Shown here: one piece after another, positions 1 through 64,000 of the stretch | Layout of the letters: each line of letters starts with the position of its first letter | Numbering within the stretch: the stretch's first letter is position 1 | NCBI GenBank assembly: GCA_030704615.1 | Contig: CM060734.1 | Coordinates: forward strand, 49,786,001-49,850,000 | Length of the DNA stretch: 64,000 nucleotides | Source: Takakia lepidozioides | Lineage: Eukaryota; Plantae; Bryophyta | Reading direction: 5' to 3' | Notes under the pieces: model-generated | Told to the model about the DNA's origin: nothing | What the model saw: only the letters and a program-made list of their open reading frames with translations | Database searches by the model: none | Position numbers and translations under genes: made by a program

Positions 1-285
1 AACATGTAATCTGTAGATAAATATGGATAGAGTACTTCCCAACGAGGAGTAAAAGCGCCACTGCAAAATAAATAACCATGAGTTTCTGAGCAAAACGATC
101 ATTGCTTTGTCGTCTGCCAGAGAGGAATCTGCCTAATCGCCAATGCGCATCCCAAGAGCCAGCCATCACGAGTACCATGTAGCAGCAGGGGAGCAGGTTT
201 ATGCGGCGCATCATCAAGGTTCACTGAAGCACGAGTTCAGTGCTGTGAAATGTGTCGGCGTGCTTAGGGCATAACTTCCCGATTT

Positions 286-615
286 CTCATCCAGGGTGGA
301 TGAAAAATCACATTTTATCAAGAGAAGCACTTTGTCAATGGATGACATCCAATAAAAAGGTATCTTTTAGGGTTATGGTATAGGCTTAGGTTTAATAACT
401 GCCATCATTTATGATGGTAGTTTTATTATCTCTTGGATTTTAAAATAGGTAACCATTATTCATGTAGTTCATCCAGTTTAGATGAAAGAAATAGATGGTA
501 AACCAAGCTTTATGTACATTAAGTTTCATCATCCTATAATAATATCATCCAGATTTGGATGAAAAAGGTTGGGATGAAAAACTAAATAACCTCAAAAGGT
601 TAAGGCCAGATGAAA
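286..615. repeat. AT-rich dispersed repeat with recurring GGATGAAA / TTTCATCC motifs (MITE-like relic)
   Basis: Repeated ggatgaaaa and tcatcc motifs in both orientations; similar motifs recur at about 55895-56050. Confidence 0.35.
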
Positions 616-627
616 TCCAAAGAGTTA

Positions 628-673
628 TAGAGGGAGAGGGAGAGGGAGAGAGAGGGAGAGAGAGAGGGAGAGA
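628..673 (+). repeat. GA-rich purine microsatellite
   Basis: Run of agagggagagggagagggagagagag... Confidence 0.85.
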
Positions 674-1081
674 TCAGGAAACCAAAAAAAAAAAATGGGG
701 GGGGGGGGAGGGGAGTGACTGAGCCCGTGCTGCTCAGCAGCTGGTGGTGGTGCTCAGTCACTTCCCCCCCCCCCACTTTCTCTTTGTTGCCCCCTCTCGA
801 GACCCCGAGCACTTGCTGCTTTCAGCCCCCGACATGCATGGTTTTTTTTGTTTTTGATCTGGAATGTTCCTAATGAGGCCAACTTGTGGGTTTGCATGAC
901 AGGTGCCAGCTTATGGGGAAAGAGAAGAAGTCCCCCGCCCCAAAGAAAGGGGTGGACAATCCATTTGCTCTACCGGCACGTGTGACGCACCAGGGCGTCT
1001 CACGGCTAACCAGCCCTGTCGACAGCCGCAGCCGGAGGGCTCGTCTGCCCCCGAGGCCAGTTCCCCCCTCTTGTCCACATC

Positions 1082-2509
1082 TTGGATGCGCCAGAGGCCG
1101 GCTCAGCCAGCTCTCCTATTCGGGAGGTTGTTGCTGAGCCGGATGCTCAGTTGAGCACACCCCCGGCCATCAAGACGGGTGAAATGTACCTTGGCAAGCA
1201 CATCACCCGTTCGGGGGCCCGATATGGGCACCTTTTGGATGTCACCCCCATAGCGACCCCTTCCTCCGCAGCAAAGGCTGCACTTGCCAAGGCCCAACGT
1301 CAGGTTCAAGGGCCTTTGAAAGCCTCCATTGCCAGCCCATTGTTGTCGATGAGGGAGGAGGAGACGAGGAGGGCCAATGAAGTGGCCAAGATAACGAAGT
1401 GCCTCGAAGAAGTCAAGCCGGGTGAGGGCTTCTACCCTGATACGCATTTGGGGGCCGGGGGAGAGGAGGAGGTATGGGCCGGTTCGGAGCAGCCTAGCCG
1501 ATCAGCGACACCGCCCCCTGAGCCTGAGTGGTCAGCAAAGAAGGGCCTGGACTACGGGGCGCCGCCGCCAGCTATGCTCCACATCTGGAATCTACTTCCA
1601 GTGGCGCTCCGGGAGGGGATAGAGCGGGCACATCCGGCAACGGGGACTCCTCCCACATCGGGTGACACCAGGGGCGAGTCGGACAAGCTTGCAAAGGTAC
1701 AACTGTCGCACCTTGTTCCATGATTTATCCTTTCCTTTGCATGCATGATTTTCTTTGTTGTTTGTTTCTTTTTTTGAATTTGGAGGGGTTATTTGTCTTC
1801 AGGAGGCAGCAACATGGCTGGCCTCATTGGTGCAATCCAATGGGGTTGCCAATGAGGGAGAGCACGTGGTGTTAATGAAGGACCCGAACACCAAAGGTAA
1901 GAAGAAGAGGCCTCGATCTCCCGAGATCCCTTTTACCATCAATGAAGGGGCTGCCGAGGAGAGAGAGAGAAGGGAGAAGGAGAAGGAGAGAGAGGAAGTA
2001 GCGGGGAAGGGGAAGGAGATGGTCGTGGAGAAGGGGAAGGAAAAGAAGAAGAAGAAAAAGAAGTCCCATGGAGAGGAAGGGGTGAGTGTGCATGCGGGGG
2101 AGGGCAGTGGGGTAACAAAGGAGCAGGGGAATGAGGCTACAAAAAAGGGAGAGGGTGGGATGGCCTTGGCGATACAGGACGTGGAGTTGGCAAAGATCGT
2201 GGTGCCACCAGTGGAGGTGAATCGCCATGGTGACCCCTGCGGTGCATTCTGGGAGGCTATGAAGAAGCCAGCCTTCGAACTGCATTGAGGTGGTTCCCTT
2301 TGCACATCAAGTGGGTTGATCAGCACTTTGGCGCGAAGCAGGCGTATGCCCGTGAGTTAGACCGCCGGTTTCCGGGCAATTGGAGTGACACAAGGGTGAT
2401 GGAGATGGTGGGGCAAAACTTGAAGGACAGGAGGTACCGTGCCAGACAGATCATTCGGAGGGCAATGGAAAAGGGGGCCATACCCAAACCACCTTATGGA
2501 ATTACACAG
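1082..2509 (+). pseudogene. Intron-containing ORF remnant, probably the accessory (TnpA-like) gene of the CACTA element
   Basis: ORF 1082-1696, GT..AG intron about 1697-1802, K/E-rich exon 1803-2288, frameshift into 2285-2509 (WFPLHIKW...NLKDRRYRAR), then a GT donor. It lies just inside a CACTA terminus; the TE association is inferred. Confidence 0.4.
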
Positions 2510-2539
2510 GTTGGCAAATCCTGAATCATGTCACCTTCC

Positions 2540-3097
2540 ATTTGTCGCATGTGCATTAATGAGGTGGATTCGATGCAACGTATGCCGCCACCCTGCCTGC
2601 GCCACATTTTTTTTTTAAAATTAAATTTAAAACAAAAAAGCGATGCCGGCGCGTCGCAACAACCCACGCTCGGGCGTGGCAGAGACCGACTCCTGCTGTT
2701 TTTGTGCCACGCCCAATAGTCGCTTGGCGTACCACCCGGCTGACTCCCGGGCAAGTTAGAAAAAAAAAAAAAAAAAAAAAAAAATGCGACGTCGCGCCGG
2801 CGCCCCTACCAACGCCGTTGGCTGGAGGGCCGCGACGGCGCGATGTCGCTCGAAGAGGCTCCTGCCATCGGCGCGGACGGCCTGAAAAACCGACGTCTGA
2901 CAGTCGCGGGAGTTGGGGCGGGGGCTCGCGACCCCCATACGTCGCATTTTTGCGACGTCATTTTGGCGATGCCCTTGTGACTGCAGGGCGACGGCCGGGT
3001 GTCGCAAATTCTGCGCCTCCCGCATGCTCGGAAAGGGCGTTTTCCCGACGCTGCGGCGTGGCGTGGGCGTCGCAAAGGCCCCCTTTTTCCTGTAGTG
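2540..3097. mobile_element. Right terminus of a CACTA (En/Spm) DNA transposon with GC-rich subterminal repeats
   Basis: Ends in CCCTTTTTCCTGTAGTG (reverse complement CACTACAGGAAAAAGGG) at 3097, preceded by many GCGAC/GTCGC motifs in both orientations. The left terminus was not found in the window. Confidence 0.75.
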
Positions 3098-3114
3098 ATT
3101 CGACATGATGGGGT

Positions 3115-3410
3115 ATTTTGTAATGTGTCTTGTTTGGTAATGAGGTGCTTGTCCAGCTCTTATTTTCCCAATCTATTTATGTTCTCCACCTGTAACAGTT
3201 CCGCAAATGTGCAGCAAAAATACTTGAAACATCATATGATCATGAAAACGTGATGTTGCGGAGAACGCTTCCAAAAATTTTCATGGTCATTTGGTTTTTC
3301 AAGGATTTTCTAGGCACACTATTGGAACTGTTCCTAGTGGAGAACATGAACAGATTGGACTAATTTGACTTGGAGGAGCACCGCATTCCGAAGCAGGTGA
3401 CACTACTGAA
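3115..3410. repeat. Imperfect long inverted repeat (about 300-nt foldback)
   Basis: The reverse complement of 3130-3203 (ggaactgttacaggtggagaacataaatagattgg...) matches 3324-3400 (ggaactgttcctagtggagaacatgaacagattgg...). 3216-3249 pairs with 3279-3311. Confidence 0.75.
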
Positions 3411-3579
3411 AAAGCTTCAAATTACAAGGCACAACAAGATGGACGGAGATGAATTGGCAATCGAATCATCATTTGGAGTATAGTATAATTGACATGATAG
3501 TTGTGACTATTGTTTTATCTCAAAAATTAATATCAAATATCGAATGAAATGTCTAACTTTGGCCCTGATAATTTTCGTA

Positions 3580-4850
3580 GGAATTTATGCAAGCATGTCA
3601 ACTCATACTGGAGATGAGTAGCGTGAAGGAGGCCATGGTTCTGGTTCTCTGTGACGAAGACGTATAGAACCTGTGGGAGGAGGTGTTCAAATAGTGGGAA
3701 CAAGGAAAGCTTATTGATATTTTTCGGGATCCAGTGCAAGGGTGAACAGCTACCGCTGAATAAAACTGCTATCGCGAAACTGCAAGGACTTAAATAGCAG
3801 GCAGTTGAAAAGAGTGGCGGAGAAAATCCTGAACAGAGACATTTGCAGTCGGAGAACAAAATTCAAGGGCGCGGACAAATCCAAAAACACAATGAATGCG
3901 TATATTGACCAAATGAAATTGAGAGGGATTATTATCGACGATGTAATGGAAGTCTTAGGGTGGCCTCGGAGGAGCAAACAGAACCCGGAACCGTATACCA
4001 AATAGAAGTGACGTGATGTGAAAAAAAAATACAACTTCAACAAAGCTGAGTTTGAAACTTTTCGAGATCGGCTCGGGAACGACTACATTGTAAGCAAACA
4101 GAAGATGAATATGGAGACGCAGCCAATGACTGCTGCCTTCAAGAAGTATGTCTTGTCGTGCAAGCAGACCTTCGAGGATAACCAAAATGCCCTGGCGATT
4201 CTACGCACGAGCTTTAGGTCCCATTACACACAGCTGGGGGGAAACCAAAAATTTGCTGATGTCAGATCACGGTTGGGACTTGCACCAAAGACATGGTTCG
4301 ACAACATATCGATGGTGTTCGTCAATATAGTTTGTGATAATGACTCTGTTGTCTTCGAGGCAAAGGACTACTCCAATATCCTGGATGCTTTTGTGGTTCG
4401 GAAGCTCATGTCCAATGCATTTGTGTTTTTCTCGACACAAGAATCATCTGGAAATCTTGTGTCATACATCCGGAATGGCCCTGGATCAAAATCGTTTATT
4501 ATCCGACAGGGTTATTACATTCCCGGCGAGTTTGAATCACCTTACAAGAGCTGCACGACTATATTCTCCCGGACGGTCCTCTGCCTCGACTACATATTTC
4601 CGGCAACAGTTGAGGAGATGGTAAATCCGGACGATCACATTCAAACTGTTTTGTTAACGCCGGACCCAATTAATCCCGTTATCCAAGGACCGGATGTAGA
4701 CCCAACCTCGCAGGAGAAAGAGTGCAGGACTTACACTCATGAGCTGAGGGCGGACACCTACGATTACTTGTTTTTTTTTTTTTGCAGGGACGGAATGTCT
4801 TGTGTGAACATTTTCGGAGGACTGGCAATGACATACGTTCTACTTGTAAG
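3580..4850 (+). pseudogene. Decayed gene whose C-terminal part resembles a degenerate beta-class N4C/N6A methyltransferase fold
   Basis: Reading frame from the acceptor at about 3579 through 3805-4005 and 4018-4902 with several stops. The end, YTHELRADTYDYLF..FCRDGMSCVNIFGG, resembles HPxxKPxxLxxxLI..GDxVLDPFxG, but no DPPY/SPPY motif is present. Confidence 0.3.
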
Positions 4851-5136
4851 TGGATTCTGCATCGTTTTGGAATTGTCTGTGTTTTTAGTTTTCCGGATTT
4901 AACTCTTGTGTTTTTTTACATTGTCGGAATAGCGTGTTTAACCTGTGTCTGAATGTTCCCATTTTCTTAACCTCCACTGGGCAGTGGAGGTTCATGTTAT
5001 TGGAGTTCTGGGTGTTTTGGGTGTTTGTTATTCGGAAGTTTGGTGTGTTTGCTAGTTGTCTCAAAAGAAAGCCTAACCCTTTCAATCTTTCGATGGTTGG
5101 TGTTCGTCGGATTTATTTTGATATCATTGTTTGGTT

Positions 5137-5328
5137 TCATTGCAGGAAAGAAATATTCGTGTGCTTGACATAAACTTTGCAACGAAAAAGAAATTTTGTA
5201 GAAGCAAGGTGGAGGCTTAGGCCTCGTTTCACAGTAAAGGGATGGCCAGTCTTGTTGATAATGTCTGTTGACTCCACACTCGCGAATACTCGACCGAGGC
5301 TGTAACTGAAGCCCATCCATATAAACAT
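5137..5328 (-). pseudogene. Truncated paralog of the 5442-5765 small protein
   Basis: Shares T(D/K)IINKTG(H/R)P with 5442-5765 and stops early. Confidence 0.45.
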
Positions 5329-5441
5329 GTTAGCTCATAAAGAAAGTCACTTAGATGTCTTCAAATATCGGCACAAGAACCAGTCAATCAGTAAAACAAC
5401 CTCGAAGTGCGAGTGCCAACAATAGTGGTGAATAGACCAGC

Positions 5442-5765
5442 TTACCGACTTCTGCGGGAAGGCCGCGGGTCATATGATTTTGAGTAACCTTTTATGGTGA
5501 CACTTTCATTCCCGGCTATGTCATCACCATCAAATTCAAGAACAAGATGTAAATTGTCGTATAGACCATACTTGTAGTCCTTGTTGTAGCAGATGTCATA
5601 GGTATCACCATCTTTCAGTGTGGTCAAGCATGAAGTTGCTGCCTCCCCTTTTGCCTTGTCTAAACCATCTGAGGATTCTTCCAAAACTGGAGGAAGTACG
5701 CCGTCAGAGGATTCTATCAACGCCATAGGACGGCCAGTCTTGTTGATAATTTTGGTCCCTTCCAT
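5442..5765 (-). CDS. Small 107-aa hypothetical protein (beta-strand-like pattern)
   Basis: Intact ATG-to-stop ORF MEGTKIINKTGRPMALIES... with an adjacent tandem paralog. Confidence 0.5.
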   Translation of the reverse strand: MEGTKIINKTGRPMALIESSDGVLPPVLEESSDGLDKAKGEAATSCLTTLKDGDTYDICYNKDYKYGLYDNLHLVLEFDGDDIAGNESVTIKGYSKSYDPRPSRRSR

Positions 5766-6341
5766 ACCTCAATATCCCGTCTTTCTTCTCTTCACCACAG
5801 GAAAGATACTGCGGAGGTCGTAAATAGTCGACACTCAGTATTCTGGACCAAACAAATGTAGTTATGGTGTGCATCTTGTGGAAATGTTATAGAAAAGCAC
5901 CTTGGCAGACATTTTCTCAAAATGTGAAGAGCAAGATTGTCAATGTAATGAAGCGCGTGGAGAGATAAATACAGTAGTTGAATACTTGTGCTCTCTTCTG
6001 CATGAGTTGGGAAAACATGTCCTTACGCTCACTTGGGTTTATCCTTGTTCAGCGAAATTCCGTCAACTCTTCAGCACCTCAATGCGTTTCTTCAACACCT
6101 GAAAGAGAGCCTACACACTTTTCTTCTCCCGTTACACACAATTCGGAAGTATAGTGGCCAGCACGATTAAGACCCACAAATAACAAATACTTTCAGATCA
6201 GAGATTTATATGAGAATCCAGTATCGTGTTTACCTTCCACAATTCATGACTAAAAATCTGAAAGTTAGTGAATGTACGTGCCAGGCAATTCTACTGACAG
6301 ACAGTGCAACGAATAGCAAAGCTCCACACAAGTAGCCATTG

Positions 6342-6367
6342 GAGAGAGAGAGAGAGAGAGAGAGAGA
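6342..6367 (+). repeat. (GA)n microsatellite
   Basis: Perfect GA run. Confidence 0.9.
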
Positions 6368-6994
6368 TGACGCCAACCAAAGTTAGAGCCCTCCTTCCCT
6401 TGCGGATACGCCTTCCTTTCGGGGGTGGGCTCTAGGGAGCCATTGGAGACAGTATGACCGCTTCACAATCCACTTTCTCAGTCATGAAAGCGACGGGCGT
6501 GGACATTGCACATGTGAGTTCTACAGTCGGTTCTCATACTCGAGTGTCCAAGGATGGTCAGAAAATTGGCTTTCTACGTTTCTCCCCGACAACCGATGAC
6601 CATTTACATAGCTTAACAAGGAGTCCAGCGAATTAACGTTCGAAACCGAAATAAACTTGAATCCTTTTTACCTCGAAACAGGAGAGTGCACCTTCGAAGC
6701 TTGTCGGTCACTCTTAACTGAGACGGTGAAGAGAATAGTGGATCGGAAAATCCCTGTCGCTCTATCTAAGCCGGTCATACAAGTAACCTCTACTGGACAG
6801 TCGAGGTTGCCATCTGGTGCCACAGAGAAGGACGACAACGTTTGCCGTAGAGATGGGAAAGAGGAGAAGCAGCCTGCCCAGGGATCTCAGCAGCCGCCCC
6901 AAAAAAACGGTAATGCTTTCAACTCCATTTTTCCGTTTGTCTACTTTAAGATTTCTGAAATTGAAATTATAATGAACTCTTCTGTTATTCCACA

Positions 6995-8643
6995 GGACAA
7001 CATGCATTACCCTCCAGTCGACAATTCCCGTTCTGTCAATCCAAACGATCTGCATTCCCTTCCTTGGGGACCGAACGGCTGCCGGCCAAGATACTACGTC
7101 CTGGTTCTGGACATCGGTTACCTTTGTGAGGTTTTCCTAAAGGATGGAAAGAAAACACCTCCTGCCACCCATCCTTGTATCTCCGCAGGGAAATTCAAGT
7201 TAGCTACATGAAACGGTCTTGACGAATTCATTAAGTAGGCCGTAAAAAAGTTTGCCGTTTGTTTTTGGAACACTGGACCTGAAGTGAACGTTGAGACTAT
7301 TGCCAAGCCGTGTTTGGGAAGTCCCAGGTCAGATCTTACAGCAGTGAGAATTCCATCATGCATAGATCGACATTCAACGAAAAATGGCCTAAAGCTCCCA
7401 AAAATCCCATCTACTTTAAACGTCTTTACGACATTTTCGCTGAGGAAGACCCGACAGCTTACAAATCCAATACTCTCCTCATCGACACTGTAGACAATAT
7501 GTACAAGTCCTACTTGAACTCGTTAGGACATACCATCTTCCTTCCAAAATATAAGGCGCGCGTGGACCCTGACAGAGATAAATTTCTACTGGAAGAGCTC
7601 AAGCCTCACCTTAACATGTTCCGGTTATCGGGGATGGATGTCATGCCATTCAACGAGCTACATCCTTTCGGCGTTATGAAGGATTTCTTCGAGGACGACC
7701 CAGCGGTCAAATTTCTTAGAGACTTTGATTATAGGTGGCAGAAGTTCCTTAGCAATCACGAGTTGCGTGCCGCTGCATTGGGACATAAAATATTTTAATT
7801 GAGTTTGGTGAACCTCGACTGTCTACTGGACGTTCTTGTTCACTTGCCTGGTGTCGGTTTTTCCAATGCATTGTACTATTCCATTTTATCATCCTAAGTA
7901 TGAATGACTTTCTGGCAGATTGGAACACCTGTTTCTCCTCCTGCGCAAGGGTTGCGTTTGATTATTTTTGACATGAATGGAGTCTTGTGCAAAATCTTGA
8001 AGCACCAGAAGAGCTACAATGTCCCCCGGTTTCAAAATCGGACTACGGAATTTCAGCTCTCGTCGGATTCCGACTTGTCTTTAGACGGGAGAAATATCGC
8101 GAAGTGTGGACAGAGGTGCACTTCCGGTTAGGGATTTGGAGCTCTATGATGTACAAGAACTTGCAGCCCATCCTGGATTTTTTGCTTTGTGGTCTACCTC
8201 AACCGGCCTTCGTTATGTCTCAAGAGGATAGTATTTCATGTCCTACTTCGGTTCACCTTCAATTCAAATCAGGATTGGACCCTCCTCATTTGTTTTTGAA
8301 GCCACTGGTCAAGGTCTGGTAGAGATTTGGTGGACAATATACTAAGAATAACACTCTGCTCATTGACGACACCGCCATGAAGTGTGTATTGAACCCGCCC
8401 GCCTCATGTCTTGTTCTCAAACCGTTCCAGACCGTGGAGACTGATGGTTGCTATCTTTTCAAGGTTTTTCAGACCTATTTGCTTGGAATGAGGAAACATC
8501 CCACTGTTTCAAGCTATCTTAGGAAAAAAATGATAGGGTTGAGTTTTTTTCCCAATGTTTCAAACGATCCCAAGTTTAGCCCACTCTGGGATTTTATTGA
8601 GGACAACGGTTTTAAGAGTCTCAGATATGATGCTTCAAAATAA
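6995..8643 (+). pseudogene. FCP1/NIF-type HAD phosphatase gene with two tandem domains, disrupted
   Basis: Domain 1: VLVLDIG.., FKRLYDIF..NTLLIDT..KSYLN (7090-7798). Domain 2: LIIFDMNGVL, GIWSS, LFLKPL, NTLLIDDT, KCVLNPP (7920-8643). Frameshifts and stops are present. Confidence 0.7.
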
Positions 8644-9037
8644 ATTATTTTTTATCAATCCCATCTCACTCGAGCTATTGAATATCTTCATGGTTTCTGA
8701 TTTTCATTGCCTTGTAATCACACACGTGATAGATATGGTACTCATTTTTTCACTCATTTTCAGTTGAATGCTTGACGCACATTCTGGGCAATCCCAAGAC
8801 TCTGATACATGCCTTCATACAGGGACATGACTATATCTAGTGACCTCCACTGTTCAATGGAGGTTCACATTCTTGTATTCCCGGATTTATGATTATGTCT
8901 CTTTGGCTAGGTTCAAGAAGATGCTGACGACGTCATCGGTTCCTCAAGTCCCCTAAAGGAACCCTCCGGATCAGCAGAGAGTCGGAGTATTGAAGGCTTT
9001 CCGAGGGTTCATGATGGTGCTCAAATTGAGGGTGGAT

Positions 9038-9768
9038 TGTCGCGCACCTCACTTCGGTAAGCTCCCCTTCAAGTCATAGTTACTCGCTTTGATGCGCGCG
9101 CCTGACTCCCAACATGGCCGCCCGGGCCAACTTGGAGCTTCGGCTGCTCACCGGGACATAACAGTCCCCCTTCGCTTCCTCCTAAACCCTCCACCTATTT
9201 GGGCCTAGGAGAATTCCCTTTGATAGATGGCAGTCCGGAACAGCTCCCCACTCTTTGGTCGCTTTCCGGCTCGCTCGCTTACTCACTAGTTTTTGGTCAC
9301 CAACGGGCTTGCACCGTTCTCGGGGTCACTACTCCCCTTATATATACTTCTGTAGCTGTCCGCGGGGGTTTCACAACCAGCCATGCCATTTTATGGCGAA
9401 CCACCACGAAAACCCTTGACTCCCGGTGATGAGTCGCGGTGAGTCTTGGCCCACTCACCACGGCCCCTATGGACCGTGATGAGTCCCAAGACTCCCCACG
9501 ACTCCCACCACGAGATCTCCGCCCCCATGGTGAGTCCTATGCCACCCCCACTAAGTCCCGCTAAGCTACCACCACCCCTTGTGGAGCCACCCCCACCGCA
9601 ACCCGGTGTGCGGGGCTCCACCTAGTGAGCGCCTCCGCTTCCCTGAGTGCCTTGGGCACTCAAGGGTGCTTCAGCCCCCCCCCATACCTATCGCTGCCGC
9701 TGCCCCCACCACAGGGGCAGCCCCTCGTGTGTCCCAACCCCCTGCCCTCAAGGCAAAGGGCCGCGACA
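9038..9768 (-). repeat. 3' LTR of copy A
   Basis: tgtcgcgcac...ccgcgaca, flanked by the PPT (GGTAGGGGTGTG on the minus strand, 9769-9780). Confidence 0.95.
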
Positions 9769-10662
9769 CACACCCCTACCAACAGGGAGTCGATGTCCTC
9801 ATCGACTTGTCCATTTTGTAGAAACGAACATCCAAGTTGTGGCGTCCCACATCAAGGAGTTTGTTTCCGTCCCATGGCAAAGAACCAAACCCCACACTTG
9901 ACTCTACTCTCCACTAGCTAGTTCGGCCGACTTCCTCCAAGTCCCGGCCAAGGGTGGAGCCTCTCCAGCTCCTCCCAGTGCACTCTTCTTGGCCTACTTC
10001 CAGGCCAAGGAACGATCCTCCCCGAGGATCGAATCGCCTTACTGCAACAACATTGCTTGCGACCGCTCATGATGCCGCTTTTGGCATCACCTTGAGCAAG
10101 GGTTCCCTGAACCCTCTTTGACTAGGAAGATAACCTTGAACCAACCGTGCGCCCCAATCACTACAATTGGGTCCGCCTTGGAATGCTGGCCTGAGGTACG
10201 GGAACACGCCGAAGCCGCACTACGACTTTGTCCCGAGGCTACACGATTATAGTACGTGAACGGAAGCATGTAGCTTCCGCGTTAGCCCGCACTACAAGGC
10301 AACCCCCTCGGTAGCGCAGTTATAGTACGCGCACGCGCCAGGTGCGCACTAGCACGTGAACTCCCAAAGAAGTCGCAAGTTTCCTTGCCCCTTGGATGGG
10401 GGTCACCCGATTTCGGCACTACGCAAACACACGATTAACCCAATTTACCTCTCCCACTTTTATAAGCTAGCATGCATTCTACACACTAGCCAACCATACC
10501 ATGCATCACCATTCCAAATAAAATAGGACGCACAACATTTGGAACCCATTTCCTTTATAACAAATTTTTGTACAATACAAGTTTTTGTAATCGGATTCCT
10601 AAGCTAGCTAAGCCGGGCTAAGCATGCATTTCCTCCCCCACGCTCCAAGGTTGATGTCCCCA

Positions 10663-13600
10663 TCAACGCTTCTTCCGTTTTTGAGGTCGCCCTTCGAAAG
10701 CTGCAACCGCCTCGGATGCGTTTCCCATTTCTGAGGCACGCACCCAAGATGCCTCCACATGATGATAGCCCTTCCATTTGACGAGATACTCAGTTTCTCG
10801 GTTCTTGAACCTCCTCGACTTAAATATTGCCTCCACCTCGTACTCAGGTTCATTTTCATGATCCAACAACATAGGTGGCGGACGCAACACTTGATGCCGA
10901 TTCGGACGCGCTTCATCTTTGAAGTAAGGCTTCAAAAGGGAGACATGGAATACTGGGTGCACCTTGCTGTTTGCCGGCAGCTCCAATTCATACACATCCT
11001 CATTCATAACCTTCCGAATGCGAAAGGGTCCCGCATACGGAGGTACGAACTTCGGACTCACTTCCGGAGGTAGTCGGAAATTCTTGATGTTCAACCAGAC
11101 CTCTGTGCCTGCCTCAAACTTCACTTCCCTCCGCTTCCGATTCGCCTGCCTTTCATACCGTTTCCTAGCTTTGGCAATATTGTACTTTGCGAGCTTCAAC
11201 AAACGCTCGCGTTCTTCCAGTACCGCCGCTACTGCCGGTTCCTCAACGTCCTGGGCGGCCCAACTTGTCGGCACCAGAGGTGCTTTTCCATAGACCAATA
11301 CGAAAGGGGAAACTCCCGTTGCGGAGTGTTCTGTGTTATTATAACAGAACTCTGTCGCGTCTAAGTGTTCCACCCAGTCTGTTTGGTCTGCCGACACGTA
11401 ATTCCGCAAGATCTGCTTCACTACGGAATTCACCCTTTCTGTTTGGCCGTCGGTCGTAGGTCGGAAGGCGGTGCTCATCTTCAGCCTCGTCCCCATCTTC
11501 TTCCAAAGTGCCCTCCAAAATTTACTCGTAAACTTTGGATCGCGGTCCGAGACAATATCCTTCGGGACTCCATGATGTTTTAAGACGTGGGCGAAGTAAA
11601 GTCGCCCTGTCTCCTGCGCCGTTGCCGTCTCCTTGGTGGGGATGAAATGGCCCATTTTACTGAACCTATCCACCACCACCATGATTGCATCGAATCCTTT
11701 TGACAGCGGCATAGCAGTCATGAAATCCATCGAGACGCTTTCCCAAGTCCCCTCTGGAATGGCAAGGGTTGTAACAGCCCGCTTGCTTTTTGTACTCGCT
11801 TCGGTTTTGTTGGCATGTGGTGCATGTCTTGACATACTCCTCTGCCTCCTCCCTCAGTTTGGGCCAGAAATTCTCTTTCTTCAAGAGTGCCGCAGTGCGC
11901 TTGGCTCCGCCGTGGCCGGCAAGCGGGCTATCACGACATTCTCTCAAGAGGCTATCTCTGATCCCTCCCTTCGGCACGTAGAGACGTTTTTGCTTATACC
12001 GGAGCAGTCCATTTTGCAAGTGGAACTGCGATTTACCCCCCATCCTCAAGTCCTGCATCGCGGACTTTGCCAGCTCATCCTTCCGGCAAGCCTTCCGGAT
12101 CTTCCTTTGGAGCGCCGTCTCGCCCTTGTACACCAACAAGAGCTACTGCTTTCTACTTAAAGCATCGGCCACCACGTTGTCTCGTCCCGGTTTGTACTGG
12201 ATATCCACGTCAAACACCGCCAAAGTATCTTGCCACCTAAGTTGTTTTGGGGACAACTTGGGCTGCGTGGCAAAATACTTCACCGTGACATTGTCCGTGA
12301 ACACCTTCACTGGGTTGGAACCAACATAGTGGCTGCTTCAATTCAGCAAAAGCTTGGCCACAAAAGGTGTTCCATGCCCAGACTTTAGATTTACACAGAA
12401 GGTCTGATAGCGGCCCCGCAATCTTGGCGAAATTTCTCACATACTTCCGGTAATAGGAGGCGAGTCCTAGGAAGGATCGCACTCCCGGGACCAAAGTCGG
12501 AGGCTCCCAGTCCAAGATCGCCCTCACCTTTCTGTCATCCATTTTGATCCCATCCTGTGTAATCACATGCCCCAGGAACTCCACTTTTGTGACCCCGAAT
12601 TTGCACTTTGAAGCTTTGGCATACAGCTTCCTTTCTCGCAATTTTTGGAACACCCTTTTCAGGTGCTCCAGGTGCTCCTCCTTTGTTTTCGAGTACACCA
12701 AGATGTCGTCGATGTACACGATCACAAAGTCATCCAACCACTCCTGGAAAAGGCTGTTCATCAGCGTGCTAAATGTCGCTGGTGCATTGGTGAGCCCAAA
12801 AGGCATCACCAAGAACTCATATGAACCATACCTTGTCCTGCACGCGGTCTTCTCCTCATCTCCTTCCGCCACCCGAATTTGGTGTTAGCCGGAGCGCAAG
12901 TCGATCCGGCTGAAATACTTCGCTCCTGCCAACCGATCGAAGAGGTTGTCGATCCTTGGCAAAGGGTACCGGTTTTTGATAGTTACCTTATTCAGAGCCC
13001 TGTAATCGACACACATCCGCAGCGTCCCATCCTTCTTGTCTGCAAATAGCACCGGGGCTCCGTAAGGTGACTTACTCGGCCGGATGTACCCCTTTGACAT
13101 TAGATCCTTGAGCTGAGTCTTCAGCTCGACCAACTCTCTGTGGCTCAACCGGTAGGGCGTCTTGGCAGGCGGTTCCGATCCCGGTATCACCTCAATCTTG
13201 TGGTCAACTCCTCTTCGCGGTGGCAAGCCGCTTGGTAAATCCTCCGGCATCACATCCTGGTATTTCTCCAAAATCCCCTTGATCCAATCTGGGCTCGGCT
13301 CCCCATCGCCTTCTCCTTTCACTTCTCTAATGTAAAGCAAAAACTGGGGCTCGTGTGCCTCCTCCACGGCCCACTCCTTTGCTGACAGAAGGTTTATTCG
13401 CCCTCCCACGGATTTGGGCGTTTCTGACACTCGTAAAACCTCGCCACCATTCCCACATGGCAGCATGACTACTCTCTTGCGGCCATCTATGACCGCTCCG
13501 GATTTGCTCAAAAAGGTCATCCCCAAAATGAGATCCACTCCATCGATCTCGCAGATGGTGAAGTTCTCACGTCCCTCCCAACTCCCCAGTTGAAGAGGAA

Positions 13601-14009
13601 CATCAAACACCAACCTTGTCGCCAACTGTGGTTCTCCTTTGGCAGAACGCACCTCAATAGAGGCCCCCACGTCACTTGTCGGGAGTCCCAACTTTCGCGC
13701 CGCCGCCGGCGTCATGAAGGAGTGCGACGCTCCTGTGTCCACCAACAACGACACGTTAGTTCCGGATATTATCCCATCCACGAACAATAACTGACTCCCT
13801 TTACGCAGGGCGCCAGTTTCCTGATACAACTCACAAGAATAGTTGCCTACCTTGCAAGTCCTGGCGACCACCGCTTCCACCAAGCGACTGATGGTATCTT
13901 CCGACAGCTCCGTGGTTGCCCGAGTCATGTTCAATTGTCGAGGTTTTGTGCACTTCTTGGCCATGTGCCCGGGCTCCCCGCAATTGAAACACACTCCATC
14001 AAAGGTCAC
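10663..14009 (-). pseudogene. pol: pol of copy A: aspartic protease, RT, partial RNase H, integrase, chromodomain
   Basis: [10 protein letters not shown]; YIDDILVYS; H..GH..C..C; SMDF / SDRD / GQTER; GPF; YEVEAI..YLVKWKGY..ASW. There is a stop at 12885, a deletion at 12332 and a frameshift near 11790. Confidence 0.95.
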
Positions 14010-15004
14010 ATTCTGTCCGCCATAAGCCGCTCCACCCGCTTTTCCTTTCGAAGCACCGGGTGCCGCCTTGATGTGTGAAGGCCCTCCCTTCGATTTCCAC
14101 GTGCCATTGTCGCCGCGTGGCCTATCCCACTTCTTTTCCGGTCGGAAGGAGTCACCTTCCCGCCGGGTCTTCTTGTGGTTCAGCTCCGTACGGCCTTGTC
14201 TCTCACCCTAGGGACATCCGAGAAACATTCAGCCCTCTCAATTGCCTCGTTCAAAGTCTTGGGTGGCTTCTCCTCCAACTTTCGTCTGGCCCATGGGGCC
14301 AGTCCCGCCACAAAGTTGAAGACCATTTCTGGTTCTGCCATGTCCGCGACTTCGAGCAACAACACATTGAAAGCCTGGACATACCCCCAAATGTCATCTG
14401 TTTGCTTCAAATTCCTCATCTTGTCCCGGACAAGCCAGGACGCGTTGAGGGGCACAAGCTGTCTCTTCATCAATTCCTTGAACCCACTCCAGTTCAAGGT
14501 TTCCGGGCTTGGGCCTCGGTCGTGAAGGCGTTTCTGCCACCATTGTTGAGCATAGCCCCTCAAATAGGTGGGAGCCACTTCCACCCGATCCTCGTCACTC
14601 AACTTGGCCGCCCGGAAGTACTGCTCTAGCTCCAGGAGCCAGGTGTTGAGTGCCTTCTGATTTCGGACGCCCTCGAAGGTGCCGGGTTCCTTAGGCTTCA
14701 CCTTAAACTTTGCCTTAGCGGGAGTGGCATTAGCCGCCTTCAACACGTCTTTCAACGTCCCGCCAAACTGCGCCAACAACCTTTCCCAAAAGGCTGCCGG
14801 CATGGGAGGCATCTCTTGGTTTGTCGGAGCTCTCAAGGATTCCTCGGGCTCCTCGGATTCCTCCCGCTCTTGAGCGGCCTCGTTTTCGGAAACATGCATC
14901 GCTTCCTCAAACGGCCGCCTCGGTGACACGTCGCCCTCATCGAGCTCACCAGGGTCATCATCTTTTGGGCCGTTCCGCTTTTGCTTCGGCTTGCCCGACC
15001 CCAT
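13950..15004 (-). CDS. gag: gag of copy A (Retrotrans_gag plus CCHC knuckle), frameshifted near 14200
   Basis: [27 protein letters not shown], and [14 protein letters not shown]. Confidence 0.9.
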
Positions 15005-15046
15005 GATGAGGCCAATCCCAAGGACGATCGCGAACTGAACTCTAAG

Positions 15047-15057
15047 CTCTGATACCA
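15047..15057 (-). promoter_or_regulatory. Primer-binding site for tRNA-iMet
   Basis: The minus strand reads TGGTATCAGAG, 2 nt from the 5' LTR end. Confidence 0.9.
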
Positions 15058-15059
15058 AG

Positions 15060-15793
15060 TGTCGCGCACCTCACTTCGGTAAGCTCCCCTTCAAGTCATA
15101 GTTACTCGCTTTGATGCGCGCGCCTGACTCCCAACCTGGCCGCCCGGGCCAACTTGGAGCTTCGGCTGCTCACCGGGACATAACGGTCCCCCTTCGCTTC
15201 CTCCTAAACCCTCCACCTATTTGGGCCTAGGAGAATTCCCTTTGATAGATGGCAGTCCGGAACAGCTCCCCACTCTTTGGTCGTTTTCCGGCTCGCTCGC
15301 TCGCTTACTCACTAGTTTTTGGTCACCAACGGGCTTGCACCGTTCTCGGGGTCACTACTCCCCTTATATATACTTTTGTAGCTGTCCGCGGGGGTTTCAC
15401 AACCAGCCATGCCATTTTATGGCGAACCACCACGAAAACCCTCGACTCCCGGTGATGAGTCGCGGTGAGTCTTGGCCCACTCACCACGGCCCCTATGGAC
15501 CGTGATGAGTCCCAAGACTCCCCACGACTCCCACCACGAGATCTCCGCCCCCATGGTGAGTCCTATGCCACCCCCACTAAGTCCCGCTAAGCTACCACCA
15601 CCCCTTGTGGAGCCACCCCCACCGCAACCCGGTGTGCGGGGCTCCACCTAGTGAGCGCCTCCGCTTCCCTGAGTGCCTTGGGCACTCAAGGGTGCTTCAG
15701 CCCCCCCCATACCTATCGCTGCCGCTGCCCCCACCACAGGGGCAGCCCCTCGTGTGTCCCGACCCCCTGCCCTCAAGGCAAAGGGCCGCGACA
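15060..15793 (-). repeat. 5' LTR of copy A
   Basis: Differs from 9038-9768 by roughly six substitutions and two small indels, counted by eye. Confidence 0.95.
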
Positions 15794-16336
15794 TGGATCA
15801 TCTGTCAGACCCTTGTCCTTCCGGGAAGCGGGCGACACTCTTCTCCTCTCGGGTCCTCCTGGGTGTAAAGTCCAAGGTGCAGGTGAAGAACACAAATATC
15901 CCGGAGACTTTATCGACCTTTCCCAATACTCCTCACCCTCTCTGTTCAGTACGCAGGGTCTGGTCTATCCAACCCACAGGGCAACCGTCGGGGACTCAGC
16001 TACGGCTCCGCTGCACCTGGTTCCGTCTCTTCCTTGTATATCTCCCCAGCTCGAGGGTTGGACAGCCCAAATCCGCAGGAGTCAGGTGACTTAAACTCAT
16101 TTCTCGCTCCTTGCTCATTCTCCTAGTTTCACTTAGTTTGGGGTCTGATATTCATCTGTCGCTCCAGGTAAGAAAATCTGCAAATTATAATCTTCCTGTC
16201 AAACGACGTCTGCATTGGAATGCAGTTTCGAGGTAAATTATTCCTTCGATGCGTTTTCATTCCATCTCGGATGTCGAGTGCTCAAGGGACAATTTTTTGT
16301 GCTTGCCTGTTGTTGCCCCTCCACTCCTCCCGTCGT

Positions 16337-16885
16337 TCAATGGCAAATATCTCCAACATCTTTGTAACCCAACCTTGTAGCCGCTGCCCAAACTTTTGTC
16401 AATCTGGGGAAGTGTTTCGAAAGGTAGTTCACAGCGTGACCCTGAACTACTGGCACAATATTCTGCACCAAAGAGGCAAAAAAGAGCCCTCGAGCCATTT
16501 CCTTCCTGTGCATGAAATCTTTCCAACGGACAAAAGGCTGACAAGAAAAAAAAAACGGACTCCAAACACATGAGGACTCCCTCGGATGTTGTGGCGCCTC
16601 GTCAATCCAAGCCCGCGGGAATCCACTGTTCTTCTGCAAGACATTCCAATAAGGCTTCAATGGTACATTTCAAAACAATTTCTCCACTTTCGTTTGCAGT
16701 TTGTTTTGCTGTCCCAAACTAACTCCGTAATTTTTATACAAGCGAGTATGGAGCCGCATAACTTCTTGAATGCGCCTCCCGACAAGGTGCGTCCACTAAC
16801 CTCCACTTGGCAGCCGACGTTCATCTTTTCGTGATCTCGAACTCTTCGATATATTGTCTACTCTTGGTCCTTTATGATAGTCCAT
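16337..16885 (-). pseudogene. Decayed hypothetical protein gene
   Basis: One frame with two stops: MDYHKG..*WTHLVGRRIQEVMRLHTRLY..QNKLQTKVEKLF*NVPLKPYWNVL..GFPRAWIDEAP.. Confidence 0.45.
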
Positions 16886-17559
16886 TGTTGGGACACTTAT
16901 GTCTCCGAAAACGTAGAGGTCACTCTGAAACTAAGAAACACTACATCGTGTTGTTTCTGACGGCGGGAACACTTAAATTTTGCAGGATGGCATCGTCCAT
17001 CAACCTTCATTTGCCACATCGGGGAAGAGGAAACGGATGTATGAGGTACGTTCCATGGGGCACGTGAGTGGGCTAGAGTAGTAGGAGTGAGTAGTTGGAA
17101 GGAGGAGATTAGGAGGCTAGACAGTTCTCTGGGGGTAGTACTATGAGTGTGAGCTTGTATTAGTTTGGATTGGACGCGGGGTTTTTTTGAGGGGATGTCC
17201 TCAAGGTAGTGGTCTAATAGCCAGCAGATTTCAGTAACGAAATCTTGTCTGGGTGGCAGGATGTGATATGCATGTGGGTTAGGAGTAGAGTATTTATGCC
17301 AGAGCCACGCTAGCCGATCATTGGGAATGAGGCCAATGTATCAGCCGGTGTGGGCGTAGATTTTTGACCATTGAAGGCCCTGACAGATTAAGGGGGAGTC
17401 GTGGGCAATGTCTTTATCAGGGTTACATTCGGTAGTGTTGATGTGAATGTGAGGAATGGCGAGCGGATAGGGAATGTTGCGGGCATCTGTGAGTTGTGCT
17501 TGAGAGACATGTTGTTGGTGAGTGTGTGTTAGGTAGTTAATGTTGGTACGTTTATGGAA

Positions 17560-17756
17560 TGCAGTAAGGAGGGAGAGATTGTGGATGGGGTCACAATCAT
17601 CGTGTGAACCAAAGAGGTCGTCCTCAATCTGCCAAGTGTTGTCATCTGAGGAAAAACCAACCCATTTGCAAAGGTAGTACGTATCTTGATATGTAGCGTC
17701 AATCGCGTCAATTGATGTTTGGGTTCTGACCCCGAGAATGTTTTCCAGAATGAAGG
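17560..17756 (-). CDS. Chromodomain within the LINE polyprotein, downstream of RT
   Basis: FILENILGVR..YYLCKWVGFSSDDNTWQIEDDL in ORF 17341-18210. Confidence 0.8.
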
Positions 17757-20700
17757 CGGTGGAGTTGCTAGGATCGGCAGTCGGAGAACACAACGGGGGG
17801 GAGGGGGGGATTATGTCTACCTCAGTGTTGTAAGAAGTAGGGGAGAGGGTGGGGGAGGTTTGAGTGTGCGAATGAAGGGGTGGTGGACTGGCAGGGTCAT
17901 GACTACGGGTTTGGGTATGAGGTGAGGAGTAGGAGGGGGAGGGGGCTGACGGGGCGCAGGGGAGAGTGTCAATGGTATCAGTATCCTTGGCATGAGATGA
18001 TTTAAGCATTTGTAGAATAGAGGGAGCAGGGGCGGTACGAAAAGTGGGGAGTAGATCCTGTGGACTGTGGGGAAAAAGAAGACATGGTAGGTCACATTCA
18101 AGGGTACATGAGGCCGATGGGTGGCAAAATAGGGTACGGAGGTGATTAAGAAATCTGCAGGTTTTGGCAGTGGCTCGTGTGTGTTTAAGGGTTAATTCTA
18201 TGGGGGTCAAGAGGCGGTTGCGGTGGCGGTGGTGAGCTGGGTGAGGGTCGTGATGTGTCGTCCTTTGAAATATTTGATGATAAGTATCTTTTGGCAGGGA
18301 AACTTGCGTTCAAATTGGGAGATGAAGGGCTAGTATGTCAGGCCTGTTCGAGGGGAGATATGGATTTGGGGTAATCAGAGAGATCGGTTTGCACACTGGT
18401 TTTCATCTGGCGGAATATGAATAGGGAGCGGGCAGTAGGGGAATGGAGACAAGATTGTAAATGGAGGAAAGGTAGTGAGTGAAGTCTGTTATACTTAGTG
18501 GCAAGGTGTTTAAGTAGCCCACAGTGGATGAGACCTAGACGACCCGGGTCTTTGAGGGCTTCGAGTAATTGGGAGCCAAGAGTGCGCGAGTATGATATTA
18601 TTAAAGGACTAGTACCGATGCCAAAGCTGTCCGTGGGGAGTTGAGTGAAAGCATTGGGAGTGCTAGTTGGGAGACCACAAATGCGCTTAGTGAGTTGGAT
18701 AATTTGTCTGTCGATTTGGATGATGTTAGGGAGGGAGAAGGGAGCCGCATGGAAGGAGTATTGGACCTATGGTTTTAGAATGGATTCTATTAGAGAGAGT
18801 TTGGGCCTGATGGCTATGGGGGCTTTGAGGAGAGCCAGGCTTTTATTAGTTAGTTTGGTGAGTGTAGCGATTTTTTGTATGTGCCATGTGAGCGAGGGGA
18901 CAAGTTGAATACCTAAGTATGTGTAGGGTTCATTAGGCCCCAGGAAGGGAAATGGTTTGTTCTGGTATTGGATGTATAGTTTGCAGTGTGACGCAATAGA
19001 AGATTTGGTGAGCTTACTGCGGTGGGTAGCCGCAGTGACGGCGCATTTATGAAGACTTAGTTCCATTCCAGACCGTTGGTTAAAGCGTGATAGTTTTTCA
19101 ACTTGCCGGTTGAGGTGTTGGGGTTTGTGCGCAAGGATGGCAAGCTCATCTGCGTAAGCGGCAGCAGAAATTTTGTTTGAGGAAGTTTTGTATTGGTATC
19201 CAAGTTTGCCGCGTGCAATCCATCTGAGCAAGGGTTCAAGGAAGATGATAAAGAGATAAGGACTAAGGGTATCGCCTTGGATAGTGCCTCATAGAATCGG
19301 GATGGGAGGGGTGGAACCATAATATGAGCCTATATATTCCGTGGAGCTGTTAGTGTAAATATTGCCGATGAGTTGTATGGCGTCTGATGGATAGCCTAGG
19401 TCCGTCATAATGGCGAGTAGACGTGGGTGGTCTAAGGAGCCGAAAGCATTTTTGAAGTCGATATATAGGAGATATATATCTTGTTTTGTGAGTTTGGCGT
19501 CCTCTAGGGCGGATAACACATATTGTATTTGTCTAGTAGTGCTACGTGTGGCGTGGAAGCCTTCTTGTGGGTCACTAAGAATACGGCGGTGTTCACCATA
19601 ATTGGACAACATCTTGGTAAGGGTGTTGGTAAATAGTTTATAGATAGTGTTAGCGAGAGCAATGGGTCTGTAGTTGCTAATATCCGTAGGGTCGCCTTTC
19701 TTGAAGAGGAGAATGGTGCGGCTATGCTTCCATGTATGCGGGATCCAGCGGAGTTGGTAGCAAAGTTTAAAGAATTTGAAGAAGAGGAGGTGAAGTACAG
19801 GGTCGAGAGCTTGTAGAATAGCATTTGGAATCAAATCGGGGCCAGGGGCTTTGGCTTTGGGAAGAGCTTTGAGGCAGGATTCAAAGATATCAAGAGTGAA
19901 GGCGTCATGGATGAGGTCTGATGGAGAACCACGGTTCTCCTGTGAAAAGCCGTCTAAGTCGTGCCAGGGGTAGTGGCGGACTTTACACACGCAGTCAGGG
20001 GTGTGTAAGGTATGGTGCAGGCAGTGCGTAGTGGTGGGAGTGTAGGAGGATGAGGCTTGAATCCATTTCATTTTTTATGTCATTAGGGGTGGTGAGTAGT
20101 TGGCCTGATCTATATTTGAGGCAATCAATGGGTGGGTTTAGAGCAGGGTTGTGGTCATGAAGTAATTGGCCAAAGGATGAAACAAATCTTTTGTGATCAG
20201 CCGTGGCTTTTTCTTTAGTAATAATGTAGGCGGCTTTTTTAGCGTCTCTCCCCAGCTTGGAGAGGGCAGCAATCCAGTTAGGAAGATTGGAGGGGTTGTT
20301 GGGAGGGGGCATGATCGGGTTGCAGACAGATAGGGAGTTTAGGCATGAGATACGAGGATCGGAGCTCCAGTCTTTGTGTAGTGGGAGGGTGGAAGAGTTA
20401 GGAATAACGGTGAGAGCTCTGCGGATAGTGTGATAGGTGTTTAGGTGGGAGGTACAGGCCCGCTTTTGTGAATGGGTAAGATATCCCCCGTTTTGTTTAG
20501 AGCGGGAGGTTTGGGGCAGGTCCGGGGGAGCGGCACACGTGGCGAGAACGCTTTTGGTCATTTCTAGTAAGATGGAAGAGAGGGTGAGCTCTGCTTCGAG
20601 CCAGGTATTATCGGGTTCCTGTGATAGGTTCGTATCTGAGAGGATATGGGAGAGGTTTTGTGTTAGGATAGAGGCAATAGGTTGGAAGTGGTTTTGGAAG

Positions 20701-22297
20701 GCTGTGATGTTATGTTTGGGTAATGGAGATAAGATCTTGGGTTGGGGAGAGGGGGTAAGGATGGAAGGGAGGGGGCGGAAGGGAACAATGGAAGGGGGAA
20801 GAGAGATTGATACTGGGTAGTGGTCGGCTATCAATGTGAATATGGCTGTGGAGATAGGACGGGATCTCAGTGCTGGTTTTGAGATAGAAACCATCAAGGA
20901 GGCTGAGAGAGTAGTGGAGACCACCTTGCCTGGAGTAGTGGTGATCTGCGGGTATGTAGCTAAAGTGGTGTTGTTGAGTGAACTTGGCCCAATCATGATC
21001 GGAAGGGAATGGGGGTTGGTGAGAACCTTTACAGGAGTGTCCAAGGAGAGCAATATCTCTGTTGAAGTCGCCAGCAAGAATGTAGTGGTGATGCTGCTGA
21101 TCAGGGTGGGTAATCATATTGGAAATTGCAAGCTTAATATCTGGGATTAGTTGGAGGTCATCAGTGTGGGAGGGCATGTATAGGTGAATGATGGTAATTG
21201 GGTGAAGAGCAAACAAATAAAGTTGGATAATTTGGAGATGGGAGCGAAGAGGGATGGGGACGTTCACCTTGGTGGTGGTGCTGGGAGAGTGATGGGTACG
21301 TAGGATGCCAATGGCAACGCCACCCCGGGTGGGGCAGTATGGGGGCCGAGCACCGCCTAAGGCATTGCGGAGCCGACAAAGGGTTGCCATACAGGAAGTA
21401 ATATGTCGGGAGTAGCTTATTTATGTATGAACTGTTAGGGCGGTTGGTTTGTAGTTTAGTTTCTTGTAGTAGAATAATGTGCGGGGAGATGGAGTCTGTG
21501 AGAAGGTGTATGAGGCTTTGTATACTAGAGGCCATAGAGCCCACGTTCCACGTGATGATGTTAAGAGAGTTGGTACTTAGATTGTAGGCGGAGGAGGAGG
21601 GGTCGGGAGAGGGGGGTGTAGGTGCATTTGAGTGAGTAGGCAGGGGTGGGAGGGGTTGGGGGGGTGGAGGCAGGGGGAGAGCCGTGAATCCAGGGAGAGG
21701 GGTTATTGCCTTTAGGGTGGCAGAGAGGATATCATTGGATAAAAATGAGAACTTATTAGAGAGGGCTGGCAAGTCGTGAGTCGGGGAGGTAAGTGAGGCA
21801 AGATGGTCGCCTAGGATTGTATGGACCACTCCGGGTTTGGATTGTAGGAGTTGAAGCGAGGAGTGTAATTCAGAGAGATGGTGTGGAGGGGCTAGGTAGT
21901 TGTTGGGGAGCGGGGGCAGTTTATGTATGTTGCGTAACAGAGAACGGGTCTGGGAAAGGGAGTGAGATTCAAAGTAGATATCACATGTGTCTAGTAGCGG
22001 GGAAATAAGAATGATGAGGGCAAAGATGATGTGTTGGGTGGGAGACACCTTGAGTCTGTGTGTGGCATGGGTGAGAGCTGGGAGAAGGCAGGCAGGGAGG
22101 CCAAAGGTGGCGATTTGGTGTGTAAGGGAAGTATGATGTGTGGGGTTGGGGGGTTGAGGTTTTGGGAGGAAAGGGGTGAAGTGGTCAGAGAGATGTCGGT
22201 ATGGGTGTGTAAGGGAGATGGTATTTTGTTGGAAATATAAAGCATATCTATCTTGTGAGTCAGAGGATAGTTGAAAAATGATATCATCTATAGAAGA

Positions 22298-22351
22298 GGG
22301 TCCTGGATTTGGGTGTATGTCACCACATCTGAGGAGGATGAGGTCAATACA
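22298..22351 (-). other. 2A-like (StopGo) motif CIDLILLRCGDIHPNPGP upstream of the APE domain
   Basis: Matches GD(V/I)xxNPGP, with H in place of the consensus E. Confidence 0.7.
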
Positions 22352-25300
22352 GGTGTCTGTGTAAGCGGTGTCGGTTGAGGGGGGATGATGGTAGTAATGT
22401 TTGGATTTTAGGGGGTATAAATGGCGGGTACCATGTGGATGAACGGCTAGGGAGAGGGGTTCAGAGTGTACTAGGTAAGGGATGTTAGGAAAGTGGGGGT
22501 GAGAGGGGTGTGACCAGATTGTGTGGATAGAGGGGTTGGGGGTTGGGGAGGTGGAACTAGTGGGCGATGTGTGTACGTGGAGGTCAATCATGGCGTTCTG
22601 AAGCGGGTGGGTTGGAGTGGGGGAGGGCCAAAGAGTGTTGTATAATAGAGTCGAGGGGTGGGAAATGTAAGATTTGTTTAGGGGTAGGGTCGAGATATAT
22701 GTAGTGTGGGGTTGTGGGGAAGATAATATCGAGTTATAGATAGTGAAGAAAGTGTTCGAGGGTAGTATCACAGTGTGGGCATTGGGGGGTGGGGTAGGGG
22801 ATAGGGCCAAGGAACAAAAGTTTTGGGATACTAGTGGAAAAAGAGTGGATGAGAAGTGGAGGTATGACGGGTGTATTTCCAAGGCCATATGATACGTCAT
22901 GGTGGTATGTTTCTTGATTGTATGAGTGGAGCGAGGGACTGTGGGAATATAGAGTAAATATGTGGTATCTATTGATGGGTGTGTAGGATTTGCCTAGAGG
23001 TGATACCATGGTATTAGTATATAGACGGTATTCGAGTGATAGTTATTAGAACCTGATTTGGGGTGTGTGGATTTTTGCATGGCGACATAATACGTCACCG
23101 TTTGAGGATTCTTGAGTATATAAATGGCACGGAAGTGTCTACTGTGGGAGTAAAAATTGAGCATATACCCGGGGGGTCAGGGTTATGATGGGCGCTCATT
23201 GAACCAAATATTGTATCTAGATGATGTAAATGAACGGTGTTTTGGGGTATGGTATTTGAGGGATGTTTGTGAGTAGTGTATACAAACAATATATATGGGA
23301 AGTGTATACGAGTGGTTAGCTGGAGTGTGGTCATAATGCACTGCATAATATAGGATGCAGTATGTGCGAGGGATGCACCATAGTAGTGTAAGATTGGAGT
23401 AGTGGTCTGGGGAGGTGAAGCAGGATATTGTATAAAAGCAGTGAATGTATGGGATATACTGTACACTTGGGGTATGATATAGGGTCTGGAGTATATACTG
23501 AAGTATTGAAGTGGTGTGAATGTATTTTGTGTGAAGTGGTGTAACAGTATCGCATAGGGAGAGTGATGGCGTGTCAGTAAAAAGAAGTTGGGAAGTGTAT
23601 GCAGGTGTGTCATCATATTGGTAATATAGTATGAGAATGTGTTGTGTGGGAGTGGTGTGAGGAAGTAGTGTGAGGGAGTGGTGTGAGGGAGCGGTGTGAG
23701 GGAGTGGTATGGTGATATGATGCTGGCTTGGATCCAGCAGTAAGTAAACCCCAGATGGGTATATAAAAAAATAGTTATCAAAGAAAATGAATTGGGGGTA
23801 ACAACCTAGCAACTTCATACTTAAAAAACAGCCAAGCTGTGTAACGATAATAAAAGCATAGTTAGGATGTGTTGTATAGCGGACGCCTGAAGCAAATGGG
23901 GGAGCTGGTGGTGTCGGTGTTGAGGTGCCCATCGGGGTGTCGGCGCATATGTGGTCAAAGGCAGGTGACTTTACTAAACATCTGAGGTCCAGTATGGCAT
24001 CCTTGTTATATGCTATTTCTTCATAGCTACCGAGTGGGGTCGAGAGCGTCAATGCTGTTGGTGGTGTGCGAGTACATGGGGGTATGCAGATAAGCCTGCA
24101 ACCTGCATCAAGAAGTGGGTGAATAAGATGATACAGTGGTGTTATGAGATCAAAGGCAATGTTATGTGAGTGCATCCAGTGAGAGTGGTGGTGTGGGAAT
24201 AGTACAATGGCGGGATTTATGTGACAAACATAGCTGCATATAGTAGTGCGAATCGGGTCTATACTATCCTGGGGGAGAACAACCGGGTATGTAAGAGAGT
24301 GAATTCCATGGACCAAAATAGAGAAAGCTTGATGGGTATCAGCGGTGTGGGTAGCGGGAGGCAGTATCAGTAAAGAACATGTAGGCAAACAGCATCAGCA
24401 GTGATAGGAAGAGCACATGAGCAAAATACCGTGCGGTTTCATAATTGACCAAAGGGATAGGGTGGAGCGAGTGCACCTGGCTGAAGCATCCGGGTTGTGG
24501 AGAGACAAGTGTGCTGGCTGATATGGCCAACGAACATACTTAGAGATGGCCAGACCAATGGGAGATCTGAAATGCAGCTTAGCAGCAGTAAAATAGGGAG
24601 CGGAGCTTTGTAAAGATAAATCCAACATATGAAAACATGGTTTATTTGATATAGTACATGTCCTTGAGACAAAGGGCATACAAGAAAAGAGAAAATTTGA
24701 TACAACTGCACTAGATACATGGCTTGATAAGGGCTTGTTGGGTGGTGCGGCAAAAGTCATAATAGTTTTCAAACTCTCGGCAGCAAAGAGCAATGTGCTA
24801 TGTGATATGGGTTCCACAGAGGCAAGTTGCCAAACATTATAAGTAGAGGGCAGAGTATACGATAGAGGCGCAATAGAGGTAGTTTTCAAGAGCTTGCTTT
24901 CAGGGAGCATGGTGCGGAAGGGTTCATGATACACATTCAGCATTAAGCTTGTGCCAAAGTTGGGCAGAGTATAAGTCACGAGCTTGTAAGAGCAAGAGAT
25001 AACAATTCTATAGAATGACACCAATGAGGAGAGTAAGATGGAACAAGGGCACCTTTGAGGGCTGTTGTATAACCAAAGTGCGTACAGTGGTTGGGCAGGT
25101 TGGGGGCGCTCCACAGTCACTCCCGAACATGGATGCTTGTTCATCTTCAGTAGCCAGTAGTACCGAGTAATGGTGAGCTGGGTTATGTAGTAGAATGTGT
25201 TATGATCAAAGGCAGATTGCACGTTGAATGAATTGGCTGCGTGGTTGAGGGGCCATGTGTTATAAATGGTGTCTCCCACAAGGGAGCGTTGTTTTAGAGA

Positions 25301-25379
25301 GAGAGCTTCTCGAGTGTGGCGGCAGATTTTGATAACAGAGTTGCCACTCAGATCGTTGTGTTGTGCAGACTTCATAGTA

Positions 25380-26690
25380 ATATTCGCCACAATTCCAGCT
25401 TTAATGATGTCAGGGTATGTGGAGCAAATGCACCTGAGAGTGGTGTGGTGGTGTTGATTTCGGAGGAGTGGGGAATTGGTCGGATGGCAGAGTACGCTGT
25501 GGGCGAGGCTCTGGCCTATAGCCGGTTGGGCACACAGAATTGCAGCCGACCAGCGCCAACATTGCTCGTGGATATCCGAAGCTTCTATACCACAATCATG
25601 TCGATCATAGCCTGCAATTATCGCACTCCAGGGAGCTACATCTGGTTCAGTCATATTGTAAGACACTTGACAAGCCTCGTTCATGTTCCCACATTTTGAA
25701 TACATGTCCAAAAGGGGAGTCTCCAGAATGATATCTGGTCTAATTCCAGCTTCAATGATGTCAGAGTGGACCTCCTGGCCCTTTCCCAGGGCTGCCAAAC
25801 TGGAACGCGCATTGAGAACCAAGATGAACGGGACATTGTTGAGCATTTGCACACTCCCATATTTGGCAAACATGTCAGCCAGGGCAGTCTCCAGACTGAT
25901 GTTCGGTGTCTTTTGAGCTAGGATGACACCGTCATGGACCTTTTTCGCCCTTTCTGAGGGTTGCAGGGCAGGTACATGTCAGTCCACAGAGTGGTGTGGG
26001 TGGATTCAGCTGCACATCTGGAGACAAGAGTGTTGCCCGTTGCTGCAACACCGGGGTGACACTGTTGGCAGCTGCAGCTTGACATGCATCCTTCATGCTC
26101 TCACATTTGGCATACATATCTGCAGGGGCAGTCTCCGGTCTGTTGAACACTCCCTTTTCATCATCAATGCACCTACATTTTACATACATGTCCATGAGGG
26201 TACTATTCAGAGTGACCTTTGGTACAATTCTAGCTTTGATAATGTCGCCATGCTCTATACCCTTTTCTAGAGCTGCCATGCTTGCACATGCACTGTAAAT
26301 GCACATAAACGTGCTGTGGTCGGGTTTCACCCCTTCCCCCAACATTTGATCATAGGTCTCCAAAGCTTCCATATCACGTCCCTGTTGCGCATACCCTGTA
26401 AGGGTCACATTCCAAGACACGACATCCCGTTCAGCCGTAGTGTCCAACACTCCCTGTGCCTCCTCGATGCATCCACAATTTGCATACGTGACCACTAGGG
26501 TATAGTTCATAATAACAGTCGGTACAATTCCAGCTCTGACGTGGTCGCTATTGATGATGTCAACATGAACAACCTTGCGCTTTACCAGGGCTGCCAGGCT
26601 TGCACAAGCATTGCAAATGCACACACATGCGATGTGGTTGGGCTTCAATCCTTCCACCATCATTTGATCATAGGTTTCCCGACATCTGTG
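25380..26690 (-). pseudogene. PLS-class pentatricopeptide repeat (PPR) pseudogene fragments
   Basis: LLDMYSKCGNMNEA, DVVSWNVTLTGYAQQG, GVKPDHSTFMCIYSACASMAALEKG; rearranged and degenerate. Confidence 0.85.
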
Positions 26691-27974
26691 ACAACTCCAA
26701 CTTTGACATGGCCAATCAGCCTGGCCTGCTGCTTCTGCTGTGGAGGCAGGGGTTGAGAAGGAAGTACCTCGAGCTTGAGATTGTGGCAGGTAGACACAGA
26801 CGCTGGCACAGTGTTGGCGAGAGTGCATTCATACTGTCTGGTGCAAGAAGCCACATAGTGCTTTGTAGAAGGCTTCACTGAGTCGTAAAAAAGGGGTGTC
26901 GGGCACAAAGTAGTGAGCACATAGCGATGTGAATGGTATGCTTGCGCGAGTATATCTGTCGCGTCGTAGCTCATTGCTTGATAAAAAGGGGGCAGGTGGT
27001 TGAGCTTCCAACTGTGAATGATGGGGTCCATTTCTGAGTGCCATCCATCAGCAGTGCAGGCCCGCAAACACTTTGTCTCAAGGGAGTTGGCAAGCTGACA
27101 ACCACGATGTGTGGAAGTCAGCCAGAAAATAATGCATAGAAAGACAACAATGTAATTTTGTGTCATGCCAGATGCCCACATCCTTGCTCTCCAAAAACTC
27201 ATCAAGAACGCCATATGCAGGAGCGCAAAAGTTAGGGAGCTGTAGCAGAAGAGATTTTTGTTCGGATTGAACTGGAAAAATACCAAAATCACCGGCGCGG
27301 CTTCTTCACCAAAGCAGACCAAGGTCGTCGGGCCTAGTACTTCGCCACCACGATCTAGGGAAGCCTGATAGTACTTTGTTCGTGAGTGAAGTTGCACATG
27401 AGCAAGCAAGCAGCAAGGGCACAAGATAATTTCCAAAAAGAGCTAGTACAATCAAATCGTCCTGAAAACCTGAAAGAAATGGCTTGAAAGAAGCGCCTAG
27501 GAGAGATGAGGGTCAACATAAGGGAATGAAGGGGTTGAGCACAACAGCTAGAGCACTGCATCAAAGGAAGCATCGAGTCGGACTATGGCGGCGGTCGTAG
27601 CTACACGCGCTAGCAGGTATTAAATAAGGAGCATCGCTAAAGAGGGTGAGAAAAAAACACGATAAAGAGGAAATAAAATAGCAGAACCCTAGATAGACAA
27701 TTTAGCGAAAAAGTCAGCTAAGAGTTGAGCGGGAAAGCGGAGCTCCGCGCTCCCGCCGGCCATTCCATCGTCATCACCTTGTGGTTATATACTGTTATAG
27801 TCCCTGGATATCAATTCCATTGTTTTGTTAAAGCCGAAATGTCCTACAGCCGGAAGATTATGACATGTTTGAAAAATTCGAAGTCGTGTAGGTCCTGGAG
27901 GTACATAGAGAAGTCCCTTGAAATAAAGTCATAAAATGCTGATACGACTGAAAAATAACAGACGTAAAAGTCGG

Positions 27975-29923
27975 GATCTGTTGTAGTGTAAAGTGCAAAT
28001 GCCACATCTTTTTTGATAGCTCTCATGAAAGCTCTAGCTCCAAGGAACAGCGGTTGAATACCTTTGATATTTCTACATTTTTGTCTTGCAGAAATTTTTC
28101 GCGATCGCCAGTCGATGTCAGGATTGTGAAGTACGAACCAGGGAAGTCCAAGGATCACAAGATTCGTTGGAGACTGGATGACGTTGAAAACAATATGTGA
28201 TGTTTGATCTGTAAGCTTCACTTCAAGTGGTCGAGTTTCATGGTCCACATTTCCTGATGCTAACGGTCGTCCCTCAATGATTTCAACGGGGGCCGAGAGT
28301 TTCTTCTTTACGAACGTTAAATTGTGTTGCTTCGCAAAGTTTTTGTCCATAAAACAAGCTGCAGCGCCTGAGTTCAAAAGTGCTTCTACAGAGTGCTTCA
28401 TATCTCGATTTTGCACTCTGATTTCTACTGGAACTGTGAAGCAAGGTGCATGGTCTGGAGGTAGAAAGAGACATTTTTTCGGTGAGGAATTTGTGGTGTT
28501 CAGCCACATGGTCCCTACTGTGACTGGACATCTTCATTTTTCGACCTCCTCGTATCGAACACTTGAGTTGCGCCCCGAGCTTTGAATCTTGTTGGGGCAG
28601 TTTAATGCTATGTGATCTTTTTCTTCGCAATAAAGGCATAATCCATTCGAGTGCTGTCTTTGTTTTTCTTATGGCGTCAATGGCTTGAATCGGACAACAT
28701 CAATCTGTATAGGATCACTACCGGATGTCTGATGGGTCGTTGTGTTTGGTGCCGTAGTAGCAGTGGCATGATGCGTCGTCGACCATCCAGATCGCTTCTC
28801 TTGACGTCTTTCGAACAAACGATTATCGCATGCAATGACTTGGGTGATGAATTCACTCAGTGTGCTCACGTTTGGCATTGTCAGCAATAAATCTTTTACA
28901 TCTTCTTTTAGCCCACATCGAAACTGACTAATGAGGCTCTTCTCATTCCAGTTGAGGTCGTATGCAAGTTGTCGAAATTCGGCAGCATAAACGAAAGGAG
29001 GACGTGCTCCTTGTCGAAGATTTCGCATCTTTGTCTCTGCAACTCTCTCTCTATCATTTTCTCCAAACGTTGCAGTGAACTTGGACATAAATGCTTCAAA
29101 ATTATATAATAAATGCGATTTTTTTTCTAATAGCAGTGCAAATCAAGAAAGGGCAGTGCCTGATAGAAGGGTGCCCACGAATCCCACTTGAATACTTTCA
29201 TCGGGGTAGCGTTGTGGATGTAGTGTAGGAACAGTCGTACTTGTTGAACAAAACCGCAAAATCTTGATCTCGTCCCATCAAATTTCTCGGGCATGCTGAT
29301 CTTTGGTTCTCTCGTAATTTGTTGAAGAGGAACCGTTGCAGTAAGAGTTGTTGCAGTAGGAACTTGTATGGTTAAAGATCCATTGCTCGACTCCTTTAAC
29401 TCTGAAATTTGTTGTTGCAAATTGTGGAGAACGTTGCCAAGATCTTGAGACTGATCAGCTTGCAATTGGGCGGTAGAGGTACGAAGTTCTTGCATCTGGA
29501 GTTGAAGACTTTGCAATGTGGCGACCATTTCCGCAAATGTGCATTCCATCTTAACTAACTAAGGAACAAACTTTAGTCTCGCCAAACTATCAAGGACGAG
29601 AACATGACTGAATACAAACAAGAGATCATACTAGAGGTACAAGACTTAACAAGAAGTCAAGGTCGGCGTGGCCGAATGTATGGTGGATAAACATGAATCA
29701 AGATTATATTTATAACAATGGACAAGAATACAAGATACTGGAACTCGACTCGAATACTGGAATGCTAGAAACTGGACTAGAGTACTGGAAGCTGGACTGG
29801 AGTACTGGGACTGGGAACAAGAATAGTTTGAACTTGTGTTGGCGAGACTGAAGAGTGGCCAGTCTAACTTAGTAACTTCTGGTATTTACTCCTGATAAGT
29901 TCGTCTGGGCTATGTTCGTGACA
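27975..29923 (-). mobile_element. 5' half of a second Ty3/Gypsy family (internally deleted 5' LTR, gag, knuckle, protease), truncated before RT
   Basis: LTR 29588-29923 matches 58985-59610; PEKFDGTRS; LRQG..YAAEFRQL; GLCLYCEEKDHIALNCP; ALLNSGAAACFMD; ILGLPW. Confidence 0.88.
29575..29585 (-). promoter_or_regulatory. Self-priming-type PBS TTGGCGAGACT, complementary to an 11-mer inside the LTR
   Basis: Lies 2 nt from the LTR end; its complement is at 29839-29849 and 59243-59253. Confidence 0.75.
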
Positions 29924-30038
29924 GAATCAGCTTCTCCAGCTCCTCCAGCTCTGCTTCCATTCTTGTTATTGCCCACAACAATGTCTCTCTTGGTATTTGC
30001 TGTGAATAATTTAGTGTCAGAGTTTGCCATCTATTGTA

Positions 30039-31040
30039 TTAGCTTCTCGTTTCTGCAGTCAATTGAGCATGAGTGTCGTTGAACTTGTACATAGTCCCCA
30101 GGGTGGAAATGCCAAACACCTGGCCAATATCCCCTCCGCGTATAGTGACATACCTCAATGTGTCTCGGTGTTGGGCAATAGCAAGATTCTCAAAAACCAT
30201 AGGCATGACTCTCTTAAACAACTCTGCCCGCTGGGCACATGCTTGTGTCCACATATCCGGATCATCAAGGTTGAGGACTACAACGGCCTCCCTGCGAATA
30301 GATGCAGGCAAATCCGGCTCTCGGCCAAAGAGAAGGAAATATGGTGAGAAGGAGGCAAGTGATGCTTGCTTGCTGAACCTGTAGCCCATGGCTAACCAAT
30401 GTACCTGAAGATCCCAATCTCCTAGGTGTCCCTTTTGCAAGCCATACTTGCGCAAACCCCTCTTCATTGTCTGAACCACTCTCTCTGCCAAGCCATCGGC
30501 CTCAGGATGATCCCGACAAGTGGTACGGTGGTCTATCAAGGCTTTATCACACAAAGCCTGAAACTCCCCCAAAAACTCTCTCCCTTGGTCCGTGAGTACC
30601 TCAGCTGGAGCACCGAATCGGCTAAGCACAGGATCCAGGAATGCATACGCAGCCCCCTCACTAGCCTTGTCAGGCAATGGAACCAACTCAATCCACTTGG
30701 AGAAGTGCTCTACCATCACCAACACATATCTGTGGTGACACATCGTCAGTGGCAAAGACCGTGCAAAGTCAAGACTCCACCTGTAGCCCAATCCCATGAT
30801 GGGTAAATGATGCAACTGTGGTGTAGGGGCGTTGAATGAAGCATGCACCCTGTCACACACCAAGCATCTAGCCACGAATTGTTGCACCTCTGTGTGCATA
30901 CCACGCCACCAATACTGCCCCTGCAGTAAACTATGAGTGTGTCGCATTCCAAAATGCCCCAACTCCTTATGGGCATGCCGTACTAACCGTGCACGCTGTG
31001 TTGGGTGAGGCACGATCCTCACCCGACCATCCTCCCACAC
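30039..31040 (-). CDS. Integrase (HHCC zinc finger plus DDE core)
   Basis: HKELGHFG..CLVC; WSLDF; EHFSKW; VLTDQGREF; HPEADGLAER; SPYFLLFGR. Confidence 0.92.
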   Translation of the reverse strand: MWEDGRVRIVPHPTQRARLVRHAHKELGHFGMRHTHSLLQGQYWWRGMHTEVQQFVARCLVCDRVHASFNAPTPQLHHLPIMGLGYRWSLDFARSLPLTMCHHRYVLVMVEHFSKWIELVPLPDKASEGAAYAFLDPVLSRFGAPAEVLTDQGREFLGEFQALCDKALIDHRTTCRDHPEADGLAERVVQTMKRGLRKYGLQKGHLGDWDLQVHWLAMGYRFSKQASLASFSPYFLLFGREPDLPASIRREAVVVLNLDDPDMWTQACAQRAELFKRVMPMVFENLAIAQHRDTLRYVTIRGGDIGQVFGISTLGTMYKFNDTHAQLTAETRS

Positions 31041-31718
31041 TCAAAGTAGGTGTATCCCCTCCCACTTGAACCTCTTGGCTCGTTGCAGGATCCAATCCCT
31101 CTCCTTGGCTGTCACACTAGCTGCCGTGTCTCCAGTGCGGAGGTAGTCCACCACAATCGAATCCTCATGTATATCTCTGGCACCACCTGGCTCATCACTA
31201 GCCTCAACTCCGTCTACAGTCATCCCTATTGTAGGTCCAACCTGACTTCCCGATGCCAAGATACACAAAAAAGTAGATGCATGTCATCTCGGCACCATCT
31301 CCTCGTCCGTCTCACCATGCCACCGAGCTCCAGTGTCATCCTGCTGGCTCGTGCATGGATTGCGACTCAATCCATCCGCATCCCTATTGACCAAACCCGG
31401 TTGATGCACAACCTGAACATGTCTCTCATGCTCATCCACCGTAACACGAGAGGCAAAGCAATTCCTGTAAGCCTCAGGAACCGCCGTATATGTCGTCTCT
31501 CTCCTCTAGTGACAATGGGTCCAATGTCAGGCTCCCAATTGCCCTTCGTAACTGCAACCTTAAGTCCAGCAGACTTAGAGGTAGAGGACGCGTCCCGTGG
31601 TTGCTATGCCGCAACCTCTTGAGCAGTACTCCCTACTTGCTCAGTCAATGACAAGGCCTCATCCTGCCCCATCATCTCATCCTTGAGGACCTCCTCAACC
31701 TAAGAAGAATCCCCAACC

Positions 31719-32981
31719 TCATCCATCACAGCCGCCTTGGCTGCCAACTCCCTCTAAACCTCGAGCACCTCCCACGTGTGCCATGGGATGTCTACACCCC
31801 GTGGTCTTCACCGGCTCGCCCCCACTCACTGCCTGTATCGTCTCGATAGGTAGAGAGACCGTCAAGGGAAGTGCACTCCGCACTCTACATTGCTCAGCCA
31901 TAGCCAACCTGATAATCCAGGTCAAGCAATTGAGATCCATTGCTTGCCCCAACACCTGACGACTTGATGCCTCTGAAAGAGAAGGCACCGCCGTGGTCCC
32001 AGTGGAAAAACCCATAGCCCGCTCTCGTTCGTCGGCATTAGGCTCCACTAACAGCTGCAACTGAGCATCCCACAGGAGGCTAGGTCCACTATCCCGGAAA
32101 GCATGCGATCCTGGGAAGCTGAGTAGTGTAGGTAGTGCTGCTCGTGGTTGACCCACCTTGTTGACCATTGCCAAAGGCAAACGGTCATCGTGTCTCACAT
32201 ACTGAGACTGCCTCCATGTGTCCAAAATGCTATCAACTGTGAGGTGTGCTGGCCGCTGCACCCCATCTAATGCATGCTTGAGCAGTGCAGGTGACATCAA
32301 GTTAGTCCACCATAACCGTGGACGATGAGCCCGTGACCCCACTACAGCTGCATCCAGCAACACTGCTGACCCAAGCCACGACCGGACTTGATGCACACTG
32401 GCCATCACCCTGGCCCGAGAATCGCCCATCAGTGGCACATTCTCCAAGATGTATGCTGAAGATATAGCCTGATGAAGCTGTAAGTGGCGCAAAACCCGCA
32501 CCATCTCCCAAAACAGACCCGACCTCGAGTTTCGCAATCCATTGCCATGCCCGGCTGATGAATGCCCTTGGCAGGGCCAACCTGCCACTACCAAATTAAT
32601 GGAGCCAATCCGCTCCAAATCCTGCGCCTCCAACAAGGAGATGTCTGCTGGCAAGGCCTGCTGATATCCACGAACCATAGACACCGGCAACAACTCAGGG
32701 TACTGCTGCACCAACTGAGTAACATGGCGTAGGGAGACGCATCGTGCAGTCTCATCCCTCTCCACATACAGGTAACGTCGTACTCGTACACCTGCCTGTA
32801 GAACAGCAGCCAACCCGGTGCTGATCCCGCCAAACAAGTCCAGAAGGCAAATGCCTTCATCCGGACACTGCCACACGATCGGTGTGGTGTCCAATGGTGA
32901 CAACTGAGGTGGTTTTGGTGTAATCCCCACACTGTCATCCTCTCCTGATGGTACAAAAGCCTCTACCCAGGCTTGTTGCAC
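31719..32981 (-). CDS. C5-cytosine DNA methyltransferase domain (DNMT3/DRM-like catalytic core) within the retroelement polyprotein
   Basis: Motif I LDLFGGI, motif IV AGWPCQGHS, motif VI ILENVP, motif VIII HRPRLWWTN, motif IX ERERAMGF, motif X VLGQAMD, all in one uninterrupted ORF. Confidence 0.92.
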   Translation of the reverse strand: MQQAWVEAFVPSGEDDSVGITPKPPQLSPLDTTPIVWQCPDEGICLLDLFGGISTGLAAVLQAGVRVRRYLYVERDETARCVSLRHVTQLVQQYPELLPVSMVRGYQQALPADISLLEAQDLERIGSINLVVAGWPCQGHSSAGHGNGLRNSRSGLFWEMVRVLRHLQLHQAISSAYILENVPLMGDSRARVMASVHQVRSWLGSAVLLDAAVVGSRAHRPRLWWTNLMSPALLKHALDGVQRPAHLTVDSILDTWRQSQYVRHDDRLPLAMVNKVGQPRAALPTLLSFPGSHAFRDSGPSLLWDAQLQLLVEPNADERERAMGFSTGTTAVPSLSEASSRQVLGQAMDLNCLTWIIRLAMAEQCRVRSALPLTVSLPIETIQAVSGGEPVKTTGCRHPMAHVGGARGLEGVGSQGGCDG

Positions 32982-33199
32982 ACGTCAATCAGCAACCCGC
33001 TGCAAATCCTTGCTCGAGCCCCACAATGGAGTGTGAGCAACCATGGCAGACAACTCTGCCATACCATACATGTCATCCTGCTCTCCCGGAGGTGACACAT
33101 CCTCTAAATGAGCGTTGCCCTCAAGCAACTCTCCAGGCCAACTCACTACAGCTGTGAATGCTGCCAGTGTTGGCATCTTGCCTCGCTGGGCAACCGTAA

Positions 33200-33620
33200 C
33201 TCCTCCTATGAATGTCACAGGGAACTACACACGCCGGCCCTCCCCTGACTGCCATCCAGGCCTATAGGAAGCTGACTCGTCCCAAAAATCCAGGGTGAAA
33301 CCCATGGGCTACAACACTGCCCCACCAACAAGGATATCGTACGAGACCGCGTCTGTCACAATGGCCTTGGCTCTCATCACCGAGCCATCTGTAGGATGAT
33401 TCGTTTGTAGTCGGATAGCCAACTCATGCCATGTCATGCCCCGAGCCTGCTCTGATCCTCCCAAAGATGTCTATATCTGGAAAAGGCACGGCTCCATATC
33501 CGCCTTCGTGAGGCCCAAGCTTGCAATAGCAGCTCTGCCCAACATCAATGGCTGAGCTCTCGAGTCCAACAAGACCCGCAGTGGCCAGTACCTCTTGCCA
33601 GCCGGTCCACTCAAACAGAA
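33200..33620 (-). pseudogene. Retropepsin-like aspartic protease of the DNMT element
   Basis: RVLLDSRAQPLMLG..SYDILVGG, in the same frame as the DNMT, with three TAG stops. Confidence 0.75.
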
Positions 33621-34411
33621 AATGTCATCCTGGTTGTCTAACATGACAACTCCAGGTGTCACTATGGCGCGCTCAATGGCTGGCCTAGCTGACAGCTTCA
33701 TCAACCTGGCAGCTGCAGCTTGCCATGGCGCCACCGTGGCAGTCTTGACCCTCACATCCGAGGATCCCTCCGGCACTACACCTCCCACTATCTCCGCAGA
33801 AGATGAAGTAACCTCCCCACTCTCACAGAGTGTAGCTGCCAGCCTGAACACCTCAGCTGGTCTTACCCCCGGCGTCGCAATCATGGTAACCGAGAACAAT
33901 GGAGCCTGACACACAGCTGTGGCCATCCCCAGCAACATACTAGCTGCCGTAGCCTTGGCAACACTAGGTAGTGGTACTGCCCGTGTAGCTCTCCCCAATG
34001 GCATAGTAACCTCCGCCTTGGTAACAGTCGGGCGAGAACTAGGTGCCATGGACGGCGTCGACACTGTCTCCGCCAATGTGAATGACTGAGGAAGCCTGGT
34101 CTGACGGCTTGCCTCCCCACGCTGTGGATCCAACTCCACCTCCGCACCCCGTGGCTCAGGAACTCGTGTTGTTTCTCGAGTCACTGCCGCAGCTGACTCC
34201 ACTTGCACTAGTGGTAGTCCTGCCCCGCACATAGTGGTAGTGGTGCCCCACCCACAGTGGTAGTGGTAGTGGTAGTGGCACCCCTTACTAGTGGTAGTGC
34301 TGCCCCGCACATGAATCCCATGCCTCCCATGTCTCCTCCCTCAGGAGCAGGAGGTGGACCATCCGGCCTTGGAGCCGGTACCACCTGAGCTGTGGCCATA
34401 GCAGCAAGCCT

Positions 34412-35773
34412 CTACTCTAGCTGCTGAAGCTGGTTAGCCATGCCTTGGTCACCACCCTGACCTCCGCGTCCTTGGCCATGTTGAGTTTGCCCTTGGCCTG
34501 CACCTCGTGCCTGGCCACCTTGTCCTCTCTGGGTTGCTCCACCTCGCCCCCGGCCATCATTGTTCCCTTGGAACTGGCCTGGGCGCAACTCAGGATGCAA
34601 ACCATAGCACTGGGCTTCTCCATGCCCGTACTTGCCACAATGCCCACACTGCAACTATGCAGGCTGTGCCGGTGCCAAACCATTGCCTCCCTCTGGGCAA
34701 TCCTTCTTGACATGGGGTCCTCCACATGTCCAGCACACCACATCCGCCCGTTGTTGGCTTGCAAATGAAGGGATAGACCCCTACATCTGAGGTCTTCTCT
34801 CTCCTTCCCTGGGCTTCACCTAAGCTCCCTTGTTGCCTTGAGCACGTTGAGATAGTGGCTAGCTAGGAGCATGACCACTACCCCGTGGTGCCTCCTTAGC
34901 AAATCCTACCATGACCACTCGTTCCTCCACCATGTTGAGCTCTATCCGCTCTGCCAGCAAAAACACATTTGCTAAGGTGGGTTGGGCTGCTTGTAGGAGA
35001 AATACATCCCACACCCTTCTCCTCAGCTCCTTGTCCAATATCCCATACCGGAATTGGACTGCCTGAGCCTCCGTAAACCCTTGGGTTACATTAATCAAGT
35101 GCCTCATGCAAGTGAAAGACTCCCTCAAGCTTTCAGTAGGCTTCCGTTGGAACTCTTGCAAGCTCCTCAACTTCTCTATCATCACTCCTTGGTAGTTCAT
35201 TCTCAACTCTTCGAAGAACTCCACAACAGGGTTGAAGGCAGGCACCGCCACTGGTGCTGGTGCAGCAATAACTTGGGTGGACGTCGTCGTTGCTGTACCA
35301 CTAGTCCCACTACTGCTCGTGGAAGCTGCTATTGCTGGTGCAGTTGCCAGTGTGGCTGTTGCCCTAGTGCCTCTAGTGCCTCTAGTGATGGAGACATAGT
35401 CAGGTGACCAGTACATCCTCCACTCCTCGATATCGTGCCCCCGCCTAAACTCATGGTAATCATCCATGGGCGGCCCTTCAAGGTGCTGAAACAGCCCCTT
35501 CCATGCCATGAAAGGCGTAAACAGTTGTGGATTGCGCATTTGCTGCAAGTCACACCAACTATCAAACTCTTGGATAAAATCATCCAACTCAATGGTGCCC
35601 ACCGCCCCAAAGTACCTTCGTGGCCCCTTGGTGGCTCCATACATCTCCTCCATTGTGTCCCACAACAATGGCAAGGAAACAACTTGCACTGCCGGTGTCA
35701 GTCCTCCTGATTCACAATCCGAATTAGAACCTTCCGTAGAAGACACAGGAGGTGAAGGTGGCCTAAACCGCAC
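34412..35773 (-). pseudogene. gag: Gag-like protein with CCHC knuckles of the DNMT element
   Basis: LDDFIQEFDSWCD.., LQEFQRKPTESLRE, CGHCGKYGHGEAQC, and a Q/G-rich tail. Confidence 0.7.
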
Positions 35774-38700
35774 ACCTCATCTCGTATACCCGCTAGTATC
35801 GCTGGTGCTCGTACCGGCACTTTCCCCAGCAACTAGTGGCACCTCCGTGTTGACAAACTGGCACTCAACCGGTCATGAACCTGTCTCTAACCACCTCTCT
35901 ACAAGGTAACCGGGTAGAGAACCTGATGCGGCTTATGGTCTGGAATACTAGGTTCCTAACATAGCCTGCACCTGCATCTGCATCCACCTCAGGCACTCCT
36001 ATGGTTGGCTGGTCATCACCTCCAACCTCACCACAGGAGAAACAAAGATGGTCTGACTGGTCATCAATCTAGCCTCACCATCGACAGCATGCTCTAGGGT
36101 GGGATCGGCGATCAAGCCCGAGTCCACCACCTATAAAATCAAGCGCCCACACAAAACTAGCATGGGGCACAATCAAGCATGCAGGTGTGGAGGGGATCCA
36201 AACACAAGAATGAAAACAACAACTCCCCCACACCAAAAATCTCTCCACAGTGTCGCTCCTGCAACCCAGCCCAAACCTGGATTGACTCTTGCCTCCACCT
36301 ACGGAAAAGTCTTGGCCTACAGAGAAGGTGGAAAGCTACGAGGAAGGGAAACTAAAGCAATGCCTATCCCTAGGACGCTCTCATCCCAACACCCTCTTTT
36401 TTTCCTCTCTTTTCTCACTTGCATGACCATGAGAGCATCCTGTAGACACTCCTCAAACCGCCCTCCACGAGCTCATGAAACTTGGCCTCCAAGGCCCCAT
36501 GCAAGCCTCCATAGGGTCCGCCAGTGCCTCCTCTTGTCCACCAGTCATTCCTCAGATTGGAACCACCTCAGGAAACCATGTCGTTCACTGAAGGTTCAAA
36601 GATGGAGCAAATAGAGTTACATATAGGCCCCAACAACATTCTGTCCAAAGGAATTACCTGCAGGCTGGTCTTCCCCATAGTTAAGAATTGGGCTGAAAAC
36701 CCGAAAAGATTACATGCAGGGAAGTAATCCCCTTTGTTAAAACGCAATAGGGAGGCAATTCCGACTTTTTTGCCGGATCAGCTAGCTCAAAACCGTTGTT
36801 CTTCAGAGCCCAGCCTCCCCATCAAGGTCCCACGAAACGAGTGATTTTTTTTTTTTTTTTTTTTTTTTTTTCACTCTTCCTGTTCGCGGCCTTCCGTGGC
36901 TCCAACCGCCACTACACCTCACGGCCCGCCCTAGGCGCTCGTTGGCCACGGGCTGCCTAGTGATACCCCGTGGTACCACTCCCACGAGCCTTCACGGCCC
37001 GCCATCCCCACGATCCGGTCACCGTGCCCACCCGTTGTGTCCGCACCACGACTTCCAACGGTCACGGTCAACCATCATGACCTGGGCTCGTGGTATCTCG
37101 TGATACCGCCCCAACGGCCCATCACGGCCATTATTCTCTGTTCCTTGAAACTCCCAATGAGTTCCCATGCGTTCCCGAGGCGTTCCCACGCGTTCCCGAG
37201 CTGGGGTTTGCTCCTGTACTTGCTGCCGATGAGCTATGGCTTCTGCAAAGCCATCAGCCCCATCGCCTTGCACTCTTGAGCTCTCACGGCCCACTAGAAG
37301 CACCCCTAGCTCAACAAGCAAGCCATATGCTGCCCAACAAGCTCCCTTTTCTCCATGAAGCTTACAAAAATAAATATGAAAATACACACATTTACAACCT
37401 TGGTGTACTTGCAGTTCTACTGCACATCCCCTAGCTCTAGGGCGCCTCGTTGCTGCCCTTCCAGCCCCGCTCTTGCCACTCCAAGAGCCCTTACACTACT
37501 GAGTTTCAGATTGAAACTCCAACTCAGCACATGTTTCACAAGTGCACTGATTTGCACACAAGAGGGACCAGCCCCCTCTCTTCACTCATACCTCTTCATG
37601 AGCTTGACGCTGAAGCTCCCAACGGGCTGCGATGCATCCCCTCGTAGCTCCACCATTCAGCTGCTCCTCATCTACCCGCAACAACTAGTTTCGGGCAGAA
37701 ATACCTGGAGTTCATCATGTCATCTCCAACCTGCAACACGCTAGTTTCCCATGCGCAGCCCACATTTCTGCAGCTCCTTAACTCGGCCTACAGCTGAAGA
37801 AGACGACCATCAGTTTGCCCACTCGTGGCCAACATCTCCTCCGCTTCACACTAGAAGCCCAAACTTGGTTGCCATAACGTTGAGCTATGCAACGCCGCTC
37901 TTCAACATAGGCTACCCGCCTCTCTATCCATGGCAAACCTGCAACATGTTCGCCTTTGCACTCTATCCGCTTTGGATAGGCTCATGCACGGCTCCCTGCA
38001 CTCTAGGTTGAACCGCTTCTCATGATCTGAAAACACAAGTGCTACAACTAACTTGAACCTGGCACTCACAGACTCGAGTTGATCTTTCTCGAGTGATAAG
38101 GAAATGAATGATACAAGCACACAAGCTTTCTCAAACTCACATACTTGCACATGAAAACATCATTCATATATTAAGTCGAGCCAAGTGCACCCCACGCCAT
38201 GGGGAATCCACACTACGGCGCCATAGCTAGACGCGTGAGGCTCAACTCGAGAAAGATGAGCCCACTGCGATCTGCCGTGAAGATAACAACGTCAGGTGCC
38301 CAAACATGTATTGGTCCCTGGATTGACACTTGGGTCAATCCCAAATGTCAATATATAAAAGCTAGCTATTTCCTAGCTAACTTCACACTAGTGGTAAAAT
38401 AACTTGACATATTCCTATACCTCTAGAAATATACTTAGGCACCTTTATATGAGATAATACGTTGAACAAAGAGTCATGGTAAGGGGGCTTGTTCAACTAT
38501 ACTATTTCATTAAATAATATAGCTATTGTTCATGTCCAGTTTGCATTTTTTTTTGGGGCCCTGCGGTCAAAGCCCGCTAAGTAGTAAGTAAAGTACTTAC
38601 AAATAGATGCTAAGAAGGAGGGCCTTTATCTCCCTTGAGGGCAGTGGGCCTGACCCTGTCAAGTGGCGGTGTTATCTTTAGAAGTGATAGACTTATTGAA

Positions 38701-39214
38701 AAAGTTTGTAGCTTTTGTTATAGTCCATAAAAAGTAGTGTTATGGACTCATTGTTTTCTAGATAATTCAACATAATTGGAATAAGGGACTTGAGCCTCCA
38801 TTGCTCTTGATGGAGAAGCTAGAAAATGAGAGTTTTTAAACATTTTCATTCATTAAACTGAGTTTTATATACTTCATCGAACTACTAATAACACTCTTTT
38901 TCATAAAATCCTTTACAATATGAGAACCAAAGTACTCAATGAACTGTCTTCATTAAATACGGGCCAAGGTTAAATTTATAAAAAGATGTATTTTTATGAT
39001 TATAATCAATTTGGGATCACGTTATCGACGGCACATGGCTGCATATATCATCCACAACATCTTTCCCTCTCCCATTTGAAATGACAGTATCTCACCAATA
39101 GACTATCCACATGATATAGTGCAAGTGAATCCACTTTTTGGCTATGTTTTATGATTTTTATTTTATTTTTATCTTATGTACTTTTATGTAGGCCACATCT
39201 TCAACTTTTTGGTC

Positions 39215-39702
39215 AACTCTTCATTGCAACTACCCTAGGAAAGTTGATATCCGTGGTAGCATACCAAAGATGTCAGCTGGCATGTCTTCTTGAAGCAGGA
39301 TACGAATCAGTGTTTTTTATTTTTTATTATTATTTTTTCTGAAAAAAATAGCAAAAAATAGCCATATATTGTGTTCATTCATTGAAATTTGGAAAGGGTC
39401 ATCCTCATACATACTTTCACCCATTGATATCCTCCACATTGCACAAATTCATCCATTTCTTATTTTTTATTTGGAGAAGTTTGGCGATTAATTCAGCATT
39501 TGCGACAAAATAATTTATTTACGTATTCTTTGTTTTGTTGTGGATTCGAATTTGTTTTGTATTTTGGATCAACAAATTTAGATTTTTAGAAGGTTGTTGA
39601 TCTATGCGGACATCAAAGTCCTCCACCGGCAACTTTACTACCAACTGCTACAATCTGATATCAAGTACGTATGTGTCTCCGTTCGATGGTTACAATAGAA
39701 TG
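39215..39702 (+). repeat. Orphan third copy, in inverted orientation, of the KP4 upstream region
   Basis: 39520-39700 is the reverse complement of about 42280-42470 and 43490-43670; 39240-39310 matches the reverse complement of 42868-42935. No coding sequence follows. Confidence 0.75.
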
Positions 39703-41757
39703 TTTCTTCCTAACAACAGTTGTTGGTTTGGTCTATTTAGGGTTGCATTGGATGCAAAGTAGGACAAATTCGAGCTCAACTGTGAAAGAGCTACTTTAGT
39801 TGATTCTTTAAAGAACTTCTCTGGGGAGTTCAACCTTGACATTGAAATTGTTCTTCAAATGCACGAATTTTGGTGCAGCTGAGCAGCCATTTGCCATAGA
39901 AACTCGACCTCCCAGGACCAAGTTGACCCTCCCAAGAAACTTGTAAACACCAAGAAAAATATCAAACCATGATACAAGATCAAGAGCCCACATTTGCAAG
40001 ATGGACAAGTTGTCTTCTACTCCAAAGCGCTGCCCCTTCAGCCTTGCCATATTCTCATAAAGCCGCGACCAAACATAGTCGCTGCACCACTATCCACCAA
40101 CTCTCAAAATCTACAAAACCCTAGTTATGTTGCGGTGAGTGATAACAGACTCTTCTATGCTTGAGAAAAGCTAGCTCAACCATCGTCAAAGATCACACAC
40201 ACAATACAAACCACACATTTTAGGACTTAGCTCCTACACATAATCACGCAAGCTCGCACATGTAGGACTTCGTTAAACTAAAAACGAAGAGATTGAGTCA
40301 AAAATTGTCCATGATTGTATATCCCACGCAGCTAGTACCACGCATTTTTTCAGCCACGTGTATAGGTGAGGCATGTTAGCTAGCTATAGTGAAAGATTTT
40401 ACTAATCAGTCAATTATATGCTTGTAAGCCAAAATTTCAAATTATTGTAATGAATGCGGAATTAACATTTATTGTTTAAAATTTAGAAATTTATAAGGTC
40501 AGATTTAGATTATATATTGTAGGTTTGGCCATATCTTGGTCATATGAAACCTCTTTGACATAGTTTTTTGGGGAATAGCCAGCAGGCTCACAATTCTACC
40601 CATCCACACATGATTTCATTTTTGGCCTTCTACCCAAAATGTATGGATTTTTTCAAAATACATTGGTTTCTTCCTTGATATATTATCACTTTGAATGTGC
40701 GAACCGCTTAAGTATTATTTAAGCCATAGATGGTCTTCAGTTAAAAATATCCAAATGTTCATATACATTTGAATTGTTGTACACATCGCCTTGAAATATT
40801 AGCCACTACAATTAGCTATTGAAATATCATAAATATAATCTCAAGCATAACTATTAGATAGTGAGTTAGTCTCTTGTCAGCAATTCTTAAATATATAATG
40901 AAAATGATAGTGAAATGTGTCAATAGTGAAAATGACAGTGAAACCTCGCTGGTTGGAAATCCCACGGGGTGTTGTAGTGTTTGCCCTGGGAAATCACTCC
41001 CTATCACTTGCATAGGGCACGTGAGATAAATGGGTATTTTGTAGGGGGTATTATGTTTGATTTAATATCTTATAATTACATAATTTTATAATATGACAAA
41101 TTTTATATGCTATTTTACTTATATTCTATTGTTTTAAACAAATATTCATATATTATTATTATTATTATTTTTCCAAGATAATTTACTTGGTTGAAATAAA
41201 TTCATTTAAAGCATTCGCATCATCACCATTTAAGGTGTAAACGTTATGCAATCTATCGAAAGTCGTAGCGACTGAACTAATAACTGAGTCTACATCTATC
41301 CACTTGTTGTCGGTACGATCATATTTGAATTAAATTGTCCTCTAGATTTTGAGAAGTAGTTTAATAACACCATAATTGGTGTGGTTGGTCTATTTAGAAG
41401 ATCAATAGGGTGCTGCGATATTCCCCACCTACTGCTTCTCGTGCTTCCAGACGACCATCCACCCAAGTAGGTTTCTCATAGCTATCAATTCACAGGGGTT
41501 CGAAGGTTATCTTGTGCTTAAAATCGGCCCTCGCGGTTGACAATTGATAGGAAACTCCCTCCCTTACCATTAGAAAAAGGGGAGACCCCCGCGCTCAAAC
41601 CCCATTTAAATTCCCTAATCACCATATAATGTATCCATTTTTATTTTATTTTATTTTAATTGTTATCTTTTCAAAATAAATTGCACTCTACATTTTTTTG
41701 CACGTCAGTTGGAAATAATTGGCAGTGACTTCCTCGGGAGTATTTGCTTTCCACTCA

Positions 41758-42207
41758 CTAGCATAGGCGAACGTGCTCATAATCATCCTGATAATCAATG
41801 CAGGCACTTGTGACCCCGTTGACGGTCAGCATACCGTCAGCAACATTGTTGTCATTTGGATAGAAAAGTGGAATACTCCCACATGTGTAGCAACCGTAAT
41901 CTGCAAGTTCGTGAATTAAGGTCTTGATCGAGTAGCCGGGAGCGCCACTAGATTTTTGGCAGAAGACACAAAAGTTCCCATGATATCTAAAAGAGGCGCA
42001 TGCAATCTGTTCGTCATTGTTGTAAAAGCGATTTGGGTTGATATCGTCGATGACTTTCACCAACTTTTGTAGTACCGGTCCATAGTGTCAGGCTCTCCAA
42101 CAAAACATTTTGCCGCGACAGTTGATGCCGAGTGCCGCAACACCGCCTTGAATGCTCAAGGATATGAAAATGAGAACGGTGAGCACAAGTGATGATTGTA
42201 GTGCCAT
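41758..42207 (-). pseudogene. KP4: KP4 killer-toxin-like secreted Cys-rich protein with a single premature TGA (42088-42090)
   Basis: Signal-peptide-like MALQSSLVLTVLIFISLSIQGGVAA followed by LGINCRG, IAC, CVF.Q, GC..CGSIP and G.LTVN, which are the KP4 family hallmarks. Confidence 0.88.
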
Positions 42208-43000
42208 GATGAAATGTAATGGTAAGACGAAGAAATATTACGAGGAGGTTGCTTGTGTTTGCTTGGTTGCGAGTCTAATGTATTCTAGTGTAACCTTCGA
42301 GCGGAGATGTATTATACTTGGGATCATGTTGTGATAGCTGGTAGTAAAGTTACCGGTGGAGGATTTTGATGTCCGCATAGATCAACATCCTTCTAAAAAT
42401 CTAATTTGTTGATCTAAAAATACGAAAATATTCGAATCCACAACAAAACAAATAATACGTAAATAAACTATTTTGTCCCAAATCAGAGTTTTTTTAATTC
42501 CAAAAATAGCACGAGTGGCTACAAAGTTTTGCAAAAAATAGACATATATTCTGTTCATCCATTCAAATTAGGACATAATCTTCCACATCTGTATTTTCAT
42601 CCATTCATATCATCCATATTTGGCGAATTCATCTATAATTAATCTATTTTTTTGGAGAAATTTGACGATTTCACCCATGAAAAAATGGAGAATTTATAAC
42701 AAATATTCTTTTCTATTTTTTGAGGTCGCCATTTAGCAAACGTTGTCCCAAAAATACTGTTATTTCAAGGATGAAATCGCCAAACTTCTCCAAATAAAAT
42801 GAACATAATATACGGCTATTTCCTACTATTTTCCAGAAAAAAAACAAAACACAAAACAAAAAATGTTGATTTGTATCATGCTTCAAGAAGACATGTAGCT
42901 GGCATCTTTGGCACGCTATCACGGATATCAACTTTCCTAAAATCTTTTGTTACATTCATATCATTGTCACCGTGTTTGCTTCAGGAGATTTGGTTTTTGC

Positions 43001-43412
43001 TTAGCATGGGTCAGCGTTATTGGCATTGTCATTATAATTGCAGCCAAAAGCGACCGCATTGACGGTCAACATCTCGTCAATAACATTGTTGTCTTGTGGA
43101 TAGAAAAGTGGAATACTCCCACAGAGTGATCTATAAGTTGTTGACTCAAGGTCTTCATCGAGTAGTCGGGAGTGCTGCCAGACGTTTTGCAGAAGAAAAA
43201 AAATGAATTGTTCCTTGAAAGCGCCACATGTAATTTATTTTCTATTGTTGTAAAAGCGATTGGGTTTGATATCGTTGATGACGGTCACCAACTATTGCAG
43301 TGCTCCATGGTTCCCTGCATTATATTCGGAGCTGCCGCGGCAATTGATGCCGAGTGCCTCTGTACCGCCTTGAATGCTCAAGTCTATGAGAATGAGAACG
43401 GTGAGCACAACT
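43001..43412 (-). pseudogene. KP4: Second tandem KP4-like pseudogene
   Basis: EALGINCRGS..NRFYNN..GSIPLFYPQDNNVIDEMLTVN; the ATG region is deleted relative to copy 1; stops and frameshift present. Confidence 0.85.
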
Positions 43413-44174
43413 GATGAAATGCAATGGTAAGACGAAGAAGTATTACGAGGAGGTCGCATGTGGTTGTTTGGTTGCGAGTCTGAATGATTCTGTTGCAACC
43501 ATCGAGCGGAGTCATGTATATACTTGGGATTAGGTTGTACAATAGTTGGTAGTAAAGCTATCAATGGAGGACTTTGATGTCCGCATAGATCAACAACCTT
43601 CTAAAAATCTTATTTTTGTTGATCTAAAAATACCAAAAATATTTGAAACCACAACAAGACAAAGAATACTATACATGTATCTGTATTTCTCAAGACTATC
43701 GTCTGGTTTGTTTGTTTTGTTTGTTTTTTCTGCTACGTTGAGATTTCCCAAACCACAGGGCCTCCCATTGAAGATGGATGCACCGCACGGATGCACAGGG
43801 GAGTCGCAAACCTCGACGGTTGCGATACGTTGCTGGCGCACATTCCCGCCCGCGCCTGTCAACAGTGGGCCATCGCAAACCCCCGCCTTTTGCAGTAGTG
43901 TCTCCCCGGAACTGAGAACATCAAAACCAAACACCAACAAGAGCTTGCAGCAGCACGAACTACATGCAACCGCGAGGTTACAATTTCTGACTTGGAGGAC
44001 GAGAAAAATGTTATTCTTCATCAGTACAACAACTGAGGTCCGTCGAACTGGCTGGGAACACAAATGGGAGAGGCAGATGGAAGCAACCCAGACAGTCCAG
44101 CAGATTTGGATGCAGAGAGAGAGAGACATCGGATAGTGGAGGACGAAATTCAAGTTCTCCAGCAGCAGCTCAAC

Positions 44175-44875
44175 ACAACCATATGCTCGTGGTGCCGCCA
44201 CTATGCTGGTGTGTGATCGATGCTCAAGAGGTTGGCACATGGGATGCTTGACACCAGCTCTTGAGAGGGTTCCTGATGGAGATTGGTTATGTCCACACTG
44301 CTTGGGATAGTGGCAGTGGATATGACTAGTGGCAGCTCACAAGACATGGGAGGCCAAGCTCATAGGAGTCAATACCCAAGATCTCAGGCTCAAGTTCACA
44401 GGTTGCAAGACGGCGACTAACGATGGGGCAACTCTTGTACCCAGCCTCTTGATCTATTGAGTTTGAGTGTAGTAGGGACAGTGGTGGAGGACTTAGTGAG
44501 GCTATGGCCACTATCAAATCTTGTGGCTACCTGGACTTAGAGGGACCTAAGCACCAGTTAGGGGGGCGATTGTGATGGGCTAGTGGCAGCCTAATGATGG
44601 ACTAGTGGCTGCACTAGTGGTGGCTAGTGGCAGCCTAGTGGTTGGACTAGTGGCTGTATTAGTGGTGGCTAGTGGCAGCCTAGTGGTTGACTAGTGGCTG
44701 CACTAATGGTGACTAGTGGTTGTCTAGTGGCAACCTAGTGGTGCACTAGTGATAGACTAGTGTTTGGTGTGCACATGTGTTGTGTGGTTTTGGACAACGA
44801 TGTAGTTGTGTAGCGATATGTATGCGCACGACAACTTTCAAGTTATTTTACCACTAGTGTGAAGTTAGCTAGAAA
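44175..44875 (+). mobile_element. 3' end of a PHD-finger Gypsy element: PHD, 3' UTR, PPT and the start of an LTR at 44571 with CTAGTGG tandem repeats
   Basis: MLVCDRCSRGWHMGCLTP..VPDGDWLCPHC*, then AGGGGGGCGAT|TGTGAT. 44839-44875 matches the reverse complement of 38370-38407. Confidence 0.8.
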
Positions 44876-47800
44876 AACAACACCATCCCTTATGGCGAAC
44901 CATCACGAAGACCCTCGATTCCCGGTGATGAGTCGCGATGAGTCTTGGCCCACCACCACGGCCCATTGGACCGTGATGAGTCCCAAGACTCCCCACGACT
45001 CCCACCACAAGGTCTCCGCCCCATGGTGAGTCCTATGTCACCTCCACTAAGACCCACTACGCTACCACCACCCCTCGTGGAACCACCCCCACCGCAACCC
45101 GGTGTGCGGGGCTCCACCTAGTGAGCGCCTCCGCCTCCTTGAGTGCCTTGGGCACTCAAGGGTGCTTCAGCCCCCGCACCTATTGTTGCCGCGCCCCCCA
45201 CCATAGGGGCAGCCCCTCTTGTGTCCTGACTTCCTGCCCTCAAGGCAAAGGGCCGCGACACACACCCCTACCAATAGGGAGTCAATGTCCTCATGGACTT
45301 GTCCATTTTGTAGAAACGAACATCCAAGTTGTGACGTCCCACATCAAGGAGTTTGTTTCCGCACCATGGCGTCCCATGGCTAAGAACCAAACTCCCACTT
45401 GACTCTACTCTCCACTAGCTAGTTCGGCCGACTTCCTCCAAGTCCCGGCCAAGGGTGGAGCCTCTCAAGCTCCTCCCAGTGCACTCTTCTTGACCCACTT
45501 CAGGGCCAAAGAACGATCCTCCCCGAGGATCGAATCGCCTTACTGCAACAACATTTACTTGCGACCGCTCGTGATGTCGCTTTTGGCATCACCTTGAGCA
45601 AGGGTTCACCTTGAACCCTTTTTGACTAGGAAGATAACCTTGAACCAATCGTGCGCCCCAATCACTACAATTGGGTCCGCCTTGGAATGTTGGCCTGAGG
45701 TACGAGAACATGCCGAAGCCGCACTACGGCTTCGTCCTGAGGCTACACGATTATAGTACATGAACAGAAGCACGTAGCTTCCGCGTTAGCCCGCACTACA
45801 AGGCAACCCCCTCGGTAGCGCAGTTATAGTATGCGCATGCGCCAGGTGCGCACTAGCACGTGAACTCCTAAAGAAGGCGCAAGTTTCCTTGTCCCTTGGA
45901 TGGGAGTGACCCGATTTTGGCACTGCGCAAACACACAATTAATCCAATTTACCTCTTCCACTTTTGTGAGCTAGCATGCATTCTACACACTAGCCAACCA
46001 TACCATGCATCACCATTCCAACAAAATAGGAAGCACAATATTTGGGAACCATTTCATTTATACCAAAATTTGTACAATACAGTTTTGCAATCGGATTCCT
46101 GAGCTAGCTAAGCCGGGCTAAGCATGCATTTCCTCCCCCACGCTCCAAGGTTGATGTCCCCATCAACGCTTCTTCCGCTTTTGAGGTCGCCCTTCGAAAA
46201 CTGCAACCGCCTCGGATGCATTCCCCATTTCTGAGGCACGCACCCAAGATGCCTCCACATGATGATAACCCTTCCATTTCACGAGATACTCCAATTTCTT
46301 GATTCTTGAACCTCCTCGACTAAAGCACTGCCTCCACCTCGTACTCAGGTTCATTTTCATGATCCAACAGCAGAGGTGGCGGACGCAACACTTGAGGCCG
46401 ATTCGGACGCGCTTCATCTTTGAAGTAAGGCTTCAAAAGGGAAACGTGGAATACCGGATGCACTTTGCTGTTTGGCGGCAGCTCCAACTCATACACGTCC
46501 TCATTCATAACCTTCTGGATGCGAAAGGGTCCCGCATACGGAGGTACGAACTTCGGACTCACTTCCGGAGGTAGTCGAAAATTCTTGATGTTCAACCAGA
46601 CCTCCGTGCCTGCCTCAAACTTGACTTCCCTCCGTTTTCGATTTGCTTGCCGTTCATACCGTTTCCTAGCTTTGGCGATGTTGTACTTTGCGAGCTTCAA
46701 CAAGCGCTCGCGTTCCTCCAACACCGCTGCTGCTGCCGGTTCCTCTACGTCTTGGGCGGCCCAACTTGTCGGCACTAGAGGTGCTTTTCCATAGACCAAT
46801 ACAAAAGGGGAAACACCTGTTGCAGAGTGTTTTGTGTTATTATAACAGAACTCTGCCGCGTCCAAGTGCTCCACCCAGTCCGATTGGCCAAAAATACTCT
46901 TTCTTCAAGAGTGCCGCGGTGCGTTTGGCTCCGCCATGGCCCACAAGCGGGCCATCATGGCATTCTCTCAAGAGACTATCTCTGATCCATCCCTTCGACA
47001 CATAGAGACATTTTTGCTTATACCGGAGCAGTCCATTTTGCAAGTGGAACTGCGATTTAACCCCATCCTCAAGTCCCGCATCACGGACTTCGTCATCTCA
47101 TCCTTCCGGTAAGCCTTCCGGATCTTCCTTTAGAGCGCCGTCTCGCCCCTGTATACCATCATGAGCTGCTGCTTTCTATTTAAAGCATCGGCCACCACAT
47201 TGTCCCGTCCCGGTTTGTACTGGATATCCACGTCGAACAGTGCCAAAGTGTCTTGCCACCTAATTTGTTTTTGGGACAACTTAGGTTGCGTGGCAAAATA
47301 CTTCACCGTGACATTGTCTGTGAACACCTTCACCGGGTTGGAACCAATATAGTGGTGCCAAAGCTCAAGGCAATGCACCACCACCTTCATTTCTTTCTCG
47401 TGCATAGGCCACCGTCGCTCCACTTCATTCAGTTTCTTACTTTCGTAAGCCACTGGACGTCCATCCTGCATGAGTACACCCCCAATTGCGAAGTCGGACG
47501 CATCTGTATGAATCTCAAATGGACGGTCGAATTCCGGGATTTTGAGGACTGGAGCTTCCGCCATCCGCTGCTTCAACTCAGCAAAAGCTTGGCCACAAAA
47601 TGTGTTCCATACCCAGACTTTGGATTTACACAGAAGGTCTGATAGCGGCCCCGCGATCTTGGCGAAATTTCTCACATACTTACGGTAGTAGGAGGCGAGT
47701 GCTAGGAAGGATCGCACTCCCGGGACCGAAGTCGGAGGCTCCCAGTCCAAGATCGTCCTCACCTTTCTGTCATCCATTTTTATCCCATCCTGTGTAATCA

Positions 47801-50800
47801 CATGCCCCATGCACTCCACTTTTGTGACCCCGAATTCGCACTTTGAAGCTTTGGCATACAGCTTCCTTTCTTGCAATTTCTGGAACACCCTTTTTAGGTG
47901 CTCCAGGTGCTTTTCCTTTGTTTTCGAGTACACCAAGATGTCGTCGATGTACACGATCACAAAGTCATCCAACCACTCCTGGAAAAGGCTGTTCATTAGC
48001 GTGCTAAAGATCGCGGGTGCGTTGGTGAGCCCAAAAGGCATCACCAAGAACTCATATGAACCATACCTTGTCATGCACGCGGTCTTCTCCTCGTCTCCTT
48101 CTGCCACTCGAATTTGATGGTAGCCGGAGCGCAAATCGATCCGGCTGAAATACTTCGCTCCTGCCAACCGATCAAAAAGGTCGTCGATCCTTGGCAAAGG
48201 GTACCGATTTTTGATAGTCACCTTATTTAGAGCCCTGTAATCGACACACATCCGCAGCGTCCCATCCTTCTTGTCTGCGAATAGCACCGGGGCTCCGTAA
48301 GGTGACTTACTCGGCCGGATGTACCCCTTTGACATTAGATCCTTGAGCTGAGTCTTCAGCTCGACCAACTCTCTGTGGCTCAACCGTAGGGTGCCTTGGC
48401 AGCGGCTCCGATCCCGGTATCACCTCAATCTTGTGGTCAACTCCTCTTCACGGTGGCAAGCCGCTTGGTAAGTCCTCCGGCATCACATCCTGGTATTTCT
48501 CCAAAATCCCCTTGATCCAATCTGGGCTCGGTTCCCTATCGCCTTCTCCCTTCACTTGTCTTACATAAAGCAAAAACTGGGGCTCGTGTGATTCCTCCAC
48601 GGCCCACTCCTTTGATGTCAGAAAGTTTATTCGCCCTCCCACGGGGTTGGGCGTTTCCGACACTCGTAAAACTTCGCCACCATTCCCACACGGTAGCGTA
48701 ACTACTCTTTTGCGGCTATCTATGACCGCCCCGGATCTGCTCAAAAAGATCATCCCCAAAATGAGATCTACTCCATCGATCTCGCAAATGGTGAAGTTGT
48801 CACGTCCCTCCCAACTCCCCAGTTGAAGAGGAACATCGAGCGCCAACCTCGTCGCCAATTGTGGTTCTTCTTTGGCAGAACGCACCTCAATAGAGGCCCT
48901 CACATCACTTGTCGGGAGCTTCCGTGCCGTTGCTGGCGTCATGAAGGAGTGCGACGCTCCTGTGTCCACCAACAACGACACGTTAGTTCCGGAGATTATC
49001 CCACTCACAAACATTAATTGACTCCCTTTACGCAAGGCGCCAGTTTCCTGATACAACTCACAAGAGTAGTTGCCTACCTTGCAAGTCTTGGCGACCACTG
49101 CCTCCACCAAGCGGCTAATGGAATCCTCGGACAACTCCGTGGTTGCCCGAGTCATGTTTAATTGTCGGGGTTTCGCGCACTATTTTGCCATATGCCCGGG
49201 TTCCCCACAATTAAAGCACACTCCATCGAAGGTCGCCTTCTGCCCGCCATAAGCCGCCGCACCTGGTTTTCCTTTCGGGGCACCGGGTGCCGTCTTGACG
49301 TGTGAGGGTCTTCCCTTCGATTTCCATGTGCTATTGTCGCCGCGTGGCCTATCCCACTTCTTTTCCGGTCGGAAGGAGTCACCCTCCCGCCAGGTCTTCT
49401 TGTGGTTCAGCTCCGTACGGCCTTGTCTTTCGCCCCTAGGGACATCCGAGAAGCATTCAACCCTCTCAATTGTCTTGTTCAAAGTCTTTGGTGGCTTCTC
49501 CTCCAACTTCCGCCTGGTCCATGGGGCCAGTCCTGCCACAAAGTTGAAGACCATTTCTTTTCTGGTTTCTGCCATGTCCGCGACTTTGAGCAACAGCACA
49601 TTGAAAGCCTGAACATATCCCCGAATGTCATCTGTTTGCTTCAAATTCCTCATCTTGTTCCGGGCGAGCCAAGACGTGTTGAGGGGCACAAACTATCTCT
49701 TCATCAGTTCTTTGAACCCACTATAGTCCAAGGTTTCCGGGCTTGGACCTCGGTCGTGAAGGCGTTTCTGCCACCATTGTTGAGCATAGCCCCTTAAATA
49801 GGTGGGAGCCACTTCCACCCGATCCTCGTCACTCAACTTGGCCGCCCGGAAGTACTACTCTAGCTCCAAGAGCCAGGTGTTGAGTGCCTTCCGATTTCGG
49901 ACGCCCTCGAAGGTGCCGGGTTCCTTAGGCTTCACCTTAAACTTGCCTTAGTGGAAGTAGCATTAGCCGCCTTCAACACGTCTTTCAACGTCCCGCCAAA
50001 CTGCGCCAACAACCCTTTCCAAAAGGCTGCTGGCATGGGGGGCATCTGTTGGTCTGTCGGAGCTCTTAGGAATTCCTCGGGCTTTGACTCCTCAGATTCC
50101 TCCCATTCTTGAGCAGCCTCGTTTTCAAAAGCATGCATCGCTTCCTCAAATGGCCGCTTTGGTGACACGTCGCCCCCATCGGGCCCACTAGGATCATCGT
50201 CTTTCGGGCCGTTCCGCTTTCGCTTTGGCTTGCCCGATCCCATGATGAGGCCGATCCCAAGGACGATCGCGTACTGAACTCTAGGCTCTGATACCAAGTG
50301 TCGCGCACCTCACTTCGGTAAGCTCCCCCTTCAAGTCATAGTTACTCGCTTTGATGCGCGCGCCTAACTCCCAATCTGGCCGCCGGGCCAACTCGGAGCT
50401 TCGGCTGCTCACCGGGACATAACAGTCCCCCTTTCTTTCCCCAACAGACCCTCCACCGATTTGGGCCTAGTGGAAATTCCATTTGGTAGATGGCAGTCCG
50501 GAATAGCTCCCCACTCCTTGGTCGCTTTCCGGCTCGCTCGCTTACTCACTAGATTTTGGTCACCAACGGGCTTGGACCGTTCTCGGGGTTACTACTGCCT
50601 ATATATACTTCTGTGATTGTCCGCGGGGGTTCCACAAACAACACCATCCTTTTATGGCGAACCACCACGAAGACCCTCGATTCCCGGTGATGAGTCGCGG
50701 TGAGTCTTGGCCCACCCACCACGGCCCCATTGGACCGTGATGAGTCCCAAGACTCCCCACGACTCCCACCACAAGGTCTCCGCCCCATGGTGAGTCCTAT

Positions 50801-50993
50801 GCCACCCCCACTAAGACCCACTACGCTACCACCACCCCCACCGCAACCCGGTGTGCGGGGCTCCACCTAGTGAGCGCCTCCGCCTCCTTGAGTGCCTTGG
50901 GCACTCAAGGGTGCTTCAGCCCCCGCACCTATTGTTGCCGCTGCCCCCACCATAGGGGCAGCCCCTCTTGTGTCCTGACTTCCTGCCCTCAAG
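44875..50993 (-). mobile_element. Chromovirus copy B (same family as copy A), both LTRs truncated, integrase core deleted
   Basis: LTR parts at 44875-45260 and 50299-50993; PBS TGGTATCAGAG; intact RT-RNase H ORF 47130-48383; chromodomain near 46163-46345; deletion near 46880. Confidence 0.93.
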
Positions 50994-51285
50994 TACTGTT
51001 GGGCGGTTATTGACTAATCAAGATATTAAAACCTGGTCATCAATATATTGATAACCGGAATCAATTTTTTTTTCCAAACTTTTTTTTATAGATAACCAAT
51101 GGTTATAATATATGTTTTTTTTCCAACTTTTTTACAGATAACCAATGGTTATAATATATGTGAGTTTTAATATCTGGCTCATATTGGTAGTACCTGAGAA
51201 AACCGGAGTTATGCTCCTATATATCCGGATAGAAACCTGGATGTGTGGTAGAAACCGTAAGGATATCCGGTGGTTATCAATAGGG
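50994..51285. mobile_element. Degenerate hAT-MITE-like fragment
   Basis: Begins tactgttgggcggttat, similar to the CAGTGTTGGCCGGTTAT TIR, and contains repeated ataacc/ggttat motifs. Confidence 0.4.
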
Positions 51286-52384
51286 CAAAACTTGTGTGGT
51301 CCCACGCAAATTGGAATTGCTAAAAGGTCCCTCGTGTTGACACTGAAGCTAAAATCTACTAGTTGTCATTATGAACAATACATTGAAGACGTAAATACAG
51401 CTTAATCCATGCGATGAGCATTGATAGCTATATTCAATAACTTAACATTCTAAAATTTATTTTAAAATAGTAAAAAAATAATACCTATACATAAATCATT
51501 CTCACAACAATAATCAATGGGTCTTGACACACAAACATCTATCTTTAATTATAGACTAGGGTAGCCTATGCCGTTGGCCCAAGTGTCTAGTGTCATCTAA
51601 GCCCAAAGTGTAAGACCTTCTATGTAGGATCTTCTAGGGTAGCTTGTGCCGTTGGCCCATGCGTAAAGAATTGAAACATGGGCAGTTGCAGGGTTGAGTG
51701 AACAAAAAACGACAGATCCTGCTCCATGAAAGTCCATGACCAAAAAACAAAAGTTGAGGATACTATCCCAAAATATTTTTTTAGTGATAGATAATGGTAT
51801 ACTGAACATATTTAGTAAAGAGTTCTACCCCATATATTAAAGATATAATTCATTAAATATTTTAGTATATTATTTAGAGAAATTATGAAAAACTAAAAAT
51901 TAGAGTTTACGAGAAAAAAATTCAATATGACACCTAGCTATTGAAGATTATAGGTTTTTATATTTCTAGAAAAACAATGACACCCAAAATCTAAAAAACA
52001 AGATGAGCTATGGACTTTTCAAAAAACGCCTATTGTTTTTACATATATTAGTCCATATGAGTCAAATAACAAATGATTTTTCCACTTCAAATCCATACCT
52101 ATGATGTGGACCATAATGACCACTTTATGTCCAAATTTCAATGGAATTCACCAATGGCACATAGGAGAACTTGAGTCCATTGTAATTCCATTCATTCATT
52201 CCATAGCGGAGTCATTTCTTATCGGATTCATGATTGGAGAGTTGTTATGGGTGCGTATTGAAGCTATAAATCCAATGACATATATATTTGATGGTTTTAA
52301 TGAGTTAATTCAATTTTAATTGATGACACCATCAATTGCAGTCATCTAAAAATGTGCTGGTAACGTCCATTTTGGTCCAGTCCA

Positions 52385-53440
52385 CCCTGCATTCACCCAT
52401 CTAAGACCAAATGTTAAGTATCCAAGTGCGTCTCCTATATTAAGGCCCATCTAAGCCCAAGTGCAATCTCCTATGTATCCAAGTGCTTCTCGTATGTAGA
52501 GGCCCAAGTGCGATCTCGAATGTCATTCCAACACTTAATTGTGTAATTTAGTTGAATTTTCAGCAATCAAAATTGTTCATATTTCTATATTTCTCGATCC
52601 GAAGATCCAAATTTTGTTGGTTGGTCGTTGGCCCAGTGTCCAATGTCATCTAAGTCCAAGTGCAATCTCATATGTATCCAAGTGCGTCTCCTATCGAGGC
52701 TTCATAAATTGATATATCTCATGTCAAGGCTCCAATCATTGTCCCAGGAAAACCCAAATGCGACCTCTAGTGTAGCCGTTGCCGTTGGCCCAAGTGTCCA
52801 GTGTCATCTATCTCCAAGTGCAATCCCCTATGTATCCATAGACCCCACTCTTTGGGAGATCTAGGGTAGCCTGCGCCATTGGCCCATGTGTGAATAATTG
52901 AAATCTAAGCCCAAGTGCAATCTCCTATATATCCAAGTGCATCTCCCATGTAGAGGCCCAAGTGCGACCTCCAGTGTCCAATGTCACCTAAGTCCAAGTG
53001 CAATCCCAAAGCCCACTTTGCTATTTTTACAATCTCCCTTGTCGAGGCTTGATTTATTGATATATCCACTTTGCTATTTTTTGCGAATTTCCAGCAACCA
53101 AAAGTACTTGAAATTCCAAATAAACCACATGAAGGGCCGATCATTGCTCCAATAAAGCCCACTTTGCTATTTTTTCCGAATTTCCAACGGCCAAAAGTAC
53201 TTGGAATTTGACATCTCCCACACCACTGTTGGCCCAAGTGTCCAATGTCATCTAAGTACTCCAAGTGCAATCCCCTATGCATCAAAAGACCCTACACTTT
53301 GGGAGATCTCCATGTCATTGTTCCAACAAAGCCCACTTTGCTATTTTTGCAATCTCGAAACTTCATATATTGATATATCCACTTTGCTATTTTTCACGAA
53401 TTTCTAGCGACCAAAAAGTACTTGAAATTCGATCAATATA
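52385..53440. repeat. Degenerate tandem repeat cluster (GGCCCAAGTG / CCAAGTGCAATC / CCACTTTGCTATTTT units)
   Basis: Many imperfect copies; a related unit occurs at 51555-51660. Confidence 0.75.
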
Positions 53441-53456
53441 TGAGTAAGGTAGGTTG

Positions 53457-53690
53457 TGTCGCAGCCCTTTGCCTAGAGGGCGAGGGGTCGGGACACAAGA
53501 GCTGTGGCGGGGGCAGCGGCAGCGAATCGGGATAGGGGCCGAAACGGAGGCGTTCGCTACTTAGGTGGAGCCCTGCCAACCGGGTTGCGGTGGGGGGGCT
53601 CCATGTGGGGTAGTGGTAGCGTAGGGAGTCGTAGTGGGGGTGGCATAGGACTCACCACGAGGCCGAGGCTTTGTGGTGGGAGTTGACGAG
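53457..53690 (+). repeat. Partial LTR related to chromovirus A/B, on the plus strand
   Basis: ggtaggttg|tgtcgcagccctttgcc... is a diverged reverse complement of about 9500-9768. Confidence 0.8.
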
Positions 53691-54312
53691 CCTCGCCGCG
53701 CGCACAATAACCGCGGGGAAAACGAAGGCGAACGTCGATCCGGGGGCTGGAGTTCGGCGATGAGGTAGGCTGGGCTCAAGAACCGCTCAACCGTGAAGTG
53801 TGTCGCTAAGCTTGGCGGAGGGTCAGTGGTCGATTGAGGGACCACCTCCCGCTATCCTAAACTACCAGCAAACGCAGGTTTCAACTTCTACGCTTACGGG
53901 GCAAAATTTGTTTGTGTCTCCTACGGAATCTACTCCTAGCTAATTGTCTTCCAAGACTTCTTTATTAGAGTTAACACGGCTTCACCCCGGAGCCATTGGT
54001 GCCTCCGGAAGATCCTCTTCACCTGGATTGACTGCTGCCGGAAGCGTTAAGGGCTAGCTGCTTAGGTCTGGGTTGCTCCACCAATACGCACCCCCGGATC
54101 ACACGTGTGTGCAAAGGGGTCATCTACATTCCCGCTATCCGAAGGGGAGAGCACACCCTAGTCTAGCAAAAAAACTCTTTACTTGGACAATATCTCATTT
54201 TTCCATTAGCTGCTAGGGCCCTTGGCTATTTTCTAGCACTAGATATTGACAAAAAAAATGGAAAAAATACTATCATAGGCAGGCCACGATAATTAGAAAT
54301 AGAGATAAAAAC

Positions 54313-54821
54313 CAGTGTTGGACTGGTATCAAGTTTTTTACATACCAGTCTGATCCTGGTACCAGGCGTATCACAAAGTTTTCATACCAGTCTGGTCTAT
54401 ATAATGGTGGATGTATATTTGTCCAAATATTGGTATGAGTATGAGTATCATGACCACAATACTAGCTGGTATGAGGTATCAACTCTGGTATCATTCTTTA
54501 TGTGTATTGTATTTATTTTCACTTGATATTTGCTATTTGATAAACTTGTAATTTAAGATGGCTTTAGAAGTAAATATACATAAATACAAATGTATAGACA
54601 AATGAACATATAAATTAATATGGTACACATACCAGAGTAAATGAGGAAGACTGCGGGGGAGTACTGGTATTGTGGCTGGTATGAAAAAACTGATACCAGC
54701 CTGGTCTGGTATATGACCAAGTATTCTCCCAAATGATACGAGACGGGTCTGGTATCTAATACCAGTGCATAGACCAGTACTTTATACCAGTCCTTCACCT
54801 ATATATACCAGTCCAACACTG
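54313..54821. mobile_element. hAT-type MITE
   Basis: 17-bp TIR CAGTGTTGGACTGGTAT; 8-bp TSD ATAAAAAC at 54305-54312 and 54822-54829; internal ctggta/taccag repeats. Confidence 0.93.
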
Positions 54822-55126
54822 ATAAAAACCCTAGATTTAATTACCTCTATTCCTATTTTCTGGTGATTTTCTAAACAGAAAACCCACGTCAAAATTAATT
54901 ACTGAGGCTGGAAATTCACTAATTCTAGAAAAATAGGCATAAGGTAGGAATTCATCTAAGCTTTCCAATGACCCATGGCTTGGCCTCTAGATAATTCTGT
55001 AACCCCCTCTCATTGCCCAAAAACCATTATCAAGATGTGGGACCATAGGGAATTGGTCTAATAGGTCCACACAACCCCCTAAGCCCTTAATACATAGCCC
55101 CTAGCCTCTAGATCTCAGGTTCAAAC

Positions 55127-55857
55127 CAGTGTTGGTCGGGTATAGCACTTTATCCCGGTTAGTAGGTATACACAACCGCAAGGTATTTTTACAAAACAGA
55201 GCAAATAGATAACCGACGGTTGGGAGGTGAGTATATATATGTATATGTACCCTATATTAAGGTTAGCACTACATTAGTAAGGCGTTTTGACCACCCCTAG
55301 AGCGGTTACAATATAGGACACGCCTCCTCACACAACGCAACTGCATTGATTGCCTGCATGCCTAGATTGGCAACTTTTGCAAGAGGTGCAAAAGGTGCGC
55401 TCAATATGTATAACTTATGGCTATGTTAAATGTTAGCCAACTCCTCTCTTTGGTTTTTTTTTCTTTTTCTTACTTTAATCATTTTTTTGCCATTGTGGAT
55501 AAATCTCTCATGTACTTGGAGCATTCTAGCATTACCTATTTATTACTCATATTTATTAAAGGTTCTCATCTTCATTTGGATGTCATGTGGGAATTGATTA
55601 TTTTTAACGAAAATCATTGAGAAATACAAGTGCATATATGTAACCGCCAATTGCATATATATATCTGCCAATTTTAGGACACCTCTAACCGTCCTATTCA
55701 TAACCGTCTAAATTTGAAGAATTTTGTAGAATAGATAACCGGTGGATATATTAAAATAAAAAAATTTATCCTTATACATAACCATGGAGTGTGTCCATCC
55801 CAAAAATATTGACCTTAACCGGCGGATATGTAAAATTCTTATAACCGGCCAACACTG
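55127..55857. mobile_element. hAT-type MITE
   Basis: TIR CAGTGTTGG(T/C)CGG; 8-bp TSD GTTCAAAC at 55119-55126 and 55858-55865. Confidence 0.92.
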
Positions 55858-57319
55858 GTTCAAACCCCCCTAGAGCTAAAATGACTTGTTAAAACATCAG
55901 ATGAAAAACTGCATTTATCATCCACTGGTCATCTACCGTTCATCTTTACAACGGATGAAAAACTGCATTTATCATTCTGCCTTCATCCATCCTTCATCCA
56001 TCCTGCGAATGAAATACTGCTTATCTCATCCATCCATGTCTAACCATCCACTATTCCACATTCCTCAAAAAACGCTCTCAATATGAATAATATATTTTGG
56101 TGGGTCCGCTGTTGGTTCCTCTTACCTAAGTGCATTTTAAGGCTGGGTGCAACCGAAGATGACTCTCTCTCCCACTTCCCTCCCAAAAGCTTTGTATACT
56201 TATCGTTGGCTTTTTGTGAGCAAGGTGTCTCAGTGTGAGCCGAACGGACGATTCCTGAGCTGACTACCTATGACATACCAAAACGAAGGCCTCGAAGACC
56301 TTCACCCTCCATTCAAATTTCCAACCCAGCCACTAAGGAAGCAACATCTCAAAACTCCCTCAATCGAAAGAATCATTCAAAAAGTATTTTCCTACCTAAG
56401 ACCCCCCCTTAATCCATTACCCACTGGTCCGTTCCATCCTGGTTACCCGCTGGTCGCAGAGCAGTGTGGCAAGGCGCTGTAGGACGAGGCGATGAACCAC
56501 TGGTTGCGGCCGCTCGGGTAAAGTGACGGACCGATGGGTAAAGCGACGGACCGCTGGATAAAGCCAGAGAGCACTTAGGTGGCCAGCACGGCCTAACCCC
56601 CCGCAGGGCTGCTGTCGAGCAGCTTGGGTGCTGGGGTGGTCAACACCTCGAGTTCCGCGGGGCCTGCAGCCCGCTTCAAACCAATAGCCAGCTCCTGGCT
56701 ATTGCCATGATATCCCCTTTATGGCGCCTCACTTTTGGGAACCCAATCCATGGTCTTTTGCCTTCACCTAAAAAAACAAGAAAATAAACCCCAAGCTAAC
56801 CCCAAGCTAACCCCAAAGGGCTAGCCTAATCTTCCCAAGGGTTAGCTATGGTCCTCCATAGCTTAACCAAGCTAGGGAGGCCATATTAGATCTGATTTTT
56901 GATCTGTAAATTAGTTATGCATGAAAAATAAATTTCCAGCGACAAAATAAACTTGAAAAAAAATCAAAACTTTGCTAGCTCTTCCACCTTGCTCCTCTCC
57001 TATGGGGGGTTGATATGCTTAACAAGAGACAAATAAATGGCAAGTCTAGAGGGCTCAGTGCACACTAAGCTACACTCATATGCGCCAAATGAAATGAAAT
57101 AAAAAACAAAAGAAGATTTCCCTCTAAGCTCTATGCAAGCATCTATCTAATATTAGTGGGTTAGCTTCCCTTGCATGCCTAGTTAGCTTCACGCATGAAA
57201 ATAAGGCCTAGTGGCCAACAAAAAAAAGAACCCACATCCCACTTAGATATCCCACTGCATGGTCAGCTCTCTAGGGATTAGATCTTTCCACTCTTAAGCC
57301 AAAAGACAAAACATAGATA

Positions 57320-58680
57320 AAAATGACAACTGCTTGGGCTTGTCGTGCACCTAAGCATCGTGCCACAACATACATCGCTTGCAACCACACTTCCTAGCAT
57401 CTAATCCTCGAAAGTCATTCCACAATGATACGGAAATGGTGAAAAGAGGTGAACCCACTCTATCACGTTTATAAGTCAAGCCAATGGCACCTTTACTAAA
57501 GGACTCCACCATACAGACCTCACACACTCTCCATCTCAATACCTAGAGCTATGGCGGCGAGAGAGGCCTCGGAAGGCTCGACTAGAAGAAGACGAGCCTG
57601 CCTACGTCTCACGTGGAGATAACCTCTCCATGTCCCAAATGAGGTTCGTCATCTCACTTGGCACATGGAACCAAATGAAGTCCCAATGCCAACAAAATAC
57701 AAATATAAATGTATAATGTCCTAATTAGTTAGAAATAACTATTTCTAACTAATCACAAACAAAACCATGACAACTGTTGTGCACCTAAGCATCGTGCCAC
57801 AACATACATCGCTGTCCAACCACACTTCATAGCATATAATCCTAGAAAGTCATGTTACAATCGCCCCCCTAGCTGGTGATTAGGTCCCTCTAATACCAGA
57901 TAGCTTGCAAGTATCCACCCGAATAAGGTCATCATTTGGTCTCCAATCGCACAAGTCTCAGCATTTGAAGTCGATAGATCAAGAGGCCAGTGCACAAGGA
58001 GCCCCATCGTTAGTCGCCTTCATGCAATCCATGATCTTCAGTTGAGTATCCACGACATTGAAGCCCCACTAGCTAGACCTTGGATCACTTGTCAATCTCA
58101 CCATTGTCATGCCCACTACCTCTGTCCAATGCATCGTGGACATAACCAATCTCCAATATGAACCTTCTTAAGTGGTGGTGTCAAGCATCCCACGTGCCAC
58201 CCCCTTGAGCATCTATCAAACACCAATATGGTTGCGGCACCACCACCATGCCCATATAGCATGCAACGCAACCATGCAGGTACCACTGCAAGGTTGGGAT
58301 CTATCCTCCCATCACACATGTGGAAGATGACATGGCGCACAATTGTGCACATGGTCCTTCCATACCGTGCCATCTCGACCCTCCATAATCAACACTCCTG
58401 AAGGCAACACCTCCCTGACCCTTAGAATCACACGTCCTGCTGTGACATGTGACATCCAATGTTGTAGGCGCTGTCTACTGCAGATACACATAGTCCCCAA
58501 GGTGGAAACGCCGAACACCTGGCCGATATACCCTTCCACGTATAGTGACATACCTCAATGTAGGTCGTAATCCATGCACAAGCAAGCACGATGATACTGG
58601 AGCTCGGTGATATAGTGAGACGGATGACGAGATGGTGCCAGGATGACATGCGTCTGTTTTTTTGTGCATTCTAGCAATGA
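57320..58680 (-). mobile_element. 3' fragment of the DNMT/PHD Gypsy family: integrase C-terminus, PHD, PPT and LTR starting at 57859; 58563-58680 is inverted
   Basis: LRYVTIRG..FHLGDYVY matches 30085-30165; DRCSRGWHVGCLTPPL..GDWLCPRC; the same PPT as at 44560; a direct repeat of about 75 bp at 57345 and 57779. Confidence 0.82.
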
Positions 58681-58984
58681 GAGCTTAAGCTGGTCTATTC
58701 CATGCGATTGATCACGTAGATGGTGTGCATGACGATCCAGAGATTAGTGAGGAGCTTGTAATGAAACTTCTCCAATGGGAAGAAGTCAGTAGGGCTCTTA
58801 CCCAAGTAGGTTATTGATACCCTTTCTTGGAGTTCCAATGATAGATCTTGGGATGTGGGGCAACGCAATTGCATTAAAGAGGTGGTTTTTTTTTAAGAGG
58901 TTGAGGATGTTTCTTGCACGGAGGATGTCCTCAAGGTGGCTATGGTGGAGCAAGTGGAGGCTATGCCACAATCAGAGTGGGCTC

Positions 58985-59665
58985 TGTCAAGGACGAGAAC
59001 ATGACTAAACACAAACAAGAGTTCAGACTAGAGGTACAAGACTAGACAAGAAGTCAAGGTCGGCGTGGCCGAGTGCATGGTGGATAAACATGAATCAAGA
59101 TGATCTTTATAACAATGGACAAGAGTATAAGATACTAGAACTCAACTCGAATACTGGAATGCTGGAAACTGGACTGGGGTACCAGATACTAGAAGCTGGA
59201 CTGGAGTACTAGGATTGGGAACAAGAATAACTTGAACTTGTGTTGGCGAGACTGAAGAGTGTCCAGTCTCGCCTCCTATATATATTGGTTACTAAGAAGC
59301 TTCCCCTATGGAGGTTTCTTGCTGGAGAAGTTTCCAAGATTAAACAAAGGTTTCTTGATGGAGAAGCTTCCTTAAACAAAAGAGGTATCTTGATGGAGAA
59401 GTTTCATCCAAAGAAAGCTTCTTGAGCAGTTTCCCAAGTTACTCTTGGTAATTTGGTGAACTCCCGGTAACTTGATAAATCATGGTAAATCATGGTAGAT
59501 CATGATAAATCACGGTAAGTCATGGTAACTTCCGGTAACATGATAACTTGATAACTTGATAACTTCTGGTATTTACTCCTGGTAATTTCCTCTGGGTTAT
59601 GTCCGTGACATCACCCCCTCCTCTAGCGCCGAGTTCCTCGAGGAGCGGTAAAATCTTGGACTTGC
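58985..59665 (-). mobile_element. 3' LTR (58985-59610) with PPT and polyprotein end of the self-priming Gypsy family
   Basis: TG..CA ends; matches 29588-29923; PPT AGGAGGGGGTGA; TATA at 59277-59284; GGTAAATCAT-like tandem repeats at 59465-59570. Confidence 0.88.
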
Positions 59666-59978
59666 TTAGAATTGGAGAAAATCCAAAATCCGGCCAACAA
59701 CGCTATCGCGTGAGCCTGGCGCGTGAGCGTGTGAGCATACGCTCACACAATGATGACGTGGCGTGAGCCTACGCTCACGCTGCTGACATGGCGCTGATGC
59801 TGACGTGGCGTGAGCCTGGTCCAGGTCATGCCACGTCACCACAAAGAAGGTGGGCCTATAACCGTGGAGCCCCCAACTGCTGATTTCCCCACATGAAGGT
59901 GAAACGGATAAAGGGTTTTGGGCTTTCCTGGAGTTCAATCTTCTGTTAACAGGAGCTTCATTTCGTAGAACTGAAATG

Positions 59979-60168
59979 AACCTCGTGTCGACACAAGGGG
60001 GATTTGGAGAACTTCAACAAAACCTCGTGTTAACACGAGGTTGTTTTCCTGGAACAAAAATGAACTTCGTGTTGACACGATGTTGTTTTCTGAGAACTAA
60101 AATCATCCTTGTGTCAACACAAGGAGGATTTGGAGAACTTCAAGTAAACCTCGTGTTGAGACGAGGTT
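59979..60168. repeat. Five palindromic 22-bp motifs (AACCTCGTGTnnACACGAGGTT) at an exact 42-bp period
   Basis: Copies start at 59979, 60021, 60063, 60105 and 60147. Confidence 0.88.
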
Positions 60169-60350
60169 GATTTGATCATCTGTCTATCTGAAGGTAGTTT
60201 CTTGTGTTTGCTAATGAAAAGAGAATGACAAACCAATGCGACAAATGCATTGACCCACGCATAGCAAAGATGTTAGACGACATACATTGAGAGTCACTGG
60301 ACTTGAACAGTCATTCCATTACAAGTTGTAGTCAAGGAAAACACAGATTT

Positions 60351-63300
60351 TTATGGGCTTGTATCCCGCTGTAGAAGTGTGTTGACTTCGTTGAAACTCA
60401 TAGTGGCTTGGTGAATGAAGAAGTCGCGTTTTGGATCACAAACCATCCTTCTCAAGAAGACGAAGTAAAGGTGTTTGCACGGTATGAACTTCCCTCTCTT
60501 TCCCAAACTACTTGAAAGCATACCAACAAAATCAGGACATGTACAATTGGGAAAATTAGAAACAGTGATTTCGTACATCCTGTCCTGCAGCGCAGATGCG
60601 GATGAGATCATGGTGAAGACCCGACCATACCCTGGATCAGGCACTTCCATTGTTCCCGCAACACGAGTGTGAAGCATTCTGGCGGACTCAATTTTGCCGT
60701 AGTGTTCTGCGGTTGGAGGGAATCGTCGAACCAGCTTCCCATTCCATCTGGTTGGCCACAAGTGAGCGTCAGGCGGAGGTACCCGTGAACCGCTTCCACT
60801 TGAAGCACCTTCACGTGCAATGGAATGTCTGGCTAGGGAGAAACCGCCTCTTCCAGCATTGCGATCTCTCGGTGAGTGAGACCTGTGCCCATCTTCACAG
60901 GCCACACGGTTGGTGGAGGAGGCTTCCTTACCACGGAAGGCCTCACTGTACCATGCACACATCTCCCACAATCGTCAGCGCAGAACCAGAACTTGTGGTT
61001 CTTTGCCTCGCCTTGTCCGTAAGGGAGAAACAAACCCGTGAATGTAGGAGCTGCAGTGCGTTCTTTCCCTCTGGAGATTAATGATGTACATTTTTCATGA
61101 TTGGTGGCCCTGATCGCCGCGCATTTCACACGAGATCCAGCACTTGTGCGTTCTATATACCAAACCTCGTCCAAGCCCATGGACTCGATTATATGCGGCA
61201 CCACGTTCTGGTCTTCAACCATTGCAGTGACAATGCTTGATGCAGGGGTCCGGTCTGGGGCAGAGTAGCCCTCACCTGTGGATGTTCCGCAATTCCATCT
61301 CTGATCCAAGGGAACACGTGGCGTCGAGAAGTTCACCCTGTCCACCCTATGGGAATCTGCATCCGATCCCGGAGGGGTGTCCAATTTCCGTTTGCAAGAC
61401 CCGAATCTCTCTTTGCCTTCCAGATGGGGAACTCTTCCCACGAGAGGGGTGCCATCTGCACATATGCTCACTGCCCGTGCTATTTTGCTGGGATCCCCTG
61501 ATCTTCCAGCTGCCCGCAACATCAACTCGCTCCTATCCGGACCTTTGCCACCAAGGCCACCCCTCAAGAATGACCTATATCTGGTTTGCTGTTGCAGAGC
61601 ACGAATGAGGTCATCGGCCGTCGCCGCATACAAATCTCTCCCTTTTTTGCCGGATTGCTGCAACCAGGCATTGTGCACTGTCTCCGCAAGATTGCAAGAA
61701 GGCATGTCCGCCATCTCCTCAATGGACATATGCTGCAAGGCAAAAAAACAGAAAGCCGATATTAGGATTGGACCCTGAAAGATATATCCGAAGCACCCAA
61801 ACAAAGGTGAATACAAACCACTCACCGTTGTCATGGCCGCTCCCCACTGTCGGTAACGGAAGTGCCAAAATGCGAACCAGTCTTGCAATGCCCTCATGCT
61901 GTCCTCCGATGCCGCTCCAGATGAGTACCACCAGGCACGAATTGTCTGGAACAATGTATTCGCTTCCCCCATAGTTTTGGCGTCTTTGTACTGGTTGCAC
62001 AGTTGGCGATGCATAGTCTGCATATCTGGCTTGATGTATGTCTTTGTGTGTTTGTCCAGGGATTGTGTCCAATGGAAAAGACATGTACGTTCTCTTCCCG
62101 ACATTGGTACTTTTGGGTCTCCCGTCCCGAACACAATGCGGACAGCGTTGAAGTTAGCTTGAGCACTATCGGCCATGAAACCAACAAAATTGGGAGATGG
62201 GAGACCATTGGAGGCCATAACTCGAATGAGAGCTTCCCACATGAGCTGTTGTGAATCTGTGTCCTCTGACTGCATGTCACACACTGCAATTGTCATGACC
62301 CGCTGGTACACAGGGTCGTAAACATGACATGCCATTGTGGTCCAGTCTTTAACCCTCTTGACATGATCGAACATAAGGAAGTAGTTGCCAAGATCGCCAC
62401 CCTTCTGCATACGTTTAACCAGGCTGACCCCGCTGCCCTCACCTTTTGTGGACATTTTGAACAAGAACATTTTCCTGGCTCCTTGTCCCGGGAAAACGTT
62501 GTCTTGGATGTAGTCATACATGCTCCTTTTCTTCAAATCCATAATATTGTCCATATAACCTCGGCTCCCAAAGCCCATTCTTAAAGCGTTCACCTAATTC
62601 CTAATGTTTGGAGAAGTCAAAGTTGAGAAATGGTCCATAACAGTGTCCAAAGCCGATCCCTCCAGTATTCCTCCAACCGAATTTGATGCACACAGAATAC
62701 GGCTTTCCAGAAAGGACTTGCTCGCCCCCATGGCAATTGCAGATGTGGTTCCAGTTGGATTGGTATCCCACTCTTGCCTTATTAGATGCGAGACTGTGTC
62801 AACGCTCTCCCTATAATCCCCCTTGGACACAGGGTGGTTGTGAAAACCGAAATGGACACAGGCTCTAGTCAGGGTTTTGAATCGATGCACCACATAATAC
62901 ATTCTGGCGCCACACAAAGCAAGGCAGCAAGGTGGTACCCTACAGAACTTGCACACAAAAGTGTTACTGTATGGTGGTGTCACCCCAGGCTTGAATGGAT
63001 TCTCACTGACACCATCCCATTCGCTTTGGTTTTGCACACCTGACAATGCGAAGTGTCTGCATTTCATGTTCTCGCATTCCAGGTGCCCATTATAGACTGT
63101 TCGCCTGAATATGAGGTTGTCGTTGTTGTGAAAATTGGAGGTTTTTGTGCGGCACCAAGGGTGCCCATCGTGCTTTTTGTCCATTCCTTCCAGGAGACTA
63201 GAAATGCCCCCCAAGCGACCAGGAGGAGGCAGCTCGAAAACAGTATTACCATCAAAAGATTCCGGCAAGAATGCCACCCTCTGAATATTGAAAGTGCTCC

Positions 63301-63526
63301 AGTCTATCCCCCTCAACTCACTCTTGAATCCTGCCATCCCACCCATGGCTTTCAGTTTAGGAATGACACTGGTGATCTCCTCCACATCTGCTTCTACATG
63401 TGGACATGGCTGATCCACGGGCGGTATTGCACATGTGTCATTGGAGGATGAGTCCGAAAGCTCAACTACAGTGTTAACGGTACTCGTCTCCTTCTTGACA
63501 ACCACGGGTGTTTTCTCCTGGGCCAC
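60351..63526 (-). pseudogene. Mutator-like (MULE) DDE transposase with an N-terminal GCM-like zinc domain and a C-terminal SWIM finger
   Basis: DGHPW..GHLECEN..C..CKFC..C..HNHP; FDHVKR (D), FMADSAQAN (D), CLFH, NLAE (E); CTCPDF..CKHLY. One in-frame TAG at 62594-62596, a 93-nt GT-AG intron at 61733-61825 and a frameshift near 60848. Confidence 0.82.
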
Positions 63527-63704
63527 TGATGCTGCCGTGCCAGGAGTTACGAAAGATCCTGCAGATTGTCTCAGAGGAGCACTGAGCTGTCAAGTTAAAT
63601 AAGCACAGTGTGAAAACAGTTAGAATAAAACTAGTTATTTGTATTTAACACTTGGATTTAGGTCAAGTGTTAAATCAGGTGTCAAGTTTAGTTTGACACC
63701 TGGT

Positions 63705-64000
63705 CTGTCTTATCTTCACGAGAGCGGCAGTCGCGCAGCTCATCTCTCTCGAGTTGAGCCTGCGCGACCGAGCTCCTGCATGTGTTTAGGTTTTAGTGTG
63801 CTTATGTAGGGATACAGGTTGTTGTGGGGTGGAGTCCCCATAGCTTGGGGTGCCCCTGGCTCGACTTCAGTTTCAATGAGTGATAGCGATGGATTTTATA
63901 TTTCTTGTGTTGGGAGTGTATGTCCTTTCAAGCTTCTTTATCACTCGAGAGAGATGAGCTGTTACCTGTGAGTGCAAGGTAGGAGTTGTGGGTTAGCACT
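63705..64000 (+). mobile_element. LTR/leader fragment related to 38040-38290 (DNMT-Gypsy family)
   Basis: Collinear matches to the reverse complement of 38075-38290: ttatcttcacg, ctcgagttgagcc, ccccat..ggctcgactt, ttatcactcgag. Confidence 0.75.

Follow-up and report, generated by a model that had tools for sequence, protein, structure and literature searches.

The locus described here bears on how LINEs become concentrated in centromeres and heterochromatin: does a LINE in the window (the whole analysed stretch of DNA, 64,000 nucleotides long) have a chromodomain of its own, and what might such a domain do? The features that bear on the answer are the following.

17040..22345, minus strand: decayed ORF2 region of a Dualen-clade LINE, traced by tblastn and tblastx of relatives, strand skew and the 3' junction
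22298..22324, minus strand: 2A-like ribosome-skipping motif GDIHPNPGP, upstream of APE and at the same position in four relatives
20815..21577, minus strand: APE endonuclease, split by the frameshift near 21341 (Pfam Exo_endo_phos_2 and relatives)
18341..20074, minus strand: reverse transcriptase (RT) and thumb, with two in-frame stops (RVT_1)
18082..18132, minus strand: Cys-rich linker motif LFCHP..C...C..PC in the interval between thumb and chromodomain, seen in translations
17566..17754, minus strand: chromodomain with a longer β1-β2 hairpin (Pfam, PDB sequence matches, AF2/Foldseek, family profile)
17040..17565, minus strand: conserved linker (ECNPD, RLxWLW) followed by a truncated PCIF1/CAPAM-like adenine-methyltransferase domain, N-terminal part only
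15794..17040, strand not applicable: repeat unrelated to the LINE, abutting and truncating it (skew, depth, loose ends)

The LINE copy is dead. It contains in-frame stops at 17341-17343, 18767-18769 and 19289-19291 and frameshifts near 21341, 20834, 20065, 18324, 18220 and 17092. On the 5' side, homology to relatives begins at ~22345; a weak match lies farther out, at 22921-22856, and the strand skew reaches ~25300. The 3' end is cut at ~17040: the strand skew flips at 17000, near the junction with the repeat, and at 17040-17057 loose ends cluster and the summed contig depth, which is not taken as copy number, rises stepwise. No Pfam match was found in the repeat (4/4 ORFs scanned), and the missing 3' part of the LINE does not occur elsewhere in the 64-kb window. 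The preliminary description had ended the element at 17341, but a PCIF1-like motif and the junction at 17040 place the end some way beyond. On the minus strand, the domain order is 2A-like motif, APE, RT, chromodomain and the start of the PCIF1/CAPAM-like domain. The motifs quoted in that description are present in the sequence, and the order it gave on the coding strand, APE and RT followed by a chromodomain, agrees with Pfam and with the alignments of relatives; the 2A-like motif and the methyltransferase-like domain had been overlooked. What it called LINE-like sequence after the chromodomain does continue the element, but it is the linker and the N-terminal PCIF1-like methyltransferase part, not generic LINE. 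The copy is surrounded by LTR elements; a repeat-rich neighbourhood also arises through selection alone. Pfam further detected PPR remnants in the window, presumably of the PLS-type pattern, and Ty3 elements lie nearby; both point to a host that is likely a non-seed land plant.

The 2A-like motif has equivalents in P0013, P0031, L002 and L007, three of which keep the canonical E, whereas the LINE copy carries E>H at this key site. According to the accessible part of PMC3708506, the E>H 2A peptide Crack-15_BF has very low activity, and the motif of the LINE copy is, judging from its residues, likely weak or inactive. The Exo_endo_phos_2 match in the window ORFs (E 4e-4) lies under the Pfam cut-off, and the APE region shares 37-47% identity with relatives that have APE calls. 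RVT_1 is above the cut-off on two ORFs (E 4e-13 and 4e-14), and RT identity to sister proteins reaches 60% across the full query. These proteins also have the Cys-rich linker between thumb and chromodomain, in a visual, unscored comparison.

Dualen/RandI non-LTR retrotransposons, a rare type with two nucleases, reportedly go back to Kojima and Fujiwara in 2005. Their traits are described in PMC5029228, PMC4640811, PMC9977147 and PMC8226300, as far as the accessible parts of these papers extend. The affinity to this clade that had been proposed is upheld by the RT tree and by sister proteins, which carry RNase H and RLE. In a quick tree of 72 rows, 49 others having been dropped for coverage or span, the RT falls within a 52-row clade containing algal Dualens (SH-aLRT 100), the Dualen reference RTs being recognised by domain content and not by Repbase names. 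APE lies upstream of RT, as in Dualen/RandI. RNase H would lie beyond the truncation point and is present in P0215, P0248, P0137 and P0228. In the sister clade, P0228, P0226 and P0232 contain RNase H, CCHC-RHN, RPD and KxxKY; the CCHC finger and RLE, called by motif, occur in these three and in P0068/P0218, their linkage in the sister clade being through overlapping fragments and not one full-length ORF. Neither the CCHC finger nor RLE is found in the truncated copy or the rest of the 64-kb window. Since RNase H, CCHC and RLE are supplied by sister proteins, both nucleases are established for the sister clade and not for the window copy, and the expectation that they occupied its missing 3' part agrees with the relatives. 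An N-terminal cysteine protease (Josephin/C48), frequent but variable in Dualens, gave no Pfam match on the window ORFs at 21164-25978, within the decayed 5' part, or on the L002 ORFs; it is present in P0064 and P0218.

The identity of the chromodomain is clear. Two PF00385 matches exceed the curated cut-off of 25.1 bits, in line with the preliminary call: one of 26.5 bits (E 6e-6) on the ORF at 17344-18309 and one of 30 bits on 17545-17790. A PDB sequence search at E ≤ 1 matched 45 sequences, every one of them from a chromodomain protein. In the AF2 model, the blocks that make up residues 11-80 have pLDDT values of 83-97, and among the Foldseek matches listed all are chromodomains. Querying a word index with the chromo segment returned nothing, while an exhaustive HMMER search found relatives; the ESM Atlas gave no usable match. 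Eight loci related to the LINE were found in a metagenome scan, and none of them extends past the start of the chromo block.

The chromodomain is almost certainly native to this Dualen-clade LINE. In one sample, contigs of other copies from the same organism align over 17039-17735, with 113 differences in 704 bases, and over 17519-17868, with 49 differences, and thereby bridge the chromodomain to both flanks; some contigs omit parts of the region or diverge from the LINE copy at 17588. Sparse contigs from two runs guessed to be RNA were left out of the evidence. The independent element P0122 has Chromo (E 4e-9) and PCIF1_WW in one ORF, single ORFs of P0215 and P0248 encode the thumb, the chromo block, PCIF1_WW and RNase H, and the block is present in 7/7 RT-bearing sister proteins of sufficient length. 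A profile of degenerate blocks built without the window sequence matches the window at E 9e-9, compared with 0.09 for the best host chromodomain. A rival origin of the domain, as a piece of a nested chromovirus or as a motif that arose by chance in decayed LINE sequence, could draw on a chromovirus with its own chromodomain only 6 kb away and on the different frames of the chromo ORF and the RT. However, the frame change fits single-base indels that are absent from other copies, the two chromodomains share only 6/19 residues and no DNA similarity, no integrase or SH3 lies beside that of the LINE, and independent elements have the block in collinear position, which makes this origin extremely improbable. 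P0122, P0215, P0248 and the bridging contigs refute it, in agreement with the preliminary placing of the domain inside the LINE, and the LINE copy has no integrase, LTRs or Ty3-type RT. The chromo-block profile found no match in algal Dualens; a chromo-like block in P0045, P0060, P0069 and P0218 was seen by eye only, where the profile is negative.

Whether the domain reads methyl-lysine depends on its aromatic cage. The cage residues F (17754), W (17664) and F (17655), corresponding to F13, W43 and F46 of P0121, align with HP1-type domains, W and the second F through the PDB alignment and the first F by eye and in the family alignment. P0157 has the same aromatics; P0122, whose sequence starts inside the domain, has two of them. 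In the LINE copy, Gln replaces the Glu that follows the conserved Trp. Cage position 3, the register of which is uncertain because of a one-residue gap in the loop, is F or Y in 3 of 24 aligned rows, the window included. With the cage degenerate in most relatives, a universal reader role for the chromo block appears disfavoured, and Pfam calls Chromo in 2/75 element-like matches. The degenerate relatives alone (alignment A2) gave an hhalign probability of 1.5% against chromodomains and no chromodomain match in a PDB sequence search; their fold match is modest (Z 5.3, rmsd 3.0 over 57 residues), and in Foldseek a chromodomain stood at rank 3 (probability 0.96, E 0.22). GEN1 and CHD4 chromodomains are DNA/RNA-binding or structural modules. 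The native fold could likewise be a DNA/RNA-binding or structural module of ORF2, the intact cage being retained ancestry: the fold and the residues C, W and W persist although 21/24 rows have lost position 3, the degenerate form is abundant in the sister clade, and the best fold matches include GEN1 and CHD chains. Against this, the window, P0122 and P0157 keep an HP1-like loop with its aromatics, an indication that the cage is under selection in their branch, and we regard a DNA/RNA-binding or structural role in place of methyl-lysine reading as rather unlikely.

Downstream of the chromodomain, the linker and methyltransferase-like part shares 40% identity with P0122, and the PCIF1-like motif THSYYSSPLTCP lies at 17092-17057, past a one-base frameshift. 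PF12237 was called in 13/93 matches, four of them above cut-off; P0248 and P0218 score above cut-off as well, and the family profile matches CAPAM 6irx at E 0.006 and 0.002 and also 6irv. By these matches the domain is homologous to the PCIF1/CAPAM methyltransferase domain, only the N-terminal part surviving in the window. It spans the sister clade to the algal Dualens, 38 proteins matching (P0060, E 2e-13). At the presumed catalytic strand, which lies beyond the window's truncation, the Asn-Pro-Pro triplet occurs in none of 23 aligned rows; these read HP, FP, YP, PP, NT, NV or IP, with a presumed register to the CAPAM motif. The domain is thus classed as PCIF1-like and is probably inactive, not an active member. 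That conservation from sister clade to algal Dualens, together with the chromodomain-DAM combinations described in LTR elements (10.64898/2026.05.21.726589), could instead point to an active epigenetic module, formed jointly by the chromodomain and the methyltransferase-like domain, that places N6-methyladenine on the element's own RNA or DNA to evade silencing. We consider this improbable: the triplet is missing, streptophytes are stated to be without abundant 6mA, and the PCIF1-like domains of DIRS elements were judged inactive (PMC4738411).

How might the reader function work? By analogy, the chromodomain would likely recognise methylated lysine of histone H3 and anchor insertion in silenced chromatin. 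In the accessible part of 10.1101/2021.11.30.470311, the chromodomain of the chromovirus MAGGY is assigned H3K9me targeting; in the same manner, the ORF2-RNA particle may dock on H3K9me (or H3K27me) nucleosomes, and the proposed consequence is that new copies arrive in repeat-rich regions with little harm. Copying and pasting would proceed by target-primed reverse transcription (TPRT), with APE and RLE nicking as expected from the clade, and the methyltransferase-like domain is predicted to be a catalytically dead, nucleic-acid-binding module. On balance, we lean towards the whole account, that is, a dead Dualen-clade LINE with a native chromodomain and a PCIF1-like domain, the former likely binding methylated H3 and tethering insertion to silenced chromatin. 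For methyl-histone-directed targeting in the window's sub-lineage, which rests on analogy, we see the chances as even. More tentatively, and with a probability we put somewhat below even, Dualens may carry between RT and RNase H a module of a reader (a chromodomain here, PHD in Haematococcus) and a PCIF1-like domain, which here would serve H3K9/H3K27me-directed TPRT.

A LINE family whose native chromodomain exists both with an intact and with a degenerate cage allows reader-directed TPRT to be tested directly. If true, targeting by a cage-intact HP1-type chromodomain would mean that a LINE converged on the chromovirus strategy, and would give a direct way into the question of how LINEs reach heterochromatin or centromeres. 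The PCIF1-like domain, common to Dualens from algae to the window lineage, adds a LINE clade to the adenine-methyltransferase-like retroelements, such modules having been reported for DIRS and LTR elements (PMC4738411; 10.64898/2026.05.21.726589). In the literature searched, the founding Dualen paper and Repbase aside, we found no chromodomain LINE and no PCIF1-like Dualen domain; Repbase entries may already record either.

The closest known systems are the Dualens themselves. The window LINE shares an RT clade with Haematococcus and Gonium proteins that bear Josephin, APE, PHD and RNase H, and APE, RT, RNase H, CCHC and RLE all occur in its sister clade. The accessible part of PMC13405545 reports 2A-like peptides for Haematococcus Dualens, and Dualens contribute to Chlamydomonas centromeres in that of PMC8226300. 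Unlike known Dualens, the window family has a chromodomain between RT and RNase H, a PCIF1-like domain that the accessible descriptions of Dualens do not mention, no cysteine protease seen before APE in the window LINE or L002, and, in L002, a separate ORF1 of 1022 aa (matched by nothing in the window, in Pfam or in PDB; its RRM likeness is an impression only); its host is likely a land plant, in contrast to the algal hosts. The poplar centromeric L1 LINE Celine is likewise a plant LINE whose chromatin targeting is the question, but its authors sought a chromodomain-like domain and found none, according to the accessible part of PMC11288735, whereas the window LINE has one. DIRS and LTR elements, EpiLTRs included, also have an adenine-MTase-like domain built into their polyproteins, and some LTR elements combine it with a chromodomain, as the window LINE does (PMC4738411; 10.64898/2026.05.21.726589); here, the domain occurs in a LINE clade, matches PF12237/CAPAM and does not have the NPP triplet. 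The main text of the EpiLTR preprint (10.64898/2026.05.21.726589) contains neither 'Dualen' nor 'PCIF1'. With chromoviruses such as MAGGY and CRM, the LINE has in common a retrotransposon-encoded chromodomain adjoining the integration machinery, and the proposed working principle is the same. Yet, it belongs to a different retroelement order, using TPRT with no integrase or LTR, and its chromodomain is internal, whereas theirs is C-terminal, and resembles its own family block more closely than it does the chromodomain of the neighbouring chromovirus.

The LINE lies on the minus strand at ~22345–17040, where the ORFs are broken and base composition is strongly strand-skewed (GC skew of 0.3–0.7 per kb on the plus strand). 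Its Pfam matches are as follows:

20713–21420, minus strand, ORF matching Exo_endo_phos_2 (APE; E 4e-4, below cut-off)
19292–20074, minus strand, ORF matching RVT_1 (E 4e-13)
18770–19288, minus strand, ORF matching RVT_1 (E 4e-14)
17344–18309, minus strand, ORF matching Chromo (26.5 bits, cut-off 25.1)

This order agrees with the preliminary description, in which a chromodomain followed the APE and reverse transcriptase (RT) on the LINE coding strand. The copy is interrupted by in-frame stops at 19289–91, 18767–9, and 17341–3 and by frameshifts near 21341, 20834, 20065, 18324, 18220, and 17092. Contigs of other copies (DNA runs, one sample) lack the stop at 17341–3 and carry single-base indels at 18324, 18220, and 17092; thus, this stop and these three frameshifts represent decay of the window copy. 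At ~17040, the GC skew reverses, summed contig depth rises, and loose contig ends gather; therefore, the LINE is cut short there by an unrelated repeat (15794–17040). One loose end, judged by eye, carries on the methyltransferase-like frame of the LINE, and a search across the window did not find the 3′ remainder. The repeat, located between an LTR element and the LINE, is well covered by other copies in the DNA runs; it matches no Pfam family and occurs only once in the window. Decayed PPR gene fragments (24400–26830, minus strand), of what we take to be the PLS pattern and partly covered by contigs of two putative RNA runs, lie immediately upstream of the LINE and point to a host that is probably a non-seed land plant. 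These fragments may be linked to the 5′ part of the window LINE. A PPR domain fused to Haematococcus ORF2 proteins and 2A-like peptides in Haematococcus Dualens have already been reported (PMC13405545), and a 2A-like motif is present upstream of the APE in the window LINE and four relatives.

The PF00385 scan of the LINE ORF upheld the chromodomain call, and the 82-residue segment 17545–17790 alone scored 30 bits. In a PDB sequence search at E ≤ 1, all 45 matches were chromodomain proteins, headed by an Entamoeba HP1 domain (2e-5), CBX1 (4e-4), and Chp1. An AlphaFold2 model built on a 35-row alignment consists of a three-stranded sheet and a helix, with pLDDT values of 83–97 per residue block; the Foldseek matches listed for this model were all chromodomains, none reaching E 0.001. 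The three aligned positions that presumably form the aromatic cage are occupied by F13, W43, and F46, and the conserved Trp is followed by Gln, whereas HP1-type domains have Glu.

The chromodomain is native to the LINE, as indicated by bridging contigs, by P0122 and P0157, by collinearity with P0215 and P0248, and by a profile of the relatives' chromodomain block (the block, which lies between the RT thumb and the PCIF1-like domain described below). One contig of another copy spans 17039–17735 (704 bases, 113 differences, 9 gaps) and a second spans 17519–17868; together, they join the chromodomain to both flanks (four runs, one sample), so the domain is shared by other copies. Further contigs omit parts of this region or become dissimilar at 17588, a pattern to be expected where copies have undergone deletion or divergence. 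An exhaustive protein search with translated 17095–17790 (stop read as X) gave 93 matches, of which 75 are element-like fragments and the other 18 are multi-chromodomain proteins of the host. The best match, the independent element P0122 (40% identity, E 2e-37), contains Chromo (E 4e-9) and PCIF1_WW within a single ORF; Pfam Chromo is matched by P0157 as well, though below cut-off (E 4e-5). In P0215 and P0248, one ORF each encodes the RT thumb, block, PCIF1_WW, and RNase H, collinear with the window; the P0215 block matches Pfam Chromo at E 0.023. The block profile was made from 14 relatives without a Pfam Chromo call, originally found by the window query mainly via its downstream part. Its E-values are 9e-9 for the window, 1e-4 for P0157, and 2e-3 for P0122 but only 0.09 for the best host chromodomain, and it detects the block in 7/7 RT-bearing sister proteins reaching at least 420 residues beyond the YADD-type motif. 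Two proteins passed over by the motif filter are outside this count: P0240 has the block (E 5e-29), and P0030 has its first strand only (E 0.05) and is thereafter apparently out of frame. That the chromodomain is instead a fragment of a chromovirus nested in the LINE is scarcely credible: it shares 6/19 residues and no DNA similarity with that of the neighboring chromovirus, and the bridging contigs and collinear relatives argue against nesting.

The sequence after the chromodomain had been called LINE-like. LINE sequence does continue there, but it is not generic, leading into a PCIF1/CAPAM-like domain (PF12237, PCIF1_WW). PF12237 matches 13 of the 93 proteins (4 above cut-off) and exceeds the cut-off in P0068, P0218, and P0248. 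The four PDB matches of the family profile were all CAPAM (6irx, E 0.006; 6irv, 0.31) or CDYL chromodomains. THSYYSSPLTCP is kept in the window at 17092–17057 and is identical in P0122, and a local profile of the domain matched 38 proteins of the search set, Haematococcus P0060 among them (E 2e-13). At the strand presumed to be catalytic, 0/23 aligned rows have Asn-Pro-Pro; the domain is therefore predicted to be inactive, and an active methyltransferase module is quite improbable. The PCIF1-like domains of DIRS elements were judged inactive by Iyer et al. (PMC4738411).

Among the 24 rows of the alignment of window and relatives that cover the loop, Trp-43 is present in 23 and Trp-53 in 22. 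Cage position 3 is F or Y in just three (window, P0122, and P0157), with a one-residue gap making the register uncertain. Relatives without a Pfam Chromo call, taken alone, gave no signal in sequence comparison with chromodomains. Their AlphaFold model, compared with 48,161 chains, best matched chromo and chromoshadow domains, albeit modestly (CHD1: Z 5.3, rmsd 3.0, 57 residues; Chp1: Z 5.2, rmsd 2.6, 55 residues). From these fold matches and the three position-3 aromatics, the chromo fold seems to be family-wide and the full cage restricted to a sub-lineage. The evidence stands against a uniform reader function across the family; a nucleic-acid-binding or structural role of the chromodomain is possible, on the unlikely side. 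The block profile found no block in algal Dualens, and a PHD finger occupies the same interval in Haematococcus proteins.

The RT search returned 220 proteins, 120 of them listed. A quick IQ-TREE was computed on 72 rows, with 49 excluded on coverage or span. In this tree, the window RT and a group of 34 metagenomic rows are sisters (SH-aLRT 99), within a 52-row clade (SH-aLRT 100) that also includes Haematococcus and Gonium proteins with Josephin, APE, PHD, and RNase H domains; this bears out the proposed Dualen/RandI-like assignment. Sister-cluster members P0226, P0228, and P0232 contain RNase H and CCHC-RHN, RPD, and KxxKY, which we take to be the RLE signature; the pattern is also matched by R2-like P0075 and by P0088. 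Near-complete P0218 (3855 aa) comprises a C48 protease, weak Josephin, APE, RT, PCIF1_WW, RNase H, and RLE, with no Chromo call. Since Dualen is defined by APE plus RLE (PMC5029228, PMC4640811) and sister proteins have the RLE, Dualen membership of the family is well supported, the window copy itself being truncated before the RLE. At a sister-element locus (L002:2–3067, plus strand), a 1022-aa ORF1 without a Pfam or PDB match precedes ORF2, a two-ORF layout that would set the element apart from P0218 and other Dualens with a single ORF.

Other elements surround the LINE. Two related Ty3 chromovirus copies (9038–15793 and ~44890–50993, minus strand) have near-identical LTRs (98–99% in the first), and the first encodes gag, protease, RT, and an integrase with SH3 and chromodomain. 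An LTR-type element (30042–32984, minus strand) contains an integrase ORF (30042–31040) and, directly upstream, a C5 cytosine methyltransferase ORF (31722–32984; PF00145, E 2e-11, 44.4 bits, cut-off 22) with motifs DLFGG, GWPCQ, and ENV; comparison with the window chromovirus RT gave no RT match there. It is similar to Klebsormidium Gypsy-Dnmt3 (PMC5890265), and finding such an element in what is probably a land plant could be noteworthy. Long inverted-repeat arms (39236–39667/42315–42939) enclosing an AT-rich stretch (~3.6 kb) may mark a foldback element or a DNA transposon, and long ORFs at 60354–63589 (minus strand), ending in a SWIM zinc finger, are suggestive of a MULE-type transposase remnant.

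Collectively, the feature is real and goes beyond the preliminary description: in this LINE family of the Dualen clade, the interval from RT to RNase H accommodates both a native chromodomain and a PCIF1-like domain. In the openly available literature that we searched, we found no description of a chromodomain in Dualen or another LINE, or of a PCIF1-like domain in Dualen. A LINE-Chromo case could be among the 823 TE-chromatin fusions tabulated in the supplement of 10.1101/2021.11.30.470311. DAM domains occur in DIRS and LTR elements, some together with chromodomains (10.64898/2026.05.21.726589), and the terms "Dualen" and "PCIF1" are absent from the main text of that report. Judging from the clade, the LINE would employ two nucleases and insert by target-primed reverse transcription. 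Long target duplications are generated by an active Chlamydomonas Dualen (PMC9977147). A targeting function of the chromodomain is plausible and directly testable: by analogy with MAGGY, whose chromodomain directs it to H3K9me regions (10.1101/2021.11.30.470311), a cage-intact chromodomain would dock the particle onto methylated H3, a reading that we hold to be about evenly balanced. Docking onto methylated H3 is slightly favored by the position of the LINE copy amid LTR elements and by the presence of Dualens among the components of Chlamydomonas centromeres (PMC8226300).

Follow-up and report, generated by a model that had tools for sequence, protein, structure and literature searches.

The 64-kb window analysed here (the whole stretch of 64,000 nucleotides of Takakia lepidozioides DNA) contains the dead remains of a Gypsy-DNMT3 (KnitGypsy-Dnmt3-like) retrotransposon family, whose relatives combine a DNMT3-like methyltransferase with a PHD finger. 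Five family pieces were found in the window, all of them broken and none complete. In the green-lineage clade concerned, which is old and widespread, a DNA methylation writer is as a rule paired with a predicted histone reader; the pairing is thus less surprising than the preliminary description of this DNA supposed. DNMT3-bearing Gypsy elements and PHD-bearing algal Gypsy elements are already in print, each separately.

Copy A lies on the minus strand. Its 5' end is likely the repeat B at 38094–38409, a 316-bp unit that starts with TGTC and ends with TATCA, and whose membership in copy A was judged from position and strand. The first 39 bp of this repeat match the B start of copy C at 97% identity; identity to copy E is 76%. 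The adjoining primer binding site (PBS, 38082–38093) is of the self-priming type, with a 12-nt perfect complement within B at 38257–38246, a length reached in none of 2000 shuffles. The broken gag-like region (34577–35776) matched residues 1–357 of the Marchantia protein P0001 at 55% in tblastn and gave no Pfam match. The gag-protease linker and aspartic protease (33234–34340) retain an LLDSRA motif but contain in-frame stops; the counterpart region in the intact locus L027 matched Asp_protease_2 at 2e-4. The ORF of the DNMT3-like C5 cytosine methyltransferase occupies 31722–32984 (PF00145, 2e-11), and an in-frame amber stop, TAG CAA CCA, which we predict to be leaky, lies between the DNMT and the RT frame at 31598–31606. 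At the deletion junction (31430–31470), RT and most of RNase H are gone, and residues 695–1095 of P0007 are unmatched in copy A. The RNase H tail, linker and DDE integrase, with an H2C2 zinc finger (PF17921, 6.5e-15) and an rve core (PF00665, 4.9e-13), extend over 30089–31430. The integrase is truncated where the SH3-like tail begins, copy A having lost its own SH3-PHD end at 30089; DNMT and PHD are thus never found together in any one copy of the window.

Copy B, also on the minus strand, comprises an integrase tail, an SH3-like domain and a PHD finger (58128–58567, with the finger at about 58265–58128). It is frameshifted, and matched residues 448–591 of P0057 at 52–84% in three frames. The preliminary description held that the integrase tail of copy A recurs here and runs on into a PHD finger, and both statements were borne out. 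Positions 30089–30161 and 58488–58561 are 90.5% identical over 74 bp, both on the minus strand, and 58119–58388(-) matched PF00628 at 1.8e-6. Among 80 related loci, BLAST (E<1e-3) returned no match to the copy A tail and one match, at 70%, to the copy B tail, placing the similarity between the two tails well over the family background. The peptide LRYVTIRG..FH(P/L)GDYV is readable only across a frameshift, in copies A and B alike. A polypurine tract (PPT) and an LTR had also been described after the PHD fingers of copies B and C; the tract is present in both, whereas neither has an ordinary LTR. The PPT sequence TAGGGGGGCGA occurs once per strand, at 57871–57861(-) in copy B and at 44559–44569(+) in copy C. 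In copy B it is followed by a split right-hand repeat at 57341–57860(-), composed of A (57860–57775), a GT spacer, B (57772–57426) and A' (57425–57341, ending in GACA). A and A' are about 90% identical, and the junction reads ACA-GT-TGTC.

Copy C (44140–44876, plus strand) begins with a partial PHD at 44188–44304, where 44140–44307(+) matched PF00628 at 1.1e-10. After the PPT come a repeat A with tandem expansion, the junction GACA-AC-TTTC at 44830, and the start of B, which is interrupted by a chromovirus LTR. Copy C is 77% identical to copy B across 374 aligned bases. At the first Cys pair of the finger, copy B has Tyr in place of one Cys; in copy C the pair is out of frame. Inverted family fragments adjoin copy B at 58545–58968(+), namely an RNase H tail/integrase linker (58545–58754, 85% to copy A over 106 bp) and a pre-RT linker (58880–58968, 67%). 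The former was rejected as colinear support for copy B because it runs in the opposite direction to the PHD end. Copy B is also not the displaced 3' end of copy A, since their flanking 4-mers, AATA and AGCC, differ. Copy E (63588–63961, plus strand) consists of a 5' repeat B (63588–63943, starting with TGTC) and a PBS with an 18-nt complement inside B, and leaves the window at its edge. The PBS/B stem of copy E was found by RNA folding (z -6.9), and one of its base pairs is altered on both sides compared with copy A.

The relatives supported the domain order suggested earlier, gag-PR-DNMT-RT-RH-IN-PHD. The sample comprised 80 loci, about 63 of them distinct and mostly from one subfamily. Where enough flank was present on both sides, DNMT and PHD occurred together in 22 of 24 loci (20 of 22 after near-copies were merged), in the order gag-PR-DNMT-RT-RH-IN-SH3-PHD. 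The opposing outcome named in the preliminary description, PHD ends that belong to a DNMT-less subfamily, was not found in these relatives. Loci L053 and L056 do not represent such a subfamily, as they fuse the 5' repeat straight to late RT; L005 lacks gag, PR and DNMT all together, and L062 has lost its PHD through an internal deletion. DNMT was present in all 32 loci having an upstream protease, PF00628 was detected in 110 of 120 integrase relatives among the matches listed, and 51 of the 172 retrieved proteins carried DNMT, IN and PHD inside one ORF. The PR-RT-RH-IN order with a DDE integrase is complete in the relatives, with RT deleted in copy A. The intact L027 contains all domains in two ORFs with a single TAG between them. 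In an integrase tree (FastTree, no bootstrap), a 51-row clade with SH-like support of 98 included copy A, P0050 and all five rows with DNMT before RT. A scan of IMG/VR with P0061 returned no relatives. A second layout, RT-RH-DNMT-IN-PHD, occurred within one ORF, with DNMT 108–314 residues ahead of the integrase (Pleodorina, Haematococcus and Volvox among the named matches). A DNMT tree set the two layouts apart at a support of 84–87, which is weak and came from a quick search, with P0039 as an exception; either one relocation or two captures of the DNMT may account for the layouts. In P0121 (PR-RT-RH-IN-PHD) DNMT was undetectable, so the pairing is not obligatory in the wider clade.

The amber stop recurred as TAG-CAR-YYN at 30 of the 40 RT starts examined, and 26 of those 30 read CAA-CCC rather than CAR-YYA. 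The exact CAR-YYA context was present in copy A and in the intact loci L027 and L030; it follows only 25 of the 11,166 TAGs in the loci. The amber codon is the sole break between the two ORFs of L027, with a matching break in L030. DNMT shares the Gag reading frame upstream of the conserved stop, and the RT-IN-PHD part is likely made through readthrough. In the window lineage the stop, RT and RNase H lie between DNMT and PHD, which probably become two distinct mature proteins produced in unequal amounts.

This arrangement bears on the likeness to the ADD-methyltransferase module of DNMT3 drawn in the preliminary description. On a coupled reading of that likeness, PHD and DNMT would act as one unit, the methyltransferase being brought by the PHD to H3K4me0 chromatin and the insertion and its flanks methylated on arrival. 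Nearly all relatives carry both domains, and the PHD resembles H3K4me0 readers, both in keeping with such coupling; so is the second layout, where one ORF would allow a DNMT-IN-PHD chain in Pleodorina, Haematococcus and Volvox. In the window lineage, however, reader and methyltransferase are not in one stop-free ORF as in DNMT3, a state that the second layout attains at the ORF level, and the analogy is weak. Across the wider family DNMT also occupies either of two places, so its position relative to PHD seems immaterial, and PHD exists without DNMT in P0121 and in the published domain list of Gypsy-7a_cRei (PMC9940879). We consider this coupling unlikely, and keep to the reading in which the two proteins act separately. 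Equally improbable, in our judgment, is a PHD that serves the integrase tail as a zinc module with a structural or chaperone-like function, or that contacts a host protein other than a histone, with H3 marks not steering insertion. In favour of such a role, the acidic residue expected for H3K4 is not invariant: Asp at -3 before the first Cys was seen in 41 of 111 PHDs. On the other hand, the Trp core was invariant in a 16-row alignment, as were the eight zinc ligands apart from two neighbours of the first pair, and the nearest solved folds are H3-bound PHDs. The ORC1b PHD bound to unmodified H3 matched best (Z 8.7), closely followed by the ATXR5 PHD bound to H3 (Z 8.6), at rmsd 1.5 and 52 aligned positions in both cases. 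As had been suggested, the finger holds the chromodomain's position; it comes after an SH3-like barrel. Gly stands two residues ahead of the zinc-binding His in 107 of 111 PHDs, a position that we take to be the cage Trp site in H3K4me3 readers, and Asp follows the third Cys in 105 of 111. By likeness only, the PHD resembles the class of readers of unmethylated H3. It likely steers insertion, and a targeting role is plausible; such a role was already proposed for the PHD of a Chlamydomonas Gypsy element (PMC9940879).

Instead of ordinary LTRs, the elements end as B...PPT-A-B-A' or as B...A, with TGTC...GACA termini. An exact 4-bp target duplication flanked five of eight two-ended calls, and five of the six with both termini intact, for both 3' forms; L051 has intact ends and no duplication. 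The flanking 4-mers followed no obvious sequence rule, a result that is neutral as to histone targeting. The integrated ends match the internal palindromic A|B junction, implying that the cDNA ends were likely joined head-to-tail ahead of the DDE cut. ABA ends were found 20 times among the loci and in copy B, while B-A-B was seen at none of 16 5' ends. A symmetric two-LTR circle is therefore disfavoured, as it should also yield B.A.B...A copies. The PBS complement measured 12 nt in copy A, 18 nt in copy E, and 16 nt in both L007 and L009, and a perfect complement of at least 9 nt was kept in 4 of 13 locus PBS sites only. A tRNA-type PBS was rejected because no TGG follows B. The ends might also have arisen by a DIRS/PAT-like route, with A' inherited through RNA and the A|B junction serving as the template that rebuilds both linear cDNA termini, without end-joining. 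This would account for the occurrence of B...A.B.A' only and never B.A.B...A, and the layout equals that of A-coding-B-A-B DIRS elements (PMC5890265). However, A' follows the A of its own copy, the first 15 bases included: rare letters common to A and A' of one copy numbered 20, whereas permuted pairs gave 10.8 and reached 20 in 9 of 2000 cases. No difference between A and A' was fixed, and their divergence was 0.06–0.09 compared with 0.07–0.09 for B and B' (3 copies). Insertions are present at a few of the B|A' joints (L011/L014, L006), and the PPT adjoins A while the PBS adjoins B, which makes the start of A and the end of B the RT ends. We regard this route as possible but rather doubtful, and prefer end-joining.

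The methyltransferase is encoded within the pol region, in frame from PR towards RT, with the one amber stop after it. Copy A retains motifs I (32843), IV GWPC (32582), VI ENV (32444), VIII (32327) and X (31949), and its best PDB matches were to DNMT3A (1e-8), before DNMT3B, DRM2 and M.HhaI. The catalytic Cys was kept by 34 of 37 and by 43 of 44 aligned DNMT domains, and the catalytic motifs were conserved across 81 domains. The enzyme likely marks the element's own DNA. The CpG observed/expected ratio (codon boundaries) was 0.31 in copy A and 0.35 in L027, whereas three LTR elements of the window that lack a DNMT gave 0.79, 0.79 and 0.84. This strong depletion fits self-methylation. The intact L030 stood at 0.58, and a LINE and a DNA transposon in the window were also depleted (0.57 and 0.59); host methylation and age could be an alternative source of the loss. 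In yeast, no methylation was obtained with the KnitGypsy DNMT on its own, a test that its authors call inconclusive (PMC5890265).

We think it probable that the PHD tethers integrase to H3 tails, that the DNMT methylates the element's own cDNA, and that integrase inserts end-joined cDNA via the palindromic junction. The steps are inferred from the observed domain order, DNMT-PHD linkage, conserved stop, repeat layout, 4-bp duplications, primer/PBS complementarity and CpG depletion. The amber codon would halt most translation to give abundant Gag-PR-DNMT, and rare readthrough would add RT-RH-IN-PHD. The minus strand would be primed by the RNA 5' end, inside B, as in Tf1, and the plus strand by the PPT, yielding a linear A.B-internal-A.B molecule whose CG sites would be methylated by particle-borne DNMT. 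The right end of B would then be joined to a copy of A, through a circle, a dimer or a template jump. Integrase would take its ends from the GACA-nn-TGTC junction, and the inserted product would be B...A.B.A' or B...A, flanked by a 4-bp duplication. The left end would always come from the left junction, a directional choice that is unexplained. Binding of the PHD to unmethylated H3 N-termini would make insertion at promoters with H3K4me3 less frequent. Within one particle, reader and writer would then work as two proteins rather than as an allosteric pair of the DNMT3 kind. More tentatively, the scheme may describe a green-lineage Gypsy clade in which the retroviral cycle has been rewired, with a leaky stop, a Gag-level DNMT3 pre-methylating the cDNA, joined ends, and PHD-guided DDE insertion from a palindromic junction.

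KnitGypsy-Dnmt3 of Klebsormidium nitens is the 'Gypsy-DNMT3' of streptophytes (de Mendoza 2018, PMC5890265; the name is also used in bioRxiv 10.64898/2026.05.21.726589). The window family shares with it a DNMT3-like domain before RT in Gypsy pol, with conserved catalytic motifs, and a DIRS-like repeat layout (PMC5890265, Fig. 4c legend). Its integrase falls in one supported clade with that of K. nitens P0050, and proteins 75–79% identical to the P0050 integrase were PHD-ended. It differs as a land-plant lineage with the in-frame amber stop between DNMT and RT, where P0050 has no stop. The text and three supplements of PMC5890265 do not mention the PHD, target duplications, palindromic junction, B...A form or self-priming, although its figure may show the PHD. 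In the literature we found no account of an element that has both DNMT and PHD, and none of the amber stop or of termini derived from the junction in Gypsy-DNMT3; figures, Repbase, subscription papers and preprint supplements may contain such accounts. Gypsy-7a_cRei of Chlamydomonas also has a PHD in a green-lineage Gypsy polyprotein, proposed to avoid harmful insertions, but its published domain list has no DNMT (PMC9940879).

As in the chromoviruses Tcn1, Tf1 and MAGGY, a histone-reader-type module is located at the integrase C-terminus. Unlike them, the window family has a PHD for the chromodomain, a DNMT and split repeats, and its integrase is 25–30% identical to those of the window's own chromoviruses; ORF2 of L027 contained the PHD and gave no Chromo match. 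The Chlamydomonas Gypsy element REM1 has its PHD, together with a chromodomain, in a distinct antisense ORF. Self-priming is shared with Tcn1 and Tf1 (PMC6317226, PMC4600332). EpiLTRs likewise unite, in one retrotransposon, a writer of DNA methylation with a histone reader, having DAM, a DNMT4-related enzyme and a chromodomain in Euglena and C. tetramitiformis as against DNMT3-like and PHD domains here (bioRxiv 10.64898/2026.05.21.726589). The A-coding-B-A-B split direct repeats resemble those of PAT, Ngaro and SymbioDIRS, but these use a tyrosine recombinase, whereas the window family has a DDE integrase, PPT, PBS and 4-bp duplications. DIRS1-type integration leaves no target duplication (PMC3266345), and L027 gave no recombinase match, having two long ORFs with the rve integrase and other ORFs of <170 codons. 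The DDE integrases of foamy virus and HIV-1 are able to cut an internal palindromic LTR-LTR junction as a side activity on circles (PMC2884000); in the window family such a junction is the apparent regular source of both ends.

Structure-based LTR finders are likely to miss or mis-bound the family in bryophyte genomes, because the B...A form has no terminal repeat and in B...ABA the repeat is displaced. The amber stop would put the DNMT at Gag level, which would make the 2018 self-methylation hypothesis testable in particles. For retroviruses, end-joined cDNA has long been regarded as a dead end. If termini are drawn from an internal palindrome and target duplications accompany them, a DDE integrase would be shown to be capable of using end-joined cDNA routinely. 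Beyond the DNMT-PHD pairing itself, the amber stop and the junction-derived ends are thus the features worth a bench test. If the scheme is true for the clade, it would be a case of a eukaryotic DDE retroelement with end-joined DNA as its normal substrate, bridging LTR and DIRS/PAT integration.

The window was dense in transposons, and the broken copies A, B, C and E belonged to one Gypsy-DNMT3 family that carries a C5 DNA methyltransferase (DNMT). The 74-bp integrase tail at 30089-30161 in copy A occurred again at 58488-58561 in copy B with 90.5% identity, a level that none of 80 relatives (best 80 of 162) approached: the copy A tail had no match among them and the copy B tail one of 70%. Downstream of this tail, copy B (~57341-58567, minus strand) contained an SH3-like stretch, a PHD finger (PF00628, 1.8e-6) and a polypurine tract (PPT). 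Copy C (44140-44876, plus strand) also bore a PHD (PF00628, 1.1e-10), with a PPT identical to that of copy B. The preliminary description was therefore right about the repeated tail leading into PHD and PPT and about a further such end near 44 kb. The "LTR" it placed after the PPT was indeed repeat sequence, but arranged as A-B-A' instead of a single LTR. Copy A (~30089-38409, minus strand) ran through gag, protease, DNMT, a deletion of reverse transcriptase (RT) and most of RNase H, and integrase, and was cut at 30089; beyond the cut lay 165 unrelated bases and then the LTR of another element. Its DNMT matched PF00145 (2e-11), with DNMT3A as the best PDB match. The best named matches of the DNMT ORF were Marchantia polymorpha proteins (54-66%), and the integrase, across 57% of its length, was 81% identical to a Calypogeia fissa protein; both point to a bryophyte as the probable host. 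In none of the window's copies did DNMT and PHD occur together.

Their linkage was seen in relatives from one scan of metagenome contigs, from which the best 80 of 162 loci (~63 distinct) were taken. Among the 24 loci whose integrase had 4.2 kb or more before it and 450 bases or more after it, 22 contained both domains, or 20/22 once near-copies were merged. With sufficient upstream DNA, 30 of 33 loci had the DNMT; with sufficient downstream DNA, 59 of 62 had a PHD at most 700 bases off. All 32 protease-bearing loci also had the DNMT, and the exceptions examined were deletions. Of 269 integrase relatives the best 120 were considered, and PF00628 occurred in 110 of them; DNMT, integrase and PHD shared a single ORF in 51 of 172 fetched proteins. 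These counts in loci and proteins speak against a DNMT-less subfamily of PHD-bearing ends among the relatives examined, and the architecture proposed earlier, with DNMT and PHD in one element, is almost certainly correct as reconstructed.

The DNMT occupied two positions. The clade in which it preceded RT included copy A and P0050 of Klebsormidium nitens (SH-like 98; 51 rows). Proteins outside that clade, the named ones being from chlorophytes, had it after RNase H and before the integrase. The DNMT tree broadly matched this split with weak support; the domain was either relocated or captured twice. P0121 had a PHD and no detectable DNMT, and the DNMT was degenerate in P0153 and P0169. The RT-RH-DNMT-IN-PHD layout occurred within P0035-P0172 (e.g. 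P0118, P0148, P0160), chlorophyte-type elements, with GWEC frequent as motif IV and GRC as motif X.

The intact locus L027 consisted of two ORFs of 1369 and 1047 codons in the same frame, separated by one TAG followed by CAG TTA. The stop context was TAG CAA TCA in L030, also intact, and TAG CAA CCA at 31606 in copy A. TAG-CAR-YYN lay within 300 bases upstream of 30 of 40 RT starts, in 26 of them in the CAA-CCC form, all one subfamily. UAG-CAR-YYA is the leaky stop of TMV type, and readthrough is quite probable. The DNMT was on the Gag side of the stop and the integrase-PHD on the readthrough side. This separation is the main reason to doubt, in the copy A lineage, the DNMT3-like reader-writer module suggested previously.

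Catalytic motifs were retained in copy A and nearly all of 81 aligned DNMT domains. Codon-boundary CpG (observed/expected) stood at 0.31 in copy A and at 0.35 in L027, compared with 0.79-0.84 for three LTR elements of the same window that lack a DNMT, with GpC ~1 in all elements compared. De Mendoza et al. proposed self-methylation of cDNA (PMC5890265), and as a prediction for this family it is somewhat more likely than not. However, CpG was 0.57-0.59 in the window LINE, the window DNA transposon and L030, so age or host methylation may be the source of the depletion. The isolated KnitGypsy domain showed no activity in yeast, a result its authors called inconclusive (PMC5890265).

After the PPT, the 3' end comprised repeat A, a palindromic GACA-nn-TGTC junction, repeat B and a second A (A'), as in copy B. 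Repeat A measured ~85-115 bp (264 in copy C) and B ~340 bp. The 5' end was B by itself, as at 38409 (copy A) and 63588 (copy E, plus strand). Among the best 80 of 162 loci, 3' groups numbered 20 ABA, 24 A-only and 4 AB, the last cut or deleted, and all 16 5' ends were single-B. An exact 4-bp duplication flanked 5 of 8 two-ended calls; two misses lacked an intact terminus and one (L051) was a true miss. A legend of De Mendoza et al. gives a DIRS-like layout, as here (PMC5890265). DIRS1-type integration leaves no duplication (PMC3266345). Extra bases were noted at the B-A' joint at L011:10830-10860 and near 3050 in L006; the L011/L014 insertion terminated in the last PPT bases, as expected of end-joining scars.

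Each of the two B ends was followed by a site whose complement, 12 bases long in copy A and 18 in copy E, lay in mid-B; one pair had changed on both sides between the two copies. At least 9 nt of complement persisted in 4 of 13 loci. This resembles Tf1-type self-priming (PMC4600332). Judged from the PPT and primer-binding site, RT-made ends would start with A and end with B, and integrated ends started with B and ended with A. A' also followed the A of its own copy (20 shared rare letters vs 10.8; 12 copies). Together these suggest that B was joined to a fresh A before insertion: the right end of B would be joined to a new copy of A ahead of integration. A symmetric two-LTR circle would also give BAB 5' ends, seen in 0 of 16, so the choice of junction was directional. 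Insertion from end-joined cDNA has about an even chance of being the route; integrases of foamy virus and HIV-1 cut palindromic LTR junctions (PMC2884000).

When the tail of L027 was modelled (mean pLDDT 70, pTM 0.42), residues 23-90 formed a beta-barrel matching a foamy virus integrase chain at Z 6.4, a middling score common to many SH3/Tudor folds. The PHD in this model best matched ORC1b with unmodified H3 (Z 8.7), ATXR5 (8.6) and DPF2 (8.4), effectively tied, and the top sequence matches were CHD4, PHF12, PHF21A, KDM5 PHD1, KAT6A, ATXR5, DPF3 and UHRF1. Gly replaced what is presumably the Trp of the K4me3 cage in 107 of 111 PHDs. The PHD is predicted, with somewhat better than even confidence, to be an H3 tether; it would read unmethylated H3 and steer insertion away from active promoters.

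Several other elements shared the window, and some of them adjoined or interrupted these pieces. Another Gypsy element (gag, protease, LTR; 27847-29923) and a related LTR copy (58977-59610, minus strand) both abutted DNMT-family pieces. A chromovirus with SH3 and chromodomain occurred in two ~91% identical copies (9038-15793 and 44875-50993, minus strand), whose LTRs agreed at 98.5% and 93% within their respective pairs; the copy at 44875-50993 interrupted the B repeat of copy C. Copy E had its TGTC end at 63588, where it broke into DNA-transposon-like ORFs with a SWIM finger (60354-63589, minus strand). A non-LTR element (16900-23000, minus strand) held an RT (19292-20074) and a downstream chromodomain match (17344-18309; PF00385, 6e-6), and adjoined decayed PPR-repeat sequence (24395-26828, minus strand); strand skew was extreme at 18-24 kb. 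A Kp4-family ORF (PF09044, 4e-26; 41761-42087, minus strand) and a second copy of it, ~76% identical, at ~43031-43669 place a gene resembling those for fungal killer toxins in plant DNA. A 42-bp palindromic tandem array (59925-60175) formed a long imperfect inverted repeat.

PHD-guided insertion was already proposed for Chlamydomonas Gypsy-7a_cRei (PMC9940879), PHD-transposon fusions are common (10.1101/2021.11.30.470311; PMC8557442), and the combination of a chromodomain with methyltransferases already exists in EpiLTRs (10.64898/2026.05.21.726589). The Gypsy-DNMT3 family itself is named in print (PMC5890265; 10.64898/2026.05.21.726589). "Target site" and "PHD" were absent from the text and three searched supplements of De Mendoza et al. 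(PMC5890265), as were PHD and methyltransferase from the available text of a plant LTR classification paper (PMC6317226); PMC12344493, in its accessible part, merely cites the 2018 work. The DNMT and PHD content is real, and ordinary for the Gypsy-DNMT3 family; the amber stop, the priming and the putative junction-derived ends are, by the papers searched, new in this family.

Follow-up and report, generated by a model that had tools for sequence, protein, structure and literature searches.

The window, a 64,000 nt stretch of the Takakia lepidozioides genome (GenBank assembly GCA_030704615.1, contig CM060734.1, positions 49,786,001–49,850,000), contains on its reverse strand a decayed member of a Ty3/gypsy retrotransposon family with a DNA methyltransferase (DNMT) domain. 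The first-pass annotation had described one reading frame from 34310 to 31719 broken by four nonsense codons; this was confirmed, the stops lying at 33473, 33311, 33227 and 32987. Ahead of this frame, tblastn with Marchantia Mp4g09160 (P0121, 55% identity) located a gag region (34577–35653) with a CCHC zinc knuckle at 34648–34607. Relatives have Gag, protease (PR) and DNMT in one frame, which is open in P0121 and in locus L041, and the frame shift between gag and PR that is specific to the window copy is due to a short duplication (34207–34312). The spacer and aspartic protease occupy 33170–34253 (lower end approximate) and contain the three stops at 33473, 33311 and 33227, all copy-specific; the protease claimed for this frame was found through its motif at 33572–33561, in which the active site reads DSR, and relatives match Asp_protease_2.

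The DNMT domain itself (31872–32876, reverse strand) lies in a stop-free stretch of 421 aa (32984–31722), so that the open frame of 420 aa reported earlier stands in extent, but its last ~20 codons lie beyond a copy-specific frameshift near 31785. Downstream in the RT frame is a family-conserved stop in the context TAG CAA CCA (31598–31606, stop 31606–31604), a candidate readthrough site at the end of ORF1. RT and most of RNase H are missing from this copy: tblastn placed the junction of a ~1.28 kb deletion at 31451–31417, and in contig X9 (record 20) 1281 nt separate the points that flank it. The DDE integrase (IN; zinc-binding and core domains, 30090–31040, reverse strand; PF17921 and PF00665) is truncated ahead of its C-terminus and PHD finger, and from ~30089 another gypsy element takes the place of the 3′ end. 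The position of the DNMT between PR and RT/IN, as first annotated, is therefore the order of the family, but the window copy lacks RT and has only part of IN. No 5′ repeat of the main copy was found in the window and no LTR pair flanks it, and the earlier description as an LTR retrotransposon gives way to a family whose ends are split direct repeats. An Rfam scan of the window gave zero matches, and a search of viral contigs gave one weak, apparently unrelated match. CpG depletion was considered as a sign of self-methylation and rejected, the observed/expected ratio being 0.48 in the element, 0.86 in a young gypsy element and 0.38–0.64 in other frames of the window.

Two further copies are present as 3′ remnants. 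The second copy (57341–58561, reverse strand) retains the IN C-terminus and the PHD finger, followed by a polypurine tract (57869–57861) and the terminal repeats B1 (~57860–57775), A (~57772–57427) and B2 (~57426–57341). The third (44183–44833, forward strand) retains the PHD finger, a polypurine tract (44561–44569) and one B repeat, which is internally tandem-expanded.

All motifs of the C5-methyltransferase core that had been called complete were located on the reverse strand: motif I (32840–32826), IV (WPCQ, 32579–32568), VI (ENV, 32444–32436), VIII (HRPR, 32327–32316), IX (32030–32007) and X (31952–31935). Motifs I–X are in unrearranged order and include the catalytic Cys, the Glu and RxR. 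The domain matched PF00145 (E 2e-11), the scan proposed with the first-pass annotation, and its best PDB sequence matches were to DNMT3A (E 3e-9). All the Foldseek matches listed for the predicted structure (pLDDT 71.8) were DNMT3A/B/C, the best with E 9e-15 and TM 0.58. By sequence and predicted fold, the domain is identified as a DNMT3-type C5 methyltransferase with a complete core. Host DNMT3 and DRM genes are multi-exon or have rearranged motifs, whereas this domain is a single stop-free exon in standard order within a retroelement. No targeting domain was found fused to the DNMT.

Relatives were found in Marchantia, Calypogeia, Riccia, Sphagnum and Klebsormidium, the closest named ones being from two liverworts and Sphagnum (64–68% identity), and Marchantia has several annotated Gag-PR-DNMT gene models of 1278–1281 aa. 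The order Gag-PR-DNMT-RT-RH-IN-PHD recurs across 80 metagenome loci, and the PR-RT-RH-IN order and DDE integrase are those of Ty3/gypsy elements. These loci amount to only about five independent lineages because many belong to one subfamily or are the same locus from different samples. The DNMT and RT trees gave matching clades, with Klebsormidium P0170 on a deeper branch in both; the former is a quick, midpoint-rooted tree without host DNMT3 or DRM rows, and the latter was treated as unrooted, its outgroup joining a long branch. A chlorophyte sister clade has its DNMT after RH and ahead of IN. A PHD finger is carried on the integrase throughout the clade, and the window integrase matches PHD-bearing elements of Haematococcus, Pleodorina, Tetrabaena and Volvox. 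REM1 of Chlamydomonas is reportedly another PHD-bearing gypsy element. Gypsy-7a_cRei of Chlamydomonas is likewise a green algal gypsy element with a PHD finger; compared by its description only, it is depicted with an LTR at each end and no DNMT is named there (PMC9940879). The idea of a land-plant lineage of DNMT-carrying elements related to the Klebsormidium element is supported, but the clade extends beyond land plants to chlorophytes and charophytes.

Among the DNMT copies compared, the catalytic Cys was present in 45 of 45 and the motif VI Glu in 43 of 45, and the Phe/Gly of motif I was near-invariant; about half of the chlorophyte-type domains (65 of 134) have ECQ in place of PCQ, a change of the motif IV Pro to Glu. 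Selection on the domain, which the first-pass annotation had proposed to gauge by dN/dS, was purifying between lineages (0.14, 0.13 and 0.19 in three pairs), but the ratio rose to 0.5–0.67 among close decayed copies. The latter values, and the dead state of the window copy, are what would be seen had this copy alone picked up a host DNMT3 gene that then evolved neutrally. Such a one-off capture is refuted by the 482 clusters (50% identity) that match the DNMT profile at E≤1e-30, by the retroelement domains in the same chain in 97 of the 139 new clusters listed, and by host-family contigs, in which the DNMT is covered as evenly as gag and IN. The DNMT recurs across the family, intronless and element-borne, and is almost certainly a real conserved domain of it; two relatives (P0434 and P0471) have no detectable DNMT.

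The stop after the DNMT was found at the aligned place in the window and in 48 of the 52 loci in which the end of the DNMT and the start of RT are both present; in L061 and L079 it was shifted, and in L037 and L065 a sense codon was present. In the land-clade rows, 43 stops fell at this codon and five or fewer at any other between codons −40 and +129. The length of the DNMT-RT linker was divisible by three in 40 of the 52 loci; L041 has an open frame of 1369 codons, one stop and 1047 more codons in the same frame, and the Marchantia gene models of 1278–1281 aa stop 78 aa past the DNMT. No variant at the stop context of the window was seen among the differences listed (40 of 52) in host-family contigs. 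CAR follows the stop in 46 of the 48 stop-bearing loci. The strict sequence CARYYA, given for UAG as the readthrough signal of TMV (PMC2754532), is present in the window and in five of the 52 loci, and its second codon varies (CCA, TTA or TCA), so that it is the nucleotide motif, and not the encoded amino acid, that is conserved. In the large Sphagnum-type subfamily the sequence is CAA-CCC, which departs from the strict signal at a single base (39 of 52), and an ATG comes next; in 11 Sphagnum-type loci the stop is TAA. The elements resemble the viruses with Type I readthrough, TMV and BNYVV, in UAG with CAR YYA and an in-frame polymerase downstream (PMC2754532), but differ in the CAA CCC of the largest subfamily; in the elements the sequence is a candidate signal. 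No conserved RNA structure was found 3′ of the stop (z −0.2 to −3.5). The DNMT had been placed in Pol; instead, the conserved stop ends a Gag-PR-DNMT ORF1 before RT, which puts the enzyme on the Gag side and not in Pol proper. The stop is probably read through to RT-RH-IN-PHD, and the DNMT is likely to be made in bulk, at Gag level. No published account of a stop separating DNMT from RT in such elements was found.

Complete A...B-A-B ends were present in L051, L059, L060 and L072. The left end of copies was A and the right end B-A-B or B, rather than one LTR repeated at the two ends. The A|B junction was exact in every complete copy, a purine tract directly precedes B1, and B begins TG and A finishes CA, as in one LTR. 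The search for relatives with LTRs and target duplications, proposed earlier, yielded 4-bp duplications (exact in five of the seven two-ended loci, with one mismatch in two) but split repeats instead of an LTR pair. TG...CA ends, duplications of 4–5 bp and a polypurine tract are features of canonical gypsy elements, and the family agrees with them in all three; a central CG was present in none of the seven duplications, unlike the NCGN target preference given for the REXdb Phygy lineage (PMC6317226). The B|A junction is palindromic (GACA-NN-TGTC type) in 10 loci, including the distant L041, L047 and L075, and in the window remnant; the count leaves out a motif match in L050 at position 3445, outside the element. 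Together with the A...B-A-B ends and the 4-bp duplications, this is expected if integrase opens a two-LTR circle, and integration from a circle junction is moderately favoured. Within a copy, B1 and B2 did not show clearly greater similarity to one another than to the repeats of other copies. For priming, the TGG of a tRNA primer-binding site was absent from the 16 nt after A1 in 24 copies. The best complement of these 16 nt was the same site inside A in 20 of the 24 (16/16 paired in three), and it exceeded the control maximum in just 16 of the 24. The candidate was seen in one subfamily, without compensatory changes, and self-priming of reverse transcription has about an even chance of being correct. 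Neither the candidate self-priming site nor split ends with a palindromic junction and 4-bp duplications were found in print.

The nearest described element is KnitGypsy-Dnmt3 of Klebsormidium nitens, likewise a gypsy element in which PR and RT are separated by an intronless, unrearranged DNMT3-type domain under purifying selection, and for which DIRS-like split repeats, shared with the present family, had already been noted (de Mendoza et al., 2018; PMC5890265). The Klebsormidium protein KFL_009030040 (P0170) is 44% identical to the window element in the DNMT and 55% in IN. Its model is one PR-DNMT-RT-RH-IN chain and its host a charophyte alga, whereas in the window lineage, which lives in land plants, the DNMT is followed by a conserved stop. 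When KnitGypsy-Dnmt3 was assayed in yeast no methylation was seen, an outcome regarded by the authors as inconclusive; human DNMT3B also failed in that assay (PMC5890265). SymbioDIRS-Dnmt3 of Symbiodinium, which methylated CG de novo in yeast, is also a retroelement-borne DNMT3 but belongs to the DIRS class in a dinoflagellate and was described as an independent capture (PMC5890265).

We propose the following life cycle. The first frame comprises Gag, protease and the DNMT3-type enzyme and is closed by the conserved stop, at which UAG-CAR-YYN would halt most ribosomes whilst a minority read through to RT-RNase H-integrase-PHD. With such a stop behind it, the DNMT would be packaged at Gag level and freed by the protease within the particle. 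The RNA would start in repeat A and prime itself on the 16 nt after A1, and the plus strand would be primed at the purine tract before B1, giving a linear cDNA with an LTR of B+A at both ends. These ends may then join into a two-LTR circle, which integrase would open at the palindromic B|A junction to give A-internal-B-A-B. The DNMT would methylate cytosines of the extrachromosomal DNA, most likely at CG, so that new copies would arrive pre-methylated, as protection, host mimicry or self-restraint. Self-methylation of element cDNA is plausible, and that it is the selected role of the DNMT is a balanced proposition; the model as a whole, with Gag-level DNMT, readthrough and cDNA methylation, could equally well hold or fail. 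Its widest form, a gypsy clade spanning the green lineage with self-primed reverse transcription, two-LTR circles opened at a palindrome and a captured DNMT3 methylating the circle, the DNMT of the land-plant branch being encoded with Gag ahead of a readthrough stop and packaged in bulk, is put forward tentatively.

RT-IN might instead be made from a spliced or re-initiated message, which would leave the DNMT on the Gag side. The ATG two codons past the stop in the Sphagnum-type subfamily points this way, as do the Marchantia and Sphagnum gene models P0127 and P0153, which omit the stop region. That ATG is, however, missing in L024, L031, L041, L047, L071 and the window, the two models skip from differing points, the linker is in frame across lineages, and contig X9 (RNA by guess only) crosses the stop unspliced; a separate message is thus unlikely, and readthrough is preferred. 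A stronger rival to the circle is direct copying of A-internal-B-A-B by a DIRS/Ngaro-like route, with RNA running through B2 and no circle to rebuild. Split A...B-A-B repeats are the arrangement of tyrosine-recombinase elements of the Ngaro/PAT/TOC1 type. The present family shares them but has a DDE integrase and 4-bp duplications, whereas DIRS/Ngaro elements have a tyrosine recombinase, of which Pfam scans detected none here, and no target duplication. The precision of the A|B junction suits direct copying, and the Klebsormidium repeats were called DIRS-like (PMC5890265). The purine tract before B1 and the TG and CA termini argue against it, as do the single-B copies L020 and L031, which fit one-LTR circles, although B1-B2 recombination explains them as well. 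Direct copying is possible but less probable than the opening of a circle.

The target of the enzyme may instead lie in the chromosomes: guided by the integrase with its PHD finger, the DNMT would act in trans on integrated copies of its own element, on rival elements or at the insertion site. Gag-level output would exceed the need of one cDNA, the PHD finger is kept across the clade, and host-benefit and chromatin roles were named as options by de Mendoza et al. (PMC5890265). For the chlorophyte DNMT, however, the position between RH and IN would imply synthesis at the level of Pol, in keeping with action on cDNA, and the lack of an attached targeting domain also makes a chromosomal role improbable. 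Less probable still is that the DNMT has been retained for DNA binding, with weak catalysis or none, and for example holds or marks the circle junction for integrase. The inactivity of the Klebsormidium domain in yeast and the motif IV Pro to Glu change in many chlorophyte-type members would agree with this, but the failure of human DNMT3B in the same assay, the invariant catalytic Cys and the near-invariant motif I and VI residues argue against it.

DNMT-carrying retrotransposons had been described from two algal groups, and the family is now placed in Marchantia, Calypogeia, Riccia and Sphagnum; Marchantia is a genetic model with methylation mutants, in which the function of an element-borne DNMT can be addressed. 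The conserved stop makes a prediction about the dose of the enzyme. The permuted ends, if read correctly, would mean that a circle junction is the normal substrate of this DDE integrase, and they could cause programs that search for LTR pairs to miss the family. Bryophyte gene sets that include copies of the element can also overcount DNMTs.

The minus-strand frame at 34310–31719 contains four internal stops; it encodes a protease motif as well as the complete C5-methyltransferase core, the latter within a 421-aa stop-free stretch, so that the first-pass description of a protease and a complete core in one four-stop frame was reproduced. The PF00145 scan suggested there gave a match at E 2e-11. 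By sequence, the best solved-structure match to this DNA methyltransferase (DNMT) was DNMT3A, and in a fold search its AlphaFold model (pLDDT 71.8, residues 211–265 poorly predicted) matched DNMT3A/B/C in every listed top row. The position claimed for the DNMT, between protease (PR) and reverse transcriptase (RT)/integrase (IN), holds for the family (Ty3/gypsy, Gag-PR-DNMT-RT-RH-IN-PHD) but not for the main copy, in which the alignment of relatives runs to an N-terminal RT stub and resumes at the end of RNase H (RH). A contig from one public-run set (X9, record 20) carries 1281 nt between window positions 31451 and 31417. A duplication (34207–34312) and two frameshifts, close to 31785 and 31471, also disrupt the main copy, and its integrase breaks off at about 30090, where another gypsy element starts; it is dead and internally deleted.

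Contigs of four public runs (with 67,285 pieces from set X1) were mapped on window positions 29400–38400 and covered gag, PR, DNMT and IN at similar depth, depth not being equivalent to copy number and set X1 possibly deriving from the same source as the window. The proposed search for further family members returned relatives in liverworts, Sphagnum and algae: protein-search matches included Calypogeia fissa (68 %), Marchantia polymorpha (64 %), Sphagnum, Riccia, Klebsormidium and Monoraphidium, and a profile search with the DNMT gave 482 clusters at E<=1e-30. Among 139 newly listed profile matches, 97 combined the DNMT with PR, Gag, RT, RH or IN in a single chain, and the other 42 showed the DNMT alone. 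No seed plant, fern, lycophyte, hornwort or Physcomitrium occurred among the named protein-search matches, most rows carrying no name. Two architectures were distinguished: DNMT ahead of RT (bryophytes and Klebsormidium), and RT-RH-DNMT-IN-PHD (Pleodorina, Tetrabaena, Haematococcus and, as a DNMT-IN piece, Volvox), whose DNMTs were detected with a purpose-built profile, three being missed by Pfam. A Coleochaete transcriptome contains an RT-IN-PHD frame. The linker of the main subfamily of metagenome loci is common to the Sphagnum fallax protein P0153.

In a quick DNMT tree of 62 rows, one clade of support 100 comprised the window and the Marchantia, Calypogeia and Sphagnum-type rows, a second clade (support 99) united the RH-DNMT-IN rows, and Klebsormidium lay on a deeper branch. 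The groups of an RT-RH tree matched those of the DNMT tree, both trees being built without host DNMT3. PPR and KP4-like genes in the window, together with the bryophyte-type relatives, mark its host as a land plant.

Several side observations were made on family members. In metagenome locus L060, more distant DNMT-RT relatives (~40 % identity; 100–5500 and 17300–18700) lie either side of the main copy of that locus, indicating several subfamilies in one host. Two members from metagenome bins (P0028 and P0499) are labelled cyanobacterial, probably through eukaryotic contamination, and in the chlorophyte-type P0223 a G-patch domain separates the DNMT from the integrase. At L013 6215–6447, L016 6225–6457 and L045 12557–13453, copies have an inverted 3' end or an internal inversion beside the 5' region, possibly as products of self-integration.

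Selection on the DNMT across copies, which the first-pass annotation had named as a check, was assessed by pairwise Nei-Gojobori estimates. dN was below dS in all four pairs: L041/L033 (0.034, 0.249), L041/L047 (0.165, 1.26), L024/L001 (0.287, 1.52) and window/L001 (0.216, 2.77, the last dS approaching saturation). For decayed copies close to one another, the DNMT dN/dS had a median of 0.5–0.67, like that of RT (0.4–0.6) and under that of the pre-PR spacer (0.85–1.1). The catalytic Cys was invariant in 45 aligned copies and the motif VI Glu was kept in 43, whilst the two motif VIII Arg residues were kept in 30 and 35; their replacements (His, Cys, Gln, stop) would fit CG deamination.

Of the metagenome loci, 52 of 80 include the end of the DNMT as well as the start of RT. 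A stop was found at the aligned place in 48 of these 52 (37 TAG, 11 TAA), followed by CAR in 46; in land-clade rows, stops at this codon numbered 43, against at most five at any other position between -40 and +129. In the window the sequence is TAG CAA CCA, in the RT frame (31606–31598); these nine bases showed no difference in host-family contigs among 40 of 52 rows, and the main copy's two other linker stops differ from nearly all of these contigs. L041 comprises 1369 open codons (PR, DNMT), the single stop TAG CAG TTA and 1047 more (RT, RH, IN, PHD), and the Marchantia models (1278–1281 aa) terminate 78 aa past the DNMT. UAG followed by CAR YYA is described in part of PMC2754532 as the TMV readthrough signal. 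Strict CAR YYA matches have three different second codons, in lineages with DNMTs 50–70 % identical, and about five lineages among the stop-bearing loci are independent. In the Sphagnum-type subfamily (39 of the 52 loci) the stop is directly followed by CAA CCC ATG, which keeps re-initiation or splicing as a rival to readthrough for RT-IN production.

With readthrough, Gag-PR-DNMT would be made in bulk and RT-IN as the minor extension, and the DNMT, set free in the particle, would methylate new cDNA, probably at CG, at the extrachromosomal stage. This combined scheme is the preferred mechanism, about as likely to be right as wrong. Against it, ECQ is frequent in chlorophyte-type domains (65 of 134), and in yeast no activity was seen for the Klebsormidium domain (PMC5890265). 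CpG depletion was rejected as a sign of self-methylation, not being specific to the element.

The window element is real and works like KnitGypsy-Dnmt3, although the continuous Pol ORF that defines the latter is missing in the window's lineage. Passages of de Mendoza et al. 2018 (PMC5890265) describe KnitGypsy-Dnmt3 as an acquisition of the K. nitens lineage that has DIRS-like repeats and a Ka/Ks under 0.2; neither Marchantia nor Sphagnum occurs in its text or three supplement files, figures and supplementary figures lying outside this scope. Retrotransposon DNMT3 in streptophytes and dinoflagellates is mentioned in part of a 2025 paper (PMC12344493), citing de Mendoza et al. alone, and PHD-bearing gypsy elements in parts of PMC9940879 and PMC6673714; the part of PMC11982613 covered contributed nothing further. 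In the open literature, covered largely at title level and exclusive of subscription journals, Repbase and theses, no description was found of land-plant or chlorophyte members, of the stop or of the terminal junction.

Canonical gypsy elements have paired LTRs and a tRNA primer, whereas the window's family has neither. Complete loci (L051, L059, L060 and L072) begin on the left with a terminal repeat A and carry B-A-B on the right, the latter present also in L028 and L067; a single B ends L020, L031, L017, L019 and L025. TG opens and CA closes the elements, the 4-bp target duplications are exact in five of seven loci with both ends and bear one mismatch in two, and a purine tract lies directly ahead of B1, the first right-hand B. 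A near-palindrome interrupted by a 2-nt spacer marks the B/A junction of 10 loci, among them the distant L041, L047 and L075, and recurs in the window's own remnant (57860–57341). If B+A is taken as one LTR, standard reverse transcription would yield BA-internal-BA, and joining of its ends with a cut at one B/A junction would give exactly A-internal-B-A-B; a one-LTR circle would give A-internal-B. Both foamy virus integrase and the transposases of the IS3 family use circle junctions, and Ngaro/TOC1 elements have split repeats.

No TGG, as in a tRNA primer site, occurs within 16 nt after the left A (A1) in 24 copies. In 20 of the 24, the best complement of these 16 nt is a single site 176 nt short of the A end, with 16/16 pairing in three copies (L050 and L051 being one locus) and control maxima of 10–12. 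Self-priming of Tf1-like elements is mentioned in part of PMC6317226, from which the word 'methyltransferase' is absent.

Elsewhere in the window, one and the same LTR-like sequence at 27847–30089 and 58984–59610 adjoins the cut-off integrase of the main copy and the remnant at 58 kb, respectively, the remnant side also having inverted RH-IN and linker pieces (58564–58961). Two minus-strand Tf2-like gypsy copies without DNMT (~9038–15793, with a chromodomain match, and ~44880–51000) are ~90–95 % alike, with LTR pairs ~98–99 % alike and CpG o/e of 0.86–0.95. A strongly G-skewed minus-strand stretch (~17300–24400) with RT and chromodomain remnants is probably another gypsy element, and a decayed PPR gene lies at 24398–26828 (minus strand; PPR_2, E 1e-12). 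A KP4-like gene (42207–41758, minus strand; Pfam Kp4, E 4e-26) begins with what resembles a signal peptide and is interrupted by a stop near 42090; it lies within an AT-rich stretch between inverted repeats (39236–39667 and 42315–42939). Long minus-strand frames of 331 and 586 aa at 60354–63589, without a Pfam match and adjacent to a SWIM finger, are possibly, at a guess, a Mutator-like transposase.
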